Virus record (IMG/VR): IMGVR_UViG_3300042505_001397
Length of the DNA stretch: 64,000 bases
Source of the DNA: an uncultured virus (IMG/VR IMGVR_UViG_3300042505_001397)
Taxonomy: Duplodnaviria; Heunggongvirae; Uroviricota; Caudoviricetes
Strand: one strand, 5' to 3'
The translations under genes were made by a program, and so were the position numbers. The notes beneath the pieces are model-generated. The model saw only the letters and a list, made by a program, of their open reading frames with translations. It did not search any database and had not been told where the DNA came from. Below, one piece after another: positions 1 to 64,000 of the stretch (its first letter is position 1; every line of letters starts with the position of its first letter).

Positions 1-50
1 TATTTTTTTTTTGTTTTTAAAACAAAGTGTTTTTTGGATTTTTAAAAACC

Positions 51-95
<45 letters not shown>

Positions 96-102
96 TTAAG
101 GG

Positions 103-122
103 AGGGGCCCCTAAGGGCCCCT
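103..122. terminator. GC-rich hairpin, probable intrinsic terminator
   Basis: AGGGGCCC-CTAA-GGGCCCCT perfect 8-bp stem at the end of the last minus-strand ORF; T-runs follow on both strands. Confidence 0.55.
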
Positions 123-308
123 TTTAATTAAATTAAAACCTAACATACTTAGCAGTATTGACCACCATAAAACTCTCAATCTATCCACGGCAATTGCCGT
201 GAGATTTAAAGCTGTGCCTGGTAATGTAACTATTAAGAATAACAAGCTTAACAATATACCAAAAATAACAATAGTTTGAAGCAAGCTATCTCCTATTGCT
301 TTTAGCAT
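111..308 (-). CDS. small membrane protein, hypothetical
   Basis: 65 aa with two hydrophobic segments; overlaps the stop of the upstream ORF. Confidence 0.55.
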   Translation of the reverse strand: MLKAIGDSLLQTIVIFGILLSLLFLIVTLPGTALNLTAIAVDRLRVLWWSILLSMLGFNLIKRGP

Positions 309-616
309 GCTCTTACCTCAGACAGTTCTTCGAATGAAAAGAAGTGAACTCCTTGGTTTGCTGTTATTAAGGTGAATACAGCATTGTCAGCTTCTTCAGT
401 TACGAATAGTTCTAATGCGTCTCCTTTTCTAGCAATGATAAATCCATCATGATCCAATTTATCCGCCTTAAGAGTTGCAAGACAGCGTGTTGTAACAGTG
501 TTTTTGCTTTTCTTTCTTTTTAATTTATTTTTAAGCTCTACACAAATATCAAAAAAGAATTTGAATATTACTGTCCAAAAGATGAAAGAAAGTATGTATC
601 TGATTGCTGCGTCCAT
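302..616 (-). CDS. hypothetical protein with N-terminal TM helix
   Basis: 104 aa; hydrophobic N-terminus followed by a basic patch; tight gene packing. Confidence 0.6.
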   Translation of the reverse strand: MDAAIRYILSFIFWTVIFKFFFDICVELKNKLKRKKSKNTVTTRCLATLKADKLDHDGFIIARKGDALELFVTEEADNAVFTLITANQGVHFFSFEELSEVRAC

Positions 617-617
617 T

Positions 618-953
618 TTATTCTCCTAAAATTAAAGATGAAGGTATTGCGGTTTTAAACTCTACTTGTTCTTTATAGACCATTTCAATCAAAACGTCCA
701 TATCGATTTTTGTTTCTTCTAACTCCAAACTATTCAGAAGATACTTTCTTTCAAAGCACAAATAAATAAAATCCACGTGATTTTCAGCGGGAGCTAAATA
801 ATCATTTGGAACCTTTGTTGTCAATAAAGGTGTTGCCAGCTTTGGAGCCTTAAACGCCCATTTCCGAAGCAGGGTAGATTTATCTAAAAATAACTCTTTT
901 CTTGCTTCATTTGGTACTGCCACCAAATAATATTGTGTTCTAATTGAATACAT
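618..953 (-). CDS. hypothetical protein
   Basis: 111-aa ORF, GAGGG upstream, abuts next gene. Confidence 0.6.
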   Translation of the reverse strand: MYSIRTQYYLVAVPNEARKELFLDKSTLLRKWAFKAPKLATPLLTTKVPNDYLAPAENHVDFIYLCFERKYLLNSLELEETKIDMDVLIEMVYKEQVEFKTAIPSSLILGE

Positions 954-1090
954 TTTTCAACCCTCTTAGTTTCTTGCTGAAATAATACTTCGAAATAAAT
1001 TTTAAAAGACGTCTCTCGATATTACTACCTGAAACAACTCTTTTTAAAACATATGCCATTACTGTTTTTACGATATAACTTTGCATAACC

Positions 1091-1300
1091 TTATCCCCAA
1101 ATTGTTTCGATTGTCAACATCACAATTGCAAACCACTGTATTGCAATGGTTATCCGTTGTGTTTTAATGATTTCCAAGGGCTTATTCTTTTCCTCCAATC
1201 TTTCTTCAACCATTCTTCGAAATGCATTATCACGCATTTCTTTTTCTTTCGCAAGTCTTTTTTCTTGAAAGCTTTTTACATTGTTCATTACTGCGCTCAT
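1091..1300 (-). CDS. hypothetical protein with C-terminal TM helix
   Basis: 69 aa, AGGAG RBS, charged helix then hydrophobic tail. Confidence 0.6.
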   Translation of the reverse strand: MSAVMNNVKSFQEKRLAKEKEMRDNAFRRMVEERLEEKNKPLEIIKTQRITIAIQWFAIVMLTIETIWG

Positions 1301-1309
1301 AATATACTC

Positions 1310-1468
1310 CTACACAAACAATTCAATTTCAACAACACGAACGCTGTCAAATGTCCAGCCCATTTTTCCCAAGATTTCTGACTGCATTGTCTCCTCCTGT
1401 TCATCCATCCCAAGCACTTCCATGGTTTGGCCGTTTTGACTTTTGTAAATGTGATAATACTGTTTCAT
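1310..1468 (-). CDS. small hypothetical protein (52 aa, not in ORF track)
   Basis: MKQYYHIYKSQNGQ...ELFV*, GAGG RBS upstream, fills the gap between genes. Confidence 0.5.
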   Translation of the reverse strand: MKQYYHIYKSQNGQTMEVLGMDEQEETMQSEILGKMGWTFDSVRVVEIELFV

Positions 1469-1498
1469 TTTATTTTCCTCTAAAAATTATAGTTATTT

Positions 1499-1525
1499 GA
1501 GCAGTTTTGAAACATGCTCAGGTCT
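1499..1525 (-). ncRNA. candidate H-type pseudoknot RNA motif, copy 1
   Basis: AGAC-CTGAGCAT-GTTT-CAAAAC-TGCTC; loop GAGCA pairs with downstream TGCTC; second copy at 51901. Confidence 0.45.
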
Positions 1526-1635
1526 GTTATCAACTTTGTGGCCAATTGTTTGGATACACAGTCCACCCTCTTTTGTGCATCTCTGTTGCGACAAAAGCGG
1601 AGTTAGTGTACGTGACCAAATTGGCCTTTCTCAAT

Positions 1636-1893
1636 CTATACTTGCTCATTTGCTTTACCTCTAAATCTTGCCAATTTTGCCATCTCTCTGTTATACTTTT
1701 CAGTCAATCTCTTCTCCTCACGAGCAATTGACTCAAGATTACGCTGTCTTGCCAAAACCAGTAACTCCTCTTTATTGCTGGATGTTTCAGCGCAAAAGCT
1801 ATTAGTTTGAAGGTAGTACGGATGATCAAAACCTTGGCGGTAACCATCATCACATAGTTCATAAAAACAATCTTCCAAGTCATCGTCTATCAT
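1636..1893 (-). CDS. hypothetical protein
   Basis: 85 aa, ATGA-type overlap with the upstream gene. Confidence 0.6.
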   Translation of the reverse strand: MIDDDLEDCFYELCDDGYRQGFDHPYYLQTNSFCAETSSNKEELLVLARQRNLESIAREEKRLTEKYNREMAKLARFRGKANEQV

Positions 1894-2126
1894 TTCAAAA
1901 GCCCTCCTTTAATTGTCATTGCAGGTTTATGGTATTGAATATTCCCAAACTTATCCGCTTGGTATGTCTTACCGTGTTTCAGCACGAGGTGTGGTTTGTT
2001 GTATTCCACATTACCAAACTTATCTGTCTGGTAAAGTTTCATTGTTGGTTGTTGTGCCTTGGCCTCCGGATTGAAAGCCACTATCGCGGAAATAACGGTT
2101 AAAGTTATTAAGATTTTTTTGAACAT
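1890..2126 (-). CDS. small secreted/periplasmic protein with internal repeat
   Basis: signal-peptide-like N-terminus ending AKA; YQTDKFGNVEYNKP and YQADKFGNIQYHKP repeat; AGGAG RBS. Confidence 0.7.
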   Translation of the reverse strand: MFKKILITLTVISAIVAFNPEAKAQQPTMKLYQTDKFGNVEYNKPHLVLKHGKTYQADKFGNIQYHKPAMTIKGGLLK

Positions 2127-2160
2127 TTTATTTCTCCTTTGATACTATCACATAAGATAC

Positions 2161-2325
2161 TCATTTTTCCGTATCTTCTTCGTACTTGTATATGACGTTT
2201 TTACCATCAGTTCTTTCATCATCTGTGCATTTCATGATCCTGCACATCATTGGTTGGTTCAGAAATAAACAACCGTCACAGCCAAGTTGATCAGTCTCAA
2301 CTTCTACTATTTCTTTTTCACACAT
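2161..2325 (-). CDS. small 4-Cys (putative Zn-binding) protein (54 aa, not in ORF track)
   Basis: MCEKE...GCDGCLFLNQPMMCRIMKCTDDERTDGKNVIYK; GGAG RBS. Confidence 0.6.
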   Translation of the reverse strand: MCEKEIVEVETDQLGCDGCLFLNQPMMCRIMKCTDDERTDGKNVIYKYEEDTEK

Positions 2326-2587
2326 TTTCAATCTCCATCAAAGACTCTTTCCAGTCACCTTCGAAGGTGGCAATGCCCAAATAATTGACATCAGCTTCAC
2401 TGCAACCGCCACACCAATACTTGACACCTGACCGAGGCTTAAATGAATAAGAGTAAGCATAAATATAACCATCTGCATCAGTCGCAAGATAGCGACTTTC
2501 AGCTGGTACTTGTAAAACCATCCCAAAGTAATTAACGGTTTTAAAGACTTGTTGATCGGCATCAAAATCGATTATCTTAAAAGTCAT
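2318..2587 (-). CDS. hypothetical phage protein
   Basis: 89 aa with YLATDADG-x-IYAY...W...DWKESL pattern typical of small phage proteins. Confidence 0.65.
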   Translation of the reverse strand: MTFKIIDFDADQQVFKTVNYFGMVLQVPAESRYLATDADGYIYAYSYSFKPRSGVKYWCGGCSEADVNYLGIATFEGDWKESLMEIENV

Positions 2588-2989
2588 TTATTTCTCCCTT
2601 GTGAAACTTAATAAAGCGGCCCTGTGTTCCAGCATAGCCTCTTTTGTCAAATGTATTAACCCATTCGACAAAAGCCGAAAGTCTACCGAACTACCGTTCC
2701 AAGTATATGAGAATACTTGCTCAGGCATTCGGTATGTATCAACAAACCAGTATTTCTCTCCAATTGACAAAGGTTTTTTAACAGGCACAGGTACATCATG
2801 TCCATTTATCTGGATGTACTCAGGTTTTAATTTCCAACAATTACTGTACCATGGCCCGTTGTAAAGACTTATATCACCGTCTACATCCTTGAAGTGTAAC
2901 ATATCGTCTTTCAGACTCAATTCCCCACCATTACCCAAGATAAATACACGTCCTACCAATAAAGCTTCCATCACCTCTTTTTGATTCAT
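2588..2989 (-). CDS. hypothetical phage protein
   Basis: start reassigned to MNQKEV with AGGAG RBS; C-terminal GLIHLTKE-A motif. Confidence 0.65.
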   Translation of the reverse strand: MNQKEVMEALLVGRVFILGNGGELSLKDDMLHFKDVDGDISLYNGPWYSNCWKLKPEYIQINGHDVPVPVKKPLSIGEKYWFVDTYRMPEQVFSYTWNGSSVDFRLLSNGLIHLTKEAMLEHRAALLSFTREK

Positions 2990-3024
2990 TTTAATTCTCC
3001 TTTTGCAAAATAAAAGGCTACCAT

Positions 3025-3447
3025 TTAGGTAGCCGTATAGAACTTGTGGTGCTTGTAAACACCCAAATACACCAATTTCTTGGTCCACTTAGGTTTCACT
3101 TTTAAATTGTGAAAATGAGTTGCTGTCTTAAACTTGGGTGGTATTTTAAATTTACCCTTGTATAAGTCCATCACAGACACTTTCAAAATTTCATTTAGAT
3201 CTTTAGGTATCTTAGTAGATACATTATAAGCAAACTGTTCAGGTTTACTCACAACTTTGCAGATCGTTTTCTCTTCGTGAGATCTATTAATTACCACGTT
3301 CGCTATTAACATCATTCCCAAAAGATCTTCTCCTTTTGCTTCATTAAATGATGTTGTTGTCAAACATAATAAATCCCTCTTATTAATGTTAGCTTTTGTT
3401 GAAAAACTTATCAACAATAGACTGACCAATAACAATACTCTTATCAT
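3025..3447 (-). CDS. cell wall hydrolase, SleB/Hydrolase_2 family
   Basis: signal/TM N-terminus; CL..FNEAKGE, VVINR, ICKVV..QF, ATHFH, HKFY motifs. Confidence 0.85.
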   Translation of the reverse strand: MIRVLLLVSLLLISFSTKANINKRDLLCLTTTSFNEAKGEDLLGMMLIANVVINRSHEEKTICKVVSKPEQFAYNVSTKIPKDLNEILKVSVMDLYKGKFKIPPKFKTATHFHNLKVKPKWTKKLVYLGVYKHHKFYTAT

Positions 3448-3605
3448 AGTTTGTCTCCTAAAGATATCTTTATCTGATATCATATAAGATACCCAATCTT
3501 GCGCATTGAGTATCCTTTAATTGGTTCTAAATTTCGTGATAAATAAAGAACCAACTAAAATAATTTTAATCTTTAGTCTCCTTCAGTGCACTGGAAGAAC
3601 ACTTA

Positions 3606-3621
3606 GGGTTAATTTAACGGG
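3606..3621 (-). promoter_or_regulatory. 16-bp repeated motif, candidate phage RNAP promoter (copy 1)
   Basis: CCCGTTAAATTAACCC, identical in 4 places at gene-block boundaries, always the same orientation. Confidence 0.7.
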
Positions 3622-3767
3622 CTTGATATAATAAATGGGTGTACAAATAATTATGGTGTAAATTTCAATGAGAGTGCAAATTCAGGGGCTCGTAGGTGCG
3701 TCGCCCCGGTACCCCATGACCATCGCATTGGCACACCTCACTCGTCTCATGTACACATGCTCTCGAC

Positions 3768-4214
3768 TCAAAAATCCACCAATTTTGTGACCATGTAACC
3801 ACGTCGATCCCAACCAGCTCTCTCCAGAATTTTGGCGAACACATACTTTTCATCCATGTGTGAGCCTGTTGAAATCACTCTTTTAATACCCATGGCCTTT
3901 GCAATGGGGAACATCTCATTGTGAAGCGACACAATCGCTCTTGCTGACTTGAAGCCCTTCAGTATAGATGCGTAGTATATCTGTTGAAGCACAAGTTCTG
4001 TATACTGAGGCATCTTAATTTTTCGCATCAGTAACCATGCAACTATTTCCCCATCTTCTTCAAGTATTTTCAATTTGGCGCCTGTGCCAAGATAGTCTTT
4101 CATACAAGTCAATGCATATTTCCTGTCTGAAGGTATGAAAGTCTCGTCGTTCAGACTTAAATAAAGATCCACACATTTTTCCATCTCTTTACTGGTTTGT
4201 ATATCTCTGATCAT
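3768..4214 (-). CDS. GNAT-like acetyltransferase
   Basis: MIRDI...ILEEDGEIVAW...AKAMGIKRV...LERAGW GNAT-like pattern. Confidence 0.55.
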   Translation of the reverse strand: MIRDIQTSKEMEKCVDLYLSLNDETFIPSDRKYALTCMKDYLGTGAKLKILEEDGEIVAWLLMRKIKMPQYTELVLQQIYYASILKGFKSARAIVSLHNEMFPIAKAMGIKRVISTGSHMDEKYVFAKILERAGWDRRGYMVTKLVDF

Positions 4215-4224
4215 GCTATTCTCC

Positions 4225-4255
4225 AAAATAAACCCTCACCATAAGATGAGGGTTT
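4225..4255 (-). terminator. intrinsic terminator after holin
   Basis: AAACCCTCA/TGAGGGTTT stem followed by a T-rich tract. Confidence 0.65.
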
Positions 4256-4258
4256 TTG

Positions 4259-4672
4259 TTACTTAGTTCTTTTTGTGTCCACTTGTTTCAATTTCTCAGC
4301 AGTTCGGTAAGCGCCTAACCCAAGTAATCCATACAGAATATTCTCTTGGGCAACTGTGTCAACAATTGGTAATGGAGGTAAATTGAAGCACAGAGCCAGC
4401 CAACTAAAAAATGAAACCAAAACGCCTGAATAGGCAAGTGTAAATACACCGACCCACATCGCAGCAGGTCTCGCACCAGCTACAAATATGCTTGGATGCT
4501 TGGCTTCTTCATTGTTGACCATTATTTGCTGTAGTTGTAACTGATAAGTATTATCAATTTCTCTTGCAGCTGCTTCGAGTTTTCCTTTTAACTCAGTGTC
4601 AGCATCTGGAAAAAACTTATCCAGACCCGTTTTTATCAAATCAAAACCGGCTGTGAAAGGGTCGAATGACAT
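4259..4672 (-). CDS. holin, 3TM (GTA-holin-like) family
   Basis: GARPAAMWV...TM...LYGLLGLGAYRTAEK signature. Confidence 0.75.
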   Translation of the reverse strand: MSFDPFTAGFDLIKTGLDKFFPDADTELKGKLEAAAREIDNTYQLQLQQIMVNNEEAKHPSIFVAGARPAAMWVGVFTLAYSGVLVSFFSWLALCFNLPPLPIVDTVAQENILYGLLGLGAYRTAEKLKQVDTKRTK

Positions 4673-4673
4673 A

Positions 4674-4937
4674 TTATTGCTCCGTTTGAGCTGCGTACAT
4701 CAATGTATCTTTTTCATCCGCTTTTGCCTTGCCGATTTTCTTACCTTCCTTAAAAGCCTTGTGCACAATGTTATTCAGTTGAATCTCAAAGTCGGCTTTT
4801 GCGGCCAATAATGCTTCTGCTTGAGATGTTGTGTCTGGATATACAGCAATTGCTGTGTCAACCAAGGTGTGGTACAACTTATCTGCAGCTTCTTCTTTTA
4901 CATACGCGGCATGTTTAATCTTAATTGGACTGGCCAT
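4674..4937 (-). CDS. hypothetical protein
   Basis: 87 aa, overlapping packing, AGGAG RBS. Confidence 0.65.
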   Translation of the reverse strand: MASPIKIKHAAYVKEEAADKLYHTLVDTAIAVYPDTTSQAEALLAAKADFEIQLNNIVHKAFKEGKKIGKAKADEKDTLMYAAQTEQ

Positions 4938-5298
4938 TAAAGCTCCTAAAATATTTCATGAAAGAATTAATCATGTCACGACCTTCTTTTGATTGTAAAA
5001 AGCCAGATGCGACACGATCAATTTTATCTACGTTTTTTGCGAGTAAGTCTTTATCATCTTGTGACAAACATTCACTGAGAGCTTGCATCAATGGAATCTC
5101 TCTCGGTTTAGAAAAGCCCCCCAATGAAGACAACTTCTTTTCAACCGCTTCATTGATCAAATCCTCAATACTTTTTTGAGGCACAATATTGCCTGTCGGT
5201 ATTGACTCAATTACTGGCGGTGTCAAAGGAGGGGCTATAGGTATATTTCTAATTCTATCCAATTCTCTTTGTAAATCTTCCACAGAAGGGCTTGACAT
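4921..5298 (-). CDS. hypothetical protein
   Basis: 125 aa, GGAG RBS, Pro-rich linker. Confidence 0.65.
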   Translation of the reverse strand: MSSPSVEDLQRELDRIRNIPIAPPLTPPVIESIPTGNIVPQKSIEDLINEAVEKKLSSLGGFSKPREIPLMQALSECLSQDDKDLLAKNVDKIDRVASGFLQSKEGRDMINSFMKYFRSFNGQSN

Positions 5299-5309
5299 AT
5301 TATCTCCGA

Positions 5310-5432
5310 TTAATCTTCTTTGTTTTCGTCTTCATTGCCATTTTCTTCCTGCTCTTCTTTTTCTTTTTCAGAGCAAGATGCATTGGCATCTTCATTATAA
5401 ATGACTACAGTGTCAGCATGGATGCAAATCAT
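5310..5432 (-). CDS. small acidic peptide (40 aa, not in ORF track)
   Basis: MICIHADTVVIYNEDANASCSEKEKEEQEENGNEDENKED*, GAGGA upstream. Confidence 0.45.
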   Translation of the reverse strand: MICIHADTVVIYNEDANASCSEKEKEEQEENGNEDENKED

Positions 5433-5444
5433 CAGATCATCCTC

Positions 5445-6206
5445 TCATGCAGCGACACGCGTATTTGCGGCATTTTGGCTGTTGCCAGAAACTGTGCCTG
5501 AACCTATGTTCAATACGCCCTGAGTCACACGTTGATCAGCTGACAACTGGTGCACCAAACCGATCAAACCATTGATTTGTTGCTGTTGTTGTTGCTGAGT
5601 TTGCATTTGGTTCACGGTGGTGGTGACTTCAACATTACCTGAACGAATTGCGCCAAACAACTCATTTTGACGGTTGTTTGCTTGCGCTACACCCAATTGA
5701 CGTTCCAAATCTAACTCTCTTGCGGACGGAATGCGATCGGCCAATGCTGCGATTGCGGCTCTGGTTTTGTCACCGTCATTCATCAAAGCAGTTGTGCTTG
5801 CATTTAACTGTTGCATCAAAGTGATGGTATTTTGAGTTGCACTGTCTTTTGCCATGGTGACAGTGTTTGTCAAAGCAGCGGCCACACCGGATAATTGATT
5901 AGATAGCTGACCAGTTTGTGCAGCATTATTTGCAACCATTGCTTCTGCGGCAACTGCCACAGCTTGTTTTACGTCACCGATGCCTGACATAATTGACATA
6001 TTTGCTTGTGGTTGAGAAGCCACTGCAGCACCGTCAGCATTGTTACCGAAGAGACCTCCACGGCTTAAAGCCAAGCCTAAAACCAAGCCCAAAGGCATTC
6101 CTGCCGAGTCGTTTCCAAACAAATTTGACATAGTACCACCTTGTAATGCTGAGTTAAGTAATTGATTAAGGTCCATTCCTGAACCGCTTGTTGCATCAAC
6201 AGCCAT
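5445..6206 (-). CDS. Ala/Gln/Asn-rich low-complexity protein
   Basis: 253 aa; Gly-rich hydrophobic segment, coiled-coil-like middle, poly-Q; GGAGG RBS. Confidence 0.75.
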   Translation of the reverse strand: MAVDATSGSGMDLNQLLNSALQGGTMSNLFGNDSAGMPLGLVLGLALSRGGLFGNNADGAAVASQPQANMSIMSGIGDVKQAVAVAAEAMVANNAAQTGQLSNQLSGVAAALTNTVTMAKDSATQNTITLMQQLNASTTALMNDGDKTRAAIAALADRIPSARELDLERQLGVAQANNRQNELFGAIRSGNVEVTTTVNQMQTQQQQQQQINGLIGLVHQLSADQRVTQGVLNIGSGTVSGNSQNAANTRVAA

Positions 6207-6254
6207 AAAACCTCCAGACCATTGTAGTTTGCCCAGTTAACGCTGGGCGTCGTT

Positions 6255-6776
6255 TTAGGCAATGTCGCCTAATTCTTTTTCAAAATTCTTCACCACAAGA
6301 TCCATTTCAGATTCCAATGATAAGGTCTCAAGTTGTGCTTTTGCCAAATTAGCTTTTGCTCTTATATCACCTATCCAAACTCGCATATCTGTGACTTCAG
6401 GAGAGTCTTGGCCGAAGTCATAAGGAGCGTTCAACTGATAATGGTAAGGGTATTTTGATAATATCTTATCATTGGCAAATGCATTTATTTTTTGCTTATT
6501 ATCATTTGCAATTAATTGCAAATAGTTTACAGGGAATATAAACTTTAATCCTAGCGGATCCCACTCTTGGTAATCGCTTATTTTTGCAGCATGAAGCCCA
6601 AACTGTGCACCATCCCAATGCCACGTATTAAAAAGCAATGTTGTATCTTCAGGAGCATCTGCTATTTTTAATAAATAATTCCCTTGTATCTCTCCATCAG
6701 TTACTTGCATTAGCGATTGGTCACCTATATAAGCAACTAAGTTTGTGTTCATATCTATATAAATTATTCTTTTCAT
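6255..6776 (-). CDS. tail fibre assembly/chaperone-like protein
   Basis: position after the tail-tip genes; ILSKYPY.YQLN...MRVWI.DIR C-terminus. Confidence 0.5.
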   Translation of the reverse strand: MKRIIYIDMNTNLVAYIGDQSLMQVTDGEIQGNYLLKIADAPEDTTLLFNTWHWDGAQFGLHAAKISDYQEWDPLGLKFIFPVNYLQLIANDNKQKINAFANDKILSKYPYHYQLNAPYDFGQDSPEVTDMRVWIGDIRAKANLAKAQLETLSLESEMDLVVKNFEKELGDIA

Positions 6777-7453
6777 TAAGCCTCTATTATTGTTAGTCTT
6801 CTTGGTCTTAAATAAGACGGACCTTGAACCCATCCATAGTCAGGATGAGTATAATTAGTTTCAGGAAATGTCCAGGAAAAACCCATAAGTCTAAAAGTCA
6901 TGATACTACCATCAAAATTAGAGCTAAAATAATCATAGCCACTATTACCATAATAACCTGATGAATACTGAGATTCCATACAAAAAATACTTATATATTT
7001 TCTTGCGTTATACTTAGAAGCTGGTAATGGTAGAGTTGAACCACTAGAAGTCGTTGATACATTCCCTGAATATATTACACGAGCTAAATCCATTTTACTT
7101 GTATAACAAATATCGGAATTAGCGGAATTAATAATTTTTATACCAAAGTCATTCGAATCATAATTGTATTCTGTGGTTGTTCTTATCAGATAAAATGGGT
7201 TACCATCTGTTGTTTTTAATGTAAGAGAATCTCCTGCAGAGCTCCATATCGCTGTACCTGATTCACCGACATATGGATATATGGAAGCACCTAATGTTTT
7301 CGCGCACACATACCAATCACCTCTTTGATAAAGATTTATAAAAGAAAGAGTGGTTCCACTAGGACATTCTAATCTTTCTTTTATACGCATACAAGTATTA
7401 TTTGCTGATAATAATTCAAAACCATTATAATTCTTAAATAAACATCCATACAT
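6776..7453 (-). CDS. tail-tip associated protein
   Basis: two MYG/FG-[LI]-x-I-x-N modules typical of genes downstream of the central tail fibre. Confidence 0.55.
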   Translation of the reverse strand: MYGCLFKNYNGFELLSANNTCMRIKERLECPSGTTLSFINLYQRGDWYVCAKTLGASIYPYVGESGTAIWSSAGDSLTLKTTDGNPFYLIRTTTEYNYDSNDFGIKIINSANSDICYTSKMDLARVIYSGNVSTTSSGSTLPLPASKYNARKYISIFCMESQYSSGYYGNSGYDYFSSNFDGSIMTFRLMGFSWTFPETNYTHPDYGWVQGPSYLRPRRLTIIEA

Positions 7454-7454
7454 A

Positions 7455-7829
7455 TTAATACCTAAACAGATCTATTGTAAAAGAGTAACTAGTGGATTGT
7501 GTGCAAATTGACCATTCAATTCCACCTGATATAATATTAGTAAAAAAATGATGCCCTGTGAGCTCTGTGGAGGGTGTGTATACTCTTATTGCAAGCGCCC
7601 ACTCATTTAAATTATCAGAAGTTATCTTCTGATAAGGTATCACAGAGTGATAGCCCCACCATGTTATCCAACCACCTGCGGGACCTACACTAGTCTTAGT
7701 CACTCGTGTATAGCTATTAGGAATATTGGACTCACCTCCAGTAAATGTTGTTTCAAATTTAGGCAATCGATCTGAAGAATCAAAAGAAATATCACCGTTA
7801 GCTTTGTAAATCCGTAAACCAACACTCAT
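7455..7829 (-). CDS. tail-tip associated protein
   Basis: MSVGLRIYKANGDISFDS N-terminus, directly after the central fibre gene. Confidence 0.55.
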   Translation of the reverse strand: MSVGLRIYKANGDISFDSSDRLPKFETTFTGGESNIPNSYTRVTKTSVGPAGGWITWWGYHSVIPYQKITSDNLNEWALAIRVYTPSTELTGHHFFTNIISGGIEWSICTQSTSYSFTIDLFRY

Positions 7830-10800
7830 GCTGAAAGATCCCCCAACTGTACACGAAGAATGCCGCTGGCATCGTATATCTTGATCGCCCTACTATCCAT
7901 CTCCATCCTGGCACCTGCCGTGGCAGACTTTACACTGAATTTATTTGTGCCCACCAGGGCAATACTGCCAATCTGGGCAGAACCTATGGCAGCATTAGCA
8001 ATAAAAGTACTTGCATTCGTTGACGTAATCTGCCCTGTCAAATTTGTCCCAATCTCTGCACCAACGGTGGCACCTGCCTCTGCGGTGGATTTTTCCAATC
8101 TGACAATGCTTATATCATCCTTGTAGGTGACACTTCCCGCTGTCACTGTGCAAGTGACCTTAGCACCTGTGGATGTTCCAAATTGTGCGGAAGTAATCAC
8201 TTGGGTGGCAGTGGTACTTGCTGTCGGAGCAGTTTGGAAACCAGAAAACGCCCAAGCGTAAGTGGCACCTGTGATGTTCAACAAATTGGCGGTCAAGGTT
8301 ATGCTACTTTGTTCAGCATCTAAAGTGCCATCTGTTGCCGTAAAAGAAGCAACTCTGCTAGAAGTCAGCGTGATTGTTCCACCAACTGCACCTGTACTAC
8401 CTGTGGCACCATTGCTTCCCGCAGAGCCTGCTTTGGATTTACTGAAAGTTTGTTTCTTGGAAAAACTGAAACTTACACCACCCACAGTTTTGCCTGTGAT
8501 GGTATAATCAATACTTGCAGTGTCGACACTGCTCGACATGCCTGAGTGAGCACCGATAGATGCATAAGTACCTGCGTCTGTGACAGTACCTGGTGTAATA
8601 TTAGTTCCAATGGCAATAATGTCCCAAGTACCGTTGGTTGTACCAACACCGTTATAAGTAAGTCGTCCAGAGCCCTCATAAACATAAATGTCTGTGCCGG
8701 ATCCAGTATAAGAGCTGACCGCACCAGTCGAAGTGGCAGGAAAAGCGTGACTTTCATTTGTCAAAATGGCAGAAATGCCGCCTGCACCATCAGCGCCTTT
8801 TTCACCCTTCACAGCATAAAGAGACCAATATGTATTAGAACTCGTTGGATATGTCGGAGGTACTTTGGTGGCACTGGACGTATGAGCCAGTATACAAGAC
8901 CAACCATAACCATAAGAGTCTATTACTATATCACCTAAATCATAAGATGTAGCGGTGACCCAATCACCCGTGAAAACATTTCTGGTTGCATTATTAGCAG
9001 GTCGTGTATTCCCGTAGACATCCATAGAGTCCCAGTTAAAGTTGCCTAAGTCTGCTGGTTGGACACCCGCTCCTGTGCCAAACAAAAGTTTACCGTTATT
9101 GTCTACAATCCTTACGCCTGTTGCGTTCAACAAGCCATCCTTGTCAAGTCTCCAACCTTCAAATTTTCCAACATTAGGGCCGCTGGAATGCGGCCAACCA
9201 TAACTAGATGACTCAATCACGTTACCGATCTGGGCTGCATTTGTGATTACGGCAGTATTACTGACCAATTGATTTGCACCTACAGTTCCCGCAAGTAATT
9301 GATCACCTGAAATGAATGCCTTACCCGCGTCCGCAGTTAACTCCGTGCCGCCTTTATAAGTGGCCAAAATACGGCCTGTTACGGCTGTGGTCAAAGATTC
9401 TGTGGCCAATACAGTATTTGTCGAAGTGTTTAAATACAAATAAAACAATTTACCTGCTGTCCATGCCACTGGCATTACACCAGCTCCGACGGTGACCAAT
9501 GCAGCTCCATTTTTGGAGTATTGGAAAGAGCTCCAAGCAACTTTATTCGTGGTTGCATCCGGAGTAAATTGCAAGCCAGTGTAAGTATATCTATCTGCGT
9601 CCGCTGAAGCAGATATGACCGCAACTGAAGAACTTGGGTCACCTGCACCGAATGCATCACAAAGAGTCACTGTGTATTTAAAAGTTGTTCCCGCAGCTGC
9701 CTCGAAATCAATGAAGCTAGATGTAGTTTCCACCGTTTTTTGCAAAACAGTTCCTGTGGAATCGTACTGCTTAAATACATATTTCAATACATCTGTATCA
9801 GACACGGCAGGGACTTTTAAATATGCTGCATTAAACACAGATGTAAAATCTAAAGTTACCGCAGATGGCTTTGCATTGTTAAAAGTTGCGTCCAATGATG
9901 TCGAAGATAAATAACCTGCACTGTCTAACGCAAATAATTTTATTTTGAATTTACGTGTAGGAGTGCCGAATATTGAAACATTCTTCTCAAAGCTCATTGA
10001 ATATTGTCCATCCAATTTATTGTCAGGAGTGATCACTTCTGTGGCTTTTAAAATATTTGTATCATCTGTATAAAACTGTAAAACATACTTCTCCAACGTC
10101 AAACTTTTTACTTTATTTGGCAAGGCATTTGACCAAGAAAACACTATGTCCTTTGTGTTGAAAGGAATTGTCAGAATACCATTAGATTCGACGGGTGCGT
10201 CTCTTCCCTCCAAATGTAAATTTGTCGGAGGGAACAATTCAGAAGTTTGCATTGTGTATGCAATGCCACCGCTGTAAGTTCCGAGAATTTTATTATTCTT
10301 TAAATCAGTCAGTAATGTCGTGGATCTTACTGTGTATTGGTTTGCGTCTGTTGATTTTATATCAAAATACAGATACAAAACACCGGTTGTCCACGTTGCA
10401 TTTCCTGCAGCAACTGTTTTCAGTAGCGCACCATCTTTGTAAACATTAAATGAATTCCAAGCAATCTTATTACTGCTAGGGCTATTAGGGGTCAACACAA
10501 GACCTTCGAACTTATATACATTATCAATGAAAAATTCGGCTTCTTGAGTGCTACTGTAAGTGAAGTTGGATAATTTACCTGCTCTTGAAATAGAACGTAC
10601 AGCAAAAAAGGCGCTTGAAGTACTTAACTTAGGCAAGATAAAAGTAGTGTCTACAGCTCTGCCGATCTCATTAAATACTGGCAAGTTGCCAGAAGTTCTT
10701 GGCCCACCAGCTTCATACATATATAAAACATATCCCGCAAATTCGGAAAAACTTACAGGAGCCCACGTCAATGTACCTGAAGAATTTGCAAAAGCATTGT

Positions 10801-13072
10801 TGCTTGGCTCGTACACAATCCATGCAGGTGCTGGAATTGACATTGTGTACACATTGTTTGGTTTTGGATAATCTGTTGTTTTCCAATTCCAAGCCAAATG
10901 AGACTTATCAAACATCTGCGCTTGAACTTCGCAAGTATTTTCTTCTGTGACTTTTACACTGTTGATCCTGAAGTACTCATTGAAAACACCAACAGTATTA
11001 CTTGTGAGTGTTATAAAATCTCCTGGTTCAAGATACTTGTCTTTTATTTGATACTTAAATTTTATGCTGTATGCTGTTCTACTGGTTCTGACAAGTTCTT
11101 CTGCTTTTGCTAAGGCATGGTATCTGTCTGTGGCACCCTCAAAAAACTGCTCTATTTCCAATGGGGTATTGCTGTCTTCAAGCAGCATTGTTTGATAAAG
11201 AGTATTATCATTTGTAACAGTTATGATTGAACTAAAAGCGGTTTCTCTTGTGGTCCAAATTATCTTAGTGCCTTTTGTCAATTTTGCACCGACAGCTTTG
11301 TCAGCACTCGAATTGGTGCCTGTGATCACAATTTTGTAAACTTTATCTACGTTGGCATTTCCAAGTGTGACCGTTTGAGAGCCAAGGGTCTCCCAGCCAC
11401 TTTTTGAATAAGTGTACAGTTGTGTATTATTGTCATCATAGATTGTGATTGTAAGAGAATCATCTGCAGTGTATTCCAGTGTCATGCTACCAATATCGGC
11501 TTTTCTGACAATTATATTATAAGTCAGTGTTGTGCTATTTGAAGCTGTCGACCATACACCGTAGTTATTCAAAAACCTGCCACCAATTTTTTCTTCATCA
11601 TAGCTGTAATCAGCAAGAGAGTAACGAACACCTCCCACACCAATCAAGGATGTGCCTGAGTACTTAGGAGGCCATGCCACAGAGTCCTCTTTGAAGTTTT
11701 CTGTTTCATTATTGAATCGTATTATGCAGTGATTCAAACGTTCACTGGCCGTGGGCCAAGCCATTTCTATATCTTGATCCATCATGAGATCATCTTCGGT
11801 CAAGTTTGCCGCCACAATTATTGCATTTGGATTTGTGTCTGTACCGTTATTTGCATTTGTCACGGAATTAACCAGAGTGGTTGGATATTGTAAACTCAAC
11901 TTGTATTTACCACCAGACCAAACCAAACGTGCGTCACCCATTGTGGCTAATATAGCCTCTACATTATCTCTGACAGGTTTCTTTGTATCAATGATTATAT
12001 TGCACTCATATAGCGGCAAATCTCTTGTTGATACATTTTTCTTACCGTCTGTTGATTTCCAAATCTTGCCACCTACCGCGACGCCTGTTTGCACAGTCTT
12101 TTCTGCAATAGGTGCACAAGCTTCAAATGTTGTTAAATCAATTTCCAGTATATCTACAGATCCACCAGAAGTTGTGTCCAAAAGATAATCCAGCAAACAC
12201 CATACAGGATTATTACTATATTCCCACACGGTATTTAAAACACCATTTGTCACTTTTCGGATCAACTTTCCTTCAATCAAAAATTGTAAAGTAGGGACTC
12301 CACTGAACTGAGGATCATCTCTGTCTAAACGAATCACCGCAGAAATGTATGCCATACCATTGAATACTGCATTGCTTCTGTCAGGAAAATTCTGTGAGAT
12401 AATTGCATCTGCCTTATTCAAACCAGCCTCTGTATAATGTGCATCAATACGCATTGCAGAGCGTGGTTTACTAGGATCATCCCATTTGGTCTTGGAAGGA
12501 TCTTTGTCAGCTGTGTAAGAAGTGCCTGCAGGAACAGAACCATAAGTACCTAATGCAGGATCATCAAGGTATCTTGATTCATCTATAATGACATCAATCA
12601 CATTGTTGATTGGCCCTATGCAAAGTGCTTGTTGAAAATAAAGAAATTCATTTCGCGAGCCATTTGTGTAAGAACGATCAAGCATTGTGCTGGTGCCGTA
12701 TGTATAGTCATGTGACACTATAGCGGATTTGCCGGTCACTGCATTCACTTCGAGCATTGTGTATGAGCCAGATTTTAACACAGCTGGTGTTAAACTTTCT
12801 CCAAAGCTCTTGTCTGCATTTGAAGCCACAAAGTTAAAATCACTGGATGTGTTATGGTAGACTCTAATACCTCCAACTTTTGCTCTGCCATACACCAGCC
12901 CTAGGTGCTCTGGTTGGCCTTCAACAACAGTTTCAAAGCCTTTTCGAGCTTCTGCAGCTTCGTTATTTTGTGCCGGATTTTTCTTTTTAGACTGTGTCAA
13001 CTGAAATATGACAGATGCAACTGTCATTGCGAGTGATATTGCGGACATTACGGCCGCCATTGTACCTACCAT
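7826..13072 (-). CDS. central tail fibre / tip attachment protein (lambda J-like)
   Basis: 1748 aa; LVYGRAKVGG, SNNPVWCLLDYL, LEPGD motifs; FnIII-like segments; C-terminal IKIYDASGILRVQLG. Confidence 0.85.
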   Translation of the reverse strand: MVGTMAAVMSAISLAMTVASVIFQLTQSKKKNPAQNNEAAEARKGFETVVEGQPEHLGLVYGRAKVGGIRVYHNTSSDFNFVASNADKSFGESLTPAVLKSGSYTMLEVNAVTGKSAIVSHDYTYGTSTMLDRSYTNGSRNEFLYFQQALCIGPINNVIDVIIDESRYLDDPALGTYGSVPAGTSYTADKDPSKTKWDDPSKPRSAMRIDAHYTEAGLNKADAIISQNFPDRSNAVFNGMAYISAVIRLDRDDPQFSGVPTLQFLIEGKLIRKVTNGVLNTVWEYSNNPVWCLLDYLLDTTSGGSVDILEIDLTTFEACAPIAEKTVQTGVAVGGKIWKSTDGKKNVSTRDLPLYECNIIIDTKKPVRDNVEAILATMGDARLVWSGGKYKLSLQYPTTLVNSVTNANNGTDTNPNAIIVAANLTEDDLMMDQDIEMAWPTASERLNHCIIRFNNETENFKEDSVAWPPKYSGTSLIGVGGVRYSLADYSYDEEKIGGRFLNNYGVWSTASNSTTLTYNIIVRKADIGSMTLEYTADDSLTITIYDDNNTQLYTYSKSGWETLGSQTVTLGNANVDKVYKIVITGTNSSADKAVGAKLTKGTKIIWTTRETAFSSIITVTNDNTLYQTMLLEDSNTPLEIEQFFEGATDRYHALAKAEELVRTSRTAYSIKFKYQIKDKYLEPGDFITLTSNTVGVFNEYFRINSVKVTEENTCEVQAQMFDKSHLAWNWKTTDYPKPNNVYTMSIPAPAWIVYEPSNNAFANSSGTLTWAPVSFSEFAGYVLYMYEAGGPRTSGNLPVFNEIGRAVDTTFILPKLSTSSAFFAVRSISRAGKLSNFTYSSTQEAEFFIDNVYKFEGLVLTPNSPSSNKIAWNSFNVYKDGALLKTVAAGNATWTTGVLYLYFDIKSTDANQYTVRSTTLLTDLKNNKILGTYSGGIAYTMQTSELFPPTNLHLEGRDAPVESNGILTIPFNTKDIVFSWSNALPNKVKSLTLEKYVLQFYTDDTNILKATEVITPDNKLDGQYSMSFEKNVSIFGTPTRKFKIKLFALDSAGYLSSTSLDATFNNAKPSAVTLDFTSVFNAAYLKVPAVSDTDVLKYVFKQYDSTGTVLQKTVETTSSFIDFEAAAGTTFKYTVTLCDAFGAGDPSSSVAVISASADADRYTYTGLQFTPDATTNKVAWSSFQYSKNGAALVTVGAGVMPVAWTAGKLFYLYLNTSTNTVLATESLTTAVTGRILATYKGGTELTADAGKAFISGDQLLAGTVGANQLVSNTAVITNAAQIGNVIESSSYGWPHSSGPNVGKFEGWRLDKDGLLNATGVRIVDNNGKLLFGTGAGVQPADLGNFNWDSMDVYGNTRPANNATRNVFTGDWVTATSYDLGDIVIDSYGYGWSCILAHTSSATKVPPTYPTSSNTYWSLYAVKGEKGADGAGGISAILTNESHAFPATSTGAVSSYTGSGTDIYVYEGSGRLTYNGVGTTNGTWDIIAIGTNITPGTVTDAGTYASIGAHSGMSSSVDTASIDYTITGKTVGGVSFSFSKKQTFSKSKAGSAGSNGATGSTGAVGGTITLTSSRVASFTATDGTLDAEQSSITLTANLLNITGATYAWAFSGFQTAPTASTTATQVITSAQFGTSTGAKVTCTVTAGSVTYKDDISIVRLEKSTAEAGATVGAEIGTNLTGQITSTNASTFIANAAIGSAQIGSIALVGTNKFSVKSATAGARMEMDSRAIKIYDASGILRVQLGDLSA

Positions 13073-13677
13073 TATATTTTACCCCATTTCAATGTTATTG
13101 CACCAGAGCCTTCATAGATTTGATCACAGCTAGAATCAGTTGCATCTCGTTGTCTCACAAAATCTCTGCTTATAAATAAAGATTTCTTCATATCTAAATT
13201 TCGCATTGGACTTGAACCTGTTATTTGTAAAATACTTTCTCCAAACTCATTTGTTTTGATTAAATAAGAAGCACCGTCTATACGGCCTTTATACACTATT
13301 GGACAATCTGCAATTTCAAGATAAGGCGTACCTGTATAGTGATTGACAAATCCCAGACGCCCTTCTAAAACCTTACCCACAAGATTGTTTCGCACACTTG
13401 TCATTTTTTCCAACATAGGGTCAGCTAATGTTATCTTGTATTGCTCTCTATCGACATTTGTGCTCATTTGAGGAGGATCTATAGTAACCAAGGTCGCGTC
13501 AGAGAAATAGTTGTAATCTGCCAAAGCAATGCCATTGCTTTTTAATTGAACATCCATGAAATAATTTGAAGTACTGTACAAAACACTGCCATCATAATTC
13601 AAAATTCTCAACATATAAAACGCATCAATGACATCTCGAGAAAGCGCATTACGTACATTTACACTGAAGTTGATCAT
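13072..13677 (-). CDS. minor tail / tail-tip protein
   Basis: position; YKGRID and C-terminal D.S.DQI...LKWG. Confidence 0.65.
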   Translation of the reverse strand: MINFSVNVRNALSRDVIDAFYMLRILNYDGSVLYSTSNYFMDVQLKSNGIALADYNYFSDATLVTIDPPQMSTNVDREQYKITLADPMLEKMTSVRNNLVGKVLEGRLGFVNHYTGTPYLEIADCPIVYKGRIDGASYLIKTNEFGESILQITGSSPMRNLDMKKSLFISRDFVRQRDATDSSCDQIYEGSGAITLKWGKI

Positions 13678-14306
13678 TCGAGTGCCTCCACCAATTTAAC
13701 CAGACCATTGTCCATCAATATGCCGTCTTCATAGACCATGCCAATCACTGTGTCTGTGTCATATTTGCAATTCATTATCACATCATCTTGATACTTTATT
13801 GTCGTTCCTGCTGGAACCGCTGAACGCAATGCTGGATAGATATTCAGTGCAACTGTATTCAAAGTGCCTGACAGGATGACATCAGTTGTAATCATGTATA
13901 TTTTCGCATGATTACTGAATTTTATGAAAGTACCTTTAGGTATTTTCTTAGCATTGTTTGTAGCATTTGCACTTATAAGTAATTGAGAAGAGCTTGCAGC
14001 CACAGTATTAAATATTGTCACTGTACCTGTTGCTGTTTTTGCCTGTTTTGCACCATAGTTTTGGGGCATGTAAATCTGTAATGTTTCTGAGAAGCCTTTC
14101 GTAATAAAATTTACCATCAAATCTTGCGCAGAAGTGGAAAGTGGAAACAGTCTTGCTTCCACCTCCCATCTTTGAGTTGCTCTTCTAAAGGTATTTCTTT
14201 TTAATGAAAGGGTATCTGAAACAGTCACAGGTTGATTACTGCGAATAGTGAGGGGTGTCACAAATTCTGCAATAACTGTTGTTCCTTCTAAGATACCGTA
14301 TAGCAT
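13674..14306 (-). CDS. distal tail-like protein
   Basis: directly after the tape measure gene; QRWEV, GTFIKFSNHAKIYMIT, IYPALR. Confidence 0.65.
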   Translation of the reverse strand: MLYGILEGTTVIAEFVTPLTIRSNQPVTVSDTLSLKRNTFRRATQRWEVEARLFPLSTSAQDLMVNFITKGFSETLQIYMPQNYGAKQAKTATGTVTIFNTVAASSSQLLISANATNNAKKIPKGTFIKFSNHAKIYMITTDVILSGTLNTVALNIYPALRSAVPAGTTIKYQDDVIMNCKYDTDTVIGMVYEDGILMDNGLVKLVEALE

Positions 14307-17300
14307 TATCTTCTATAACCTCTTTCTTTGTTATGATTATTTACACCTTCCGCGATATTGGGAAGCATTCTGTATATTTCTGCCTTTGTTTGTCTAGATA
14401 TATCACCCGTGATTGTTAAGTTAATCATTTGTTGACTTCCGGCATTTGCAGAAGTTACCGGTTTTATATCCACCATATTTGGTTGCAGCATCACAGGAGC
14501 CGATGTATCTCCTATCAAACCACCTGTGGCAAATTTCGGAGTCTTGCCTGAGTTCAAAGCTTGAAGCAAGCCTAGATGTTCTTTGGTTGCTGCGGCATTC
14601 ACCACGAATTCACCGTTGGAAACCATTGCCACTATGGAATCAGAAGTGCCTGTGCCTGGACCACGTATAGCGCCTCCAGAAGCAAAACCTCCCAAGAAAC
14701 TAAACATGCCACCTGATTTAAATAAATTACCAATGCCGCTCAGAGCACCACCAGAGCTAAACAAGTTACCTATACTACCAAAACCTTCAGTAAACAATTT
14801 TCCAATACCGGTAAAAGCTTCTGAAAATGATGTTTTGAGTGTAGAGAATATGCTGCTATCTGATGATAACGCGCCACTCATGCTTGTTTCCATGGTGTTT
14901 GCCATGGATTCAAACTTAGGAGTAAATGCTGCTTCCATTTTAGCCGCACTATCACCTACAGCAGTTGGCATTCCGGACTTATCTGATAACGAGCTGAACA
15001 TGTCCGCCTTGCTCATTTTCATCATACCCTCGCCCACAGTGGTTCCTGTGTTTGTCATGGACACAGGATCCCATCCACCAGATTGAGTGAAATACTTAGC
15101 ACTGTCAGACGTGAACGATGACAATTTTCCTGCCAAAGGACTGGCAGCTGCAAACAGAGAAGGGATTTTCGATAACGCAGAACCAGCCGATTCAAGCTGA
15201 CTACCTGTTATCATCGTCTTCATCAGCGTTTCGATTCTCTCAAGAACAGTCACAGTTTTTGCAGTATTTTTAGAAACACCTTGGTCTGTAGATTGCCCAA
15301 ATGTGCTGTTGAAGCTGTCCAAGAAAGATTTATCACCGAACAAACTTGAGAATGTCGCAGAACCTACCGAGAACACACCCTTGCCAAGATCAGAAATCAT
15401 ACCACCGGCTTTTTCCGTCAAAGGCTTGGTTAAACCTTCAATGAATGTGTCTGTGATAGAGCCTGTGACTTTGTCCAGCATACCAGCGGTAAATTCCTTG
15501 AATGTGGATTTACCTTTGACAAGATCTTTTATGCCTTCCTTGAATCCAGAAGATACGTCTGATGAGAATGCCTTACCAGCATCTTCAGCAGCCTTCTTCA
15601 TGTCAAGTTCATCGATCTTCTCTTTGATCTTGTCAAGTTGATCTCTATAATCATCTACTGATTTCTTAAGTTCTCGGATCTTATCATCAGGCAACACATC
15701 TTCTGTTAATTGTTTGTTTATTTCGCCTATTTTTGTGACAAGTTCAGTAGCTTGTATAGCTTGTAAATCAGAGGCCTTTAACCATTCATCTGTGAAGGAA
15801 ACATTATAATGCTCGAAAGCATTTCTCATCTTACCCAGGTTACTAATCGTGGATTTTTGCAGATCATTAAATGCTTTTTCAGGAATGCTTTTAAGATACT
15901 CATCCAATTTCAATTCAGCCATTGGGTCTATAAACTTGCTTCCTATACTCCCTTCAGTTTTCACTGTACCTAACACAGGCACATCTTTTGTATTTGAAGT
16001 ACTTTCTGCGGGAGTTATATTTGCTGTCTTTTGAGTGGCTGTACGAATATCTTCAAGAACTTCCAACTCAGGGCTTCTGACGTTGGCAAGTTCTTTTGCT
16101 ATTTGCACTGGATCAGCACCTGCCGCAAGCTTGTTGAAAATAGCTTTCTGATCATCAGTTAGGCTTGCCAAATTCAATTTGGACAAAAATTCACCTGAAG
16201 AAGATTGCTCAAGCGTCTTTTTACGAGACTCTTCAGGAATATTTAGAAAAGCTTTAAAGCTCATGTTGGATAAACCAGACATGGATTTGATTTTATCAAA
16301 CGCAACCTTAGCACCTCCAAGTAGACCTTCTTCAGTACTCTTTTCAAAAGACGAACGGAGATCGAAGAATTCTTTCAATTTACTGACTTCTTTGAGCTTT
16401 TCACTTATCATTTGAGAATTTATGATGTAAGTAGAAATATCTTTTGTTTTCAAAAGAGCTCTCTTCATGTTTTCAATGAAAATATCAACATCCAATAAAC
16501 GCATCATGGTATCTTTGGAGAACGTCGCAACCATTGCATCTTCTCCAAGACCAAGTCTACCCAATGCAGCATTCATCATCTTGCCTGATTTTGCGGAATA
16601 TTTAACAAAGATGTCACGAGCTGTTTCCATAATATTTTCTTGGCGATCTGCAATAGCTTTTATTGTATCTTTCCCAAGACCTTTTCCACTTGTTTCGTTC
16701 AATTTTGTTTCAATATCAACAAGTTCTTGACCCATATCTTTCAAGCGTTTTTGATCTTTGGCACTAAAACTTGCAAACATTTGCTTATCCACAGCAAATC
16801 CAAGCTCATCAAACTTGCCAATAATTGCATCAAAAGTAGTTACTGAAGTATCTTTCAGCTTTTCAAGACTCTTTGTAATACCCTCAAGATTGCTTTGCAA
16901 CATCCCGTATCTAGCTTGATCTACGATTGGTTTCTCTTTCTCAGCTTGTAAGTCAAGCTCGGCTTTAGTCCTTTGTTGCACTAACTCATTAAATTTAGCC
17001 AATTTACCTTTATTACCTGCTATTGCAGGCTCTGGAGCCTCTCCAATAAGCTTCTCGATGTTTCTCGCTGTTGTTGCGGCATTTTCGCCTGGTGCTGCTT
17101 TGTAATTTGCAACTTGAACTTTATAAACATTTTCAAGATCAGTAGTTAAGCCTTTTAATTCATCTCGCCATTTTTGCAAAGCTTCTGCTTGTATTTCAGG
17201 GGCTTTTGTATCTCTCACTGACTTATCAAACAAATCTTTTGCATTCTTTACTTTTTCAATATCCGCTATGAATTTATCACTTACAGCTTGAGGTATCTTC

Positions 17301-20300
17301 AAGTATTTTTCAAAATCAATTTCAGGCACGTTAATACTTTTTAATCCACTATTTAAAGTGTCTAAAGTATTCTTATTAGGGAGCATTTGGTCTAACAAAG
17401 CTTGTTGTCCTTTTATGACTTTTTCTTTGCTTGCTTTTGTTCTGGCGCTGGCAGGATTCAGAGGATCTAATGTATCCATTTCCATTTTAACTTGCTCAAT
17501 CTTTTTCAGTATCGCGTCAAATTGAGAAAGTTTTCCAAAATCTTTTGTTGAATATACCGATGTTTTAAAGCTCTCAATTCTACTAACGGGCTGGCCTGAC
17601 AGCAATGATTCTCTCTCAAGATTTGTTGAATAAGAAGCTTTAGCTAAGGCATTTTCTTTCACAGCATTTAGCTGTTTTGTATATTTGATTTGTTTTAGAA
17701 TTTGCTTATTGGCTTCTTCAATTGACTTAGGTTCTTTTTCCAATGCTTTCTCATACTGACGTCTGATACTGTCAATTAGTGATATGTCAGATGCATCGAC
17801 AGGTAAATCAAGCATTTTCTCGTCTATCTTAATTCCTGCAATACTTTGATAAGCATTACGAACATCTTCAAGTGCAAACTTTGTATCCAAAATAGCTGCA
17901 TAATCAAAAGCTTCTTTACCGTACTTTTTATCAAATTCAACACCAACAGCAATAGCGCCTCGAAGAATCTCTTTTGAAGCTTCTAAAGCTTCTCTATTTC
18001 CTTCACTCATATTTTTGTTGAAATTGTCAATAGCGTCTGTGTAACCATTTGCAGCATTGTTCAAGTCTTCTTGTATTAATTTAGCTTGATCCCTAATAGA
18101 AACTTTTGTTTCTACTTCAGTTATTTTCAAAGGATCTTCTAGTGCAGCTGCCAGACTTTCTTGATATGTCCTGGCCATTGCATCCATTGCAGATTCACCT
18201 TCTCTGAGTGCAATACTATTCTCAGTTAACACAGGTTCGGCAATAACGTCTCTTACTTTTTCCCAAGCTCGAAGCATATATTCTGGAGCGGCATTTAAAT
18301 CAGTGATGATATTTTGGCTAAAAAGCCCACCAGGTCTTTTTGATTTAGTAGTCCCTGTTTGACTATACCTCGAAATATCGCTTGCAGAAAGACTTTTTTG
18401 AAGACTTTCTGTCACTTCTGGTTTTATAGAAGCAACTTTTATCTTAAATGTATCTGGCAGTTTATCGAAATTTTTCTGCAATTCCACATTTATTTTTCTG
18501 GCTAGACTTAGAATATCTTCGCTTTGCTTCTCTTCTGCACGCAATTTTCGCAGACGAGCTAACGCACCTTGTTCAACTAAACTGTAAAAGTCAACAAAGA
18601 AAGTTTTTAAGCTATCAAAAACATCCACAAAAAAGCTATAAATTGTGTCAAGGTTCAATAAAGCAGTACCTATACCTGCAGCCACTGCAAGGAATCCAGC
18701 AATACTTGTAGTCAATGCAGGGATAAACAACACAATAGCAGCAAAAGCAGCTGCAAGAGAAACTATTGCAATTGTCACATATTTTACAACTGTGACTAAA
18801 AAACTGAAAACTGTTTTAATATTGTCCACAAAAGAACGAATTGAGCTTGTTATGGCACCTAAAGGCTCTGCTAATGCTGCTTGAATTGATTCAGAACTAA
18901 ATCTAAAACCTTGACCGGTTTCAGAAGTGTAAGCACCAGCTTCTCGCAACTTTTGAAATTTGACTGCTTTTTCAACCAAATAAGCACTTATAGATTCTTC
19001 TGGTTTTGTCAAAAGTTTCTTGGTACTTTCAGAAATTTCTGCACTTGTTTGGTCTGGCTTTGTATCATACCGGCTCAATAAAGAATCTATCTTGCGTTCT
19101 ATGCTCAGTCTCGATCTCTCTTGTGCTGCAGTTGCGCCAGCTGCTTGCATTGCAACTTCCGCACGTAAGCTGTCATATTGGGAAGCCAAATCAGTTAAGG
19201 CAGATTTCAATGCTTTTTGTTGTATATCATCAATTTTGCTGAAATCTATTTTGAACAAAATATCATCGAATTTCAATTCACTTGGAAGAGCTTCTAAAAT
19301 ACTTTTTAACTCACTTAATTTACCGAAATTGGTGGTTGGTTTCAAACCAAACATTTCTCTGACAGTATCGTAAGCCCATTGCAAATTGTCGGCAAAAGTT
19401 CTGCCAGGGCCGAATAAAGAAACAGCCAAAAGCCCTGCGCCACCGCCTAATAAGCCCAGTTTCAATATCGGTGCAACTATTCCAAAAGCGGCTGAGGCAA
19501 CTGAAGAAAACGCTTCTCTTAAGGGCTTTGTCAACAAAGATATTGCCCTAAAAGGCGAGGTCAAATCTTTGAATACATTTTTCAACCCTTTTTCTCTCAC
19601 AATACTTGACAATCTTTGCATTTCAGAAACCAGGCTGGATTCACCCTTATTTACTGAGTCAATTATTATTTGGCCTACATCGAGTGACTCTTTGAAAGCA
19701 ACCCTAGCCGCAGAAAAAGATTCACTAAATGTTGAGGCTTCTTTCAAAGCATTGATACTTCTGCGCATTGCAATTACTGCTCTTTTTTGCTCTCTTGTAC
19801 CGCCTTTCAGTGATAATATATCAGATACTTGCTTCTTTATACCTACTAATTGATTTTTCACAGCCTCTATTGCAGCACTTTTCCTAAAATAGGTGAACAA
19901 CTCAGACCCAAATTCACGAACTTGTCCAGCACTTTCTCGTATAGTTTTTGTGACTTCTTTCCAGCCTGCAGTTACATCACCCGCAACCGCTGTAGATTTA
20001 ATTGCAGATATTTCTGCTTCTTGACGAAGACTGAAACTTCCTTCTATAGCACGCCTTTTACTTAATATATCTGCGTTATAAGCATTTAAAGACTGTATTT
20101 CTTCTTTGCTCATTCCTTTTGTTTTTCGTTTACTTGGTGTTTCCAAATCAAACGCTTTCAAAATCGCTTCTTTTTCTTGCTGTATTTCAGCAGTTTTTGC
20201 AGCAATTAATCCTTCTTGCGCATTTTTCACAAAGGTATCTCTGCCTCTGCGATATGCATCATTAAGTTTACCTAACGACCCAATTACTGTACTAATAGCA

Positions 20301-23300
20301 ACAGAAGCCAATATAGTTGCTCCAAGACTACTAATAGATTCGGACAGAATTCCAACAGAAGAAGCTGTATTGTCAGCTGCAGAAGCGATACTAGTGACAC
20401 CTGCAGTCAAGACTGTGAATGCCACAACCTTGTTTTTAAGTAACCCGAATAAAGAAGAGACACCATTTAACATTAGACTAAGCCAGCTTGTCATGAATGT
20501 TTTTAATTTTCCAAACGTGCTTGTTGTAAAATCCACAACAGTGGCACCCAAGCCTGCCGTTTGAAATATTCTTTTAAAACTATCTTTGAACTGATTGAAT
20601 AAATCCAGTATATTTTCAAAACTAGATTTCAAAGTAGTTCCACCTAGATCTGTGTTTATAAAAGTATCCCACACATTTGCCAGATCTTCGCCTAATTTTA
20701 CTTTCTTAAATGCCTTAGCGTTTGATGGATCTTCACCTAAAGGTGTATTTAAGAATGCTTCCGCTAAATTAAATTGCTTACTGGCATATCTTTCTGCATT
20801 TAAGCTGAGATTTTTGAATATTTGTTTAAAATCTTCAAAAACTTTTTCCGTGGCTACACCTAAAGCAGAGCTTGCAATAGTTGTGTTGGCCTTGCTTGTC
20901 ATTCTTTTAAATAACGCTCCAACATCAAAAAAGTTTGCCAAAGCACCTGTTGGGTCTAACTTTTTCAAAAGTTCTAAAAAAGCACCATAAGTATATTTAA
21001 CGATTGTAGTCACAAAACCTAATGTTTCGCCCAGTAACCGGTTACCCCCATCTTTTCCTAAAATTGCGTAACCAAGCAAAGGGACAGCAACTTGCGCTGC
21101 TTCAAAGATATTAATACTGTCTAACATTGCAGAAGCAATAGCAGCAGCACCAGCAGCTGCAAACGTTTTATCTTTGAATATATCTAAAAATTTACCGGAA
21201 AAGCTTGCGACACCAATTGAGCCTAATACTTCTGGAATCAAGCCTAGCGTAGCAGATTTCTTTTTTGTCTTTTCTCTTCCAAATAACAGTTCTTGAATAT
21301 CTTTAAAACCATTTTTTGCAAATACTGCGTAAACAGCGGCAATACCTGCTGCAGCATATAAGAGTCTGTTATGAAATAAGCTGAACATACTAGCTATGTC
21401 ATAAACCCATTTCGTAATGGGATCAAAGGATGTCATAAATGTTTCTACAAAATTCGGTAATTCCGCTATAACAATATCCAAAAGTCTTATAAATCCATTT
21501 GCTGCATTGCTTGCAATCAACCCTGCAACATTTCCCAAACCTTCTGCCAGTATAGGCATGGCTGCTGATAAGGCACCTTGTATTGCAAAATCAAACATTG
21601 ATGCAAAATAACTAAAAGCAGCCAGTTTTAATCGCGGACCTCCTGTCAACAATGCAAAGGCTGCAAGTATAGAAGCGGTTAAATTTGAAGCCAACTTACC
21701 TGCAAAATCTCCAATATTAAAATTTTTCATACCATTTAGTAAAACATCAAATGCTCGTGAAAACTTATTATCGGATTTTAAAATCACGTCTGATAGTTTT
21801 TCAAACTCTCTTTTTACAGACAATGCAAATGCTTTTATCGGAGAAACAGCCTTAAATATATTACTTGTGTACGAGATAACACCGTCAATCATGTCTGGCC
21901 AATAAGAATGACCAACAACCTTGTCGTAAATATCAAAGAAATAGCCTTTTATTTTATTAGAGAATTCTTTTATTTTCGAAATAACCTTCGATAAACTGCT
22001 ATCAAGTGTGCTAAGTATTTTATCGAATAAATTGTCAAATGTACTGCTGAACAAGTTTGTTATTTCAAAAGAAAATCCTTTTATGAATTTCTTAAATGCC
22101 CCAAATACTTGTCCATCTCCTCCTATTGAAAAAATGGAAGAAACATCAACTTTTTCAATATTCTTGATAAGGCTAGAAACACTCGAAAAAATACCTCGCA
22201 AAACCTTAAACAATCTTTGTGCAAGAGTTTTACCAAAGGCTTCATTGAACGTATCTCTTATTGAAAAAATCAAGAGCGCTTTTACGCTCAATAAAAATGT
22301 TTTTATACCAACAAGCAGCGGCACTAAATTAGGGGTGATTATATCTCTAAAAATACGAGATACAATAGAACCAAGCATTTTGAATTGACCCAGCAAGTTA
22401 TCTAAAGAAATATTGTTGAACTTAAGCAAGTATCCATCAGCGAGGCCAATTGTATATAAAATTTCTTGTATTTTGTAACCAATACGAGTTAAGTTTCTGT
22501 ATGCGTTATCAAGCACCACAAATTTATCGTCTAAGCGAAGTTTAGATCTCTCTATGTTCAGTAGCTCTAAATTGTCTATAAAATCTTTTAAACTATCTGA
22601 TCTAAATAGATTGGACCACGCTCTCTCAATACCCTTGTCACCAACTCTAAAAAACGATATATACTCATTTATTGCATCTAGCTTGTTGGTAAAAGGTATT
22701 ATAGTTTTTACCAAAACAGCATCAAATATTGCTTTATATTTTTTCATTGTTAACGAAAAAGAAGACAAAGCAACAAATGCACTAGATGAAACAATAGGTG
22801 CTAATGTGGCAAGGTTGTTGTAAAGGACTTTGAAAAAGCCCGCGACATTATAAAGTAACCTAGGTATTTCTTTTGCAGTTTCTTTTAAGTCTACCTTAAA
22901 TCCAAAGGAAAAATTTGCAGCGTTTTTCAATTTGATAAAAGTTGAAGCTAACTCATACATTGCCAAATTATATTTTATAAAGCCTGTTGTATCCACCAAA
23001 TTTGCTTTTACACTAAATATGGAGGAAAGATCTAAAGATTTCTTTGCTATTTTTTTAGATGCATTTAAAAAACCATCAATACTGTCTAATACATTAGCAG
23101 AACCCTTGTCAACGGTTTTTGCAGCATTTATCAAAAAAGCACCGAGGTCTTTTGTCAAGCTAAAGTTCTGGTCAAAAGATCCTAAAAAATATTCAAAAGC
23201 TTGTTTTAAGGCGGCAGTACCTTGTTGTACTGTTGCTGTTGTTTTTTTAAAATCAGCATCAGTAGAGGCTGCCATGTCCTCAATTGCTTTTATCACAGCA

Positions 23301-24049
23301 GAAGATGTGAGTTTACCTTCCGCACCAAATTGCCGTAGCTGTCCTGTACTCAACTTCATGCTTTTGGCAATGCCTTGTCCCAGATATGGTATTTGCTCTA
23401 GGACTGAGTTCAACTCTTCACCACGAAGAACGCCTGACGACAATGCCTGTCTTAGCTGCATAAGACCTGCAGAAATAGACTCTAAACTACTACCAGATAA
23501 CGACCCTGCTTGTGAGATAGTCTTTGTCAATTTTATTATCTGATCGCCTGCAATGTTCTTATCTTCCAAAGATTTTGCCACATCTGCATAAAGACCGGAC
23601 AATTGCTTGAAAGATCCCCTTGTTTCTGTAGACAATTTGTATAATTTTTGCTCAGTAGCTAAAAGGTCATATTGGCCTTTTGTAACTAATTTTAATTTAT
23701 TTTGCACTAAAGTCAAGTCATCACCAACTCTTGCAAAATAAGAAGCCGTACCAAGCCCTGCAAAAACCGTAACAATTCCAGCTACACTTTTTCCAAGTGT
23801 ACTCATAGATCTATTAGTAGTTACTGCTGAGTTGTTTATTTTATTTAATGCAGCCGAGCCTGTGTTTCCAAGCTTAAAAAGTGCATTAGACGATTTATCA
23901 GCACCTTTTGACATAAGGCTTATATTAGAAAATGCCGATTTAGAAATGCTTGCGCTATTGAAAGATGCAGCTAATGATTTATTCAAATCGCTTAAATTCT
24001 TTTTGGCTGATTTTGTATTCAAATCTACGTCAATTAAAACGCCAGACAT
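14306..24049 (-). CDS. tape measure protein (~3247 aa)
   Basis: tape-measure domain QLRQALSSGVLRGEELNSVLEQ; long helical Ala/Leu-rich body; C-terminal FASGG..GPGTGTSDSI.AMVSNGEFVVNA. Confidence 0.92.
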   Translation of the reverse strand: MSGVLIDVDLNTKSAKKNLSDLNKSLAASFNSASISKSAFSNISLMSKGADKSSNALFKLGNTGSAALNKINNSAVTTNRSMSTLGKSVAGIVTVFAGLGTASYFARVGDDLTLVQNKLKLVTKGQYDLLATEQKLYKLSTETRGSFKQLSGLYADVAKSLEDKNIAGDQIIKLTKTISQAGSLSGSSLESISAGLMQLRQALSSGVLRGEELNSVLEQIPYLGQGIAKSMKLSTGQLRQFGAEGKLTSSAVIKAIEDMAASTDADFKKTTATVQQGTAALKQAFEYFLGSFDQNFSLTKDLGAFLINAAKTVDKGSANVLDSIDGFLNASKKIAKKSLDLSSIFSVKANLVDTTGFIKYNLAMYELASTFIKLKNAANFSFGFKVDLKETAKEIPRLLYNVAGFFKVLYNNLATLAPIVSSSAFVALSSFSLTMKKYKAIFDAVLVKTIIPFTNKLDAINEYISFFRVGDKGIERAWSNLFRSDSLKDFIDNLELLNIERSKLRLDDKFVVLDNAYRNLTRIGYKIQEILYTIGLADGYLLKFNNISLDNLLGQFKMLGSIVSRIFRDIITPNLVPLLVGIKTFLLSVKALLIFSIRDTFNEAFGKTLAQRLFKVLRGIFSSVSSLIKNIEKVDVSSIFSIGGDGQVFGAFKKFIKGFSFEITNLFSSTFDNLFDKILSTLDSSLSKVISKIKEFSNKIKGYFFDIYDKVVGHSYWPDMIDGVISYTSNIFKAVSPIKAFALSVKREFEKLSDVILKSDNKFSRAFDVLLNGMKNFNIGDFAGKLASNLTASILAAFALLTGGPRLKLAAFSYFASMFDFAIQGALSAAMPILAEGLGNVAGLIASNAANGFIRLLDIVIAELPNFVETFMTSFDPITKWVYDIASMFSLFHNRLLYAAAGIAAVYAVFAKNGFKDIQELLFGREKTKKKSATLGLIPEVLGSIGVASFSGKFLDIFKDKTFAAAGAAAIASAMLDSINIFEAAQVAVPLLGYAILGKDGGNRLLGETLGFVTTIVKYTYGAFLELLKKLDPTGALANFFDVGALFKRMTSKANTTIASSALGVATEKVFEDFKQIFKNLSLNAERYASKQFNLAEAFLNTPLGEDPSNAKAFKKVKLGEDLANVWDTFINTDLGGTTLKSSFENILDLFNQFKDSFKRIFQTAGLGATVVDFTTSTFGKLKTFMTSWLSLMLNGVSSLFGLLKNKVVAFTVLTAGVTSIASAADNTASSVGILSESISSLGATILASVAISTVIGSLGKLNDAYRRGRDTFVKNAQEGLIAAKTAEIQQEKEAILKAFDLETPSKRKTKGMSKEEIQSLNAYNADILSKRRAIEGSFSLRQEAEISAIKSTAVAGDVTAGWKEVTKTIRESAGQVREFGSELFTYFRKSAAIEAVKNQLVGIKKQVSDILSLKGGTREQKRAVIAMRRSINALKEASTFSESFSAARVAFKESLDVGQIIIDSVNKGESSLVSEMQRLSSIVREKGLKNVFKDLTSPFRAISLLTKPLREAFSSVASAAFGIVAPILKLGLLGGGAGLLAVSLFGPGRTFADNLQWAYDTVREMFGLKPTTNFGKLSELKSILEALPSELKFDDILFKIDFSKIDDIQQKALKSALTDLASQYDSLRAEVAMQAAGATAAQERSRLSIERKIDSLLSRYDTKPDQTSAEISESTKKLLTKPEESISAYLVEKAVKFQKLREAGAYTSETGQGFRFSSESIQAALAEPLGAITSSIRSFVDNIKTVFSFLVTVVKYVTIAIVSLAAAFAAIVLFIPALTTSIAGFLAVAAGIGTALLNLDTIYSFFVDVFDSLKTFFVDFYSLVEQGALARLRKLRAEEKQSEDILSLARKINVELQKNFDKLPDTFKIKVASIKPEVTESLQKSLSASDISRYSQTGTTKSKRPGGLFSQNIITDLNAAPEYMLRAWEKVRDVIAEPVLTENSIALREGESAMDAMARTYQESLAAALEDPLKITEVETKVSIRDQAKLIQEDLNNAANGYTDAIDNFNKNMSEGNREALEASKEILRGAIAVGVEFDKKYGKEAFDYAAILDTKFALEDVRNAYQSIAGIKIDEKMLDLPVDASDISLIDSIRRQYEKALEKEPKSIEEANKQILKQIKYTKQLNAVKENALAKASYSTNLERESLLSGQPVSRIESFKTSVYSTKDFGKLSQFDAILKKIEQVKMEMDTLDPLNPASARTKASKEKVIKGQQALLDQMLPNKNTLDTLNSGLKSINVPEIDFEKYLKIPQAVSDKFIADIEKVKNAKDLFDKSVRDTKAPEIQAEALQKWRDELKGLTTDLENVYKVQVANYKAAPGENAATTARNIEKLIGEAPEPAIAGNKGKLAKFNELVQQRTKAELDLQAEKEKPIVDQARYGMLQSNLEGITKSLEKLKDTSVTTFDAIIGKFDELGFAVDKQMFASFSAKDQKRLKDMGQELVDIETKLNETSGKGLGKDTIKAIADRQENIMETARDIFVKYSAKSGKMMNAALGRLGLGEDAMVATFSKDTMMRLLDVDIFIENMKRALLKTKDISTYIINSQMISEKLKEVSKLKEFFDLRSSFEKSTEEGLLGGAKVAFDKIKSMSGLSNMSFKAFLNIPEESRKKTLEQSSSGEFLSKLNLASLTDDQKAIFNKLAAGADPVQIAKELANVRSPELEVLEDIRTATQKTANITPAESTSNTKDVPVLGTVKTEGSIGSKFIDPMAELKLDEYLKSIPEKAFNDLQKSTISNLGKMRNAFEHYNVSFTDEWLKASDLQAIQATELVTKIGEINKQLTEDVLPDDKIRELKKSVDDYRDQLDKIKEKIDELDMKKAAEDAGKAFSSDVSSGFKEGIKDLVKGKSTFKEFTAGMLDKVTGSITDTFIEGLTKPLTEKAGGMISDLGKGVFSVGSATFSSLFGDKSFLDSFNSTFGQSTDQGVSKNTAKTVTVLERIETLMKTMITGSQLESAGSALSKIPSLFAAASPLAGKLSSFTSDSAKYFTQSGGWDPVSMTNTGTTVGEGMMKMSKADMFSSLSDKSGMPTAVGDSAAKMEAAFTPKFESMANTMETSMSGALSSDSSIFSTLKTSFSEAFTGIGKLFTEGFGSIGNLFSSGGALSGIGNLFKSGGMFSFLGGFASGGAIRGPGTGTSDSIVAMVSNGEFVVNAAATKEHLGLLQALNSGKTPKFATGGLIGDTSAPVMLQPNMVDIKPVTSANAGSQQMINLTITGDISRQTKAEIYRMLPNIAEGVNNHNKERGYRR

Positions 24050-24060
24050 TAAAACCTCCA

Positions 24061-24088
24061 AAATAAAACCCCACGTTAAATGTGGGGT
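24061..24088 (-). terminator. intrinsic terminator upstream of the tape measure gene
   Basis: ACCCCAC/GTGGGGT stem followed by TTTATTTT. Confidence 0.65.
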
Positions 24089-24097
24089 AAGTTGTGA

Positions 24098-24394
24098 TCA
24101 ATTAGATTGCACTATTGTCCCATTTGGTATTACACCTGGCTGTGACAATAATGTCTTTTCTATAAAGTACGCAGGGGCTTGAGTTGAAGAACCTTCATTA
24201 AGACTCTTTATATAGCTAACTGGATTTATTAATTTACCATTTAGATATTCCCAGTGATCCCTTGCGTTACCTGTATCAACAGGTGTAGCTTCTTTAAGCT
24301 TTTTCAGTAAGCTTTCAGTTTTTTCTTTTTTCTTTTTTTCAAGTTCTTTGTTTACAAGACTATCGATGTTACTTTTAATTTTTACGCTGACCAT
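24098..24394 (-). CDS. HK97 gp10-like tail completion/neck protein
   Basis: TPVDTGNARDHW and YIKSLNEGSS.QAP motifs. Confidence 0.75.
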   Translation of the reverse strand: MVSVKIKSNIDSLVNKELEKKKKEKTESLLKKLKEATPVDTGNARDHWEYLNGKLINPVSYIKSLNEGSSTQAPAYFIEKTLLSQPGVIPNGTIVQSN

Positions 24395-24744
24395 ACATCT
24401 AGGGTGTCCCCTCCTTTAGCAGAAAGCATTTTTGAGAATAGAGAAGAACCTTTCAATTCTGACATTGAAAACTTTCCATCCTCTTGTTTTTGCTTTTGTC
24501 TTTGGTTATAAATAGGATCAAGGGAATTAAAGTATTTCCAAGGCTTTTCTTTAGCGCCTTGCGTTTGTAAAACTTTGTATATACGATCATCTTCTCTCCA
24601 ACCTACGGGTCTTCTTTCAAAGTAGTTATACCATCCTAGAAGCTCTTCGTAAGTCATCTCTTCGTATATTTTATGTACAGGCATTTTTAAATGAAAAGCT
24701 ATCTCATAAATGGATAGCTCCTCATCAGTCAGTATTACTTTCCC
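24382..24744 (-). CDS. C-terminal (gpT-like) part of the frameshifted tail assembly chaperone
   Basis: the -1 frame is open from the GGGAAAG site into MPVHKIYEEMTYEELLGWYNYF. Confidence 0.7.
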   Translation of the reverse strand, partial: GKVILTDEELSIYEIAFHLKMPVHKIYEEMTYEELLGWYNYFERRPVGWREDDRIYKVLQTQGAKEKPWKYFNSLDPIYNQRQKQKQEDGKFSMSELKGSSLFSKMLSAKGGDTLDVWSA

Positions 24745-25037
24745 GCGTCTTGGCCAATGCCAGAGAATTTCATAACTTCAGTAGAGAGTTTTGACAACTC
24801 ATCCATCGGGAAGGTTTCAAAATCTTCGTCAGTTAAATCTTCACCGCCTTCCACGGCAGAACGAATTACTGTGCGTAATACACCAAGACCAGCTGCGTCA
24901 TCATCTTGTAATTCTTTCGCCTTGGCTTGGATGTCCATGACCTCTGCAACACTGAGTTTAGAAATCTTGACTTCTTCACCCATGAATTTAACAACTTTTT
25001 GTACGCGTTTACCTACTAAACCTTTAATACCTGACAT
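24735..25037 (-). CDS. tail assembly chaperone (gpG-like)
   Basis: between tail tube and tape measure genes; ends at the slippery site; start reassigned to MSGIKG. Confidence 0.8.
   Translation of the reverse strand: MSGIKGLVGKRVQKVVKFMGEEVKISKLSVAEVMDIQAKAKELQDDDAAGLGVLRTVIRSAVEGGEDLTDEDFETFPMDELSKLSTEVMKFSGIGQDAGK
24738..24744 (-). other. programmed -1 ribosomal frameshift site GGGAAAG
   Basis: GCG GGA AAG TAA at the end of the chaperone gene; same heptamer as lambda G/T. Confidence 0.8.
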
Positions 25038-25038
25038 T

Positions 25039-25275
25039 TTAATTTCCTTTGAATTCTTCACTGTGGGCGGCCTGATAGTCATCTAGCTGCTTCCTCATTG
25101 TATGTAAAATAGAAAGTGTTTTAAACACTTCTGTTGATTTTTCTTGATTGCCATCAAATTCAGCCACTCTCGCAAATGTTTTACGAATGCTGATATCGAT
25201 GGATTTTCTCATATGTTTGGCTGTGACTCTTAGTACATAACCAGCGTCAAACGGTTTTTGTTTATCTTCTTCCAT
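25039..25275 (-). CDS. hypothetical protein in tail operon
   Basis: 78-aa ORF, tight packing. Confidence 0.65.
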   Translation of the reverse strand: MEEDKQKPFDAGYVLRVTAKHMRKSIDISIRKTFARVAEFDGNQEKSTEVFKTLSILHTMRKQLDDYQAAHSEEFKGN

Positions 25276-25286
25276 ATATTTTCCAT

Positions 25287-25433
25287 TTAGGAAACCTTAT
25301 GAATTGTGCCACACACAGTGCACTTAGCACCTTTCTTTTGGTTGTGATTACACACTCTCATACCTTTTCCGTATTTAGTGTCTTGATATTTTGCAGCTGG
25401 AGTATCACTGCAATTACATTTTAAAATTGACAT
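25287..25433 (-). CDS. small Zn-ribbon-like protein
   Basis: CNC...YQD.KYGKGMRVCN...CTVCG. Confidence 0.55.
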   Translation of the reverse strand: MSILKCNCSDTPAAKYQDTKYGKGMRVCNHNQKKGAKCTVCGTIHKVS

Positions 25434-25464
25434 AGACACAATAAGCCTCATTTTTAAGAATTGA

Positions 25465-25486
25465 AAGTGCCCTCGAAAGGGCACTT
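25465..25486 (-). terminator. hairpin after the major tail gene
   Basis: AAGTGCCC-TTTCGA-GGGCACTT 8-bp stem; weak T-tract. Confidence 0.5.
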
Positions 25487-25498
25487 AAGAGTACACAA

Positions 25499-26119
25499 TT
25501 AGATTGTGTAAGCACCATAGAAGTCAGATTGAACTGAAATAGCAATGGTTGCAGTTGTCGCATCAGTCAAGTTAGGGGTTACCAGTAATGATTCCAATTT
25601 ACCTCTGAAGAAGAATTGAGAATTTTGAACTGTACCTAAGCCGCCTATGTTTGAGTCGTACTTGCTTTGAGTTGCAGTCGGAGTGATAGAACCTGTTGGA
25701 TCAGAGGCCAACAATGTAAACCTCCAAACGCGCGATACACCGTCGCCAACCATGTTACCCAAAGTGTCGGCTGGACTTGTACCTGTGGTATTTCTAGCCC
25801 ACTCAGATGGCAAATAGTTGACTGTAATTTCCAAAGATGGCGCATCAGATTGACCACCGATAGACTGTGACTGCTTTTGACCATAAACAGGTACGTTTAC
25901 AATATTTGGTTGAGCACCAATAGCTGGAAATTCACGTACGTTAGGGATTCTAGCGTATTTTGGAATGCTTGTCACAGTTGTGAACATTCCTTGGAAACCA
26001 GCTGAATCATAAGTTGCTGGAACTGAACCAGATGTTTCTGCTTTACCAGCGGTTACGGTACCTACATAAACAGAAAGATCTGTATAGATAGCTGCACCGA
26101 TTGAGTTAATATGTGCCAT
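25499..26119 (-). CDS. major tail tube protein
   Basis: NVREFPAIG..PNIVNVPVYGQ..SQ.I.GQSDAP.LEITVNY; position in operon. Confidence 0.8.
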   Translation of the reverse strand: MAHINSIGAAIYTDLSVYVGTVTAGKAETSGSVPATYDSAGFQGMFTTVTSIPKYARIPNVREFPAIGAQPNIVNVPVYGQKQSQSIGGQSDAPSLEITVNYLPSEWARNTTGTSPADTLGNMVGDGVSRVWRFTLLASDPTGSITPTATQSKYDSNIGGLGTVQNSQFFFRGKLESLLVTPNLTDATTATIAISVQSDFYGAYTI

Positions 26120-26527
26120 TTATTCGACTCCGAAAAAATTAAAAGGTATTGTATATTTTGCTCTAAAAAGAGTTGTGTTGCTGGAATCATTTCCAGCAAA
26201 GTCCAAACTGCTTTTTTGTAATTGTAAAGAAACGCCTTCTCTTAAGAGAAAATTTTTACAAGACAGAAAAGAGTCTAATGTGTCTGCAATAAAGCTGGTC
26301 CGGTTTGGCCCTGTGCCTGCAGCTGTAAATATATCTATTATTAGTATTCCAGATACGGATTTCGTATTTATACTTGGACCGCTTGGGATAATGTTCACTC
26401 TGATGTATTCATTTTCCAAATCTTTTGGTACAAAATTAGAGGGCACTGTTTTGATATTGAGGATGCTCCAGGCTTGCGCACCAAAAACAGAAAAAATAGC
26501 GTCTTGTAAATCCGTAAACTTACCCAT
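26120..26527 (-). CDS. tail terminator-like protein
   Basis: SGILIIDIFT..G.G...IAD motif; precedes the tail tube gene. Confidence 0.65.
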   Translation of the reverse strand: MGKFTDLQDAIFSVFGAQAWSILNIKTVPSNFVPKDLENEYIRVNIIPSGPSINTKSVSGILIIDIFTAAGTGPNRTSFIADTLDSFLSCKNFLLREGVSLQLQKSSLDFAGNDSSNTTLFRAKYTIPFNFFGVE

Positions 26528-26879
26528 TACTACTCTCCCTGATTACGCTGAAAAGTGATATAAAACCATTATCTTTTATATTATCGCTTATTGTCCAAGT
26601 TTCATTGTTATAGATGACAGAGTCAAAATTAGAAATATTACCTATTTCTTTTGTCTTTGCAAGCAATTGCATTGAAACAACGCCAAAGTCTTTTCGACTT
26701 TTTTCTTTGCCAACAATCACTGTTTTAGCAGAATATGTTACACTGGTATCAGTCACAAGACTTGTATTAAAATCAAAAGTACTTGATGTCTTTTTTATAT
26801 ATATAAAATCTTCAGCAAGATCTTTCAGCTGATTAAAAGCTAAATTTAAACTACTATCAATAAGATTTTTATAGCTCAT
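26520..26879 (-). CDS. head closure / head-tail joining protein
   Basis: size and position between adaptor and tail terminator. Confidence 0.55.
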   Translation of the reverse strand: MSYKNLIDSSLNLAFNQLKDLAEDFIYIKKTSSTFDFNTSLVTDTSVTYSAKTVIVGKEKSRKDFGVVSMQLLAKTKEIGNISNFDSVIYNNETWTISDNIKDNGFISLFSVIRESSNG

Positions 26880-27352
26880 TAGTTAGCTCTCCACCACGAG
26901 TTTGAACCTGAATTTATCAACAGCGGAGATATAATAGTCTTGACCGCTGCTGGTATTAAATTTGGTTTTTGTATTTTTGAAAGAGATATAGTACCAATAT
27001 TTAAATTTAAAACGCGGCCTGTGTCATCTAGCAGATTTTCATTGTTCAATAAATGATTTGCAAGCTCAAATGTTGCTTGTTCAATTCTCTTAGGTACGCC
27101 TGAAAGAGTGACATTTGTGCCAATCCTCGGGTCAAAATAAGAACCAACCCTTGGAAAAGCCAAGGGTTGATTGGAATCTATGGCAACACCTGTCCAGCGT
27201 AAATTATCCAGAATACTTGTTGCAGTCACCAATGAACTCGCTTTTAATGCAATATCTACAGAAGACCATCCAGTAGAGTCAAGACGGTTCTCAAAATAAG
27301 CATCACTTTCGGCAACTGTAACATAGGAATTTATACCTTTATTTAGTGCCAT
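26879..27352 (-). CDS. head-tail adaptor protein
   Basis: NSYVTVAE.DAYF..R, QPLAFPR, VP..I.QATFELA; directly after the capsid gene. Confidence 0.75.
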   Translation of the reverse strand: MALNKGINSYVTVAESDAYFENRLDSTGWSSVDIALKASSLVTATSILDNLRWTGVAIDSNQPLAFPRVGSYFDPRIGTNVTLSGVPKRIEQATFELANHLLNNENLLDDTGRVLNLNIGTISLSKIQKPNLIPAAVKTIISPLLINSGSNSWWRAN

Positions 27353-27364
27353 AAAATATCTCCA

Positions 27365-28546
27365 TTAAGAATGGAAGATTGGCAAGATACCTAAAGATAA
27401 TGCTGAATCAGTTTTACGTTCCCATGTGCCTTTAGCATTTGAGATTGTGTTTACAGATGTTAACAAAGTAGGGGTGCTGACTTCGATTGCATATGCATAC
27501 TCTGCATCACTAGGGAATTTATCTTGTGCGCCAGCCCAGTTATAACCGGCAGGAGCCAATACATAGCCCCAACGATACCAAATTTCAGTAGAACCGCCAC
27601 CATTGTAAGAGCCTGCTGTACGTTGAATTTCAACGCCATCAGGAACAGCCAAAGGTTGCATTGCAATAGCACCTGGCAATACGATATAGCTGGTTTTTGT
27701 ACCAACGATATCTACGCCTGCGCCTGAATTGATTTTTGCCAATTCATTTGCACTTAAGCTTTGGTTAGCACGAGTTTGAATCAATCTGAATTTACCATTG
27801 AAAATGGTTTCAAACTGAACATTACCTTCAGTGACAACAATGCTGTTCACTAAGTTAGCTGCGCGTAAAGAAGCCAAAGTTTCTGGAGAGCAAACTAGAT
27901 AAGCCCACTCTGGTTCGTAGTCTTTGAAAGCCATGCCAAAAGCGCTTAAGAACGCTGTTGCACGAGCCGAGCCTTGTTCTGCAGCAGAAGCAGGAATGAC
28001 AGGTTTGCCTGCGCCTAAATCGACATAAAAACCATAGCGTTTGTCTTTAACATCATTTTCAAAGGTTTGACCACCCAAGCCTGGTTGACCTGAACCTGCT
28101 GCCGCACCGTTCAATGCTTCAGAAATTGCAACACCTTTCAAGATAGAAAGAATTGCATTATGCTCGTCTTGTGCTTGAGTTTCACCGAAATCACGACCGA
28201 TTTTTGCTAAACCGTCTTGTTGAGTGACAACTTGTTGCAAGTTAACTTTTTCTGCACCATGTGTACGAACTGTTTTTACATAGTTCAAGAAATCAGAAGC
28301 ATAGTTAGTTTTTGAACCAACAGCTGCAGAAGTCAAAGATGCAACATTGATTACAGGGTTTAATGGTTTAAACCAACGAACTTGGCCGATGAAGGTTTCA
28401 GTTGATGTATCAATGTTTGGGTTTGAGCCGACAATACCTGTACCCGACAATTTACGAGCGTTGGTATAGGCTTCATCAGAATAAGCACCGATAGTGCTTT
28501 GTAAAACAAAAGTTGTAGCGCCAGCTAAGTCTGTTTTTGCTGTCAT
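27365..28546 (-). CDS. major capsid protein
   Basis: 393 aa after the scaffold gene; GGGSTEIWYRWGYV..P.GY.W and C-terminal LGILPIFH. Confidence 0.8.
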   Translation of the reverse strand: MTAKTDLAGATTFVLQSTIGAYSDEAYTNARKLSGTGIVGSNPNIDTSTETFIGQVRWFKPLNPVINVASLTSAAVGSKTNYASDFLNYVKTVRTHGAEKVNLQQVVTQQDGLAKIGRDFGETQAQDEHNAILSILKGVAISEALNGAAAGSGQPGLGGQTFENDVKDKRYGFYVDLGAGKPVIPASAAEQGSARATAFLSAFGMAFKDYEPEWAYLVCSPETLASLRAANLVNSIVVTEGNVQFETIFNGKFRLIQTRANQSLSANELAKINSGAGVDIVGTKTSYIVLPGAIAMQPLAVPDGVEIQRTAGSYNGGGSTEIWYRWGYVLAPAGYNWAGAQDKFPSDAEYAYAIEVSTPTLLTSVNTISNAKGTWERKTDSALSLGILPIFHS

Positions 28547-28561
28547 TTAAAAATCCTTAAA

Positions 28562-29224
28562 TTATCTCCGAGGGAGTTTACCCTCAGTAGCGAGTTTTAG
28601 TACTTCCTCTTGGCTCATTTCAAACAGAGATTTGCCTGAAGAAGAATTTGTGTTTGTAGAGCTACTGTTTGAACTTCCAGTCCCATTTGATACTTTTGCT
28701 TTAAACAAGAAAGAATTATCTTCGGCTTCAGAAAAGACTTTTACAAAATCTTTGATTGAAATACCTGATTTGTGAACCCATGAGCCACTTTCGTTTTGGA
28801 TAAGTTGTCCCACAATTTCCTTACGAGCCATTTCTACAGCTTTTTCATTTCTGAATTGATAGCTTGATAAAGCCGACTGAACATCTCGATCACGAGTAAG
28901 CTCTACATTCCGTCTTTCCAACGCTTCTTTTTCAGCTTTGATTTCAGCCAATTGTAACTCATAAGCTTCTTTGTGTTTACCTTCATCTTGTAAACGCTGT
29001 AATTCTGCTTCTTTTTCTTTTTGTTTATAAGTGGCAAGCTCTTTCAGCACATCGTCTCTTGCACCGTATGCTTTATCTAACTTACCTTTAATGTCTTTGA
29101 GGCTTTCCTCTAACCGTTCTTGTACAAGTTTTTCCACTAAATCTTTTTCAGAATCAGTGTTGCTAGTGGTTCTGTCATCAACATTTGTATTTTCTGGATC
29201 TGTGTTTTCAGTATTTGTAGTCAT
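28562..29224 (-). CDS. capsid scaffolding protein
   Basis: acidic N-terminus, coiled coil, FLFK...G.G linker, short C-terminal helix; start reassigned to MTTNTEN. Confidence 0.75.
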   Translation of the reverse strand: MTTNTENTDPENTNVDDRTTSNTDSEKDLVEKLVQERLEESLKDIKGKLDKAYGARDDVLKELATYKQKEKEAELQRLQDEGKHKEAYELQLAEIKAEKEALERRNVELTRDRDVQSALSSYQFRNEKAVEMARKEIVGQLIQNESGSWVHKSGISIKDFVKVFSEAEDNSFLFKAKVSNGTGSSNSSSTNTNSSSGKSLFEMSQEEVLKLATEGKLPRR

Positions 29225-29322
29225 TGTTTTACCTTGAGTACGACTCGTTATGAGAAAAATACAATTTTTCTCTTGGAATTCATTTAGTATAATTTTGTAT
29301 TTAATTACAACTTCTATTATAC

Positions 29323-29338
29323 GGGTTAATTTAACGGG
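29323..29338 (-). promoter_or_regulatory. 16-bp repeated motif, candidate phage RNAP promoter (copy 2)
   Basis: CCCGTTAAATTAACCC just after the RNAP stop and upstream of scaffold/capsid. Confidence 0.7.
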
Positions 29339-29343
29339 TTTCG

Positions 29344-30775
29344 TTAACCTACTCCATACCATCCGTAATCATTTTTGAAATCTGAAGGAACTTCTTTTAC
29401 AATGTCTTCTTTCAAAAGAATATCAGACTCTTTAAGAACCTTTCCTCCGACAACAGATCTACCTGCAATCGGAATCAAACCAATGTCTATTGCTTCGTTC
29501 AGATATTGATCGTAAAGTTCTTGAGGCAAACCTCTTGCCCTCATTTCATCCAGAGTAGACACTATAACATTTCTGTCCAGTGTTTTTGCATAGATTTTTC
29601 TCAAAGCATTCCTAGCATTCAACATATCAGCTGCATTTGCAAAGAAAGCGTCATGAATAGTGCTCGTGGGAATGTTATTTTCCTTTCCCCATAGATGAAA
29701 ATTTTTAACAATTGTCGCGTCGTTAGAATGATTCCCGTTAACTGCAAAGGCAGTGCGCGCTCTTGTTGAATCGGCAATGTCATTTATTTTGCCGTCCTTA
29801 TTCATCATTTCTTCCCACCAAGTTAGTTCAGTCTTTTGAGGTACTTGCAATATATTGGTGGTCCACTCGCCTTGTTTATTCTTATAAAAAAGTCTTTCTT
29901 CAAATTGTTGTGTGAAATTTTGTTCGATCACTTTACCATCAAAATTAACCCAAGGAACATTTGTCCATGATTTAGGCATTTTATTAGCACTCAGTAATTC
30001 CACTTCAAACACATCTTGCTCTTGAATAAACTTACCTTTTAATAAATTAGAGGGTGTTGGTAATGCAGGCCTTAAGAAAGACAATTTAAAGTATTTACCA
30101 CCTGTACGTCTTGCTTCCGGTGTTGCTGTCCCATAAAGAATGTCATGTAGGTTACTATTTGGCTTATAAAAACTTAAGCGTTTCAAAGCTTTCTCACTTA
30201 AAGATTCTCCAGCTTTTAAGCCTAAAATTCTGCTAAGTGTATCTGGCAAAACATACCCTTTCTTTTTACTGCCAAACACTTTTTCTCTCACAATTGCATT
30301 CCAATTAAAAGCAGCTGTGGATGGTTTTGCATTATTCAGATAGTCTTCTGCAAGTCTACCAAAGAACTTCGTGAAGTCTTTTAAGATAGGTACTTGCTCT
30401 CTCAGATGTTCACTCATTATTTTTGCAATATCTTTAAAATCACCTGGAGTGACAATCCTTTCATAATTTAAAGAAAGTTTCTCCACAAGATCTTTTGTTT
30501 TAGGCTCCAAGAAATAAAGCTGATCTAGAATCTCGTCACCTGGATCTAACCCTTTATTAAAGATGTCTTTAACGTTTTCTCTAAGTGCTCTTAATTCATC
30601 CGCAGTCACTTGATCAAACTTATCGTACCTTGCAATACGAGCTGATATCTCATTGAGTACCGTTTCACGATCTGAAGCCTTAACAACTAACGTATCCTTG
30701 TCTTTGCCAAGAACCTTGGAGAGTTTACCCTCTACATTCAGTGTACCAGTCCTCTCACCAGCACCATAGAAAGTT
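29344..30775 (-). CDS. MuF-RNA polymerase fusion, exon 2 (end of motif B, motif C)
   Basis: frame open from A ACT TTC TAT GGT (TFYG) into the 421-aa ORF; AFAVNGNHSNDA and TIHDAF match T7 RNAP PNFVHSQDG and LIHDSF. Confidence 0.88.
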
Positions 30776-31401
30776 CATTTCATATAGGAATAGCCACTAT
30801 CACCGCGTTTTATGCGCTTGGTGATGGTCGAGTGATTAATGCCAAGCACTCTTCCAGCTTCTCTGGTAGATTCAAAATTACCAAAAGGTGTTATGACACC
30901 TTTTTTAAGATGATGTGCATTTCTACCATCTGCAATATCTCCGATTATTATTTCATCTTTCCAATAGTATCCTTTGTGTAAAGTACTTCTACTACCGGCT
31001 TTCTTTGATATTATTGCCTTACTAACTCCGTGTGCTTCTGCTGCAGCTGCAATAGTGGGAAATGACCCTAGAGGCGTTACGACACCTCTTGCAAGCAAGG
31101 AATTATTACCGCTCACAGCTTCTCTTGCCAGCTGATACATCACAGGTGACAGTCTTATACCATCTCTGCTGCACATTGTTGCATAAGCCGTTTTTAAGCC
31201 TCGTTCTTCTGGGAATAGCTTCATAAGCAACCAGTGCGCTAATAGATGGCATCTTGCATTTAAATATATCAGGTTTTCATAAGTGTCCTTACCACCTATA
31301 CATTTCGGAATTATATGATGTCTCTCATAATAACCGTTTATTGGCTTTGAAACACTACCGTGTTTCTCTATCAGATTTGTATATTGTTTTTCGTAATTCA
31401 T
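30775..31401 (-). CDS. intron-encoded HNH homing endonuclease with two NUMOD1/IENR1-like repeats
   Basis: ERHHIIPKCIGG...ENL..L..RCHLLAH; repeats VTPLGSFPTIAAAA and ITPFGNFESTREAG. Confidence 0.88.
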   Translation of the reverse strand: MNYEKQYTNLIEKHGSVSKPINGYYERHHIIPKCIGGKDTYENLIYLNARCHLLAHWLLMKLFPEERGLKTAYATMCSRDGIRLSPVMYQLAREAVSGNNSLLARGVVTPLGSFPTIAAAAEAHGVSKAIISKKAGSRSTLHKGYYWKDEIIIGDIADGRNAHHLKKGVITPFGNFESTREAGRVLGINHSTITKRIKRGDSGYSYMK

Positions 31402-31641
31402 TTTTATATTCCTATTGTATATATTACTATATAGATCAGACTATCTTTTACGTAAGCATCTTTTAAGAATAATACGTCACCGCGCTTCGAGATTGGCATA
31501 ATCTCTACAGACTTCATCAACTGTTCTAGTTGGTATGTCTTAGTCGTTGCACCTTCAAAAGAGTCCCCTCTTAAGCTTGGCTCAGGATTACCCTTTTGAG
31601 GGCTTCCCTGAATTCACGGTGTTTATACAAGGCAACTTTCT
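30776..31641 (-). mobile_element. group I intron (866 nt) in the RNA polymerase gene
   Basis: exon ends in U and intron ends in G; P1 with U-G pair; 8-bp P10 AGAAAGTT/AACTTTCT; core elements AATTCAGGGAA, AATCCTGAGC, GCAACGACTA, AAGATAGTC. Confidence 0.9.
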
Positions 31642-34600
31642 ACCATGTTTTGGGCTTTTGCAGCCTTTCTGAGGTCCTTCTCTGTAAGGCCCAGTTTCTC
31701 GTTGATCACTTTGAATCGCGGGTCGTTGAATGTCGAAGCTGCAATTTCATCATAAAGCCTACGCTTTTGATTTGTAGGTACAACATTAGATAACTCCGCG
31801 AGCTGTTTGTTACGAGTGGTCAACGCGATAATCTGAGCACCTGATGAAGAAGCATCTTGCTCTAGCGCCAATGAGATTTTATACTCTCTGAGCTTTTCCA
31901 AAGATGCTGCAGTATAGTTACCGCCTAAATAGTTATCAATCTTAGCTTGCTCTATGGCAAATCTGAAAAATTTACCCAGCTCTTCACCTTCAATCATATG
32001 CGTTATGTCAGCTTCAAGGATCGCTCTGATATCAGCAGGTTTCTTTGATAACATCAAATTACCAATTCTGACAATTTCAGGTCTCCACTTTTCAGCAACC
32101 TTTTGTCTTCCAGTGATTGTGAGTGAATTATATTTACCTTCAAACTCATCACTGAGACCACCTAAGAAAGCACCTATTTGATCTTGGAAATCTTTGAATT
32201 CTTCTGGACTGAAATTCTTTGCTTCTGCTGTATTGAGGAACGGTCTAAACGTCTCTCCAGATTGTGGTCCGATAAGACCTCTGTCATATATCCTTGCTCG
32301 ATGATCGATAAAAGGATGATTTGAAAAAGAGCGTCCATTAGCTCGTAACCACTGCATAGCTTTAAAGCGCTCATAAGCATCGCCACGAGATGCGATATAT
32401 TTTCGGTACTCATTACGCTCATCATAGAACTGAGCTTTTCCTCGATCATCTTTGAAGTAGAGTAATTTATCAATGAAATCATAAAAGTCTTCATCCACTT
32501 TGTATTTTGTCTTAGATGCCCATGTTAACGCATCCACCATATTCTTGTCAATAAACTCTTCAGGAAACTCACTAAAACTTGAAGATGATGTTATTGGAAT
32601 TCGTGTATCTTCCAAGCCCAATATACCTCTATCCATCCAATAAGTTTTATAACCTTCTCTGAACAGCAAACGATTATCATCTCTAGTGACGCTGACACGT
32701 AAACCCAAATCCACCTTACGATTCAATTGAGAATATTCTTGTATACGTGGATCTGTGACTCTTATATTATAAGCCATTGTGTCATAATATGGGCCAAAAT
32801 AAGCTCCACTCATGCGACTTTTCATTCTACGCTTTTGAACACCAAACGTTTCGACTTCAAAGAATTTGTCAACTTTTTTACTTTCAAGTATTTTCATGCC
32901 AAGATCAAACCACTGGCGTCTCCAACCATTTAAATTTGCCATGTTGTAAAGATCTCTGCCTAGCATTACAGCAAATTGATCCCTGTCTGGACTATCAGCC
33001 AAACTTAACCTGTGAGCAAATCTCAAATAAAATTGATGCAAGTCATCTTCAGATAATCTGCTTCTGATTTTAATTGGAATTTGAGGATCTAAAAATGTTC
33101 TTAATTCATTAGCGATCTTAGGAGCAACTTTATCTTCCCATTGATTTCTTGCTCTTATATTTTTATAAAAGTTATCGTGCAAATCATCAAGCTGAGTAGT
33201 ACCTAAGACAGGATCAATATAATTGTCTTGAAGTAACCGTTTCATCACATCTGTATCTTTTCGCAGTTGTGTTTCAATTGCATCAGAAACGTTCATCACA
33301 TCAAATTTTATTTGTGATTGAACAACGGCTTTAAAATTACCCCAGACTTCTTTATTATCACGATATCTGCCAAATACAATTCTCAAGTTATCTGCAATGA
33401 CGGCTCTTTCATTTACACTCATTGTGTCTGATAAATCGTTCACAAACTTGGTTATGAATTCCTTGTCTCTGTCCAAGAGCTTATCGCTATCTTTGATCAA
33501 TTGTAAGTTATTGTTGAGTACATAAGTGTTTGGCTGATAAAATCTAACGTCTTCATATCTACCTGTGGCGGGGTTGAATTTAATCTGATCTTCTCTCGGT
33601 GCAGAGGTTAGCATCCTATTTCTAGTAGCTTTCTTATTGTGAAGGAGAGTACCACGATAATTAGTATAGGAGAGTGTTCCTTCAAGCTCTTTAGTTTGTA
33701 ATATGTAGTAATCAAGTAATGTTTTCCTCAATTTATCATTCTGAATAAAATCATCCGGTGTGGTTGCCCATAACTGCATTGCATCTAATTTCGCCTTAGC
33801 GTTGGCAAACTTAATTGTGTCGCCATTTAACTCATAAGTGGAATCTGTTGCGGCTCTCAGTTGTTTAACGCCTAGACTCTCGCCCTTATAATTCACAAAT
33901 TGATCCACAGTCAGTTTACCTGTGTTCAAAAGATCAACCTTTTGATAATCACCTAAATGTTTAAGTTGAATATCTCTCGGTTGTCGCATGAGCCAATCAT
34001 TGTAGCTTTCTTTCAGTGGCGTTTGACCATCATAATAAGCAATTTGCTCTTTTGTTAAACCTTCTAAGTTTCTTCGTCTAACTTGAGCAACACCTTCTAG
34101 CTTAGAAATGTCATCCCAGGATTTAAAAACTGGAACTGTTGTGGAGCGGCAATTAAAGTGCGCAGGAGGCAGATGCCCCGTGTCCCCCATATCATAGACA
34201 TGCCCGTCGCGGTGCGCACACAGAGGTGTCGTCCTCGCGTCCAGAACGGCCACATACTGCCACCCTCTGAGTGCCTTTTCGTTGGCACGGTAAACAGCGT
34301 GGTCAACCTGAGCGTGGACGCTGGTGATTGCGGTGACTACCAAGGATCTAGACTGCATTCTGGTTATATTGTGAATGTTGCCTTTACGAATTTCCAAAGC
34401 AATTTCATTTGTTGTCTTACCTTCAGAAATACCTTTGCGAATTAAAGCTTCAATTCTTTTCTTTTCAGAAGTACTCACACCTGACCAACCAGAAGCAAGT
34501 GTTCTATTTTCAAACAAAGGTTTTTCAAGAACAATCTCTTCCGATATACGTCTTTGCGGTCTTTCTGTGCGCCATATCTTACCCATTGTTGTCTCAACAG

Positions 34601-34877
34601 TTTGATAAGCAAAAGATGCTTGATCTGCTGCAAAATCTAATAGGGAACGCTTTGATGTGTTATGAGCTTCACGATAAGTACGTAATAATTCCTTGTCCAA
34701 AGCGTCTTTGAATTTCTTTGATTTTAAGTCGGACGAACCTACCAACTTATCTAACCTAATAACGTGGCCATCAATGATTACTTCAATCTTATCATTGACA
34801 CCTTTCTCAAATAAGCGTATCATTGCCGCTCTGTCTAGTGCTTTGTCATATATTTCAGTATTTACATTAATGGCCAT
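31642..34877 (-). CDS. MuF (SPP1 gp7-like) domain fused to T7-type single-subunit RNA polymerase, exon 1
   Basis: MuF: YVAVLDARTTPLC..RDG..PPAHFNCRST; RNAP: DHRARIY..GPQ, motif A EQDASSSGAQ, motif B RKAAK. Confidence 0.88.
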
Positions 34878-34889
34878 TTATTTATCTCT

Positions 34890-35123
34890 TTATTTTAAAA
34901 ATCCAACAGAACCAATTCTGCGAGTTGCTGTACCTAGTTTATAACCTGTTTTACCCATTCCAAGTTTTTCATACTTAGCTGTTGCAGTTGTTCTGTGCTC
35001 TGGTCTGTGCAATATACCTGAGATAAAACCACCGGTATTGGCTAACACAATTTTTCTTACGCGTTTTCCGCTAGCATTTTTGTTACCCTTCATTGCTGCA
35101 GATCTTTTTCCGCTTTTCGCCAT
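34890..35123 (-). CDS. small basic protein
   Basis: 77 aa, K/R/G-rich, SAAMKGNKNAS motif. Confidence 0.6.
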   Translation of the reverse strand: MAKSGKRSAAMKGNKNASGKRVRKIVLANTGGFISGILHRPEHRTTATAKYEKLGMGKTGYKLGTATRRIGSVGFLK

Positions 35124-35189
35124 TTTTAATGCCTCTGGGATATGAATACAAATTTATCGGCGGAAACCAAATTTTAATTGGGATTGACA

Positions 35190-35564
35190 TTACTTTCTTT
35201 TCTTTGTTAGCGCTTGTCCCAATCTAGCTGCACCATAATTTGTGGCACCACCAACTATTGCTCCACCAATTGCGCCTGGAACTGTACCAAAAGGGCCAGC
35301 CAGCATTGTTCCTGTAAAAGAGCCTCCAATTGCGCCCCCTAAAGTGCCTATTGCACCAGCGGTACGTCTGTGTCTTATTTGCGCTTTTTGGTCTTTATTA
35401 TTACCAATATAAGCGCCACCAACTAAGTTGCCAACTGGTCCAAACAAACCACCAACAACAGCTGTTCTTGCACCGCCTTTAGATGCATTTGTATTACCTT
35501 TTAATGCAGTGGATAATTTTGCATTTTTAATACTTTTACCATGACCTGTGAATCTTGTGTTCAT
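35190..35564 (-). CDS. basic glycine-zipper protein
   Basis: [11 protein letters not shown] motif followed by GxxxG repeats. Confidence 0.65.
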
Positions 35565-35704
35565 TTCTTTTTCCTCTTTTGTTTAGTACGTTTAGCCACA
35601 TCTAACGCAATTGCAATTGCCTGTTTTTGTGGTTTACCTGATTTCATCTCGGTAGAAATATTCTCAGAGACAGTTTTCTTTGAATAACCTTTCTTAAGGG
35701 GCAT
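35561..35704 (-). CDS. small basic phage protein (47 aa, not in ORF track)
   Basis: [34 protein letters not shown]...KRKKK*; AGGAG RBS; ATGA overlap with next gene. Confidence 0.7.
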
Positions 35705-37268
35705 TATTTGCTCCTATTGCGTTTGCATTTTCTGCATTCTGATCTGTTGGCATCAACAACCTATCGGCAGTTATTTCTTGAATAGCTTCCTCATCATTGT
35801 AGTCAGGCGACACCAAATCATTTTGTTTAAGTAAAACCAACCAAACAGATCTCGGCAACAAACCTTGTTGATACCACTCAGTTGCCAATCGCAACCAATC
35901 AGCTCCAAGAGGAACAGGATTAAAATCTGTGGACAGTGAAAATTCTATTTCAGAAACCCTTAATTGCAAATCGTAACGCCAATTCAGCATAAATACAATA
36001 ACTTGCGCCATGATGTTGCTAACTTTGTTATTCAAGGTACCTAACTGTGCTGTTTGAGCTGCATTTCTGATTTCCAATGCGACACCTGATTGTTCAGTTT
36101 CAGGACTCAACATTCTGATACCAAGCTTAGCCATTTCTTCAATACTGGAAGCAATTGCTCTATCCATGTCTTGAAGCGCTGCTGTCGGAGTTTCCAAAAC
36201 CTTGGCATCATCGCCTTGTCTCAAACGTAACCATGTACCCAAACCACCACTCACAATCTCATCAAACTCTTCATCAGTCATGTCTGAAATGATCACCGGT
36301 GTATACGTAGCAGCTCCATAAAGTAAATGATTACGCCTACTAATTTTGTTGTATAGGCTAATTTCCTTATCAATAATAGCGGCTAACATTGGTTCGACTA
36401 AGTCTATTGAACCATTTAAGGGCCAGGCTGGTATAATACTGATCGGCTCGCCATTTGCCATTATATTGCTGAATGTATCAACCAAATCAAATTTGATTGC
36501 ATTGTTTGCAATTTCAACATTTTGTTTGGCCCCTCCAATCACGGGAACACTGGTGGTATTCGAAGATCTTTGGAATTTTCTTATCTGATATTTACCTTCA
36601 ACAAGCTCATGGACGTACACAGTGTCTTTGAATGTTGGATGGAACTCATTCTCATCATAAGATTCTTCAAACACTCTGACAATTACTCTGTCTAAAATTG
36701 CCTTGCCATACTGATTCTCGCTGACTCTCCAGTTTACAATTTGTTCAGCTTTTCTGAGTACTGGATATGGTTTGAAATTTAACAACTCTTCTTTTGCGTA
36801 TGATTCTGCATTTTCCACAACAGGGTAATCCACAAAAACCCATGCTCTAGATGTTTGTACTTCTTCCCAAAGAGCTGCATCCAAAAATGCAGCTAAAGGA
36901 GAATCATCCTTGCCAAATTCGTTTATGATCCAATCATAAGCTTCTTCAGGAATACCATCAGGTAACTCTAATAAAGGTTTCTTTCTGAGCAATCCACCAA
37001 TAATCATTTTTGCAAATTGAGCGGTGATGCCTGGTAATTCAGCTTCAGCTTTGTAAAATTTGTATTGAGCTTGACTCATACTTGGTGAAAACGGTATCAA
37101 AAGATTTTTAAATGTTAATACATCAATATTTGCATCAAAGTCTTTTACATATTGTTCACCACTGCATACAGCTCTACATTTTTGCCATAAAGGGCTCAAT
37201 GACTCATAAGCTGCATTTGGATCTGCGACTGTTTTAACAGCCGATTGTGCTGCATTTGTTACTGCCAT
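35694..37268 (-). CDS. portal protein
   Basis: 524 aa between terminase and head genes; [21 protein letters not shown] patterns. Confidence 0.8.
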
Positions 37269-37291
37269 TAGTCCTCCATTTCATTGCGCAA

Positions 37292-37522
37292 TTAAGCTCT
37301 TAATGCAATATTAAAATCTGCAACAGAACCTTCATAAGTTTCACCAGACAAGCTGTTACGAGCCTCAATGACACCATCTACATCTGTTGGTTTGATCACC
37401 CAGTTTGATGGAACAGTGTCAATAAATTCAATCACAGTTTCTCCCAATTCAATCACAGGTTCTTGTACCGCAACTGCTTGTTTTACAGGAGCAGGTTTAT
37501 TAATTTTTAATTCATCAGCCAT
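37292..37522 (-). CDS. hypothetical protein
   Basis: 76-aa ORF overlapping the endolysin stop. Confidence 0.6.
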   Translation of the reverse strand: MADELKINKPAPVKQAVAVQEPVIELGETVIEFIDTVPSNWVIKPTDVDGVIEARNSLSGETYEGSVADFNIALRA

Positions 37523-37955
37523 AGCGTCTTTTTCCATTTTTGTTAATTATTAAAGCTTCCATTCTGCATTTAGCATCTGGAAAGTTTGGCACTGAAATAT
37601 GAACCCAACGGTCATACTCTAAGATGAGTTGATCATATTTTATATCTGATTCAAATATTGATTGCATGACCATATTGGCTTCAATATTTTTTACTTTAAA
37701 ATCAGCTGCACAGCCAACCATGTGTTGGCTACTTGGCTGACCTTTTACCGCTCTGTTGAGCACTTCACAGCGGTAGCCTGACGAGATAATTATAGGCGCA
37801 TCAATGAACAGCCTCACTTCTTCGAGTTTATTTGCAAGTCTTTTTAAATTCTCAATTATTAAATCTGTAGGAGTGTTATCAATACCCATTCTGACAGCTT
37901 CATCACTATCGATCAACTCTTTGAGAGTAAAGTGCTCACTGAGATTATTGCTCAT
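37515..37955 (-). CDS. peptidase M15 family endolysin
   Basis: LSEHFTL.E, ISSGYRC..LN..V.G..SSQH..G.AAD, WVH zinc-peptidase motifs. Confidence 0.9.
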   Translation of the reverse strand: MSNNLSEHFTLKELIDSDEAVRMGIDNTPTDLIIENLKRLANKLEEVRLFIDAPIIISSGYRCEVLNRAVKGQPSSQHMVGCAADFKVKNIEANMVMQSIFESDIKYDQLILEYDRWVHISVPNFPDAKCRMEALIINKNGKRRYG

Positions 37956-38106
37956 TTTTGTTCTTTTCAGATTTAAATTGACTGTCTGCTTGTTCTTTGA
38001 TTTTGATCAATAAAGGCCAAGCGCCTGTTTTAGTTGGTAATTCGCTTAATACAGCCAAAACCGCATTAACCTCTTCCACTGATAATATTAATGTAACTTC
38101 GTTCAT
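37945..38106 (-). CDS. small hypothetical protein (53 aa, not in ORF track)
   Basis: MNEVTLILSVEEVNAVLAVLSELP...LIKIKEQA; GGAG RBS. Confidence 0.6.
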   Translation of the reverse strand: MNEVTLILSVEEVNAVLAVLSELPTKTGAWPLLIKIKEQADSQFKSEKNKNEQ

Positions 38107-38108
38107 AA

Positions 38109-38432
38109 TTAACTCCAAGGTGTTCCCGATTTTATTTCTTTACGCTCTTTAAATGCAAGCAACTCAGCGTCTGCCTGGTCTTCTAATGAATTCTGACGAT
38201 TACCATTGTCATCTGTTGCATCAAACATTGCCTTAATCCATCCGATTACTTGTTCTTCTGAAACATTTTCATACGGAGTTGGTTCTGCTTTAGGTGCTGC
38301 AAAAGCTGTGTTGTAGCCATGTGTAAACTCATCAGTGCCATCTGCTGCCGTAATTGTAAATGAAGCAGCTACGATAATACCTGCTGCGTCTCTCTGCAAA
38401 TTAATTACTTTATATGAGTATGTGTTATTCAT
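38109..38432 (-). CDS. fibre-associated small protein
   Basis: PYENVSEEQVIGWIK...GTPW pattern; follows the fibre gene. Confidence 0.6.
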   Translation of the reverse strand: MNNTYSYKVINLQRDAAGIIVAASFTITAADGTDEFTHGYNTAFAAPKAEPTPYENVSEEQVIGWIKAMFDATDDNGNRQNSLEDQADAELLAFKERKEIKSGTPWS

Positions 38433-38445
38433 TTTTAATTTCCTA

Positions 38446-40911
38446 TTAAGCTGGTGCGAGTGTTGTTACTGTTCCCGATGCGCCTCTATACTTTAAAGCA
38501 CCTGCTTCTATGTATATTTGGCCTACACCTGTTGGTGATGTTGTAGGCGCTGTACCATTGGGCATTGCAAGTACATTTACTGCTGATGTACCTGTGGTAG
38601 CCCCCATCAATTTCAAATTCCTGTCTCCATCTATTAATAAACACTCTCTTCTTCTGTCAGAAGTTTTGGCTCCTGAAGGAGTGTTTCCAAGTATAAATGT
38701 ACTACTTCCATCTGCTTCGTGATTACAAAATATATGACCTGTTGCTATGGCTGATTCATTTTGAAAATCCAAAAAGCTAGTACCCTTCCTTGTGGCATTG
38801 CCATAAATGTTTCTGATGGACATTCCAGAGTACTGTGTGGAACCATAATTTATAAGTAAATAATTATCTACTTGTAATTTACCAGCCAAGTAATTATCGG
38901 CAGTACCGTTCATGTAGAGGTTATATCGACCTGTGCCAGCAGCAATCGCGCCATAGAAACCGTAATCATTAATTGCACCTGTAAGGGTAGCATCAGCAAT
39001 AAACCCATACTGATTATTAACAGTAGAGCCAGCGCCTATCGTTCCCTGCGTAGCAAAGTAATGTCGCATATTATTTAGCGTGAAAGAAGCTGCCAATGTG
39101 GATGCATTGGTAGAAAAATAATTGCCACCACCGGTCACATCACTTTGAACGACGCCAATTTGAGTTATGCCGTAAGCTTGCGTAGCACCAGTCATCGCTT
39201 TACCAATAGCAACGGTAGTTGCGGTCAAAGAAGTAGTACCAACACCCAAATTACCTGCTAAATAGTTGTCAGCAGTGCCTGCCATGTAGAGGTTATATCG
39301 ACCTGTACCAGAAGCAATCACGCCATAGAAACCGTAATTGTTGACTGCACCAGTTAAACTATTATTTGCAATAAACCCATATTGAGCCGATGCTGTAGAG
39401 CCTGCACCAATAGTCAATTGATTCGCAGAGAAATGTTGTATTGAACCAAGAGTAAAGGCTGCAGCAGTTGTTCCAATTGCCGAAATATAACCTCTAGCCG
39501 AGTTTGTTACATCTGAAGATGCTGTTGTATATACATTTACTGCATTTTGGGTAGTGCCGCCCGTGAGAGTAGATCCAACACTAATCCCAGATGTGTCAGA
39601 AAATGGGAGTGTGCCAATCCCCAATTTACCCGCCAAATAGTTGGCAGCAGTACCATTCATATACAGATTATATCTACCTGTGCCAGAAGCAATCGCTCCA
39701 TAAAAACCGTAATTATTAGTTGCACTAGTCAATGCAGAACTTACATAAAAACCATTCTGGTATGTGACTGAGGTGCCAGTACCAAATACACCCTGTTCTG
39801 CAAGATAATGGGTCACATGCGACGTGGATAAGTTATTTACTGTCTGAGCAAAGGATTGGAAATATCGACCTTGCGCCGTAACATCTGATTGGATAATACC
39901 ATCACACAAGATACTGTGAGAAGTTGTCGATCCAGTAATATTTTTAGCTACACGTAAACTAACGTTTGATTGAGGTCCCGCGCCAATCCCCAGTGAACCT
40001 GCCATATAGTTATCAGCAGTACCCGCCATATATAAATTGTAACGACCCGTACCAGCCGCTAAATCACTGACGAATGCATAGTTATTTGTTGCCCCAGTAA
40101 AAGTTTGGTTAACAAAAAATCCACGTTGGGTAGTGACAGCAGAACCACTACCTATAGTACCTTGAATGATAGAATAATGATTAAGATTAGTTAAAGTAAA
40201 GGCAGCAGCTGCTGTGCTAGGGTTACTAATAAACTGATGTGCTGTCGTAGTGACATCACTTTGAAGTGTTTGTATGTTTCTAAACCCATAAGTGGTTGTA
40301 GCACCAGTTGCATTAATTGACAATTTAATCCCAGTATCACCACCAGGGACTGCCCCTATTCCGATAGTGCCATTGAATTGAAATCTTTGTAGACTGTCAA
40401 TTGTCAATGCTTCTGTGAGAGTGCTTGTTCCATCTTTTGTTGTGAAGAAAGACAACTTACCTGGCATATCACCAGCAGCGGGCGTGGTATCAACATAAGC
40501 TCGTATAGCAGCAGCCCCAACATAAGCTGTACCATCGTAGCCATAAAAATTTAGTAAACCTAACTCATCCCCTGCACTAACAATTGTTTTTGCTGAGTTT
40601 GAACCTCTGGATTTGAAAAATGTATGTCTAAAAGCAAAAGCATTGGCTGTATTCGACTCGCAAGCAATGTCTCTGCCCAAGCCAGTATCGACAACATACA
40701 CAGGGCCGCTGGCTGTATTGGTTCCTCCTATTAACAACTTACCCGCTAAATAATTATCAGCATTGCTAGATGTATATAGATTGTAGGAACCATTACTCAC
40801 CACTTTTGTTAAATCTGTATTCAAGTTGATGAAATTATTATCAACTTCTGCATTTGTGAGAGGGCTACCTTTGGCGGTAGCACCAGTTTCACGAGTGACA
40901 ATAGTTGCCAT
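38446..40911 (-). CDS. fibre protein with ~125-aa repeats
   Basis: N-terminal KGSPLTNAEVDNNF; five YNLY-x4-A-x-NY-x-AG repeats; C-terminal GALKYRG.SGT.TTLA. Confidence 0.75.
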   Translation of the reverse strand: MATIVTRETGATAKGSPLTNAEVDNNFINLNTDLTKVVSNGSYNLYTSSNADNYLAGKLLIGGTNTASGPVYVVDTGLGRDIACESNTANAFAFRHTFFKSRGSNSAKTIVSAGDELGLLNFYGYDGTAYVGAAAIRAYVDTTPAAGDMPGKLSFFTTKDGTSTLTEALTIDSLQRFQFNGTIGIGAVPGGDTGIKLSINATGATTTYGFRNIQTLQSDVTTTAHQFISNPSTAAAAFTLTNLNHYSIIQGTIGSGSAVTTQRGFFVNQTFTGATNNYAFVSDLAAGTGRYNLYMAGTADNYMAGSLGIGAGPQSNVSLRVAKNITGSTTSHSILCDGIIQSDVTAQGRYFQSFAQTVNNLSTSHVTHYLAEQGVFGTGTSVTYQNGFYVSSALTSATNNYGFYGAIASGTGRYNLYMNGTAANYLAGKLGIGTLPFSDTSGISVGSTLTGGTTQNAVNVYTTASSDVTNSARGYISAIGTTAAAFTLGSIQHFSANQLTIGAGSTASAQYGFIANNSLTGAVNNYGFYGVIASGTGRYNLYMAGTADNYLAGNLGVGTTSLTATTVAIGKAMTGATQAYGITQIGVVQSDVTGGGNYFSTNASTLAASFTLNNMRHYFATQGTIGAGSTVNNQYGFIADATLTGAINDYGFYGAIAAGTGRYNLYMNGTADNYLAGKLQVDNYLLINYGSTQYSGMSIRNIYGNATRKGTSFLDFQNESAIATGHIFCNHEADGSSTFILGNTPSGAKTSDRRRECLLIDGDRNLKLMGATTGTSAVNVLAMPNGTAPTTSPTGVGQIYIEAGALKYRGASGTVTTLAPA

Positions 40912-40926
40912 AGATAGCCTCTTGAA

Positions 40927-41379
40927 TTAAGATAGTGTTATTTTCCAGGTAATTGTCAAGGTATCTAGTGCACCCTTATTAATTACACCAAATACTGTTC
41001 TTGCAACCATTGTGCCAGCAGAAACGGCATTAAACAAGCCTGCTTCAGTTAAAGCACCTGTGCCTGAACCTGCACCGAAAGTGGCAACATATTGAATGGC
41101 ATCGTTTGCCACGTTTGTTGTCACAATTGTTGTTGAGCTCAATGTCACTCGCGTGCTTTCTGTGACCAAGGCTGTTTGACCTGAAGATGCCGCTGTTGTG
41201 CCTGTACCAACTGCCATGTGAGAGACCGCTGCTGCTGTGGCGTCTTTTGCTCTGCTAATTAAATAAGCAAGACCGCTGGCAACCACTAAGTTATGCTCTT
41301 CTTGTTGTTTTACATTACCAAACTCATCTGTCAATACAAAACTGACAATGCCGTTTGACTTAATTGAATCGTTAATCAT
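40927..41379 (-). CDS. virion structural protein (fibre-anchoring module)
   Basis: HNLVV..G, HMAVGTG, GALTEAGLFN, INKG..DTLTITW. Confidence 0.65.
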   Translation of the reverse strand: MINDSIKSNGIVSFVLTDEFGNVKQQEEHNLVVASGLAYLISRAKDATAAAVSHMAVGTGTTAASSGQTALVTESTRVTLSSTTIVTTNVANDAIQYVATFGAGSGTGALTEAGLFNAVSAGTMVARTVFGVINKGALDTLTITWKITLS

Positions 41380-41388
41380 TTAAAGTCC

Positions 41389-42339
41389 TTAAATTAAATA
41401 GTTTGTGCCAACATAGTCAGAGACTACATATATTTGTGAAAAATAATTTTGAATATTTAATTTCACACTTTCAGTCAGTGAAGATGTGTCCAGCATTTGT
41501 TTAGAGAGATTTACTTGTAATACGTCAGAGTGAATTGTAAGATCATTTAAAATTTTACCCCCTGAAAACGCCATCATTTCACTTCTTGTGACTGTGTCAT
41601 TCTGTACTTTATTCGGTTCTAATCTGATGCTGTCTGTTTTTGTGAATGAATCATTTAATCGAGTACTTAGATCAACCTTGAATACATCTGAAGATGAGCT
41701 AATGTCTACCAGAAATTTGCCGATTGATGCATATTGGTCATCATCTATATTTGCAGCTCCTAAGAAATCATCTGTCGGATTTACAACTTCGTAGATGTTC
41801 CTGTTAAAACCAGACACAAAAGAAATAACATCTTGAGTACTTAAATTTTCATATTTGAAACCGCCATAGGTTAATGAGACTGAATCTATGGTTGTGTTTG
41901 TTGCATCATTAAACGGTTTTGATAAACCCAAGGATACTGTGTCTTGCTTACTGAATGTGTCAGCCAGAATTTTACTGAAATCAAATTTTGGAAAATCATT
42001 GAGATACAAAGGCTCAGTGTTTGTTTTACCAATATTGAATAAAACCCTTTCCGTCAATACTTGAGTATCAATTAAAGTTTTCCCAAAGCTTTTATTGAAA
42101 ATGTCAGAAATAGAAAATGCGTCTTGATTATATTTGAATAATGCTTTTTGTGGTATTATTTCTTCACCAAAGCCAGTCAGTGAAACATCTAATCCTGTAT
42201 CAAAAGTATTTGTGCTTGTCTCTTTTAAACTGTATGTGGTGGAAATCTCTTTGGTTGATGCAGTAGCAGAAATTTCTACATCTTTCTTTGTTACATTCAA
42301 ACTTATATTAGTTGCAAAAATACCTTTATATGATGTCAT
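41389..42339 (-). CDS. virion structural protein with short degenerate repeats
   Basis: S/T/D-rich with repeated K-x2-x-D units. Confidence 0.55.
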   Translation of the reverse strand: MTSYKGIFATNISLNVTKKDVEISATASTKEISTTYSLKETSTNTFDTGLDVSLTGFGEEIIPQKALFKYNQDAFSISDIFNKSFGKTLIDTQVLTERVLFNIGKTNTEPLYLNDFPKFDFSKILADTFSKQDTVSLGLSKPFNDATNTTIDSVSLTYGGFKYENLSTQDVISFVSGFNRNIYEVVNPTDDFLGAANIDDDQYASIGKFLVDISSSSDVFKVDLSTRLNDSFTKTDSIRLEPNKVQNDTVTRSEMMAFSGGKILNDLTIHSDVLQVNLSKQMLDTSSLTESVKLNIQNYFSQIYVVSDYVGTNYLI

Positions 42340-42346
42340 AATTCAC

Positions 42347-42943
42347 CTATACATCTGGTACTAATTCAGTTGGACTGAATTGCACTTCAACCATTCCTCT
42401 CACTGGTTTCCAAGTTTTTGTGAACACACTGTTCGTAGGCTCTGTGACTCTGAGTTCAAAGAAGCCGTAAGTATTTGAACCAATGGCAGGTTGAACAGAC
42501 CAAGTGGCTCCAAGTGTTTTTGGAAATTGAATATAAACTTTATTGAGTGTTGTTTCAAACCACAAAGGGTCTAAATCAGGTGTGGTGGAGTTAACTCTTG
42601 CGGCTCCACTGAGTAATTTATAATACTTGATGCCGTACTTGACAACCTCTTCTTGGTTATAAGCCTGGACAGCTTGCCATGTTCCTCTGTTTGTCGGTAT
42701 TCTTACCACAAGCTTTGTTTGAATTCCACCTGGCTTTATTGTGGTGGGCCTGTCTCCAGATAAAGCTATATTTAAAGCTTCCACAACAACGGCTTCATAT
42801 TGATAACCAAAAGTTGTCGCATCTTCAACGAAGTTGAGCAGCACAGGGAATTCTAGCTGTTCTCCTTGCACAAATGACCATAAGACACCACCTGAATCTG
42901 AAGTCAAATCATTTGAAGTGCTTGTCAATTGAGATCTAGCCAT
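42347..42943 (-). CDS. virion structural protein
   Basis: contains W...AY....VV.Y...YY carbohydrate-binding-like insert; TWKPVRG. Confidence 0.55.
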   Translation of the reverse strand: MARSQLTSTSNDLTSDSGGVLWSFVQGEQLEFPVLLNFVEDATTFGYQYEAVVVEALNIALSGDRPTTIKPGGIQTKLVVRIPTNRGTWQAVQAYNQEEVVKYGIKYYKLLSGAARVNSTTPDLDPLWFETTLNKVYIQFPKTLGATWSVQPAIGSNTYGFFELRVTEPTNSVFTKTWKPVRGMVEVQFSPTELVPDV

Positions 42944-43298
42944 TGAAGCCCTCCTTATCAACCTTACGATCAAGTTTGCTTTCTATGGAATCAAGCTTTT
43001 TAAAAATGGCCTCTCCAAGCTTCCCTACATCTTCTTTTTTTGCATATTTGTCAACTATTAAAAGCTCAAGATTTTCCAATTTTTCAAGTTTACTTAAAAT
43101 ACTTTTAAGTACGCTTTCCATTTCAGTTTTCTTTACGTAATCGCTTGTCATGGTAATCTCCATACTGCTTATTTTGGCGGTTGTTTCTTTATCCGCCTTT
43201 TGAAGATCTTTGAGACTAGACCATACTTCTTTAAGTAGCCAACCTCCAAAAAATGATACTATACCAAGAAGAATATTTATATATTCTTGTGTGGACAT
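42936..43298 (-). CDS. membrane-anchored coiled-coil protein
   Basis: N-terminal TM segment; duplicated Y(V/A)KK-x-E...KL(E/D) units. Confidence 0.6.
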   Translation of the reverse strand: MSTQEYINILLGIVSFFGGWLLKEVWSSLKDLQKADKETTAKISSMEITMTSDYVKKTEMESVLKSILSKLEKLENLELLIVDKYAKKEDVGKLGEAIFKKLDSIESKLDRKVDKEGFNG

Positions 43299-43310
43299 AA
43301 TATTCCCCCA

Positions 43311-44657
43311 TTAAAAATTGAAACCACGGGAAGTTCTTTTACTCCCCGAATTTATTGGGAATAAGTATTCAACACCATATCTTATTCCATCTGAAAAGTG
43401 TTCGATGCCTTCTGATTTATCAATCGTGGCAGTATCTGGGTTCTTATCTACCCATTTTGTACGTTCTAATGATTGTATCGTACCAACACATCGAGGGTGA
43501 ATGTATATGTCGATATCTCCTGCTGCTGTCATTAGCTTTTTATTAACTGCAGCAACACTGTCCACTATCGGTGGAGCTTTAGGATGAGCCAAGCACTTGA
43601 TACCATATGATTCAAGGATGCTGAAATCTGTCCTACCCACAGCGGCAGATGTTTTTCTGGCTTTACCTGAAGGGTCAGGGTAAGCAAATATTCTATGTCC
43701 TTTATATTTGGTGCTTAAAGCTATTGCCAAAGTTTCTGTGTCTGGATGACCTTTCATTTCATCCAAGAAATGCATTTGTTTGCCTCTTAAAGCAAATATT
43801 GATGTTGCTTGTATACCAACGTTAAAGTCTATACACACATGTACATCTTCCCCCTTTTCATGTCCTTGTGGTGGCAAGAATTCTTCGAGGTCAGTCGTGA
43901 TGTGTTTTCTTCTGTTAAAGCAGTAAAACACATTGTTACCTGAATCTGCAAATGAAGCTAAATACTCAGAAGCAAATTCAATTGGATCGATTGTGTGCTT
44001 TATGCGTTCAATCTCAACCACATCCAAATAAGGTGATTGTGTATAGTCATAGTGATACGACTTCCAATTCTTATCTGTGGACTCGTATGTGTGCATCTCG
44101 TGAAAGAAATTGTAGCCCTTTGGCGTACTGATGATCAGTGCCCGTCCCGGTGCAGGAGCACCATAGGATAAGGCCCGTTCATTGGACCAACGTGTGATAA
44201 TACACGGCTGAATAACACCTTGCCAGGCTTCTTTTGGGGATATTCCCTTTTTACAAGAAGAAACCTCGTCCCACACAACAAAATACGCGCCCTTGCCTCG
44301 CATTCGTTCAACTGCTTCATAAGACAATAACCTCAATTCAACGTTGTTGGGAAACACAAATCTGCCCAAATCACGAGAAGATTTAATTGCCCAATGTTCA
44401 AGCCCCAAATCATAATTGAGTAACGGATAATAGATATCAGTCACCTGATCATAAGTTGGGGCTATAATATAAACGGTTTTGTTTGGTATATTTGCTCTCA
44501 ATTGCAACAGTTCCGCAATGGCAGTCACGGCCACGGTTGCAGCTAAATAAGACTTACCAAAACCTCGAGAGCAACACATCACGGCAAATCTACACACTTG
44601 GCTATAAAACAAATCTTCATATACTTCTGATTGTCCAGCGTGTAAATTAATGGCCAT
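43311..44657 (-). CDS. terL: terminase large subunit
   Basis: Walker A SRGFGKS, RG...VVWDE Walker B, ISTPKG, nuclease IDFN, YPDPSG, H.SDGIRY. Confidence 0.92.
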   Translation of the reverse strand: MAINLHAGQSEVYEDLFYSQVCRFAVMCCSRGFGKSYLAATVAVTAIAELLQLRANIPNKTVYIIAPTYDQVTDIYYPLLNYDLGLEHWAIKSSRDLGRFVFPNNVELRLLSYEAVERMRGKGAYFVVWDEVSSCKKGISPKEAWQGVIQPCIITRWSNERALSYGAPAPGRALIISTPKGYNFFHEMHTYESTDKNWKSYHYDYTQSPYLDVVEIERIKHTIDPIEFASEYLASFADSGNNVFYCFNRRKHITTDLEEFLPPQGHEKGEDVHVCIDFNVGIQATSIFALRGKQMHFLDEMKGHPDTETLAIALSTKYKGHRIFAYPDPSGKARKTSAAVGRTDFSILESYGIKCLAHPKAPPIVDSVAAVNKKLMTAAGDIDIYIHPRCVGTIQSLERTKWVDKNPDTATIDKSEGIEHFSDGIRYGVEYLFPINSGSKRTSRGFNF

Positions 44658-44816
44658 CGAAATGATCCTCCACAAATTCACACGAAAACATTCTTTTATA
44701 TTCTCGTGGATCTCTAATAAGTGTCTTTGGAGGTTCCACTTTTGGAGGCCAAACAGTGTCTTCACTGTGTTCTTCCGACAACTCCTTTAATTCATGAAAC
44801 ATAGATTCTCTTCTTG

Positions 44817-45011
44817 TCATTCGATTGTTCCTATGTGATTTGGGTATTCAAAGAATTTGCTCTTTACACCATCATTATAAATTATGTGTAAGACCACACC
44901 TTGTGGCGTGTCATAATACACATACACATCATTTACAGATTTTTCTTTTCTGATTGTGGTCAAAAGATTTTCCACGAAAATTTTCTTAGAATCATGCATC
45001 AAAGTCTCCAT
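44817..45011 (-). CDS. hypothetical protein
   Basis: short ORF in the packed minus-strand run. Confidence 0.45.
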   Translation of the reverse strand: METLMHDSKKIFVENLLTTIRKEKSVNDVYVYYDTPQGVVLHIIYNDGVKSKFFEYPNHIGTIE

Positions 45012-45243
45012 TAAGCATTCTGTGTAAAAATGTGGTTATGTGATAACAAATTTGAGCTTTCTCAGCTGATGTGGACCAATACATATCCTTGCCATCTTTT
45101 GTCTTGGCAACAATCACAATGGATTTAACATTATCTTGTTGTTCCATCACAGCTTCAAGTATCTTTTTTGTTTCCACCAAACCTGAAGGTAAATGTCTAA
45201 TGTTTGAAGTCGTCATCATTGCCACCAAAATAGAAATACGCAC
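44992..45243 (-). CDS. hypothetical protein
   Basis: short ORF; true start probably the internal MMTT. Confidence 0.5.
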   Translation of the reverse strand: MRISILVAMMTTSNIRHLPSGLVETKKILEAVMEQQDNVKSIVIVAKTKDGKDMYWSTSAEKAQICYHITTFLHRMLNGDFDA

Positions 45244-45293
45244 CTAAGTAAAAACTTAGTGCAAATATAATATAAGACACAAATAACATATCA

Positions 45294-45743
45294 TCAATCT
45301 TCATAAAAATCACCTTCAATTACATCAAATGCATCATCATCTGGCTGCACCTCATTTACACAATATTGTTCACCTTTCTTTGTCAAATTGACAATCAAAG
45401 GCATAGGTGCTTTTTCAGATTGATCAATATTTTCTGGAACTCTGCCATATCCATATCTCAATAAAGCTTCACCTATTTTTATTCTCTTATCATAAAGAGC
45501 CATATGAGCTTCTGCCACATATGATCTTGCTTTTCCTGTGGAGGTTAAGGGCACAATCGTACCATCACGCCATCCTTCATAGTACACCAATTCTTCTTCC
45601 AATTTACGATATGTGGCAACAAGTTCACCAATAGGGTCAAACCCAAGTGTCTCCAGTCGTTTAACACTTCTTTTTCCACCCATCATGTAATTTGGCTTAC
45701 CCAGTTTACCACTCTTTGGTTGAGTGATTTGTTTATCAACCAT
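45294..45743 (-). CDS. putative terminase small subunit
   Basis: first gene of the block containing terL; FDPI..LV, LLRYGY..VPE. Confidence 0.55.
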   Translation of the reverse strand: MVDKQITQPKSGKLGKPNYMMGGKRSVKRLETLGFDPIGELVATYRKLEEELVYYEGWRDGTIVPLTSTGKARSYVAEAHMALYDKRIKIGEALLRYGYGRVPENIDQSEKAPMPLIVNLTKKGEQYCVNEVQPDDDAFDVIEGDFYED

Positions 45744-46042
45744 ACTAAAGTACCTTTAATTTCATCAACTTAACAAAAAGCACATCCCTCAGTACACCAT
45801 CATTACAAAGTGTCCTTCAAGGTTTAATTCGAAAACACTAACGATTGTAATTCAATCTCACTTTTGTCTGTTTTAAATGATTAATATCACTTATCATTAT
45901 CAATTAACAAACTTACTCAAATGAGATAAAAGAATCTGATGTACTAAAAGATATGCTCTAACTAATCTGTAACCCTGGCAAAGCCTAGGTATACCCTTAT
46001 TATTCAATCCATTCTCGGTGTTCCATTTCGGAGAAACACTTT

Positions 46043-46058
46043 GGGTTAATTTAACGGG
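46043..46058 (-). promoter_or_regulatory. 16-bp repeated motif, candidate phage RNAP promoter (copy 3)
   Basis: CCCGTTAAATTAACCC just downstream of a strong terminator and upstream of the packaging block. Confidence 0.7.
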
Positions 46059-46085
46059 TTTGTCATAACCTGAGTTGCCTCTCAG

Positions 46086-46145
46086 AAAAAAAAAAAAAAA
46101 ACTCTTCCCTCATGACCACCATAAAGGCAGCCACGAGGGAAGAGT
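46086..46145 (-). terminator. strong intrinsic terminator
   Basis: ACTCTTCCCTC/GAGGGAAGAGT 11-bp stem followed by about 15 T. Confidence 0.8.
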
Positions 46146-46152
46146 CAAAAGG

Positions 46153-46542
46153 TTATGGAATGATCAACTCGTCTTTATCAAGATCGATCGAAAATGTGGT
46201 AGAAGCTGTCCAAGAACTTCTCTGGCCAGTATAAAGCATCGGTACACCTTTGTCAGTGAGACCTGCAAAATGACAATTGTGAGATTCACCTGTCTTTTTA
46301 ATTCTCACTATCACTCTGTCATCCACTTTCAGATTGCTCCAAGGATTGAATTCAATTAAGTCATAACTAGTCTCTGAACAGTCATTAATAAAATCCCCTT
46401 TCAATGTCCAACGCTCTACATTCCATATACCGTCACGCCTAACTGCACCATGCACAGGATAACTGCCACCTCCATCCACACAATAGAGTCTCACAAGTTT
46501 CCCATCACGTGTTGTGTATGTTTTGTTCAAATCAATTATCAT
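46153..46542 (-). CDS. repeat-domain family protein
   Basis: KTYTTRDG...YDLIE domain plus WS..VD...HFAG...SSWT domain. Confidence 0.7.
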   Translation of the reverse strand: MIIDLNKTYTTRDGKLVRLYCVDGGGSYPVHGAVRRDGIWNVERWTLKGDFINDCSETSYDLIEFNPWSNLKVDDRVIVRIKKTGESHNCHFAGLTDKGVPMLYTGQRSSWTASTTFSIDLDKDELIIP

Positions 46543-46832
46543 TCTATAACTCCTTTAATTTCAACTCTGTTCAGTAACATAAATTCCTCTGGTCTGTCGG
46601 AAGCACACTCACGAAAATCTTCGTCGGAGATTTTGTCTGAGTTCTTCACTTCCAGCGGTTCATGAAACCTATTACCATTATTCAAGCTCACCAGCACAAT
46701 TGATTGATTATAAACTCTTGAAAGAATGTAAAGCTCTCTCTCGTTCCAATCATTTGTGTGCTGATAAATGTTACCAAATTTATGAACACTTTCTTTTTTC
46801 TTTTGTTCCACATTCACGATAACTTCAGTCAT
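46539..46832 (-). CDS. hypothetical protein
   Basis: start reassigned to MTEVIV with GGAG RBS. Confidence 0.6.
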   Translation of the reverse strand: MTEVIVNVEQKKKESVHKFGNIYQHTNDWNERELYILSRVYNQSIVLVSLNNGNRFHEPLEVKNSDKISDEDFRECASDRPEEFMLLNRVEIKGVIE

Positions 46833-47436
46833 TGATGATCTCCACATCCCACATTGAAAATTTGATCTCGGTTGTGCCACATTCTTGTGACCAACTCGTG
46901 GCTCCGTTGCTGAATATCCTGATGGCATTTTCTCTACCGACACCTGCAAAATATCTGAGATATGTAACACCGTTATTAGAAAGTTTCAGTTTGGTGTCCA
47001 CAGGGACTTTGCTCCAATCGGTCTCTTCAATCTCAACAAGATCAAACGAGGTCGGGTCACTCTCATCGTAATAAGAACCAGTGATGGTCCAACATATTGA
47101 AATCCAGTTACCTGTGGCGCGCTCCTTAATCGCACCCATGACGCAATGAGTTTGATCTGAAACTATTTCATAAAGTTTTGCTTCATCACCACCTTTCGTT
47201 TTATACTTCTTTCCAATTTCAATTTGCATCGCTGTGTCTTCCACTAAATCATAAGAGGAGTTAGTATCATTGTCAAAATATTTACCTTCTATTGTACAAC
47301 AACATTCCATCCACATTCCATAACTTGATAAATATTCAAATTTACCTGGATACTTTGTGTTTGGATTGTTAAGAGATAATAAATTTACTTTATGACCAGC
47401 TTTTGTTTTATATTTTTTACTCATGTCAAGAATCAT
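46825..47436 (-). CDS. repeat-domain family protein
   Basis: two KKYKTK.G...DLVE domains plus DWSKVPVDT...YFAG...GATSWS. Confidence 0.7.
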   Translation of the reverse strand: MILDMSKKYKTKAGHKVNLLSLNNPNTKYPGKFEYLSSYGMWMECCCTIEGKYFDNDTNSSYDLVEDTAMQIEIGKKYKTKGGDEAKLYEIVSDQTHCVMGAIKERATGNWISICWTITGSYYDESDPTSFDLVEIEETDWSKVPVDTKLKLSNNGVTYLRYFAGVGRENAIRIFSNGATSWSQECGTTEIKFSMWDVEIIND

Positions 47437-47867
47437 TTCTTTTCCTCTTTAGGCTCTTCCAAATATTTGTCAAGTTCTTTGTTCACGATCTGAATGACTT
47501 TGCCCGATATATTGCCTGACTCATCATAGATCCTATGAGCCAGCTCGGTGTCAGACAAACTTTGCACTATGTAAGCACCTGCCATCATGTATCCAGTTTT
47601 CTTTGAAGGTACGAGAAATACCATAAATATCATGGCCAACAAAATTAATAAACTACCAAAAATCTTTTTCTTACACCATTCAATTTTGGCTTTGTGTCTG
47701 TTAATCACTTCTTCTTTGTTGTAGGAGTCTGTGGCTTCCACAGCATTGTATATCCAATATCCACACAAGAATATTATCCAGAGTATCACGATAGATGATA
47801 TGTCATGCATCATGTCATGGAATCTTTCCAATGAATCTAACAGATAAATCAATAAAGCTAAGCTCAT
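47433..47867 (-). CDS. membrane protein
   Basis: multiple TM segments; PSKKT motif. Confidence 0.7.
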   Translation of the reverse strand: MSLALLIYLLDSLERFHDMMHDISSIVILWIIFLCGYWIYNAVEATDSYNKEEVINRHKAKIEWCKKKIFGSLLILLAMIFMVFLVPSKKTGYMMAGAYIVQSLSDTELAHRIYDESGNISGKVIQIVNKELDKYLEEPKEEKK

Positions 47868-49078
47868 TATTCACACTCCCAAATATATTTTGTCATATCG
47901 TCTAAAGAGACTGGCTCTGCAAACAACCACTCTCTGCCTGCTGTGTCTTTATAAATTGTGCCATCAAAACTCACCACAAAAGCCACATCGGTGTTACCAA
48001 ATGAATCATCCACATTACAAAGCACGCGCTTCTTGGTCTTGAACTCATGCCATTGAGGTGGTTCTTTGTATTTTTCATAAGCACTTACGTCAGAAAAACT
48101 GTTGGTCGTACCTTGCGGACCATACCCACTATCACCTTTAATTTCGCCCCCATCAAATGAATAAATTATTTTAGTATTTTTAGAAATGACTTTAAAGCCC
48201 TCCACCAGCCATTTCCATATCTCCCATTGAAAATCGAAGTCTCTTGCCATCTCATCCACATTGACCTCTTCCAGTGGTTCCGGAGCCAATCCGACGATGT
48301 CAGCCGTTGTCTCTTCATCATCAAAGACAAACCCTCCAAAAGCATGTGAATAATAATATCCATTATCGCCCTCAAGGTCTGTTTTCGAGCCACAATCATG
48401 TAACACCACAGTATCGCCAGATCTCATTAAATATTTCACGCCAACTTTCAATTTCACAACATCATACTCTGAAGGTTCAGGAGCCAATCCAACAATATCT
48501 CCTTCACTTTCTTCGTCATAAAACACAGAACCTCCGTAACCAAGAGTATAGATATAATCATTACTACCCATAAAAGAAAACCCGTTATCATTATGATCAA
48601 TTAAGGTTATTACTGAGCCACCTCTTGTTAAATATTTAACACCTACTTCCAGCTTTATACCAGAGTATTTTTCTCCAATATATTCTTCAATTAAGTCATG
48701 CTCCTCCTCTGAACTTGTGACCATCCATCTACCCTCTTCTGTCCAAGACCTGGTTATGCCTTCGGCTGTGCCTATAAATTTGTAAAGAGTTTCGGTCTCA
48801 TTGTCAAAAACCAATGGAGTTGTGACAAAACCACTTCTGGTTTTATAACGTTTGCCAGCTTTCAATTTAAAAGAGGCTTCACTCACGATGTTCCATTCGT
48901 GATCTCGTTGATCAGACCAATAATATCCGTTTGGAGTGTATGCAGATTCTTGATAATCCCCTGTGGCATCCCTGATTGTGCAATTGAATGCATAATGGTC
49001 TGTATTCTCTAAGAGAGAATCTACAGTCACAATGGCTCCATTAAGGGTGATATATTTTTTACCGATTTTTAATAACAT
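47867..49078 (-). CDS. repeat-domain family protein (4 copies)
   Basis: four L-x2-G-x-[KR]Y-x-[TM]-x2-G...[DN][IL][VI] units; start reassigned to MLLKIG. Confidence 0.7.
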   Translation of the reverse strand: MLLKIGKKYITLNGAIVTVDSLLENTDHYAFNCTIRDATGDYQESAYTPNGYYWSDQRDHEWNIVSEASFKLKAGKRYKTRSGFVTTPLVFDNETETLYKFIGTAEGITRSWTEEGRWMVTSSEEEHDLIEEYIGEKYSGIKLEVGVKYLTRGGSVITLIDHNDNGFSFMGSNDYIYTLGYGGSVFYDEESEGDIVGLAPEPSEYDVVKLKVGVKYLMRSGDTVVLHDCGSKTDLEGDNGYYYSHAFGGFVFDDEETTADIVGLAPEPLEEVNVDEMARDFDFQWEIWKWLVEGFKVISKNTKIIYSFDGGEIKGDSGYGPQGTTNSFSDVSAYEKYKEPPQWHEFKTKKRVLCNVDDSFGNTDVAFVVSFDGTIYKDTAGREWLFAEPVSLDDMTKYIWECE

Positions 49079-49079
49079 T

Positions 49080-49703
49080 TCATTTCTCCTTTCTATAGTT
49101 AAAAAATTGTTTAAGATGTTTCCAACCAGATTTCTCATAATACTCATCAAAGTCTTGAGCATGTCCAAAACTCCTACCTAACATGTCTACCTTTTTGAAA
49201 TAATAATTCAAAATTTCTCTCGAATCTTTCACATTTACCACATAACGAGTCTCTCCAAATTGTAATATAAAACGTTTCTTCTTGTAATCATTCAAATCCA
49301 ATTCCAGGGGATTGTCCGATTGAACAAAGGCAGCTGTTTTCAATGAATTCACCTTCGTCGCCAATGCCTGATAAAAAGCGACTTGCAATAAAGATTGTTG
49401 CAAATACCACTTCGGTGAATCTTTGGTGGCAATCTTATATTCAATGATTTCCAATGATTTGCCTTTGACTTTTATCTCATCAAACGTGAAATAAAGAGCT
49501 TTGTCATCGTTTCCTTGAAGTTTGCCTTGCATTTCATAATACTCAGACGTTGTCATTCTATCTGCAAAGTCTTGCCCTCTTTGCATCCACTCAGAAACCT
49601 CTTTCTTTGGAGAAAAGTTTGATTTACCGCCATTTTGCACCATGTTATATCGGTTGTGTTTGGCGGTCAATTTAACCAACAGCGCTGCAGAGTAAATTGT
49701 CAT
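49080..49703 (-). CDS. PD-(D/E)XK (Cas4/RecB-like) nuclease
   Basis: FTFDEI...IIEYK...QVAFY (D, ExK, QxxxY). Confidence 0.6.
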   Translation of the reverse strand: MTIYSAALLVKLTAKHNRYNMVQNGGKSNFSPKKEVSEWMQRGQDFADRMTTSEYYEMQGKLQGNDDKALYFTFDEIKVKGKSLEIIEYKIATKDSPKWYLQQSLLQVAFYQALATKVNSLKTAAFVQSDNPLELDLNDYKKKRFILQFGETRYVVNVKDSREILNYYFKKVDMLGRSFGHAQDFDEYYEKSGWKHLKQFFNYRKEK

Positions 49704-50104
49704 TGTTCATCCCCGAAATATAAGGCACAATAGTCTTTCAGCTTAGATAAAAATTTAGGTGAATTGGAAACTAATACATGCTTTTTATCACCGTATACTA
49801 TTGTAATAACCTTAGCTTCTACGAAAGCTTTGTGATTTTCTAATTGAACAACTAAATCGTTGAAATTCCAAAATAAAAGTGTGTGGAATGAATCAGAATC
49901 TTTTGCAAGATAGATGCCATCAATCACACCTTGCTTTGATGTGGTTTTTGGCTTACCCACAATGGTCAATTCACCCGTGGCCAAGTTGACCGCAAACTTA
50001 TCACCTCGATTAATTACTTCATGCACCATTGTGCTCTTGAACAAAGCTTTGGTCGGAGTGACCACCCAAAAGAATTTACCGTCTTTTTGCAAGATTTCTT
50101 TCAT
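49700..50104 (-). CDS. hypothetical protein
   Basis: 134 aa, ATGA overlaps. Confidence 0.65.
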   Translation of the reverse strand: MKEILQKDGKFFWVVTPTKALFKSTMVHEVINRGDKFAVNLATGELTIVGKPKTTSKQGVIDGIYLAKDSDSFHTLLFWNFNDLVVQLENHKAFVEAKVITIVYGDKKHVLVSNSPKFLSKLKDYCALYFGDEQ

Positions 50105-50337
50105 ACTAACTCCCCTATTCTAAGTCTTTTAGCGTTGGCATCTTGGTCAGTCACTTTAAATTTAACTTTGAATTCAGAATAGTTTCTTCCGTATTCAAGA
50201 AGCGTCTCAAGATCTTGATATATAACGATTGGATCTTTACCCTGGCCATTGTTGGCATTCCTTACTATATTCAAGACTTTATAAAGGTTGCCCGTTTTAA
50301 TGTTTTGATATTTCAATCCAGCGTATATGACGTTCAT
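50101..50337 (-). CDS. DUF1653-like small protein
   Basis: Y..IKTGNLYKVL...VIYQ...YGR...F pattern. Confidence 0.6.
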   Translation of the reverse strand: MNVIYAGLKYQNIKTGNLYKVLNIVRNANNGQGKDPIVIYQDLETLLEYGRNYSEFKVKFKVTDQDANAKRLRIGELV

Positions 50338-50338
50338 A

Positions 50339-50632
50339 TTAATGCACCTTTGTTTCACTTATTTCAAGCTTAATGATATTGCCCAGAGATTCTAACATCA
50401 ACTGAGCCAATTGACACTCCGTAGAGTGATACTGCATATTTTGCTCTCTGAGTTGCCAGACAGTTTGTAAAGCCAATGCAGTATCTTCCGATAAATTATG
50501 ATGTGTTATGATGGAGTCAAAAACTTGTTCCATCGCTTCAGGCTTTCTGTTATGAAACTTTTCCCACATTGTTTGAGGCCTTTCGAACACAAACCTAGAT
50601 CTCACCACCAGCATCAGTGTGTATTTTGGCAT
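50339..50632 (-). CDS. hypothetical protein
   Basis: 97 aa, AGGAG RBS. Confidence 0.6.
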   Translation of the reverse strand: MPKYTLMLVVRSRFVFERPQTMWEKFHNRKPEAMEQVFDSIITHHNLSEDTALALQTVWQLREQNMQYHSTECQLAQLMLESLGNIIKLEISETKVH

Positions 50633-50798
50633 TTAATCTTTTTCTCCTTTTTAAAATCTTGTTTAAATAATCTGCAGACGCAGCGTAATGAGCAGATTGC
50701 TTTCTGAATTTATCCACGGCAATTTGCAGCTCTTTGTCAGACAATGCGCTTGCTCTCAGAGCAAAATACTCTTTTTCTTTACTTGTGAGTGAACACAT
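50595..50798 (-). CDS. hypothetical protein
   Basis: 67 aa, GAGG RBS. Confidence 0.55.
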   Translation of the reverse strand: MCSLTSKEKEYFALRASALSDKELQIAVDKFRKQSAHYAASADYLNKILKRRKRLNAKIHTDAGGEI

Positions 50799-50807
50799 AT
50801 TAACCTC

Positions 50808-50848
50808 AAAATAAAACCGGACACAACCCTTTTGAGGTAATGTCCGGT
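50808..50848 (-). terminator. intrinsic terminator
   Basis: ACCGGACA/TGTCCGGT stem followed by TTTATTTT. Confidence 0.6.
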
Positions 50849-50855
50849 ATTTTAC

Positions 50856-51080
50856 TTATGCCAAGCGTCTTGCTTGTTCCCTTGCTGTGTTATATCCGTT
50901 TGGATATTCTTTCTTGGTGCCTTTGTGCGCATAGTTTCTGCCCAACACACTTGGACCTTTCTTTTTAGGTGGCTTTGCACCTTTCATGATGGTATTGATC
51001 ATGTGAGCCAGCATTTGATGGCCTGGATAATCTTTCATTAACCGCCCAATATTCTTGCACGCTGTGTTATACGAAATCAT
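50856..51080 (-). CDS. small basic protein
   Basis: 74-aa ORF in packed run. Confidence 0.55.
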   Translation of the reverse strand: MISYNTACKNIGRLMKDYPGHQMLAHMINTIMKGAKPPKKKGPSVLGRNYAHKGTKKEYPNGYNTAREQARRLA

Positions 51081-51258
51081 TTATTGTTCCCTCACTTTTT
51101 AAATAAACACTAATTACATCAGACTGCATATCATTTCCAACATATGCAGTAATATCCCCTACTTCTCCGTAAGTCTCTCCTTTTCCAGTTTCTTCTCTGA
51201 ACTTTGCATTTGGAAACTTATTTAAAATAGCTTGTTTCCATTCAGACACAGAGGTCAC
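51067..51258 (-). CDS. hypothetical protein
   Basis: 63-aa ORF in packed run. Confidence 0.5.
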   Translation of the reverse strand: MTSVSEWKQAILNKFPNAKFREETGKGETYGEVGDITAYVGNDMQSDVISVYLKSEGTINDFV

Positions 51259-51433
51259 ACTCTGTCTCCTTAATTAAAATGTCTTGAATTGCCATTGCTT
51301 CTTCATATTCTTCATTGTCCAGGTCATCTAAGTAACCGTTTTCAATTGAGAATTCCACTAAGCCTCTCAGCAGCATCAAATCTGTGGTCAAATCGACCAC
51401 GCCTTTGTCACTCGTAATTATTATTTCTTTCAT
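51242..51433 (-). CDS. small acidic protein
   Basis: 63-aa D/E-rich ORF. Confidence 0.55.
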   Translation of the reverse strand: MKEIIITSDKGVVDLTTDLMLLRGLVEFSIENGYLDDLDNEEYEEAMAIQDILIKETECDLCV

Positions 51434-51680
51434 TTTCCACCAACTTATTTCTTACTAAAGCCAATTTATCTTTACCTTTATACTCAATGACATCTTCCCT
51501 CACGTTGAAATCCTTCGTGAAATCCTTGCCGTCAAAGGCAGTGTAGAACTTGTAGTTCACAATACCTCTGATGATCGTGGCCATAGCGCTATGGCATCCT
51601 CTTGTCAACAGGAAGATTAAACTCACTCTTTGTTGGTTGTTCAACGGAAGCCTGTTGTTGATTAATGCTTGTAAGTTCAT
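51408..51680 (-). CDS. hypothetical protein
   Basis: start reassigned to MNLQAL. Confidence 0.55.
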   Translation of the reverse strand: MNLQALINNRLPLNNQQRVSLIFLLTRGCHSAMATIIRGIVNYKFYTAFDGKDFTKDFNVREDVIEYKGKDKLALVRNKLVENERNNNYE

Positions 51681-51800
51681 AATGTGCCTTTTCAGCGATG
51701 TCGTGACCAAATTGAATGCCGATGATAGCCACCAGCCATATGCATAACGAAATACTCAATACTCTTAAAAATAATAGCATACTCTTGGTTTTGAAAGTTG

Positions 51801-51832
51801 AAAAAAAGCCCCACAGAATTGATCCGTGGGGG
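51801..51832 (-). terminator. intrinsic terminator
   Basis: CCCCAC/GTGGGG stem followed by T7. Confidence 0.65.
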
Positions 51833-51900
51833 AAAAACAAAATACCATTGCATGATACGTAAAGGAGGAACGTTTAGATACAAGGATTTGTTTTATGTAG

Positions 51901-51927
51901 GAGCAGTTTTCTTGTCATGCTCAGGAC
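51901..51927 (-). ncRNA. candidate H-type pseudoknot RNA motif, copy 2
   Basis: GTC-CTGAGCAT-GAC-AAGAAAAC-TGCTC. Confidence 0.45.
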
Positions 51928-51973
51928 GTTCTTTGGATTAAGAGTGACACATGACCGAAGTCATAAATGATTC

Positions 51974-52543
51974 TTAATCTTCGTCTTCAACCGCGTGCTC
52001 TGCTTCTTTTGCAGCTTTTTCAGCCGCTTTCTTAGCACGATAAGCAGCTAAGCCTTCAGCCGCTGCAGGAGCCACTTGACGTTTTTCAACACCAGCTTCA
52101 TATGCTTCTAAAATAGCATCTTTGACTGTGATGACCCAAACTGCCAATTCTTCACTGCCGCCTTCAAGAGCTTGTAAAGAGTTACGGATTGCAAACTCTT
52201 TCTCAGCATCATTAATGCGTTTGACTGGTTTGTATTTGACGTCAATTTCAGGCCAGATTTCAATTAAGAATTCTGTGCCTTTAATTTTAGCTTCTTTGAT
52301 TGCTTCAATGGCTTTGGCAATTTTGGCCGCATCAGATTTTGTGATACGTCTCAGTGTGCCAGTGTCAAATGCGTTTTTGATCGCTTTTGAGTTGTCGATC
52401 AACCATGCTGTTAAGGTAGGATCTTTTGTCAAGGTGTCCAATGCCGCTTCAATTTTCGGTCTACGCATGTAAGACAAAGCTTCAGCTTTAGTTTCAAAAG
52501 TTGTACCGTCAGCAGCTTGGAATACTTGTTTTAATTCAGTCAT
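51974..52543 (-). CDS. hypothetical protein, first gene after the promoter motif
   Basis: 189 aa; F.A.DGT.FETK.EA N-terminus; A/K-rich tail; AAGG RBS. Confidence 0.75.
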   Translation of the reverse strand: MTELKQVFQAADGTTFETKAEALSYMRRPKIEAALDTLTKDPTLTAWLIDNSKAIKNAFDTGTLRRITKSDAAKIAKAIEAIKEAKIKGTEFLIEIWPEIDVKYKPVKRINDAEKEFAIRNSLQALEGGSEELAVWVITVKDAILEAYEAGVEKRQVAPAAAEGLAAYRAKKAAEKAAKEAEHAVEDED

Positions 52544-52653
52544 TTTAATTTTCCTTTTTGATAAAATTTAATGGCGATATTGCCAGTTTATATAATGTCG
52601 ATATAAGCATCGACCAGCTTGGAACTCGAACACTACGATCATTTTTCGTAATA

Positions 52654-52669
52654 GGGTTAATTTAACGGG
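52654..52669 (-). promoter_or_regulatory. 16-bp repeated motif, candidate phage RNAP promoter (copy 4)
   Basis: CCCGTTAAATTAACCC; overlaps the stop codon of ORF 52662-53021. Confidence 0.7.
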
Positions 52670-53021
52670 CTTTGAGCCGCTTCAACAACGCTGTGAGTTC
52701 GAGCAGTTTTTCCTGCACCTTGGCCGTTTCTGCACCCGCTGGGCATGCGTCTTGGCGTTTTTTGGGGCAGGACAGGGGACAGCCATGCTTCGCATCACCC
52801 GTGACAAAATCCAAAGGTTTTAATTTGCCCTCTTGAATATTGTACTGGACTATAGAAGAGTTGCCCTTTTCTATACACAGTCTGCAAATCCATACTTGTC
52901 TTCCAGGTTTTGTCCTGAATTCTAAATATGCACCACTTTTGCAGTCTGCTGAATTACACAATCTACAAATTTTGTTAAAGTTTGTGGGATTGATTTTTCT
53001 ACCTATGTTTGGATGTTTCAT
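52662..53021 (-). CDS. Cys-rich (Zn-finger-like) protein
   Basis: CRLC...C...CRLC; ATGA overlap with the DHH gene. Confidence 0.5.
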   Translation of the reverse strand: MKHPNIGRKINPTNFNKICRLCNSADCKSGAYLEFRTKPGRQVWICRLCIEKGNSSIVQYNIQEGKLKPLDFVTGDAKHGCPLSCPKKRQDACPAGAETAKVQEKLLELTALLKRLKAR

Positions 53022-53872
53022 ATTCTTGCCAATGGGTGATCTCTTGAAACCCTGAATCCAGCTGCATGTTCGTGACCGCCACCTCCATAATTGGCAGCGA
53101 TTTTTGCCACGTTCAGACCATCTTTCGTAGATCTTAAACTGAAGTTACGATGTGTTTCCGTGTCATAATATGTGCCTCCGACACCATGTTCTCTTTGCTT
53201 TGCGAGTATATTACCGACGTCAGAGGAGTACATGTGGTTTGCATTTGCAATTTGAACAAGCAATCTTTGACCTTCATCCAATCTAACCCCTCCATCTAAC
53301 ACAAACGGTCTGGCGCAAGTTTTTACTATGCGTTCCACATTTGCATCGTGATCTTTGATCAAAGCACTTCCGATCAACTTCAATCTGGACAATGTCAAAT
53401 CCGTCAAGTTTTTATATGTGGGTTGCCCTGAATACAAAGCTGCACAAATTTCTCTCGTACCTTCCATTTCAAACTTCCACAAATCTCTGTCTTGAATATG
53501 ACGATAAAGTTGTGAAGGTCTCACCCCGAATTGATACTCCCAAGCAATTATGCAACCGGACTTTGATGTTGTGCAATGGCTCATATTCAGATTACCATAT
53601 TCGATTGGAATTTTGTGTAATTCATTTATCGCGGACTCATGGTGATCCAAGACATTCACCACAGAGGCTTGCTTCAAAATTTCAATCATTTCCGGCATCT
53701 TGTAACTGAAATCCAACATATACACTACACGGTCTTTCACATCCGGAATTGGTTCTCCGTATACACCTTCAAAGTATTCGTAATAATCGCCTAGACTCTC
53801 ATAAAAAGCGGCTGCGGCTGCAATTCCGTCCAAACAACCCTTGTGATAAATTACTAACGGTTTATTGCTCAT
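53018..53872 (-). CDS. DHH/DHHA1 family phosphoesterase
   Basis: YH..C.DG, LDFS, LDHH, DRDLW, FSLRS, GGGGHEHAAGF. Confidence 0.9.
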   Translation of the reverse strand: MSNKPLVIYHKGCLDGIAAAAAFYESLGDYYEYFEGVYGEPIPDVKDRVVYMLDFSYKMPEMIEILKQASVVNVLDHHESAINELHKIPIEYGNLNMSHCTTSKSGCIIAWEYQFGVRPSQLYRHIQDRDLWKFEMEGTREICAALYSGQPTYKNLTDLTLSRLKLIGSALIKDHDANVERIVKTCARPFVLDGGVRLDEGQRLLVQIANANHMYSSDVGNILAKQREHGVGGTYYDTETHRNFSLRSTKDGLNVAKIAANYGGGGHEHAAGFRVSRDHPLARI

Positions 53873-53890
53873 TTGTTTCTCCTTTAAGAT

Positions 53891-53912
53891 AAAAGCCCTC
53901 CGTTAAGAGGGC
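53891..53912 (-). terminator. intrinsic terminator
   Basis: GCCCTC/GAGGGC stem followed by TTTT. Confidence 0.55.
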
Positions 53913-53920
53913 AAGTTGTG

Positions 53921-54121
53921 TCAATTTGTTTTTGAAACTAAGTCGTATGGATGAGGAAATTTAGGTCCATTTATCAAACCTTCTTTCGTATAAGCCACAA
54001 GAACTTTTTTATCATTCATACCCACAACAGGCTTTTCACCTTCGTAGATATTGATGATTGCAATTCTGGAGCCTGATCTATCCAACCAAGTTTCACCAAT
54101 TTTTGGATTCATTGTTTTCAT
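53921..54121 (-). CDS. single-copy repeat-domain family protein
   Basis: PKIGETWLDRSG...YTKEG...YDLV. Confidence 0.6.
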   Translation of the reverse strand: MKTMNPKIGETWLDRSGSRIAIINIYEGEKPVVGMNDKKVLVAYTKEGLINGPKFPHPYDLVSKTN

Positions 54122-55032
54122 TCGAATATTGTGTCAATTAATTTAGCCAAATAAAGTTGGTCAATTCTGTCTGACTTATTTTTGTCCAACTCGTGAAGTA
54201 AAGTACTCATAAAAACGCTGTCAACGCCTATGAGCTGTTCTTTCAACACAGCAGGATCATGAAGGTCTATATCATGAGCTTGCCATATCATTTTCAGCAT
54301 TTGTCCCGCTGTGATTCTCCAACCTCTCGAGATGAATTTTCGTGTTCTGAAAATCGAAGCCAGAGGATATAAACTGCCCTGGTAGATTAATGTTTTGGAA
54401 AGCATTGCTTCCAAGGCATCTTGAGGCAACACAAGGTTTCTTGCGTTGTAATCGTAATAACATTTACAGTGAGCAAAGTCATAATTTTCATGTATTTCAT
54501 TTGGTTCACCGAAGAACCTAATCACGATTTGGACTCTGTCCTTTAGAGTGATTGCATTGTCTGTGAGAAAGACTGGTCTGTATTTATCTTTCTTATCCCT
54601 GACGACACTGATAAGTTCTTCAGCCTCTTCCAGTGCATCGGTTTCACCGACCTCCATAAGAGTCGCTTGTTCAGTCTCTCCGGCCACACCTTGGCTTCTG
54701 ACAATGATTTTTATGCGATCTTCGTCAATGCCTTTGATGTTTGTTATCACTGCTTTTTCGACGTGAATGTGCTTTTTAACAATCTCAGACTCCATGTTGC
54801 TTTTGTATTTTTCAACATAGTACTCTGTTGTGGCCAATGCAGTTTCATAATTACGAAAATAGATGTCGTAGTCATTGACTTTTTCGCCCAATAACATTGA
54901 CGTGATACACCCACCGCTCACGATGATGTTTTGTCTCATTAATTCAACGAGCTCTGGATTATCAATTGTCTTCAATAAGTCATCCACTTTATTTCTGATG
55001 ACCATTTCAATCGTGGACTTTTTCATACCCAT
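54118..55032 (-). CDS. nucleotidyltransferase-like protein
   Basis: VSGGCITS..LGE.VNDYDIYF (GG and DxD), VQIV, YDF.HC. Confidence 0.65.
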   Translation of the reverse strand: MGMKKSTIEMVIRNKVDDLLKTIDNPELVELMRQNIIVSGGCITSMLLGEKVNDYDIYFRNYETALATTEYYVEKYKSNMESEIVKKHIHVEKAVITNIKGIDEDRIKIIVRSQGVAGETEQATLMEVGETDALEEAEELISVVRDKKDKYRPVFLTDNAITLKDRVQIVIRFFGEPNEIHENYDFAHCKCYYDYNARNLVLPQDALEAMLSKTLIYQGSLYPLASIFRTRKFISRGWRITAGQMLKMIWQAHDIDLHDPAVLKEQLIGVDSVFMSTLLHELDKNKSDRIDQLYLAKLIDTIFE

Positions 55033-55034
55033 TT

Positions 55035-56357
55035 TTAAATCTCCTTTACAATTTGTTGAATTCTTTCTAATGTGTCTGCTTCATTCTTGTCAAAACGTTC
55101 TTCTTCGAACCTCGGACTAAATAAAGACCAACCCAGTTTTTTATCATTGATCACTTCATTGAATTTAACTGATATGATTGAGTTTAACCATTTCTCCTTA
55201 TTTGTGTAAATTTCTAATCTTTTTGCGTCTGTGAATCCGGATACCGCAGCAGACAACTCTCCGCATTCAGACACACACAGCAATGAACCGAACGTGTCAG
55301 AGTTCTTACCCGTGCCTGGAAGAAAATCCAGAATCCTAAGTTCACACACAGACTCATTCTTGAGCTTGACCTGCTCCTTTGATGTGTGCGATTTCCAAAC
55401 ACCTTCAAGAGTCTTTGCCACCGCACCCTCTTTTCCAAGTTTACGTGCTTCTTTGTAAAATTCAATTGCTTCACGATAGCTTGTGACAAGTTGTGTTTCA
55501 ATCAAAGAAACGTCTTTACAGTAAGACACATGATCTCTTAAGCGTGCAAGTCTTGAACGATAAGGTGTGACGGAATATTTGGCTATATACTCGGTTGTGT
55601 CCACAATGTCCCAAAGCTTTAAGATTGGTTTTTCATTTGCAGCAAACTCACCTCCTTTCATCACATGATTGATCACACCGTTGCCTTCTTTACGAGACAA
55701 AATGACACCATCTCTTGTGACTAAAATTTCTCCCATCGAAGCTGTGTTTTTTGGGAACTCTCTAAAATACTCGAATTGAATATTCTCGAAAGGTCCATCA
55801 GGAAACAATTGACCATTCCTTGTTTGCATGGCGATGGTTTCATTAAATTTCATGATGTTGCAAAACAGTCCATCTGCCTTTTCTTGCACAAAAATACCTC
55901 TTTTCCAATCCCAATTTTCAAGATTCACTTCGCTCGGTAAGGAGCATCGCATATATGGGAATTCAGGTATTGTACCCTTTCTTGCCTTGTTGATGGATTT
56001 TACGTCAAAACCTGCTTTCAAATCCTTGTTCAAAATTCTTAGCAATAATTGGCGAGAGTTACACGAGAGCCTTTCAAGCTCTTTTGATATAGCATCTCTT
56101 GCAGCATTTCCTGTCAGTTCTCTCTTTTGCAAAGCTCTCAAGAGAGATTTTGTTTCAGAGTTAAATTTACCTGCATTTCCTACAACAGGTAGCAGCACAT
56201 TTTTGACACCAAATGTGATGAATGGATCGTAAGCTTTCCTGATGACGTCCAGAAAGAATTCATCCTTCATCAGCTCTTTGAGATATTCAATCTTGGAATT
56301 CTTGCTCGGTTCTTCGGCCAATTGTGACAGAACCAAAAACACTTCATCACTCCCCAT
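55035..56357 (-). CDS. ATP-dependent DNA ligase
   Basis: QEKADG (KxDG), MGEI, LWDI, KEGAVAK, VKLK, SLFSPRF...RFDK. Confidence 0.92.
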   Translation of the reverse strand: MGSDEVFLVLSQLAEEPSKNSKIEYLKELMKDEFFLDVIRKAYDPFITFGVKNVLLPVVGNAGKFNSETKSLLRALQKRELTGNAARDAISKELERLSCNSRQLLLRILNKDLKAGFDVKSINKARKGTIPEFPYMRCSLPSEVNLENWDWKRGIFVQEKADGLFCNIMKFNETIAMQTRNGQLFPDGPFENIQFEYFREFPKNTASMGEILVTRDGVILSRKEGNGVINHVMKGGEFAANEKPILKLWDIVDTTEYIAKYSVTPYRSRLARLRDHVSYCKDVSLIETQLVTSYREAIEFYKEARKLGKEGAVAKTLEGVWKSHTSKEQVKLKNESVCELRILDFLPGTGKNSDTFGSLLCVSECGELSAAVSGFTDAKRLEIYTNKEKWLNSIISVKFNEVINDKKLGWSLFSPRFEEERFDKNEADTLERIQQIVKEI

Positions 56358-56359
56358 TT

Positions 56360-56569
56360 TCACTCCCAATTAGGTTCAACATATGTGTAAAAATCACCAT
56401 TCTCAAAGGCTTTACTGAGTTCCGCTTGAATTTTCATTGTTTCAATATTTTTTAAATGATTTAAAATACTACTTGCAATTACAAAAGAAGCACCGCCCAA
56501 TACTTTGTCGATCTCATATTTTTTGATGAGATCTTCTAACTCTTTCCTAAACTCAGGATCGTTGATCAT
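56360..56569 (-). CDS. hypothetical protein
   Basis: 69-aa ORF, ATGA overlap. Confidence 0.6.
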   Translation of the reverse strand: MINDPEFRKELEDLIKKYEIDKVLGGASFVIASSILNHLKNIETMKIQAELSKAFENGDFYTYVEPNWE

Positions 56570-56919
56570 AGTGTTTTGAACTCCACCTTAGGTTCTTCCG
56601 CTTTATATTCTCCGATCACTGTGTAAATCAACACAGACTTGCCGGGATTGATCATTGCCAATCTTCTGGCTTCTGTGTCCGCAGCAAGCCTTGACCTGTG
56701 AACTTTTGTTGGAAGACCTTTTCCTATGACTTCCAATAAGTATCTGTGGTTATCAATTTCAGCTGACATTTCTTTTTCCTTATAAATGAATTTGCAATTT
56801 GTGTAATCGGATGTAAAAGGGCAATTCTCCATCAATTCACAACCATCACATGAACCCTCTATTTCTTCTTTCACTGGTGTGTACAATTTACCTTTCACCA
56901 TGATTTCATTTTCTAGCAT
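56566..56919 (-). CDS. protein with N-terminal 4-Cys domain
   Basis: GSCDGCELMENC...CKFIYK, then PTKVH...A..EARRLA. Confidence 0.65.
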   Translation of the reverse strand: MLENEIMVKGKLYTPVKEEIEGSCDGCELMENCPFTSDYTNCKFIYKEKEMSAEIDNHRYLLEVIGKGLPTKVHRSRLAADTEARRLAMINPGKSVLIYTVIGEYKAEEPKVEFKTL

Positions 56920-57082
56920 GTTCTTCTCCAACCTTTTTGTAAATTACGTCAGAATCATCTCGACATTTTAGATCTTCAATGGGTCGACAATCCTTATCGC
57001 GTAAGTCGCACATAACACAGTTGCAGCGATTGTCAACCACAGCCTTGTATGTAACGCCCTCAAATAAGATTTTATGTGCCAT
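56906..57082 (-). CDS. small Cys-rich protein (58 aa, not in ORF track)
   Basis: MAHKILFEGVTYKAV...CNCVMCDLRDKDC...CRDDSDVIYKK; AAGG RBS. Confidence 0.6.
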   Translation of the reverse strand: MAHKILFEGVTYKAVVDNRCNCVMCDLRDKDCRPIEDLKCRDDSDVIYKKVGEEHARK

Positions 57083-57096
57083 ATTTGTTCCTTTTC

Positions 57097-57127
57097 AAAA
57101 TAAAAGGGATACACCGAAATGTATCCC
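57097..57127 (-). terminator. intrinsic terminator
   Basis: GGGATACA/TGTATCCC stem followed by TTTTATTTT. Confidence 0.7.
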
Positions 57128-57135
57128 ATATTGTG

Positions 57136-57528
57136 TTACTCAGGTTTTTGCACAAAACCCAAAATGCCTTCTGCTCTTCGAGCCAAATCGAAGAAATTGT
57201 TTCTCACAAAGTCACTGCAACCACTCACATCAGTGCCAATTGCAACATCCTTAATTGCGGCCAAACCCTCCATGATTGCTTTGTTAGACCTAATTCCATT
57301 TTGCAAGAAAGCGATGTCTGCATTCAAAGACTCTTTAACGGCTTCAGATTGCAAAGAGCTCTGTTGCACCGCAGTCAACATGAACAGCAAAGGTTCACCC
57401 ATGTTGTCTTTGATGACTGTGTTGATATATTCCAAGTCAGCTCTTGCCTCATCATTGTCAAAACGGTTTTCGACTGATGCTTCTTGAATTTCAACTGTAT
57501 TTTCTTCAACCACTACTTCTTGATTCAT
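57136..57528 (-). CDS. hypothetical acidic protein
   Basis: 130 aa, GGGAG RBS. Confidence 0.65.
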   Translation of the reverse strand: MNQEVVVEENTVEIQEASVENRFDNDEARADLEYINTVIKDNMGEPLLFMLTAVQQSSLQSEAVKESLNADIAFLQNGIRSNKAIMEGLAAIKDVAIGTDVSGCSDFVRNNFFDLARRAEGILGFVQKPE

Positions 57529-57538
57529 TTTAACTCCC

Positions 57539-57844
57539 TTATTGGATTTGATTTTGGATGTACAATGCTTGTTTCAGTAAGTAGCCTTCTAAAGGCCATA
57601 CTTTCTTGACGGCATCTGCTTTTGAATATTTTCTTCCAAGTTCTGCTCTGAAATTTGCAGGATCAGCGCAAGCCGACTCACCTCTCACGGTGAAACCATT
57701 TTGCAGTGTCAAAATACAAATTGTCAAGGTACCGCCTTCGTGATATAGATACTCTTCTTTCACGATTTTCTTTGCAATACTTTCTTCAGTGACTCTGTTG
57801 TCATTTAATCCAAAGTCTTTTGCATCTTTTTCGAAATCACTCAT
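57539..57844 (-). CDS. phage gp49/66-like protein
   Basis: TLTICILTLQNGFTVRGESACADPANF..ELG...WPLEGYLLK. Confidence 0.8.
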   Translation of the reverse strand: MSDFEKDAKDFGLNDNRVTEESIAKKIVKEEYLYHEGGTLTICILTLQNGFTVRGESACADPANFRAELGRKYSKADAVKKVWPLEGYLLKQALYIQNQIQ

Positions 57845-57856
57845 TTTATTTTTCCT

Positions 57857-58744
57857 TTATTTAATTGGGCAAATGCCACTTGCACATTCATCATTTGACT
57901 CGTAATCAATGTTTCCGGTCAGTGATGAGATGATTTTTGTTTCACTCACAAGGTCATTGAATTGTTCTTCTGTAATCTCTTCATAAGGAGCTTGAGCGAA
58001 CCCATGATCGGAATGCAATAAGAATGACAATGATTTGTGATTATGCTTGTAGTTTTCTTTTAGATATTGTTTGATATCTTCAAGCTCTTCTTTGCGATAA
58101 TACACTGTACAGCTCACGCTGTTGTCGGACCAGATTGTTTGAAGCTTCTTAATCATTTTCAACTGATCAATTGCAGTCATGTCTTTGGCCAACACGGTGC
58201 CTTCTGGATAACTGAAAGGAAATGTCACCACCACTGTGTTATAATCTTCAGAACCATCAAAGTTCTTCACGAATTCCACGGGATAGCCATTTTCCTTGCA
58301 CACACCTACCAAAGGATGTGATGCAGCAATACGTATTCTTCTGTACATATACTGAGCATATGCAGGATGAATACCTGGAGTCACGCCTGGAAGTAGTGAC
58401 AGTGTGCCTGATGGTTTAACGGTGGTCAGCTTAATTGACCGATTCATGTTGTTTTCTTCCGAATATTCTTCATCAAATATTCTCAAGAACTCATAACATT
58501 CATCCAGCCATTCAATTTGCTCTTCAGTTGCTTGAAGAATACCCGTGACACCGATGCCCATTCTCATGTTCTTGTGAACAATGTGCTCTGTTTCTCTGTT
58601 GTGAGAAGGTAGAAGCAATGAATGTTTGTTAATGCGATATAGCAATTGAGCCACATCAAACAACTCTTCTTTCGACTCAATATTTGGTAAAAAGATTTCT
58701 GCCAAACAGCATGTTTCAAAATTTACCAATGATTGCTCTGCACA
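57857..58744 (-). CDS. nrdJ: class II (AdoCbl) ribonucleotide reductase, exon 2
   Basis: CAEQSL, TCCLAEI, RMGIG.TG, TTVKPSGT.S, SDNSVSCT, C-terminal C..G.CP. Confidence 0.9.
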   Translation of the reverse strand, partial: CAEQSLVNFETCCLAEIFLPNIESKEELFDVAQLLYRINKHSLLLPSHNRETEHIVHKNMRMGIGVTGILQATEEQIEWLDECYEFLRIFDEEYSEENNMNRSIKLTTVKPSGTLSLLPGVTPGIHPAYAQYMYRRIRIAASHPLVGVCKENGYPVEFVKNFDGSEDYNTVVVTFPFSYPEGTVLAKDMTAIDQLKMIKKLQTIWSDNSVSCTVYYRKEELEDIKQYLKENYKHNHKSLSFLLHSDHGFAQAPYEEITEEQFNDLVSETKIISSLTGNIDYESNDECASGICPIK

Positions 58745-59567
58745 CATTTTGTTACTCGATAAATCGAGGGTTGAATATTTCTATCAACCTCTATATATTA
58801 CTATATAGTTCAGACTATATCATCATCCATCTCTGGAGCTTATCGTCCGATTTTATAATAAAAGCTTTCAAATATAAAAGGATGAACAAGTGCTTCAAAC
58901 TGTTTGTTAAAATGTTTTGGAAGCGTCAATCCATATTTATTTGTGGCTTGCTTTTCCACATTAAATTGGATGTTTAGTTTTTCTTTTATAGCGCCCGCTA
59001 ACTGATAATTATCACCATAACTAAATCCGTTTGTATGCAATCTATAAAGAGGACTTTCCTCACCAGATGCTAAGATTATCTTTTTTCTGCTACCATCTGC
59101 CATTAATATTATGGCCAAGGCTTCTGCATCTAAAAGTGTTAGCATATGAGGTTCTATTACTTTTTTACCTTCTAAATAAATTCTGTTTCGTATTTTAGTT
59201 AATTTAGGGTGCGCTTTAGATTGTACACGAATTTGTTGTCGTCTATTACAACCATCATGTATATTCAAAGCTGGTTCCCAAATTTTATAGCCTATTTCAG
59301 CTGCTTCTAAAGTAAGAGCTACTTCATGTATGTAATCACTATTTTCCTTTATCATTGTGACTGATAGTCGGGAATTGTGGTTTTCACCCCGTTTATCTAA
59401 GTATCCATCAAATGTTGAAAAGTAATATAATCTCTTACTAATGTCTTTATTATTAATCATAGTCGTTGCACCTCTTTAATTAAAGTTGGCACAGGATTGC
59501 CTAATAGGTTTCCCTGTTTTTAGATAAGTTTTCTATACTAATTACTCAGTATAGCCCCAATGCATTT
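58745..59567 (-). mobile_element. group I intron (823 nt) in nrdJ
   Basis: removal joins NP to CAE; exon ends in U and intron ends in G; P1 CCCU/GGGG; P3 CTTATC/GATAAG; P7 GACTA/TAGTC. Confidence 0.9.
58840..59460 (-). CDS. intron-encoded LAGLIDADG homing endonuclease
   Basis: two motifs YYFSTFDG and LAIILMADG; LHTNGFS. Confidence 0.82.
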   Translation of the reverse strand: MINNKDISKRLYYFSTFDGYLDKRGENHNSRLSVTMIKENSDYIHEVALTLEAAEIGYKIWEPALNIHDGCNRRQQIRVQSKAHPKLTKIRNRIYLEGKKVIEPHMLTLLDAEALAIILMADGSRKKIILASGEESPLYRLHTNGFSYGDNYQLAGAIKEKLNIQFNVEKQATNKYGLTLPKHFNKQFEALVHPFIFESFYYKIGR

Positions 59568-60608
59568 AGGGTTATAACCTTCTACGTCTGGATCTGGGTA
59601 CTCAAATTCTCCAAGTCTACCCATTTTACGTGAAAGATTCAGGTTAATAAGGCCATAGGGTTCAGAACCTCCTTCATAACCTCTCCAGAAATACTCATGC
59701 AAGTCATCGATATCATCACATATTACACTGTTATTGCTCATTGCACGATATGATGGTATATTTCCCATGCTCCAGTTTTTCGCCAGTAAATACTCAACGT
59801 CATCGGGATCACCAATTGCAATTTGAGCACTTCTACGGACGTTACCTGCAACAATGATTGCGCCAATGATATTCATCATGTCCAATGCATCGACGGGTCT
59901 TATTTGTTTACCTCGTTTCTTTTCAAGTATTTTAGATATTTCCCCAATGCCCCAACATAGGTCTTCTGGCCCACTTGCAACGCCTCCAAAGCCCTTGATA
60001 GGTGTGCCTTTACCTCTAATCGCTTGCGTTGAATATGTGAATGTTCCATTGTCCTCTGTCTCACTCAAAAATGCCGATTTCAAAACTTTGCCCAAGAACT
60101 TTACCCAACCTTCTCTTGAGTCAGGGATGATGAAATCTGCACCACCGTTGTCAATTCTTGTCGGAGCTTTGAACCACTCTTTGACTGCAGGCAATTTCTC
60201 CACATTCTTTCTCTGAATGTTGAAACCCACTCCACTTCCAAGAGCCAACATGTCCATTGCCCATGTGAATGGTCTCACTGGATTGTCGATGGTCACAAAA
60301 GCACAATTTTGCAATGAAGCCAACCCATACCTGTTCACGGTTGCTGTACCAGCTTGCCACCAATAGCGACCTGCTACAGAGCCTTTTAAACCCAATAAAT
60401 GTGAAGCCAGTCGATATTCTTCGTCCTTGGTAAATCCACAGCCAAATTGTTCATCACACGCATTGATCACACGCAGCACTGTGTCAGGAAACTCTTCAGT
60501 TTCTTCTGAGACCTCATTGAGCTTTCTTGCATAAGTTCTTTTGTAAGTCAAGTATCCAACCGTTGACCACGGGGTTTCAATCTTCGGCAATTCTTCTTTT
60601 GTCAACAT
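59568..60608 (-). CDS. nrdJ: class II (AdoCbl) ribonucleotide reductase, exon 1
   Basis: YKRTYAR, AGR..W, LQNC, GSGVGF, DSREGW, IKGFGG.ASGP, GNVRRSA, GYNP. Confidence 0.9.
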
Positions 60609-60619
60609 TTTTGTTCCTT

Positions 60620-62242
60620 TTAGTTAATAGAAGTGAAGTCATCTTCATTTGGAGCCTCAATCATTCTTCCAGTTTCATGTACGTAAAACAAATCTCCACA
60701 TGGACCAGTTTGACCTGTTGTACGCGCCTTAAGTACAGAAGTGTGTACTGTGTTTCTTTCATTCTCGGTCTCGGCAGCCATATTTCTTGCAAAGGCTATG
60801 ATGTCATAACTAATTTGTTTAATAGAGCCTGAACCTTTAATATCATCCAACGATGGTAATCTACCTTCCTCAAATGATCTACCACCGCTTGGAGCTTTTC
60901 TCAAATGAGATACCAAGCCAATCCACACAGGATGTTTCTGAACAATTCTTGATAAATCATTCATCATCTTATCTTGTGCCTCATTGCCTGTCAAATCCGC
61001 GACACCTTCAGAAACCAAGATTGTTATGTGATCTATGAATACATATCTGCAGCCAACTAAGCACATATAAACAATCTTGTCCAGAATCGAGCCATCCGTG
61101 AAGTTGCCTTCATGGTTAAGAAGCACGACTCTGTTATTACCGAAGACCTCATCAAAACCCTCTCGCAGTTCTTCCAATGGTATTTCTTCGTTTTCAGGGT
61201 TTCTGCTGATTGCCATACTGGCAAGCTTAGAACCTGTTTCAGCAGGTGTCTCTTCCAACGATATGATGCCAATTTTATCTTCTGTTATGGCTAAGTCATT
61301 TAACATTATCTCCCTTAATAGTGTTGATTTACCCGATCCTGTACCGGATATAAATAAGGTTATCTCATTTAGCCTTTGACCCTTAAGCTTCTTATTTATC
61401 CTGGCCATACATACAGGGTATGGTGTTGCAGGTATTTTATTACGCTCTTCGATAGCCTTCCAGATCTCATCTGGGGTTATGATCCCAGACGGTACATATG
61501 GTGCTGCATCAAATATGACTTGTAATAACTTATTACCGCCCAGTTCAAGAAGAATTTTGTTCGGATCCTTGAGCGGTAACTTGGCTATTTTGACTTTGTC
61601 GATGCCAATGATCTTGATCGCCTCTTCAGTGGCTTTTTGACCAGCTTCGTCAGAATCAAGACACAACACGACTTCATTGAAAGACCTGATCCAATCACGA
61701 TGTTCAATCAGGGACTTAGACATAACTGCAGATGACATGCCGACCACTGGATAAATCTTTTTGTATTTATCCAGGGAAGCTTGTGCAACAGACATTGCAT
61801 CAATTTCACCTTCCGTGATTATGAGTCTTCGACCCGCACCGTTGAATTTGTCTCTGCCGAATAAGTCATCAGATTTATTTACCCAACTGAATGCCTTTGG
61901 AAGCTTACGTATTTTGTAAGCTCTGTCTTTGTCATATGGATAATAATGGGTGTCAATCTCACCGTTTTCTCCGTATGCAACCTTGACTCCAAAGAATTCC
62001 GTCACATCTTTTGAAATGTCACGCTCGGCAAAGCCTCTACACGGAAGCTCTTTTATGTCATCAATTGTCAACTTTTTTGAATATTCTTTCTTGTGTTCCA
62101 CATAATCCTCATGATCTTGCCTTGGAAAGAATGATTGGCAAGAGAAGCAGAAAGAAGTGCCGTCTTCATATATCTGACGAGCATCTGACGATCCACAACT
62201 CTTACTCAAACAAGGTTGATCTTTTACGACCACCTTACCCAT
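60620..62242 (-). CDS. primase-helicase (T7 gp4-like)
   Basis: Zn finger C..CGSSD..CFSC, TOPRIM TEGEIDA and DSDEAG, Walker A GTGSGKST, IDH, VSHLRK, GSGSIKQ. Confidence 0.93.
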   Translation of the reverse strand: MGKVVVKDQPCLSKSCGSSDARQIYEDGTSFCFSCQSFFPRQDHEDYVEHKKEYSKKLTIDDIKELPCRGFAERDISKDVTEFFGVKVAYGENGEIDTHYYPYDKDRAYKIRKLPKAFSWVNKSDDLFGRDKFNGAGRRLIITEGEIDAMSVAQASLDKYKKIYPVVGMSSAVMSKSLIEHRDWIRSFNEVVLCLDSDEAGQKATEEAIKIIGIDKVKIAKLPLKDPNKILLELGGNKLLQVIFDAAPYVPSGIITPDEIWKAIEERNKIPATPYPVCMARINKKLKGQRLNEITLFISGTGSGKSTLLREIMLNDLAITEDKIGIISLEETPAETGSKLASMAISRNPENEEIPLEELREGFDEVFGNNRVVLLNHEGNFTDGSILDKIVYMCLVGCRYVFIDHITILVSEGVADLTGNEAQDKMMNDLSRIVQKHPVWIGLVSHLRKAPSGGRSFEEGRLPSLDDIKGSGSIKQISYDIIAFARNMAAETENERNTVHTSVLKARTTGQTGPCGDLFYVHETGRMIEAPNEDDFTSIN

Positions 62243-62455
62243 TTATCTGATGCCTTTTCTTTCATAATTTTTATCAAGCACTGCCAACAGAAATTTTATG
62301 ATGCAGCCATAAAGCACAACAAGCCCTATATAATCTTGTGTACCATACTCCACTAGCGCATACAAATGTTCTCCCATTTTATATAAAGTATGTAATAACA
62401 AGCCAACAAATCCTAGCACTGACAAAGATGTTGCAGTAATCAAGTGTTTTTTCAT
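62243..62455 (-). CDS. small membrane protein
   Basis: two hydrophobic segments; AGGAG RBS. Confidence 0.6.
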   Translation of the reverse strand: MKKHLITATSLSVLGFVGLLLHTLYKMGEHLYALVEYGTQDYIGLVVLYGCIIKFLLAVLDKNYERKGIR

Positions 62456-62456
62456 T

Positions 62457-62927
62457 TTATATTTCTCCTTTGAAATCGCCCCAAGACAGGGCTTTGTTTA
62501 AACGTTCTTTATGTCTTTCGGTTATATTTTCACTCACATTCCAAGAAATCTTTTCGATACGTTTATTGTACCATTCCTTCTTGGTGGGTGCTTCCACGTG
62601 GCACAGAGACCATGTTTCTGCGTATGAAAGTGCTCCTTTGGCTTTGTATTGCTCTATGCAAATGAACTCAAAATCAGTCTTTGGTCTTTCGGCCAACATC
62701 TCTGAGATTGAATTACTTGAAGAACAATATGTTTTCCAATTTGATTCTTGACCTTTATTCAGTTTGCCCGAACCTTTAAAAAGTTTCTTTCCAAGGTAAA
62801 AGCGTTTCATGTAAGGATCCCGAATCACATATATGAAACCCGAATAAGCATCTTTGTCCATCGGCTCTTCAAAATGCCAGTGTCCATTTCTGCTCAACGG
62901 TTTCACAATCACTTTAGGAATCACCAT
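62457..62927 (-). CDS. GIY-YIG-like nuclease
   Basis: GFIYVI...FYLGKK, conserved E and WYN. Confidence 0.6.
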   Translation of the reverse strand: MVIPKVIVKPLSRNGHWHFEEPMDKDAYSGFIYVIRDPYMKRFYLGKKLFKGSGKLNKGQESNWKTYCSSSNSISEMLAERPKTDFEFICIEQYKAKGALSYAETWSLCHVEAPTKKEWYNKRIEKISWNVSENITERHKERLNKALSWGDFKGEI

Positions 62928-63771
62928 TTATGCTCCTAATAATATCCCAATGTGAACAACAGAAATAGTCGTTCATGTCTTTTTGCAGATACAACATTTT
63001 GCCGTTTGCCAACAAATACTCAAGCCATTCGTCTCCGTAGGCTTTCATGTATTCTTCCACAACCACATACTGAAATTCGTCTTCAATTGAAACATCAGCA
63101 AGCAATCTTTTAGCTTTCACGTCACCAACACGCGGAATGCCAGGAATATTGTCAGTTGGATCACCTTTCAAAAGTTGTTCATAAAATAGTCTGTGAGCAT
63201 CTTCTTCAGAAACTTCCGTCAATTCCTGTTTCTTCATGTTGTAATGCTTCCCTGGAATACAACGAAGATCCTTGTCTATGGAGCATATGATGAAGTCTAT
63301 GCCTTTTGAGCGTGCTTCTTCAGCCCAGATCCTCATGAGATCATCGGCCTCTCTACCATGTGCTTCCACAGCAAGTTCTTCGTGTACCAAAAGTTTCCTA
63401 AGTATAGGGACAAAACTATTCTGTTTGTTTGGGTCTTTGTGGCGATTCATTTTGTAACCTTCATACATCAGATTCCTAAAATTGTCTTCGCCCTTTACCC
63501 CCATCAAAACATCTGTTGCGTAAAATCTGTCGCAAAGCTCTTGAAAGTCTTTTTTGACATTTTCTAAACATTCTCTCAAATACTTTGCATCTTCCTCCTT
63601 TGTGTATTCAAGAGCCTTTCTTTTACCATCTTCGTCAAGTTCAATAATCGGCACTTCTTGCTCTTCACCGTCCAATGACGTGACTGTTTGATATTGAACC
63701 TTAGTTTGCCACCTTGCCTTACATGCTTGGTAGCAAAGCACGTCTCCATCAATTATCAGAAGGATACTCAT
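62914..63771 (-). CDS. 5'-3' exonuclease (T7 gp6/FEN-like)
   Basis: IIDGD, NFR...YK.NR, EADD, DKDL, GDPTDNIPG. Confidence 0.9.
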   Translation of the reverse strand: MSILLIIDGDVLCYQACKARWQTKVQYQTVTSLDGEEQEVPIIELDEDGKRKALEYTKEEDAKYLRECLENVKKDFQELCDRFYATDVLMGVKGEDNFRNLMYEGYKMNRHKDPNKQNSFVPILRKLLVHEELAVEAHGREADDLMRIWAEEARSKGIDFIICSIDKDLRCIPGKHYNMKKQELTEVSEEDAHRLFYEQLLKGDPTDNIPGIPRVGDVKAKRLLADVSIEDEFQYVVVEEYMKAYGDEWLEYLLANGKMLYLQKDMNDYFCCSHWDIIRSINGDS

Positions 63772-64000
63772 CAACGACTCCAAAAAGCTTTATCATAAAC
63801 TTCTAGCAAATCTTCATTCGATAATTTTTCTAAAGAGACCTCTTCGGATTCAATAAGACCGTTATCAACTCTGGTTTGCCACCAATGACTACCTAAGATC
63901 ATTTCTATTATCAGAGATCTCATCCAATGCTCCCAATTCAACTGAGGTTTCCATGTAACGTAAGGTTCTGTCTATCTTTTCTGCCATTCGATCGGGATAA

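Follow-up and report, generated by a model that had tools for sequence, protein, structure and literature searches.

The genome of this uncultured virus carries four copies of one 16-bp motif at the heads of gene blocks, which raises the question of what the motif is and which protein reads it. The initial annotation had taken it for a promoter of a phage RNA polymerase fused to a MuF head protein and serving several blocks, with the site of a dimeric regulator as the alternative. A search of the whole 64,000-nt stretch that was analysed (the window) for this motif, CCCGTTAAATTAACCC (M1), at a tolerance of up to three mismatches gave four matches, all of them exact, all on the minus strand and all at the positions first described (Table 1); dinucleotide-preserving shuffles of the window gave a mean of 0.38 matches and a maximum of 3, and none of the 100 shuffles reached four or more. 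Since essentially all window genes are on the minus strand, the copies are co-oriented with the genes, and the four block heads assigned to them likewise stood. Copy 1 lies ahead of a Hydrolase_2/SleB-type gene (3025-3483) and small genes, in a block that by synteny probably continues into a second polymerase gene (RNAP2). Copy 2, located 5 nt past the stop of the second MuF-polymerase exon and ~87 nt before the likely scaffold start, is the head of the scaffold-capsid-tail block, a syntenic site in nearly all relatives that often holds a tandem duplicate. Copy 3 lies within a 409-nt gap and heads the terminase-portal-MuF-polymerase block; a hairpin and T-run stand just before it, which suggests a terminator-then-promoter arrangement. 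Copy 4 heads an accessory small-gene block, and its internal TAA is the stop codon of ORF 52662-53021. The bases preceding copies 1 to 4 are AAG, AAA, AAA and AAG; AAGTGTT follows one base past copies 1 and 3, and copy 2 is followed by G and then TATAAT, all as originally noted. The hairpin past copy 1 is an instance of the structured leader that is present after most M1 copies.

Table 1. Positions in the window of the two motifs, the MuF-polymerase gene and two hairpins; extended M1 coordinates are the 16-mer plus its conserved flanks (R-A-M upstream, W downstream).
Feature	Position	With flanks	Strand	Description
M1 copy 1	3606-3621	3605..3624	(-)	Motif search
M1 copy 2	29323-29338	29322..29341	(-)	Motif search
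M1 copy 3	46043-46058	46042..46061	(-)	Motif search
M1 copy 4	52654-52669	52653..52672	(-)	Motif search
M2 copy 1	3480..3504		(-)	Exact core GTATCTTATATG at 3481-3492, then A; upstream half GCGCAAG versus consensus GCGGAAA
M2 copy 2	2148..2172		(-)	GTATCTTATGTG, 1 mismatch, GGAAA upstream; 22 nt before ORF 1890-2126
MuF-polymerase exon 1	31641..34877		(-)	Phage_Mu_F head-morphogenesis domain and N-terminal part of divergent T7-family polymerase; ends ...KAQNMV
Group I intron	30775..31640		(-)	Rfam RF00028 match 31417-31714, 64.6 bits
MuF-polymerase exon 2	29344..30774		(-)	Begins TFYGAGERTG; Pfam RNA_pol match above cut-off; HDAFF motif present
Terminator-like hairpin	46086..46145		(-)	20 pairs and ~15-T run; ends 27 nt upstream of M1 copy 3
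Near-palindrome/hairpin cttccagtgcactgaagg	3580..3597		(-)	Starts 9 nt past M1 copy 1; read by eye

A motif scan extended to relatives revealed that M1 is recurrent and unchanged at every base in well over 100 contigs of related lake phages. The exact 16-mer occurs in 59 of the 81 fetched loci and in at least 124 IMG/VR stretches, with 4-8 copies per genome that are nearly always intergenic and co-oriented with the genes. Nine near-complete relatives yielded 53 sites (≤2 mismatches), 52 of which are co-oriented with the polymerase gene, and a backwards-read control pattern had no hits in the same genomes; adding the four sites of the window, 56 of 57 share one orientation. Most sites (26 of 32) fall outside greedy longest-ORF calls, the remaining six being located at ORF edges or in doubtful ORFs. 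Across the relatives M1 heads replication, accessory, terminase and capsid blocks, tandem copies precede the scaffold/capsid genes in many of them, and one copy always follows the RNAP2 gene. The only shared intergenic repeats that emerged in relatives were M1 and a second motif, M2.

Conservation in a logo of 114 contexts (<80% identical) reaches positions -3 to -1, with A at -2 in 111 of the 114, and no information was present beyond this flank and the core. The consensus is R-A-M-CCCGTTAAATTAACCC-W, position +16 being T or A in 99 of 114 sites, and a conserved G start is absent on the gene strand. Downstream of M1, the 45 nt show more structure than their shuffles at 89 of 114 sites, compared with 55 of 114 upstream, a pattern resembling the 5' stem-loops of T7-type transcripts. 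The palindromic core described at the outset was confirmed, as the inner GTTAAATTAAC is perfect over 11 bases, and this symmetry would suit a site for a phage or host DNA-binding regulator (an activator, repressor or sigma-like factor) that is itself no polymerase promoter. A TATAAT-like hexamer, preceded by a C-run and located 29-36 nt past the M1 start in ~34 of 114 sites, points the same way, M1 then lying near -40 of a possible host-type promoter, as does the TATAAT that follows copy 2 in the window. However, the hexamer is found only in one subclass of sites, which may be orthologous to one another, and sigma-70-like sites are not enriched in the scanned part of the window (57 against 57.6 expected at 44001-64000). 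The M1 flanks form a CCC...CCC direct repeat, not CCC...GGG, the nearly uniform orientation is contrary to a regulator operator, and natural variants (such as GTTGAATTAAC and those of EBPR siphovirus 1) carry changes in the central three bases that break the palindrome. Because of the single orientation, the intergenic block heads, the letter-perfect conservation in diverged relatives, the direct CCC flanks and the palindrome-breaking variants, M1 is better read as a promoter, and we consider a regulator site quite improbable. The palindromic operator of a dimeric regulator that had first been offered as the alternative was rejected on the same variants, on the conserved flanks (CCC at either end, R-A-M at one end alone), and on the fixed orientation. 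A host sigma-70-type promoter was also rejected: M1 holds no -35/-10 pair at 16-18 bp spacing.

Two single-subunit RNA polymerases, the MuF-fused enzyme and RNAP2, are encoded in all nine relatives compared for this purpose (G002-G009 and roseophage DSS3_VP1; 89-100% complete or deposited as complete). In the window, the MuF-polymerase gene is split within the most conserved motif of the polymerase by a group I intron, which carries an HNH homing-endonuclease ORF (30775-31401). RNAP2 is a T7-like enzyme of ~740 residues (PF00940, E from 1e-37 to 1e-82 across all 9 records) that matches T7 RNA polymerase with E 2e-44, the alignment starting near T7 residue 294; judging by synteny with G009, the closest fetched relative, the RNAP2 gene of the window genome would lie ~1-4 kb past the left end of the window. 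A candidate cognate phage single-subunit polymerase is therefore present in the same genome (the MuF fusion seen in the window, RNAP2 by synteny), and M1 itself is a near-invariant motif within the ~15-23 bp range that is multi-copy, co-oriented, intergenic and placed at block heads. The 3251-residue ORF at 14306-24061 was rejected as a polymerase; it is the tape measure protein.

The second motif, M2 (GCGGAAAA-N4-GTATCTTATATGA), is conserved and clusters upstream of the RNAP2 gene, with 1-3 copies in the early block. M2 copy 1 of the window comes 113 nt after M1 copy 1, and a further ~35 nt separate it from the probable start of the SleB-type gene (AGGAGA-N7-ATG). All five mapped genomes and G009 have M2 copies upstream of RNAP2 and an M1 copy 0.4-2.8 kb past it. 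G006 and DSS3_VP1, which are the most diverged of the genomes, have no M1-type motif ahead of the RNAP2 gene; the first copy appears 0.4-1.3 kb past it, and the early block of G006 carries M2 only. This order follows the logic of T7 and thus suggests a promoter read by RNAP2. The lake clade does not conform to it, as one M1 copy is also located upstream of the early block and RNAP2. We infer that both motifs mark transcription starts and hold, with slightly better than even confidence, that M1 is a middle/late promoter of a phage single-subunit polymerase, firing in the gene direction and most likely read by RNAP2 and not by the MuF fusion. The initial reading of a phage-polymerase promoter serving several blocks is thereby supported, but its choice of the MuF-fused enzyme as reader is probably wrong, because the family encodes a second, canonical T7-like polymerase, placed by synteny beside the window, and M2 occupies the early region upstream of its gene.

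On the original assignment the MuF-fused virion polymerase would use M1 as its promoter for all blocks, which would leave M2 to RNAP2 or to the host enzyme; this is in our view unlikely, although the MuF-polymerase does belong to the T7 family and retains intact catalytic motifs once the intron is removed. M1 and the MuF-polymerase gene co-occur clade-wide, with an M1 copy directly after that gene, and four variants of M1 lie on the gene strand of EBPR siphovirus 1, in whose record only the MuF-polymerase is present; the missing RNAP2 is uninformative there because the record is partial (54 kb). Such an assignment would leave to RNAP2 just a few M2 sites, which lie in the early block ahead of the RNAP2 gene itself, would allow RNAP2 in G006 and DSS3_VP1 to be first made only via read-through or the host enzyme, and would require few injected molecules to drive the bulk capsid genes. 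Two observations count against pairing M1 with RNAP2: the specificity-loop region of RNAP2, which exceeds that of DSS3_VP1 by 13 residues, varies between genomes with an identical M1 16-mer, and no genome separates the two polymerases since both always co-occur.

The GGG-N9-G shape is matched about equally well by the reverse complement of M1 (GGGTTAATTTAAC then GGG), so it is the gene logic and the leader structure, and not the motif itself, that orient M1. The G-rich start typical of T7-type promoters is missing on the gene strand, and aligning M1 to the DSS3_VP1 and Syn5 promoters on CGTTAAA would make the putative +1 a T; both features count against the favoured reading. M1 might instead be a transcript-end signal (pause, termination or processing) or an opposite-strand promoter for antisense or priming RNAs, given that its reverse complement terminates in GGG, the start favoured by T7-type enzymes, and has 10 of 16 positions in common with the DSS3_VP1 motif (ungapped, by hand). 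M1 also often adjoins the stop codon of the preceding gene (copies 2 and 4 here; 9 of 32 sites ≤10 nt away), an adjacency that is uninformative because forward DSS3_VP1 promoters adjoin upstream stops as well. We give this explanation little credence: it would leave the late blocks without a promoter of any class, tandem copies directly before the most highly expressed genes would be senseless as terminators, an intrinsic terminator already precedes copy 3, and the structured flank is on the gene-direction side. The RNA data consist of assembled contigs of relatives 90-95% identical to the window, a form from which starts and strand are not readable.

With M1 as the promoter of RNAP2, the MuF-fused polymerase would be packaged in the head and enter the cell with the DNA; once injected, it would fire M2, by which the small early genes and RNAP2 would be expressed, and RNAP2 would then fire M1 ahead of the replication, accessory, terminase/portal and scaffold/capsid/tail blocks, one M1 copy standing additionally ahead of the early/lysis block. 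If this is true, two T7-family polymerases that are so far uncharacterised would have M1 and M2 as their cognate promoters, in lake phages of an abundant and mostly uncultured clade and in the marine relatives of that clade, and the scheme would provide a testable model of a siphovirus that brings a head-protein-fused polymerase, a novel mode of polymerase delivery into the cell, and can do without the host enzyme altogether. The scheme would also offer two new candidate orthogonal polymerase-promoter pairs for in vitro transcription and would imply that an unusually shaped promoter is usable by a T7-like enzyme whose N-terminal domain is shortened and whose specificity loop is lengthened. Neither motif was found in the openly accessible article texts searched.

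M1 is like the promoters of T7, T3 and SP6 (Autographiviridae) in being a near-invariant sequence of ~16-20 bp, present in few copies that are co-oriented with the genes and stand ahead of middle/late blocks, with the first copy just downstream of a polymerase gene, a T7 homologue encoded and a structured leader; it is unlike them in having no conserved G-rich start on the gene strand, three variable central bases and a palindromic core. The likeness to the T3 promoter that had been pointed out holds as a true 9-mer match (AATTAACCC) but not in geometry, as M1 has no conserved stretch in the 8 bases past CCC. RNAP2 is ~140 residues shorter at its N-terminus than T7 polymerase, and its phage, a siphovirus with a second, virion-type polymerase, is unlike the Autographiviridae.

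The virion enzyme of coliphage N4 stands alone as a protein of 3500 residues and reads DNA-hairpin promoters (5-7 bp stem, 3-nt loop), which occur in a few copies at the early end, and N4 late genes are transcribed by the host enzyme; in the M1 phages, by contrast, the putative virion enzyme is joined to MuF, a head protein, and nothing points to use of the host enzyme. M1 was rejected as a hairpin promoter of this type: its stem is only GTTA/TAAC, 4 bp with one G-C pair, and is broken in variants such as GTTGAATTAAC and GTTTAATTATC. Its copies are spread across all blocks, unlike an N4-type early cluster. The proposed MuF-polymerase to RNAP2 cascade is like that of N4 in that an injected T7-family virion polymerase acts on few clustered early promoters and is followed by a second phage polymerase, RNAPII (in part from a review cited in PMC5512222). 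In Thermus phage P23-45 (PMC10770324), a tape-measure-fused virion polymerase transcribes the earliest genes, including that of a second, non-virion polymerase; the P23-45 enzymes are kin to multisubunit cellular polymerases with the tape measure as partner, whereas those of the M1 phages are of the T7 family with MuF as partner.

The 15-bp promoter of the marine T7-like cyanophage Syn5 is ATTGGGCACCCGTAA with G at +1, and T at +1 is disfavoured by its polymerase (5% yield), according to PMC3950665. The CCCGTTAA of M1 is close to the CCCGTAA of Syn5, M1 having neither the upstream ATTGGG part nor the G start, and any relationship between the two would be one of resemblance. DSS3_VP1 (NC_055826; Naomviridae) has the gene order, the two enzymes and the two motif classes of the M1 phages in equivalent positions, with proteins 29-33% identical. 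Its MuF-polymerase is annotated as 'head morphogenesis' (1463 aa), in addition to an annotated RNA polymerase, and a term search of the main text of its paper (PMC8323127) returned 'RNA polymerase' 0 times. An M2-like motif (GGCATCTATAATGA) lies at 35.8 and 36.3 kb, upstream of the polymerase gene, and a T7/Syn5-shaped motif (ATAGGGTGCGTTAAA then GAGGGG) is present in 13 copies, none at 29.4-45.9 kb and the first 1.3 kb past the polymerase gene. This class-A motif (ATAGGGTGCGTTAAA then G) has the length and the AT-GGG...AA|G frame of the Syn5 promoter; the late-class motif, ATAGGGTGCGTTAAAGAGGGG, has only the CGTTAAA core in common with M1. A widespread group of freshwater and marine siphophages, including the Naomviridae, may share a fully host-independent cascade, a proposal that we make tentatively and with a little less than even confidence, in which an injected MuF-polymerase would read M2 and yield a truncated T7-like polymerase, and the latter would read M1, a short promoter of unusual type in that its core is palindromic, its central triplet free and a G start lacking.

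The window encodes a siphophage whose genes lie almost without exception on the minus strand (ORF listing with PHROG and Pfam scans), and its gene order is punctuated by four exact copies of the 16-mer CCCGTTAAATTAACCC (M1) on that strand, numbered by rising coordinate (see table). Read in gene direction, a block of exonuclease, primase/helicase, split ribonucleotide reductase, ligase and DHH phosphoesterase genes is followed by copy 4 and small accessory genes; by copy 3 and the terminase, fibre-like genes, portal and the MuF-polymerase (a T7-family RNA polymerase fused to a MuF head protein); by copy 2 and the scaffold, major capsid protein, tail genes, tape measure, fibres and holin; and lastly by copy 1, a Hydrolase_2/SleB-type gene and small genes. 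The four co-oriented copies reported in the initial annotation were confirmed, as were their flanks: AAA or AAG precedes M1, copies 1 and 3 lead into AAGTGTT, and copy 2 leads into TATAAT. No further site was detected in the window at up to three mismatches, and four matches were reached in none of 100 dinucleotide-preserving shuffles of the window. Copy 3 lies 27 nt past a 20-pair hairpin with a T-run. A megablast search with positions 28000-47000 returned no GenBank phage match.

Coordinates of the features described in the window and in related genomes
Feature	Record	Position	Strand	Detail
M1 copy 1	window	3606	minus	
M1 copy 2	window	29323	minus	
M1 copy 3	window	46043	minus	
M1 copy 4	window	52654	minus	
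M2 copy	window	3481-3492		exact
M2 copy	window	2149-2160		one mismatch
ORF with Phage_Mu_F	window	31623-34877		
ORF matching RNA_pol	window	29344-30609		
Aligned to L009 residues 1-1085	window	34877-31641		
Aligned to L009 residues 1086-1545	window	30774-29347		
Group I intron RF00028	window	31417-31714	minus	64.6 bits
Intron with HNH ORF	window	30775-31714		
Tape measure protein	window	14306-24061	minus	3,251 residues
A-run	window	55-80	plus	about 25 A
Ribonucleotide reductase, N-terminal part	window	59538-60608	minus	
Ribonucleotide reductase, C-terminal part	window	57857-58747	minus	
LAGLIDADG ORF	window	58840-59460		
Metatranscriptome contig spanning M1 copy 2	window	28461-29901		
End of second metatranscriptome contig	window	29250		
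RNAP2 (locus L230)	G009	42374-40001		interrupted
Segment aligned to window 1091-1497	G009	44714-45121		
RNAP2	G003	71554-73603		two separate frames
MuF-polymerase	DSS3_VP1	21242-25633		1,463 residues
Annotated RNA polymerase	DSS3_VP1	42436-44634		
M2-like GGCATCTATAATGA	DSS3_VP1	35808; 36255; 67792		first two upstream of the RNA polymerase gene

Three other features of the map were recorded. The tape measure protein, with tape-measure family matches at its two ends only, has a length that implies a very long tail. The A-run (T on the gene strand) lies directly downstream, in gene direction, of ORF 111-308 and may represent either the tail of a terminator or an assembly feature. The two ribonucleotide reductase ORFs have a LAGLIDADG homing-endonuclease ORF between them, and no intron reached the Rfam gathering score at 57857-60608.

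The two ORFs matching Phage_Mu_F and RNA_pol represent one MuF-polymerase gene split by an 866-nt intron with an HNH ORF, because Rfam detected a group I intron and an uninterrupted 1,545-residue homologue (L009) aligned in two parts. The polymerase portion of the fusion spans approximately residues 800-1545 of L009. The exon junction, KAQNMV/TFYGAG, is placed in what we take to be motif B of T7-type polymerases, and DASSSG and HDAFF would presumably be motifs A and C; the intron, with its homing-endonuclease ORF, cuts the gene exactly within its most conserved polymerase motif. Four related loci (L007, L011, L045 and L048) matched exon 2 over residues 1-292 only, suggesting an additional insertion site there. 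A PDB sequence search with the full homologue gave one weak, irrelevant match (E=0.0015), the enzyme being too diverged for phmmer.

M1 recurred when the motif scan was extended from this genome to its relatives. An exon 2 search yielded 167 related IMG/VR stretches, 80 of which were kept; the exact 16-mer was present in 59 of 81 loci, invariably on the gene's strand, typically between the polymerase gene, 5-750 nt past its stop, and the scaffold gene, and often doubled with copies ~85-155 nt apart. A scan of the collection found it in at least 124 IMG/VR stretches. Nine records that are 89-100% complete (G002-G010) contained 53 sites when two mismatches were allowed, with 4-8 in each genome and 52 of them co-oriented with the polymerase gene, and a control with M1 read backwards gave no site in these genomes. 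The three central bases accounted for most of the variation (GTTGAATTAAC, GTTAACTTAAC and GTTAATTTAAC); furthermore, EBPR siphovirus 1, whose MuF-polymerase is 58% identical, carries four gene-strand variants that fit NCCGTT-NNN-TTAMCCC, and one of these occupies the syntenic position ahead of the capsid block. In the logo of 114 contexts below 80% identity, M1 gained R-A-M on its upstream side (A in 111 of 114) and W on its downstream side, with no conservation beyond these flanks. Among five full genomes and the window, 26 of 32 sites were outside longest-ORF calls, the others being at the margins of ORFs or inside questionable ones. Downstream of about one-third of the sites in relatives are a C-run (+24..+30) and a TATAAT-like hexamer (+29..+36), and a few sites are bracketed by an inverted repeat (for example, GGAGGCAG ... 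CTGCCTCC); these features may mark either a single class of orthologous sites or an additional function.

We interpret M1 as a promoter because it is strictly oriented, occurs in few copies per genome at block heads, follows a terminator-like hairpin at copy 3, stands in tandem ahead of capsid genes and has a structured downstream flank (the 45 nt downstream exceeded their shuffles in structure at 89 of 114 sites, the upstream side at 55 of 114). The reading of M1 as a dimeric operator, the alternative named at the outset, is opposed by the direct CCC...CCC flanks and by symmetry-breaking natural variants; in a scan of 20 kb, sigma-70-like sites were about as frequent as expected by chance, and M1 was rejected as an N4-type hairpin promoter, as an operator and as a sigma-70 promoter. 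The proposed likeness to the T3 promoter holds for the shared 9-mer, which is real, but the bases after CCC needed by T3 geometry are not conserved; homology was rejected, as the eight bases past CCC are nearly without information in the logo. Although M1 lacks the T7/T3/SP6 shape, its behaviour is that of a T7-family promoter. The gene strand offers no G start at M1 and the reverse complement, GGGTTAATTTAAC-GGG, fits the GGG-N9-G frame about equally well, so that the orientation of M1 rests on gene logic and the structured flank. Related sequence was confined to two small metatranscriptome runs (9-12% of sampled words), as assembled contigs with 90-95% identity to the window. One spans copy 2 and another stops nearby; such contigs carry no start, end or strand information, and neither covered nor uncovered stretches count as evidence.

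When intergenic 10-mers common to six genomes were counted, M1 and GTATCTTATATG alone emerged. The latter belongs to a second motif, M2, which reads AAWY-GCGGAAAA-N4-GTATCTTATATG-A with its flanks (97 contexts below 80% identity) and is present in 119 IMG/VR stretches; it is a gene-strand motif, 13-42 nt ahead of a Shine-Dalgarno/start pair where such a pair was present (42 of 97 contexts), and frequently comes straight after a hairpin and T-run. PF00940 detected RNAP2, the second, T7-like single-subunit RNA polymerase of the family, in every record 89-100% complete or deposited as complete (found in G002, G003, G004, G005, G006, G007, G008, G009 and the cultured phage DSS3_VP1), with an open frame of ~735-785 residues, or split, and E-values of 1e-37 to 1e-82; the G002 enzyme, an ORF of 739 residues, matched the part of T7 RNA polymerase that follows about residue 294 (E=2e-44). 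From the alignment with G009, the closest fetched relative (exon 2 protein 99% identical; DNA 77-96% identical in aligned segments), the RNAP2 gene of the window's genome should start ~1-4 kb past the left end, and we infer by the same comparison a fifth M1 copy, which in G009 lies 1.9 kb after RNAP2. The specificity-loop region of RNAP2 varies between genomes with the same 16-mer and exceeds that of DSS3_VP1 by 13 residues; derivation of promoter bases from this loop by T7/T3 rules was dropped, as it is too different for residue-by-residue alignment. In G009, 183-aa and 357-aa RNAP2 frames flank a 175-aa ORF, and in G003 the gene is likewise divided; since RNAP2 is also interrupted in some relatives, both polymerase genes are seemingly targets of mobile insertions.

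One block order was common to all five complete relatives. M1 precedes terminase, portal and MuF-polymerase; one or two copies precede scaffold, capsid, tape measure and fibres; M1 (missing in G006) is followed by one to three copies of M2, small genes and RNAP2; M1 at 0.4-2.8 kb after RNAP2 leads into exonuclease, primase and ligase; and M1 (plus M2 in G007 and G008) precedes accessory genes. In the simplest scheme compatible with all maps, the MuF-polymerase would be packaged in the head and injected, would fire M2 in the early block so that RNAP2 is made, and RNAP2 would use the M1 copies of the middle and late blocks. MuF proteins are described as head-internal (PMC5512222). On the strength of the architecture, we lean modestly towards this scheme. 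The initial annotation had M1 read by the MuF-polymerase; its view of M1 as promoter-like is supported by orientation and block heads, but that pairing is less favoured and appears unlikely, as RNAP2 would then serve only the block that encodes it and would lack a first source in G006 and DSS3_VP1.

A literature search, mostly at the level of abstracts and word matches, returned neither motif in print, no account of a MuF-polymerase fusion and no MuF-fused T7-family polymerase with its own promoter class. Pelagibacter phage Kolga, in which a T7-like polymerase accompanies a MuF protein lacking the polymerase fusion, offered a possible way to separate the two enzymes, but its bidirectional genome (30% G+C) showed no conspicuous repeated motif of the M1 or M2 class. 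N4 provides a known two-polymerase cascade. A further such cascade is described for P23-45, with the virion enzyme fused to the tape measure protein (PMC10770324). In DSS3_VP1 (NC_055826, Naomviridae), which infects Ruegeria pomeroyi DSS-3 and is the sole relative in culture together with its host, the 'head morphogenesis' protein is a MuF-polymerase fusion (PF00940, E=8e-9 within a 1,510-aa frame), and a word search of the description paper gave no match to 'RNA polymerase'. Its MuF-polymerase and RNAP2 show 29% and 33% identity, respectively, and it shares the two-enzyme, two-motif layout of the lake relatives with different motif letters: in addition to the M2-like sites there are thirteen gene-strand copies of ATAGGGTGCGTTAAA-GAGGGG, none of them at 29.4-45.9 kb and the first 1.3 kb after the annotated RNA polymerase. 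This late motif has CGTTAAA in common with M1, and it matches in length and frame the Syn5 promoter, reported as ATTGGGCACCCGTAA followed by a +1 G (PMC3950665).

Follow-up and report, generated by a model that had tools for sequence, protein, structure and literature searches.

Phage N4 (Schitoviridae) carries a T7-fold single-subunit RNA polymerase (RNAP) within a larger virion protein, gp50, of about 3500 aa, and also encodes a second T7-like RNAP. Minor head proteins of the MuF type, such as SPP1 gp7 and phage Mu F, are encoded in a slot between the portal and scaffold genes; SPP1 gp7 attaches to the portal and exits together with the DNA. In MuF-effector fusions (polymorphic toxins and polyvalent proteins), an N-terminal MuF module in this slot is followed by C-terminal enzymatic cargo. 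According to passages in Iyer et al. (2017, PMC5512222), N4 gp50 combines a polymerase with regions for injection and encapsidation, N4-like vRNAPs are confined to N4-like phages, and MuF modules fused to enzymatic domains are likely delivered into the host.

The gene described here, from a long-tailed lake-water phage, occupies the same slot and likewise begins with a MuF module, but its predicted cargo is a template-dependent polymerase of about 1000 residues for the phage's own DNA and not a toxin or host-modifying enzyme. No report of an RNA polymerase as MuF cargo was found in the literature. Among cultured phages, the closest homologue is gp108 of roseophage DSS3_VP1 (Naomviridae; YP_010105321.1, annotated as 'head morphogenesis'; 1463 aa), which showed 36% identity to exon 2 (Table 1). 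DSS3_VP1 has the identical order of portal, MuF-RNAP, scaffold and capsid genes and a second RNAP (gp080). However, its record shows no intron at the motif B site, and it is a dU-DNA phage whose dCMP-deaminase/HD pathway is missing from the close relatives of the phage studied here. The terms 'RNA polymerase' and 'MuF' do not occur in the main text of the DSS3_VP1 paper (Curr Biol 2021), and the available portion of that paper contains no virion proteomics.

The MuF-RNAP fusion was confirmed to the base in the window, i.e., the whole 64,000-nt stretch of DNA analysed. Three ORFs were called at the locus, all on the minus strand: 31623–34877 (1084 aa), 30775–31401 (208 aa) and 29344–30609 (421 aa). 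A previous sequence-only reading had joined 34877–31642 to 30775–29344, and this joining was shown to give one frame of 4668 nt, with 1555 codons, a single terminal TAA and no internal stops. The joint reads KAQNMV/TFYGAG, and splicing restores polymerase motif B. Its position was fixed independently, because two intron-less sequences are contiguous exactly there. The uninterrupted homologue P0004 (1558 aa, 82–83% identical) runs through residues 1082/1083 as KAQNMV(1082)TFYGAG(1083). In a genome alignment with contig G002 (96% identical), base 1964 corresponded to window position 30774 and base 1966 to 31642; thus exactly 30776–31641, the intron, is missing from G002. Exon 1 ends in T, as is expected of a group I 5′ exon.

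Table 1. Positions of the MuF-RNAP gene, its parts and its neighbours in the window.
Feature	Position	Strand	Remarks
MuF-RNAP gene, whole	29344..34877	-	exon 1 + group I intron + exon 2; spliced product 1555 aa, 179 kDa
Exon 1	31642..34877	-	codons 1-1078 and first 2 nt of codon 1079; final base T
Exon 2	29344..30775	-	last base of codon 1079, codons 1080-1555, TAA stop
MuF minor head protein module, aa 1-345	33843..34877	-	AF2 pLDDT 86.5
Pfam Phage_Mu_F core, aa 141-247	34137..34457	-	C220 and C243 here are the sole cysteines of the protein
Linker and family-specific helical region, aa 346-564	33186..33842	-	linker aa 346-353 disordered/low-confidence in model
DHRARIY (D-x-R-x-R-x-Y palm motif), aa 858-864	32286..32306	-	D, R, R, Y (near-)invariant in 30 homologues
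Motif A EQDASSSGAQ, aa 1006-1015	31833..31862	-	invariant catalytic Asp
Motif B RKAAKAQNMV/TFYGAG, aa 1070-1085	exon 1/exon 2	-	split by intron
Second half of motif B (TFYGAG)	in exon 2	-	other half in exon 1
NGNHSNDA, aa 1425-1432	29716-29739	-	exon 2
Motif C IHDAF, aa 1452-1456	29644-29658	-	exon 2
Group I intron	30776..31641	-	866 nt; in motif B, within codon V1079; final base G
HNH + NUMOD1 homing endonuclease ORF	30775..31401	-	208 aa; 3′ part of intron
Promoter-like 16-mer CCCGTTAAATTAACCC (coding strand)	29323..29338	-	starts 5 nt past the gene's stop, ahead of scaffold and capsid genes
Scaffold gene (downstream)	28562..29362	-	neighbour block 27365..29362
Major head protein gene (downstream)	27365..28546	-	neighbour block 27365..29362
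Portal gene (upstream)	35694..37268	-	PHROG 145, E 2e-58; PF13264 in homologues

The sequence-only reading had joined the exons correctly but had not recognised the interruption as a group I intron encoding a homing endonuclease. The intron matched Rfam RF00028 with 64.6 bits (gathering score 50), the only Rfam family at gathering within the window. Read from the sequence, P1 pairs at 6 of 7 positions, with a terminal U.G pair, and P10 at 7 of 7. EBPR siphovirus 1, where P10 shows a compensatory change, and one further relative (L003) carry the same intron in the same position. The best explanation is that the mRNA would be made continuous through group I self-splicing, yielding one 179-kDa protein. 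In relatives, homing introns were found in at least four of the polymerase's conserved motifs, as expected where sequence is strongly constrained. Phage group I introns of the I-HmuI type, known from Bacillus phages SPO1 and SP82, are built alike: the group I core carries an HNH+NUMOD ORF, and a polymerase gene is interrupted within a strongly conserved catalytic motif. Here, however, the interrupted gene encodes an RNA polymerase fused to MuF, and the ORF takes up the 3′ portion of the intron, so that its TGA stop overlaps the 3′ splice site and comprises the final G of the intron together with the opening base of exon 2.

The MuF motifs reported previously, LDARTTPLC (aa 212–220) and PPAHFNCRS (aa 237–245), were present, and Pfam Phage_Mu_F matched with 48.8 bits (cut-off 29.6). 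At E ≤ 0.001, a BFVD search with the model of aa 1–345 returned 92 matches, of which most were 350–400 aa long and named 'head morphogenesis' or 'minor capsid' proteins, and the N-terminal model also matched the MuF-ADP-ribosyltransferase of Xanthomonas phage Xp12 (1192 aa). As modelled, this part is a complete MuF/SPP1-gp7-type minor head protein with the fold of entire stand-alone ones. A structure search with the helical region (aa 346–564) gave no known fold. The gene does lie in the MuF slot, as had been proposed, in the order portal, MuF-RNAP, scaffold and major head protein, which is retained as far as DSS3_VP1. No second MuF gene was detected elsewhere in the window (Pfam, PHROGs), and the five related viral genomes each had a single MuF match, always within the RNAP frame.

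In the polymerase part, all single-subunit RNAP motifs cited earlier were recovered from the spliced product. Pfam RNA_pol scored 26.7 bits in exon 2 (cut-off 22) and 17 bits, under the cut-off, in exon 1. The two catalytic Asp residues, K, Y and G of motif B, and H and D of NHSNDA and IHDAF were invariant in 30 sequences with identities down to 21%. The structure was modelled on homologue P0097 (1128 aa, pLDDT 82, pTM 0.78), and the best structural match was to T7 RNAP (PF00940; Foldseek E 1e-18; Z 29.9, 526 residues aligned at 3.6 A), with further alignments extending over T7 residues 30–883, N-terminal domain included. Mitochondrial RNAPs followed (Z 25–27), and N4 mini-vRNAP gave just Z 16–19.5. 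HMM and structure prediction, which had been suggested as a check, agree on Phage_Mu_F, on RNA_pol in exon 2 and on a T7 fold. On the strength of the model, aa ~565–1555 is a full T7-type single-subunit RNAP with its N-terminal domain and intact catalytic residues. Compared to T7 RNAP, the fused protein has about 560 extra N-terminal residues (MuF and helical region), larger insertions in the fingers and no cysteine in the polymerase part, and sequence similarity is barely detectable: a profile search of the PDB by sequence only gave weak similarity to solved RNAPs (N4 RNAP2, E 0.04; T7 RNAP, E 0.5). Like N4 gp50, it would be a T7-fold RNAP within a larger virion protein. It is not a same-family homologue, however, the fold being nearer to T7 RNAP; no N4-like protein occurred among 69 phmmer hits with exon 2. 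Besides, the protein has 1555 aa against about 3500 aa in gp50, the presumed packaging module is an N-terminal MuF here and a C-terminal region in N4, and this phage has the tape measure and tail terminator genes of a long-tailed phage.

The fusion is the rule in its protein family and the only MuF of the lineage. In a survey of homologues, Phage_Mu_F was found at E ≤ 0.001 in all 18 representatives of at least 1400 aa (16 above the Pfam cut-off) and RNA_pol at E ≤ 0.001 in 16 of them. The two cysteines of the protein both lie in MuF, leaving none in the other ~1300 aa, and no cysteine follows the MuF motif in 99 of 102 full-length homologues. Virion proteins of the window are similarly poor in cysteine (tape measure 0/3251, capsid 1/393), whereas its enzymes contain 1.6–2.8%. 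In this respect the polymerase part resembles the virion proteins and differs from the enzymes of the phage.

A second RNAP, which the sequence-only reading had missed while being right on the fusion, was found in all five related genomes and in DSS3_VP1 (Pfam 124–221 bits). It is ~745–760 aa long with 217–221 bits in three relatives, lies in two frames in G002 and G005, has 9–10 cysteines in 743–760 aa and shows 19% identity to the fused enzyme. Judging from the relatives, the phage's own copy would fall just outside the window; that of G002 maps ~6–8 kb past window base 64000. The fused enzyme therefore need not transcribe the entire genome. The only conserved promoter-like element was the 16-mer of Table 1, which precedes late, middle and RNAP2-containing blocks alike (the last in four of the five genomes) and could be assigned to either polymerase; an early-promoter class specific to the fused enzyme was not detected.

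Taken together, the findings make it probable that the phage packs a transcription enzyme of its own into the capsid. The fused protein would be produced late, alongside the head genes, and, through its MuF module, a small number of copies would enter the procapsid at the portal, in the manner of SPP1 gp7, with the flexible linker and helical region connecting that module to the RNAP. At the next infection, the polymerase would exit the capsid with the DNA and at once begin phage transcription, including the gene of the second, ordinary T7-like RNAP, which would then take over. This full course, from splicing to relay, is the account that we moderately favour; packaging and ejection, for which there is good motivation, and the choice of genes transcribed are what we infer. 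The sequence-only reading had proposed MuF as a packaging and ejection tag making transcription independent of host RNAP. The fusion, with intact catalytic residues and in the MuF slot, proved genuine; it is also conserved and the lineage's sole MuF. The further proposal of a tag and of host-independent transcription is supported indirectly, because the polymerase part is cysteine-free like virion proteins, because each genome has a single MuF and because the second RNAP would allow an N4-like relay.

Transcription draws the genome into the cell in T7 and N4, and the polymerase might be packaged via MuF chiefly for a job other than early gene expression: pulling in the genome, priming the first replication round or holding the leading DNA end. 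We regard this as unlikely. It shares the packaging evidence and the intact catalytic residues, and the second RNAP could handle ordinary gene expression; however, such roles are compatible with early transcription and are not separated from it by the sequence, and the 16-mer before the RNAP2-containing block is in keeping with an enzyme that starts off gene expression. Just as unlikely is a mainly late or general RNAP of the producing cell, with MuF being just a head protein and packaged copies incidental and not delivered active. The location within the late head operon, the 16-mer heading the scaffold and capsid genes directly after the stop, and the modelled T7-like N-terminal domain, which suggests recognition of ordinary double-stranded promoters, would fit, but the loss of cysteine compared to the free RNAP2 and a fusion never split into two genes among the 18 long representatives are left unexplained.

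A polyprotein cut at the linker during head maturation, releasing free polymerase into cytoplasm or capsid, is less probable still. The two modules are parted by a short low-confidence linker in the model, but no prohead protease was found in the window (Pfam, PHROGs), the head module seems to resemble that of SPP1 in having a scaffold but no protease, and cleavage inside the capsid would still amount to delivery of a virion polymerase. That the polymerase part is degenerate and inactive, retained as DNA-binding or structural cargo, is highly improbable: low Pfam scores (17–40 bits) and DxxAR in place of DxxGR are set against the invariant catalytic Asp pair and motif B residues, the entire T7 fold and the homing introns in conserved motifs, expected under strong constraint.

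One point against the favoured account is that a 179-kDa protein would need unfolding to traverse a siphovirus tail, and the 3251-aa tape measure suggests a very long tail.

Judged by its homologues, the fusion of a MuF minor head module to a T7-type RNA polymerase (RNAP) that was read from the window sequence is the normal state of its family. A word-indexed search in which 8000 candidates were scored gave at least 445 clusters (90% identity) at E ≤ 0.001; among the matches listed (120 of the 445 clusters), identity was 68–99% and 80 were at least 1500 aa long. The survey of homologues proposed in the sequence-only reading found Phage_Mu_F near residues 125–260 in all 18 representatives of at least 1400 aa (16 over the Pfam cut-off), and RNA_pol was detected in 16 of the same 18 at E ≤ 0.001 (15 over the cut-off). 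Three representatives of 780–812 aa contained RNA_pol alone and one of 765 aa neither domain; these shorter proteins may be fragments. An exhaustive phmmer search with exon 2 against 1.84 billion representatives returned 69 hits in all, with no classical T7-like or N4-like polymerase among them.

In a collection of 50,697 phage records, the polymerase part was found in four, from EBPR siphovirus 1, DSS3_VP1 (two records) and DSS3_PM1, where the gene was annotated as "head protein", "head morphogenesis" or "minor head protein-like". Since the public annotation names a head protein only, the polymerase is invisible to annotation-based surveys. With megablast, the locus had no match in 50,697 phage records. 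Window DNA was found in many lake-water metagenomes, and members of the family are frequent in metagenomes from lakes. The carriers form a widespread lineage of long-tailed phages that includes lake-water relatives, an activated-sludge phage and marine Naomviridae with the cultured DSS3_VP1. A prophage origin was rejected, as only two loci, both in one metagenome-assembled bin, were found among 185,579 species genomes. No description of the fusion was found in the open-access literature covered (main texts of CC-licensed PMC articles and bioRxiv), and the term "RNA polymerase" was absent from the main texts of both DSS3_VP1 papers.

The exon boundaries and the motifs quoted in the sequence-only reading proved exact: the three ORFs and the joined frame of 4668 nt (1555 codons, with TAA once, at the end) agree with the former, and the motifs were all located at their positions in the joined protein. 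Intron_gpI (RF00028) was the sole Rfam family at the gathering threshold when the whole window was searched (64.6 bits against 50, E 4e-14). The 208-aa ORF within the gap was shown by Pfam to encode a homing endonuclease with HNH (PF01844; 31.6 bits against 21.4) and NUMOD1 (27.4 bits against 22.8); it reaches the intron end, and its TGA stop crosses the 3' splice site, taking in the last base of the intron (G) and the first of exon 2. The final base of exon 1 reads U and that of the intron G. P1 pairs exon ACAUGGU with intron nt 9–15 GCCUUGU (6 of 7 pairs, terminal U.G included), and P10 pairs intron nt 1–7 AGAAAGU with exon-2 nt 1–7 ACUUUCU (7 of 7). The same intron was found at the same site in EBPR siphovirus 1 and in a homologous locus, L003; in P10 of EBPR siphovirus 1 one pair is altered on both sides, from A-U to U-A.

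By alignment, the splice joint is fixed independently of the intron model, by one protein and one genome. P0004, an uninterrupted homologue of 1558 aa, is 82% identical to the window protein in the exon-1 part and 83% in the exon-2 part, and is contiguous across the joint (…KAQNMV(1082)TFYGAG…). In the related viral genome G002 (96% identical), window base 30774 aligns to base 1964 and window base 31642 to base 1966, which means that G002 is without exactly 30776–31641. Splicing rejoins polymerase motif B (R-x3-K-x7-YG) and a continuous conserved frame, and the predicted ligated exons should read …AACATGGT/AACTTTC… across the joint (slash). Two freshwater RNA libraries contained contigs of relatives 90–99% like parts of both exons; none of these contigs spans the joint, and DNA carry-over is possible.

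The MuF-RNAP gene is a hot spot for introns. Truncated ORFs among the 120 homologues listed point to no fewer than four insertion sites, each within a conserved motif: after KAQNMV (19 cases), RKAAKA (11), AFAVNG (5) and PQSGETF (1, in a 99%-identical relative), with one unplaced. This evidence comes from proteins P0010–P0122 and from loci L003 and L013, the latter with three Rfam group I introns inside 2.1 kb. Besides, the ribonucleotide reductase gene of the window is split into two ORFs and interrupted by a LAGLIDADG endonuclease ORF, which is flanked by two group I matches of 45.9 and 38.3 bits, both under the gathering score of 50. This interruption is probably a second intron of the window.

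Coordinates of the MuF-RNAP gene, its intron, the 16-mer and further features of the window
Feature	Coordinates	Strand	Remark
MuF-RNAP gene	34877-29344	-	1555 aa after joining
Exon 1	34877-31642	-	
Group I intron	31641-30776	-	
Exon 2	30775-29344	-	
ORF	31623-34877	-	1084 aa
ORF	30775-31401	-	208 aa
ORF	29344-30609	-	421 aa
Intron_gpI (RF00028) match	31714-31417	-	
Insertion hot spot after AKIDNYL	~31901-31946		aa ~978-992
16-mer CCCGTTAAATTAACCC	29323-29338	- (plus-strand coordinates)	promoter-like
16-mer CCCGTTAAATTAACCC	3606-3621	- (plus-strand coordinates)	promoter-like
16-mer CCCGTTAAATTAACCC	46043-46058	- (plus-strand coordinates)	promoter-like
16-mer CCCGTTAAATTAACCC	52654-52669	- (plus-strand coordinates)	promoter-like
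Portal	35694-37268		
Scaffold	28562-29362		
Capsid	27365-28546		
Tape measure	14306-24061	-	3251 aa
Tail-fibre-like gene	38446-40911		821 aa
Diverged repeat units	38876-40179		four units of 188 nt
Ribonucleotide reductase gene	57857-60608	-	two ORFs
Ribonucleotide reductase ORF	59538-60608	-	
Ribonucleotide reductase ORF	57857-58747	-	
LAGLIDADG endonuclease ORF	58840-59460		
N4 Gp49 / Sf6 gene 66 family gene	57539-57844	-	PF13876
ORF between primase/helicase and exonuclease genes	62457-62927	-	
A run	50-89		plus-strand A, coding-strand T
A run	46078-46101		plus-strand A, coding-strand T

Both parts of the protein were recognised by domain models and by predicted structure. Phage_Mu_F (PF04233) covers aa 141–247 (48.8 bits against a cut-off of 29.6, E 1.4e-12), and the gene lies between the portal gene and the scaffold and capsid genes, which is the position of MuF genes. 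A model of the N-terminal 560 residues (pLDDT 86.5, with disorder at aa 346–353) had no match in the PDB at E ≤ 0.001 with Foldseek, and 92 matches at E ≤ 0.001 among the predicted viral structures of BFVD. The named ones were head morphogenesis or minor capsid proteins of 350–400 aa, aligned over their full length, and the best compact match showed a TM of 0.77 and an rmsd of 3.8 Å over 375 columns. Taken with the polymerase fold described below, these matches give an architecture in which a complete MuF protein (aa 1–345) is followed by a linker, then by a helical region specific to the family (to ~564), and finally by a T7-type RNAP (~565–1555). The protein is thus a member of both PF04233 and PF00940.

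RNA_pol (PF00940) scored 26.7 bits in exon 2 (Pfam cut-off 22) and 17 bits, under the cut-off, in exon 1 alone. A profile of 18 homologues against PDB sequences matched RNAPs only non-significantly (N4 RNAP2, E 0.04; T7 RNAP, E 0.5), so that a fold search was needed; the top match of that profile (E 5e-4) was an unrelated archaeal protein. The RNAP model was built from 30 sequences on P0097, an N-terminally truncated homologue of 1128 aa that corresponds to P0004 residues 415–1558 and is 73% identical to P0004 (pLDDT 82, pTM 0.78). Its top Foldseek match was T7 RNAP (E 1e-18), to which VIA-align aligned 526 residues with Z 29.9 and rmsd 3.6 Å. Further alignments cover T7 residues ~30 to 883, which indicates that a T7-like N-terminal domain is present. 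The same model gave Z 25–27 against mitochondrial RNAPs and Z 16–19.5 against the N4 mini-vRNAP. The check by HMM and structure prediction that had been suggested for the spliced protein was thus borne out for both domains, the RNAP fold being that of a homologue.

In all 30 sequences, down to 21% identity, one Asp is unchanged in each of motif A, NHSNDA and motif C, as are K, Y and G in motif B; the D-x-R-x-R-x-Y motif and the two His are nearly invariant. We take these catalytic residues to correspond to their numbered counterparts in T7 RNAP. Once its exons are joined, the window protein has the motif B residues along with the catalytic Asp of both motif A and motif C. Just before motif A, after AKIDNYL, the relatives show a variable in-frame insertion hot spot with at least three unrelated inserts of ~100–180 aa, none of which is in the window protein. 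The carriers are G002 (2225–2682), P0005, P0013, P0053, P0087, P0096, P0119 and P0123, and one insert has a ParB-like DGxHRL signature. The in-frame insert of ~143 aa in G002 and others was considered as an intein and rejected; it is a variable inserted domain.

The composition of the protein bears on its possible virion role. Of the MuF-RNAP residues, two are cysteines and lie in the MuF motif; the other ~1300 residues contain none, and 99 of 102 homologues of at least 1400 aa are likewise free of cysteine beyond the MuF motif. In the window, virion proteins are poor in cysteine (tape measure 0 of 3251 residues, major head 1 of 393, portal 2 of 524), and enzymes contain 1.6–2.8%. RNAP2, the second, ordinary T7-like RNAP of the relatives, has 9–10 cysteines in 743–760 aa, and that of DSS3_VP1 7 in 735. 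In addition, PF04233 gave exactly one match per genome, within the RNAP frame, in five of five related viral genomes (four rated complete), and no second MuF was found across the window. The cysteine-free polymerase part and the status of the fusion as sole MuF point, as indirect support from sequence, to packaging in the virion and injection. Of the earlier interpretation of MuF as a packaging and ejection tag for the polymerase, the fusion, the intact catalytic residues and the slot between portal and scaffold stand as observed, and delivery with the DNA stands as suggested by these indirect signs. That the fused enzyme acts mainly as an intracellular late polymerase is unlikely, as both the cysteine pattern and the invariable fusion speak against it.

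The window is a siphovirus genome coded on one strand. In transcription order, replication genes, terminase, a tail-fibre-like gene, endolysin, portal and two small ORFs precede the MuF-RNAP gene, and scaffold, major head, adaptor, tail terminator, tape measure, distal tail proteins and holin follow it; DSS3_VP1 has the same gene order around MuF-RNAP and the same replication block. RNAP2 was found in five of five related genomes (124–221 bits in Pfam), as a protein of ~745–760 aa with 217–221 bits in three and in two frames in G002 (40064–42161) and G005 (71554–73603). DSS3_VP1 has it too, under the annotation "RNA polymerase". In G002 the gene is split by a gap of ~830 nt, which was searched against Rfam with no match at E ≤ 0.01. 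RNAP2 showed 19% identity to the fused enzyme. When G002 was mapped onto the window, its RNAP2 gene fell ~6–8 kb past base 64000, that is outside the window, so the phage of the window would carry RNAP2 by analogy with its relatives. A link with dU-DNA, as in DSS3_VP1, was rejected for the clade of the window: PF00383 and HD over the cut-off were each found in none of the five related genomes, with one sub-threshold HD match among them. These close relatives lack the dU-DNA pathway that DSS3_VP1 has, so that the fused polymerase has no fixed link with dU-DNA.

The 16-mer CCCGTTAAATTAACCC occurs in four copies in the window against 0.4 expected, all on the coding strand and intergenic, and one copy begins 5 nt past the MuF-RNAP stop. 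Behind the MuF-RNAP gene it was letter-identical in 43 of 61 loci, including relatives ~65% identical in protein. Five genomes contain 3–8 copies each, all 30 of them on the coding strand, and in four of the five a copy, often with one mismatch, lies 2–7 kb upstream of the RNAP2 gene; DSS3_VP1 was searched for the 16-mer and does not contain it. Whichever enzyme reads the 16-mer thus also transcribes the RNAP2 gene. A copy ahead of RNAP2 is what a relay started by a virion enzyme would be expected to show, and positive autoregulation of RNAP2 would look identical, so that the arrangement fits either. The fused enzyme may also be of interest for enzymology, as a T7-like RNAP that is highly diverged and free of cysteine and has a candidate promoter both short and very conserved.

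We give somewhat less than an even chance to a polymerase relay that starts without host RNAP, in which the capsid-borne MuF-RNAP is ejected via the tail and reads 16-mer promoters including that of RNAP2. In the mechanism proposed, the protein would be made late, alongside the head genes, and its MuF module would bring a small number of molecules to the portal and so into the procapsid. At infection the polymerase would exit with the DNA and begin transcription, and RNAP2 would take its turn after it. The main weakness of this mechanism is that no promoter class specific to the fused enzyme was found. A packaged enzyme with a role other than gene expression is improbable. Cleavage of MuF-RNAP as a polyprotein is very unlikely, with no recognisable prohead protease found in the window. 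An inactive polymerase domain is scarcely credible given the invariant catalytic residues.

Virion-carried RNAPs occur in N4-like podophages, crAss-like phages and some jumbo phages, with a different packaging solution in each. The relay resembles the virion-polymerase strategy of N4 gp50 in how the design works, the presence of MuF-RNAP in the virion being putative. The protein does not belong to the gp50 family: none of the 69 phmmer hits was of gp50 size or type, there is no sequence relation, and the fold is nearer to T7 RNAP than to the N4 mini-vRNAP. Whereas gp50 is flanked by injection and encapsidation regions, MuF-RNAP is preceded by MuF and the helical region and has nothing C-terminal; unlike N4, its phage is long-tailed with a different packaging module. 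The principle of MuF plus cargo is known from polymorphic toxins and polyvalent proteins (passages in PMC5512222). MuF-RNAP follows it and differs in that the cargo is a template-dependent polymerase. If the relay is true, a MuF-fused T7-type RNAP would be a new packaging route in ordinary-sized siphoviruses, and the N4 strategy would have been invented twice, independently. MuF would then be a general protein-delivery platform for cargo up to a polymerase of ~1000 residues, its range widened beyond toxins and host-modifying enzymes. The idea is directly testable in DSS3_VP1, a cultured marine member of the family whose host, Ruegeria pomeroyi DSS-3, is tractable.

Some further features of the window were observed. 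The tape measure, which is without cysteine, implies by its 3251 aa a very long tail or else additional domains. The tail-fibre-like gene contains four diverged 188-nt units at a spacing of ~372 nt. Two long A runs were found, the second just upstream of a small hairpin and a 16-mer copy. The ORF between the primase/helicase and exonuclease genes matched both a PHROG "NAD synthetase" and a PHROG "homing endonuclease", and DSS3_VP1 has an ORF annotated "NAD synthetase" at the corresponding place. The replication region also encodes a small protein of the N4 Gp49 / Sf6 gene 66 family (91.9 bits).

Follow-up and report, generated by a model that had tools for sequence, protein, structure and literature searches.

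The DNA analysed here, termed the window, is a 64,000-nucleotide stretch from an uncultured, long-tailed lake siphovirus in which the minus strand is the coding strand of every gene. Terminase (43311-44765) and portal (35694-37268) are followed by a MuF-RNAP gene, a scaffold gene (28562-29362), the major head protein gene and a gene for a 3251-aa tape measure. The MuF-RNAP gene fuses a head-morphogenesis domain to a T7-type RNA polymerase (RNAP) and is interrupted by a group I intron, which itself carries a gene for an HNH endonuclease. Its sequence marks the element as a genuine and complete mobile group I intron whose host gene is new, and as a well-formed case of a kind already known. The gene-level features are as follows.

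34137..34457, minus strand: MuF (SPP1 gp7 / Mu F) head-morphogenesis domain, Pfam PF04233
31642..34877, minus strand: exon 1 of MuF-RNAP, 1078 codons and 2 nt
30776..31641, minus strand: group I intron of 866 nt, beginning right after the 5′ splice-site U and including the terminal G
30775..31401, minus strand: intron ORF, 208 aa, HNH nuclease with NUMOD1-type DNA-binding repeats
29344..30775, minus strand: exon 2, 1 nt, 476 codons and the stop, encoding what remains of motif B together with the polymerase's C-terminal half

An interrupted MuF-polymerase gene

Exon 1 ends in ...CAAAACATGGT at 31642 (...ATGGT), the intron begins with AGAAAGTT and ends in ...GAAATG, and exon 2 opens with AACTTTCTATGG at 30775 (AACTTTC), which places the insertion point within the codon for V1079. 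An earlier note had assigned the intron to 30776..31641, with the frame breaking at ATG GT| and resuming at |A ACT TTC; coordinates and letters both proved right, and a scripted join of the exons yields a single open frame of 1555 aa that reads ...AQNMV|TFYGAG... at the joint. Absent from that note were the minus strand, the 208-aa HNH ORF, the helix that closes off this ORF and the MuF fusion. Unspliced, exon 1 forms an ORF of 1084 aa (31623..34877) that runs six codons into the intron before reaching a stop.

The MuF domain is recognized in exon 1 by Pfam (PF04233 Phage_Mu_F, aa 141-247, 48.8 bits against a cut-off of 29.6). The polymerase family PF00940 (RNA_pol) matches weakly near the C-terminal end of exon 1 (aa 990-1058), at 27.0 bits (cut-off 22) in exon 2 (frame 30609..29344) and at 48.3 bits in the homologue P0115. 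Only two cysteines occur in the joined protein, at 220 and 243, both in the MuF part and none in the polymerase part. Searches of PDB returned 0 matches for the homologue P0002 (phmmer) and non-significant T7 and N4 RNAP2 matches for the family profile (hmmsearch, E 0.16-0.27). By megablast, the whole MuF-RNAP gene had no match among cultured-phage records. A 7-kb fragment (G001), the record nearest to the window, gave no match to the intron.

Alignments to T7 RNAP recover the catalytic motifs A, B and C in order. In hhalign the family profile aligns with T7 394-575, the motif A region (E 5.9e-5, 65% probability), and EQDASSSG lies opposite T7 FDGSCSG in both the hhalign and the local alignments. 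A colinear local alignment sets T7 R627-G640 opposite RKAAKAQNMVTFYG, with K1074 equivalent to K631 and Y1082 to Y639, while exon 2 aligns with T7 residues 763-837 and places its IHDAF opposite T7 IHDSF. The motif-B segment taken alone is not significant, since 16 of 300 shuffles score as high; the T7-type motif-B assignment is therefore drawn from the colinearity of the alignments and not from this short-segment test. On that colinearity, the intron falls at the equivalent of T7 M635/T636, in the region that we take to be motif B, the O-helix, as the earlier note had proposed. Exon 1 alone contains neither the Y/G of motif B nor the IHDAF motif, and an active RNAP would accordingly depend on splicing.

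An in-frame insertion of about 417 nt near aa 984-988, present in 12 loci, was considered as a mini-intein and rejected: Pfam gave no match to it, and its translation has neither an N-terminal Cys/Ser nor a C-terminal His-Asn. It is an extra protein segment, not an intein.

The intron is also represented in independent contigs. One DNA contig of lake run X1 covers 29344-31785, and contigs of lake run X3 cover 30007-30921 and 31090-32365; together these bridge the junctions, so the intron is not an assembly chimera. An identical intron sequence is found in an independent viral contig (L001/L037). With both junctions covered by the two runs, and with 10 distinct relatives known from 13 loci in addition to one GenBank record, an assembly artefact or a chance Rfam match is exceedingly improbable. 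Metatranscriptome runs X19 and X22 contain contigs that are 95-99% like the exons (30430-30618 and 31926-34877) and lie outside the intron and its junctions; they yielded no exon-exon joint, which speaks neither for nor against splicing. One RNA contig diverges from the window below 31926, which fits a variant with an extra in-frame segment (L006, L034).

Ribozyme core and splice-site pairings

The group I core announced by the earlier note is recognized by the Rfam model RF00028 (Intron_gpI), which matches 31714..31417 on the minus strand with 64.6 bits (gathering score 50, E 4e-14). This match covers the full model (1-253) and is the sole one above threshold in the window. The elements of the ribozyme and its splice sites are listed below.

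31627..31648, minus strand: P1 hairpin, with exon strand ACAUGGU, loop AGAAAGUU and internal guide GCCUUGU
31623..31625, minus strand: in-frame UAA immediately ahead of P3, where ribosomes reading on from exon 1 would stop after 6 intron codons
31418..31641, minus strand: ribozyme part, with the P1 3′ strand, P3, P4, P5, P6/P6a, P7, P7.1, P7.2, P8 and P9
30768..30775, minus strand: exon-2 strand of P10, AACUUUCU, pairing with intron bases 31641..31634

The ribozyme is confined to the first 224 nt of the intron and ends with P9 (UAUAUA-GUAA-UAUAUA), whose last base is 31418. Between P1 and P3 the window has AUAAA only, which indicates an intron without P2, and the corresponding ATAAA at the in-frame stop is invariant in all nine aligned introns. 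Additional P7.1/P7.2 hairpins between P7 and P3′ are a hallmark of the IA (IA2-like) subgroup of phage introns, and P2 is usual in T4 td and Twort. With P7.1/P7.2 present and P2 absent, we take the intron to be probably IA-like.

Relatives were sought with a 25-letter pattern spanning the 5′ junction, which retrieved 10 viral and 3 metagenome loci. All 13 carry a full intron of 860-874 nt, in 10 distinct sequences that include the window's own copy. Nine distinct introns, the window among them, were aligned (A1; L038/L046 were left out), and pairs were counted on a structure drawn by hand from the window that comprises P1, P10, P3, P4, P6, P6a, P7, P7.1, P7.1a, P7.2, P8 and P9, or 68 pairs; P5 and the inner part of P8 were omitted from the counts because MAFFT had misaligned both. 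Standard pairs fill 97.0% of 610 cells. Changes on both sides occur in 21 of the 68 pairs (47 cells), a level reached by 0 of 500 shuffles, although such figures overstate the significance because the aligned introns are related and the structure was taken from one of them. When the 3′ partners were slid by 1-3 columns as a control, 29.6-46.3% of cells were paired and 0-3 pairs showed double changes.

These double changes are distributed over P6a (5 of 5 pairs), P7.1 (4 of 4), P7.1a (3 of 5), P7.2 (3 of 6) and P3 (2 pairs), and P9 has likewise changed on both sides; in P6a, P7.1, P3, P7.2 and P9 this has happened in several lineages each. P7 is invariant in 9/9 introns, and P3, P4, P6, P6a, P7 and P8 are retained across all nine. 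The covarying structure thus bears out the core that had been noticed in the window.

At the 5′ splice site, P1 pairs ACAUGGU (31648..31642) with GCCUUGU (31633..31627), with a terminal U.G and one internal UxU mismatch. The U.G pair that the earlier note had seen is U31642/G31633 in the window (pair 20-29 of the alignment), and it is U.G in 9/9 aligned introns. The UxU mismatch is shared among the nine by the window and L044 only, the other seven having U-A. It is present too in EBPR siphovirus 1, a phage that carries the same intron family, which indicates that the mismatch is tolerated in two lineages; given the U-A pair in seven of nine relatives, splicing of the window's intron may nonetheless be weaker.

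This mismatch bears on whether the intron could be a decaying relic that no longer splices, with MuF-RNAP a pseudogene of which the MuF part alone is used. The UxU pair in the window's lineage would fit such decay, but its occurrence in the separate EBPR siphovirus 1 lineage does not, nor does the state of the remaining core pairs, all of which are intact, with P7 unchanged throughout. Both exons, moreover, are open and share 89-100% protein identity with intact relatives, and the endonuclease is under purifying selection, as described below. A relic is consequently quite unlikely.

At the 3′ splice site, AACUUUCU has its exact reverse complement in the 8 nt that make up the entire P1 loop, AGAAAGUU (31641..31634), a match with a chance probability of 4^-8 (~1.5e-5) at fixed positions. 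The perfect P10 reported in the earlier note therefore comprises 8 bp, and 8/8 pairs are kept in 9/9 introns, one of the eight being either G-C or G-U; L038/L046 retain P10 through two G.U pairs. At another of the eight, pair 25-901, seven introns have U-A, and the window and L044 have A-U through a synonymous exon change (ACU/ACA). Since this P10 covariation is probably one evolutionary event, separating the window and L044 from the rest, the support that it lends is thin. A hairpin between intron positions 5 and 12 was considered as a source of the P1/P10 variation and dropped, given the U found at both positions in EBPR siphovirus 1. A terminal G closes the window's intron (G30776), again as first described, and is found in all nine aligned introns, in L038/L046 and in EBPR siphovirus 1.

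The endonuclease frame and its closing helix

The remainder of the intron is occupied largely by the HNH ORF, whose UGA stop straddles the 3′ splice site (UG|A), with the first base of exon 2 completing the stop. Its product has the two domains of homing endonucleases of the I-HmuI / I-BasI kind, matching HNH (PF01844, 31.6 bits, cut-off 21.4) and NUMOD1 (PF07453, 27.4 bits, cut-off 22.8), while its I-HmuI_NUMOD-like score of 16.9 bits lies under the cut-off of 27; against PDB sequences, the generic HNH motif alone was matched, with E 0.006 or worse. All 8 sequences examined have an intact ORF of 208 aa. Its dN/dS is 0.04-0.12 in 15 of 28 pairs, the other 13 being dS-saturated, and the window and L044 differ by dN 0.012 and dS 0.29. 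These low ratios indicate that the endonuclease is maintained by purifying selection.

Two short segments at either end of this ORF are complementary.

31407..31415, minus strand: ORF-closing helix, 5′ strand AUAGGAAUA, 2 nt past P9 and 5 nt ahead of the AUG
30784..30792, minus strand: ORF-closing helix, 3′ strand UAUUCCUAU, within the last HNH codons, 7 nt before the terminal G

AUAGGAAUA contains the Shine-Dalgarno GGA of the HNH gene and forms a perfect 9-bp helix with UAUUCCUAU; helices of at least 9 bp arose in 18 of 5000 shuffles of the 3′ segment. A closing helix over the ribosome-binding site was found by script in 8 of 9 introns (6-10 bp), and in the ninth, L047, a 6-bp version (AGGAGU/ACUCCU) was read by eye from the alignment. 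The helix covaries: four introns have GGAAU/AUUCC and five have GGAGU/ACUCC, the switch from A-U to G-C being made through a synonymous UAU/UAC codon, and a cross-pairing table gives either class its best fit with its own 3′ ends. The closing helix recurs in EBPR siphovirus 1. As it joins the bases after P9 to the 3′ end of the intron, the helix makes the 627-nt ORF the loop of a P9.1-like hairpin and, by looping it out, brings the distant 3′ splice site to the core.

Taken together, these features point to a group I intron that is mobile and self-splicing, carries a gene for an HNH/NUMOD1 homing endonuclease and is inserted in codon V1079 of a T7-type MuF-RNAP, and we consider this reading very probably correct. 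By its sequence, the 5′ exon is held by P1, with U.G at the cut, and the 3′ exon by the 8-bp P10 formed from the entire P1 loop. In the proposed mechanism, GTP-initiated splicing would then join ...AUGGU to AACUUUC... and restore the nucleotide-binding helix (motif B); without it, the sole product would be the 1084-aa protein, MuF joined to half a polymerase. Packaging of the polymerase in the virion is probable, with entry into the head via its MuF part.

The same architecture would tie splicing to endonuclease expression. With the endonuclease ribosome-binding site buried in the closing helix, the last ORF codons forming one strand of that helix and the stop spanning the splice site, the splicing fold and endonuclease translation would be mutually exclusive on each RNA: a ribosome completing the HNH ORF would unwind both the closing helix and the splice site. 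Once made, the endonuclease would cut near AACATGGT|AAC in those co-infecting relatives whose alleles lack the intron, and repair would then install a copy of it there; indirect evidence for such cutting comes from the purifying selection on the endonuclease and from a diverged exon patch beside a rival intron, described below for L002. Splicing, endonuclease activity and virion packaging are all things that we infer from the sequence. The covarying helix, which couples endonuclease translation to ribozyme folding, and the range of intron sites and forms described below make the family a compact system in which to study homing, competition among introns and the way splicing and translation conflict.

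A hot spot for introns in the polymerase gene

The earlier note had called for an alignment to intronless homologues. Among the best 120 of 455 homologues with E <= 1e-3 (7998 candidates were scored), 75 have the full length of 1500-1600 aa (about 1540-1560 aa) and no break at the joint; 3 exceed this length and keep the C-terminus intact, and 7 lack part of the N-terminus. The uninterrupted proteins have AQNMVTFYGAG, in which F, Y and G are invariant in 29 sequences. Another 15 of the 120 end at the V1079 site after five residues (E/D/K-C/S-C-H/L-V/E), which come from the same kind of intron start as the window's, and 3 stop past this site with a different read-through. A further 8 end in ...RKAAKA, four codons upstream, and 5 in ...AVNG, and the remaining 4 fall in none of these groups.

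These proteins also bear on whether the gene is naturally split, such that a free-standing HNH gene was inserted and the halves are translated separately into a two-chain polymerase. Two-chain T7-like polymerases exist, the family profile weakly touches the N4 RNAP2 chain 6dt7_B (E 0.21), and annotations give the split pieces as separate genes. Against this, a complete covarying ribozyme lies exactly between the pieces, the joined frame is restored to the base and the 75 read-through homologues are single chains. The earliest possible start of exon 2, moreover, is a GTG at 30609, which would lose 55 residues, including the invariant FYGAG block. We therefore regard a naturally split gene as very unlikely and attribute the interruption to the intron. 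The annotation itself takes the form that the earlier note had foreseen, broken ORFs, and GenBank record JF412302.1 (EBPR siphovirus 1) has three CDS, gp47 ('head protein'), gp48 ('HNH endonuclease') and gp49 ('hypothetical protein'), and no intron feature. In this way annotation pipelines break up a protein that is abundant in lake phages, labelling one piece 'head morphogenesis protein' and the other 'hypothetical protein', and both the polymerase and the fusion are hidden.

Inserts were mapped across 36 related viral loci by tblastn of the joined protein together with Rfam, which gave 19 group I matches in 14 of the 36. Motif B is spanned by 29 loci, of which 17 show no interruption, 8 are interrupted at 1079, 3 at 1075 and 1 at ~1081, where loci are contigs and not independent lineages (L009/L010, L003-L005 and L025/L026 are near-duplicates). 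Introns with Rfam support occupy six sites in the related genes, with up to three per gene.

After codon 877: L032, L033
After codon 1041: L030
After codon 1075: L002
At 1079: the window's site
At about 1081: L019
After codon 1426: L002, L009, L010, L011, L015, L019

Additional gaps at 1041 and 1075 in L030 and L033 gave no Rfam match.

The ribozymes at 1079 form two sub-lineages. One carries the window-type HNH gene (L001, L015, L016, L034), whereas the diverged one has no ORF in L009/L010 (261 nt) or L012 (342 nt) and reaches 884 nt in L035. The family is a natural experiment, with six catalytic-motif sites and with ORF-free (261-342 nt) and ORF-bearing forms sharing one site.

L002 offers the closest comparison between sites. 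Its exons are 95% and 92% identical to the window's in DNA, but its HNH intron is a different one, inserted 12 nt upstream, after codon 1075 instead of inside codon 1079. The endonucleases of the two are similar in the N-terminal nuclease part and different in the C-terminal parts. In the 45 nt adjoining the L002 junction, matches fall to 31/45 (69%), against 42-45 farther off, and this diverged patch looks like a co-conversion tract. Motif B might conceivably be a battleground of rival mobile introns in phage-versus-phage competition, in which each intron destroys the other's target and protects its carrier, and its endonuclease cuts the polymerase gene of co-infecting relatives; we put this forward as a speculative and rather doubtful proposal.

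Relation to known introns and virion polymerases

The literature was searched for introns in phage genes for single-subunit or T7-type RNAPs and for MuF-RNAP fusions, with no relevant result. With the present case, the T7-type single-subunit RNAP joins the phage genes that group I introns have invaded. The nearest known counterpart is EBPR siphovirus 1, which has the same intron family in the same codon of the same MuF-RNAP gene. Its ribozyme is 76% identical to the window's over 228 nt and its HNH protein 74% identical, and it shares the U.G, the terminal G, P10 and the helix that closes the ribosome-binding site. Unlike those of the window, its P9 and P7.2 are rebuilt with G+C-rich pairs.

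The intron that Bacillus phage Bastille carries in its gene for DNA polymerase (AY256517.1, JF966203.1) is 77.7% identical in the core from P3 to P7 (113 nt, E 2e-15), and CAM003, Hoody T and Anthony carry relatives of it. Like the window's, it combines a phage polymerase gene with an HNH-family endonuclease, I-BasI. The host gene, however, encodes a DNA polymerase and not an RNA polymerase, and neither the periphery nor the ORF can be aligned by blastn.

The T4 td intron, which encodes I-TevI, is of IA type, and there an RNA structure over the ribosome-binding site restrains translation of the endonuclease, while an early in-frame stop halts exon-1 ribosomes. Its ORF lies in another loop than the window's, and I-TevI is a GIY-YIG enzyme. 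In contrast to td, the ORF of the window reaches the 3′ splice site, where the first exon-2 base completes the stop. PMC5746245 describes an intron in a td gene.

Virion carriage of a T7-type polymerase module has a precedent in gp50, the virion RNAP of coliphage N4 (PMC5512222). A podovirus protein of ~3500 aa, gp50 lacks a MuF domain, and virion carriage of the window's polymerase, by comparison, is a prediction. The accessible part of the same source states that N4-like RNAP modules occur only in N4-like phages and makes no mention there of a MuF-RNAP fusion.

Another phage RNA polymerase gene is known to be interrupted in a similar way. In PhiPA3, as described by Birkholz et al. 2024 (PMC11620839), the gene for a multisubunit RNAP beta-subunit is interrupted in a conserved region by a group I intron that carries an HNH homing endonuclease, gp210. 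The enzyme there is of the two-barrel, multisubunit type found in jumbo phages, whereas the window encodes a T7-type polymerase of one subunit. The same work demonstrates that gp210 serves PhiPA3 in competition with PhiKZ; for the window's intron, such a part in phage-phage competition is a conjecture.

Interruptions of the polymerase gene in related loci

Interruptions of the gene for the 1555-residue MuF-RNAP protein occur at different codons among related viral loci, numbered here on the joined protein. The exons of one such locus, L002, are 92-95% identical to those of the window in DNA and about 98-99% in protein. Codon 1079 is uninterrupted in this locus, which instead carries introns after codon 1075 and after codon 1426. 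Its inserts are:

L002:2225-3103, insert in the polymerase gene
L002:4157-4890, insert in the polymerase gene

The codon-1075 intron contains an HNH ORF of 210 aa, which resembles that of the window in its N-terminal nuclease part but differs in its C-terminal part. The 45 nt of L002 exon adjoining the first junction share only 69% identity with the window.

In L033, an IMG/VR contig of 69.5 kb, the polymerase half is broken three or more times, with interruptions after codons 877, 1041 and 1075. The interruption after codon 877 is the only one with a hit to the Rfam group I intron model (99.6 bits); those after codons 1041 and 1075 gave none. In L013, a gap of about 397 nt (L013:5276-5671) lies between protein positions 1103 and 1108, with its flanks in the same frame, and an Rfam search of this gap returned no hit.

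An extra in-frame segment and the cysteine content of the protein

Just upstream of motif A, 12 related loci (L006, L012, L014, L019, L021-L026, L034 and L035) feature an extra in-frame segment of about 417 nt (about 139 aa), which stands in place of GGNYTAAS. One example is:

L006:4940-5356, extra in-frame segment

Homologues of 1655-1699 aa owe their extra length to this segment. A Pfam search of the roughly 139 residues gave no match, and the end residues of an intein were sought in them and found to be absent. An RNA contig from the metatranscriptome run X19 departs from the window sequence at the position of this segment.

The joined product (29344-34877) contains only two cysteines, residues 220 and 243, both in the MuF part; the polymerase part has none.

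A second, apparently split gene and other genes of the window

The ribonucleotide reductase gene (57857-60608, minus) appears, from its sequence, to be split by a second, putative group I intron:

60608..59538, minus, N-part ORF (PHROG 367 positions 26-370)
59460..58840, minus, LAGLIDADG-type ORF of 206 aa, between two sub-threshold Rfam group I intron halves
58747..57857, minus, C-part ORF (PHROG 367 positions 388-697)

The half-matches, 59577..59445 (45.9 bits) and 58921..58791 (38.3 bits), both score below the gathering score of 50.

Two further genes are:

62457-62927, minus, 156-aa ORF matching homing-endonuclease PHROG phrog_7363 (E 1e-11)
14306-24061, minus, tape measure protein of 3251 aa

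The former looks like a free-standing endonuclease gene. Its neighbours are primase/helicase and exonuclease genes, one on either side. The length of the tape measure protein implies an unusually long tail.
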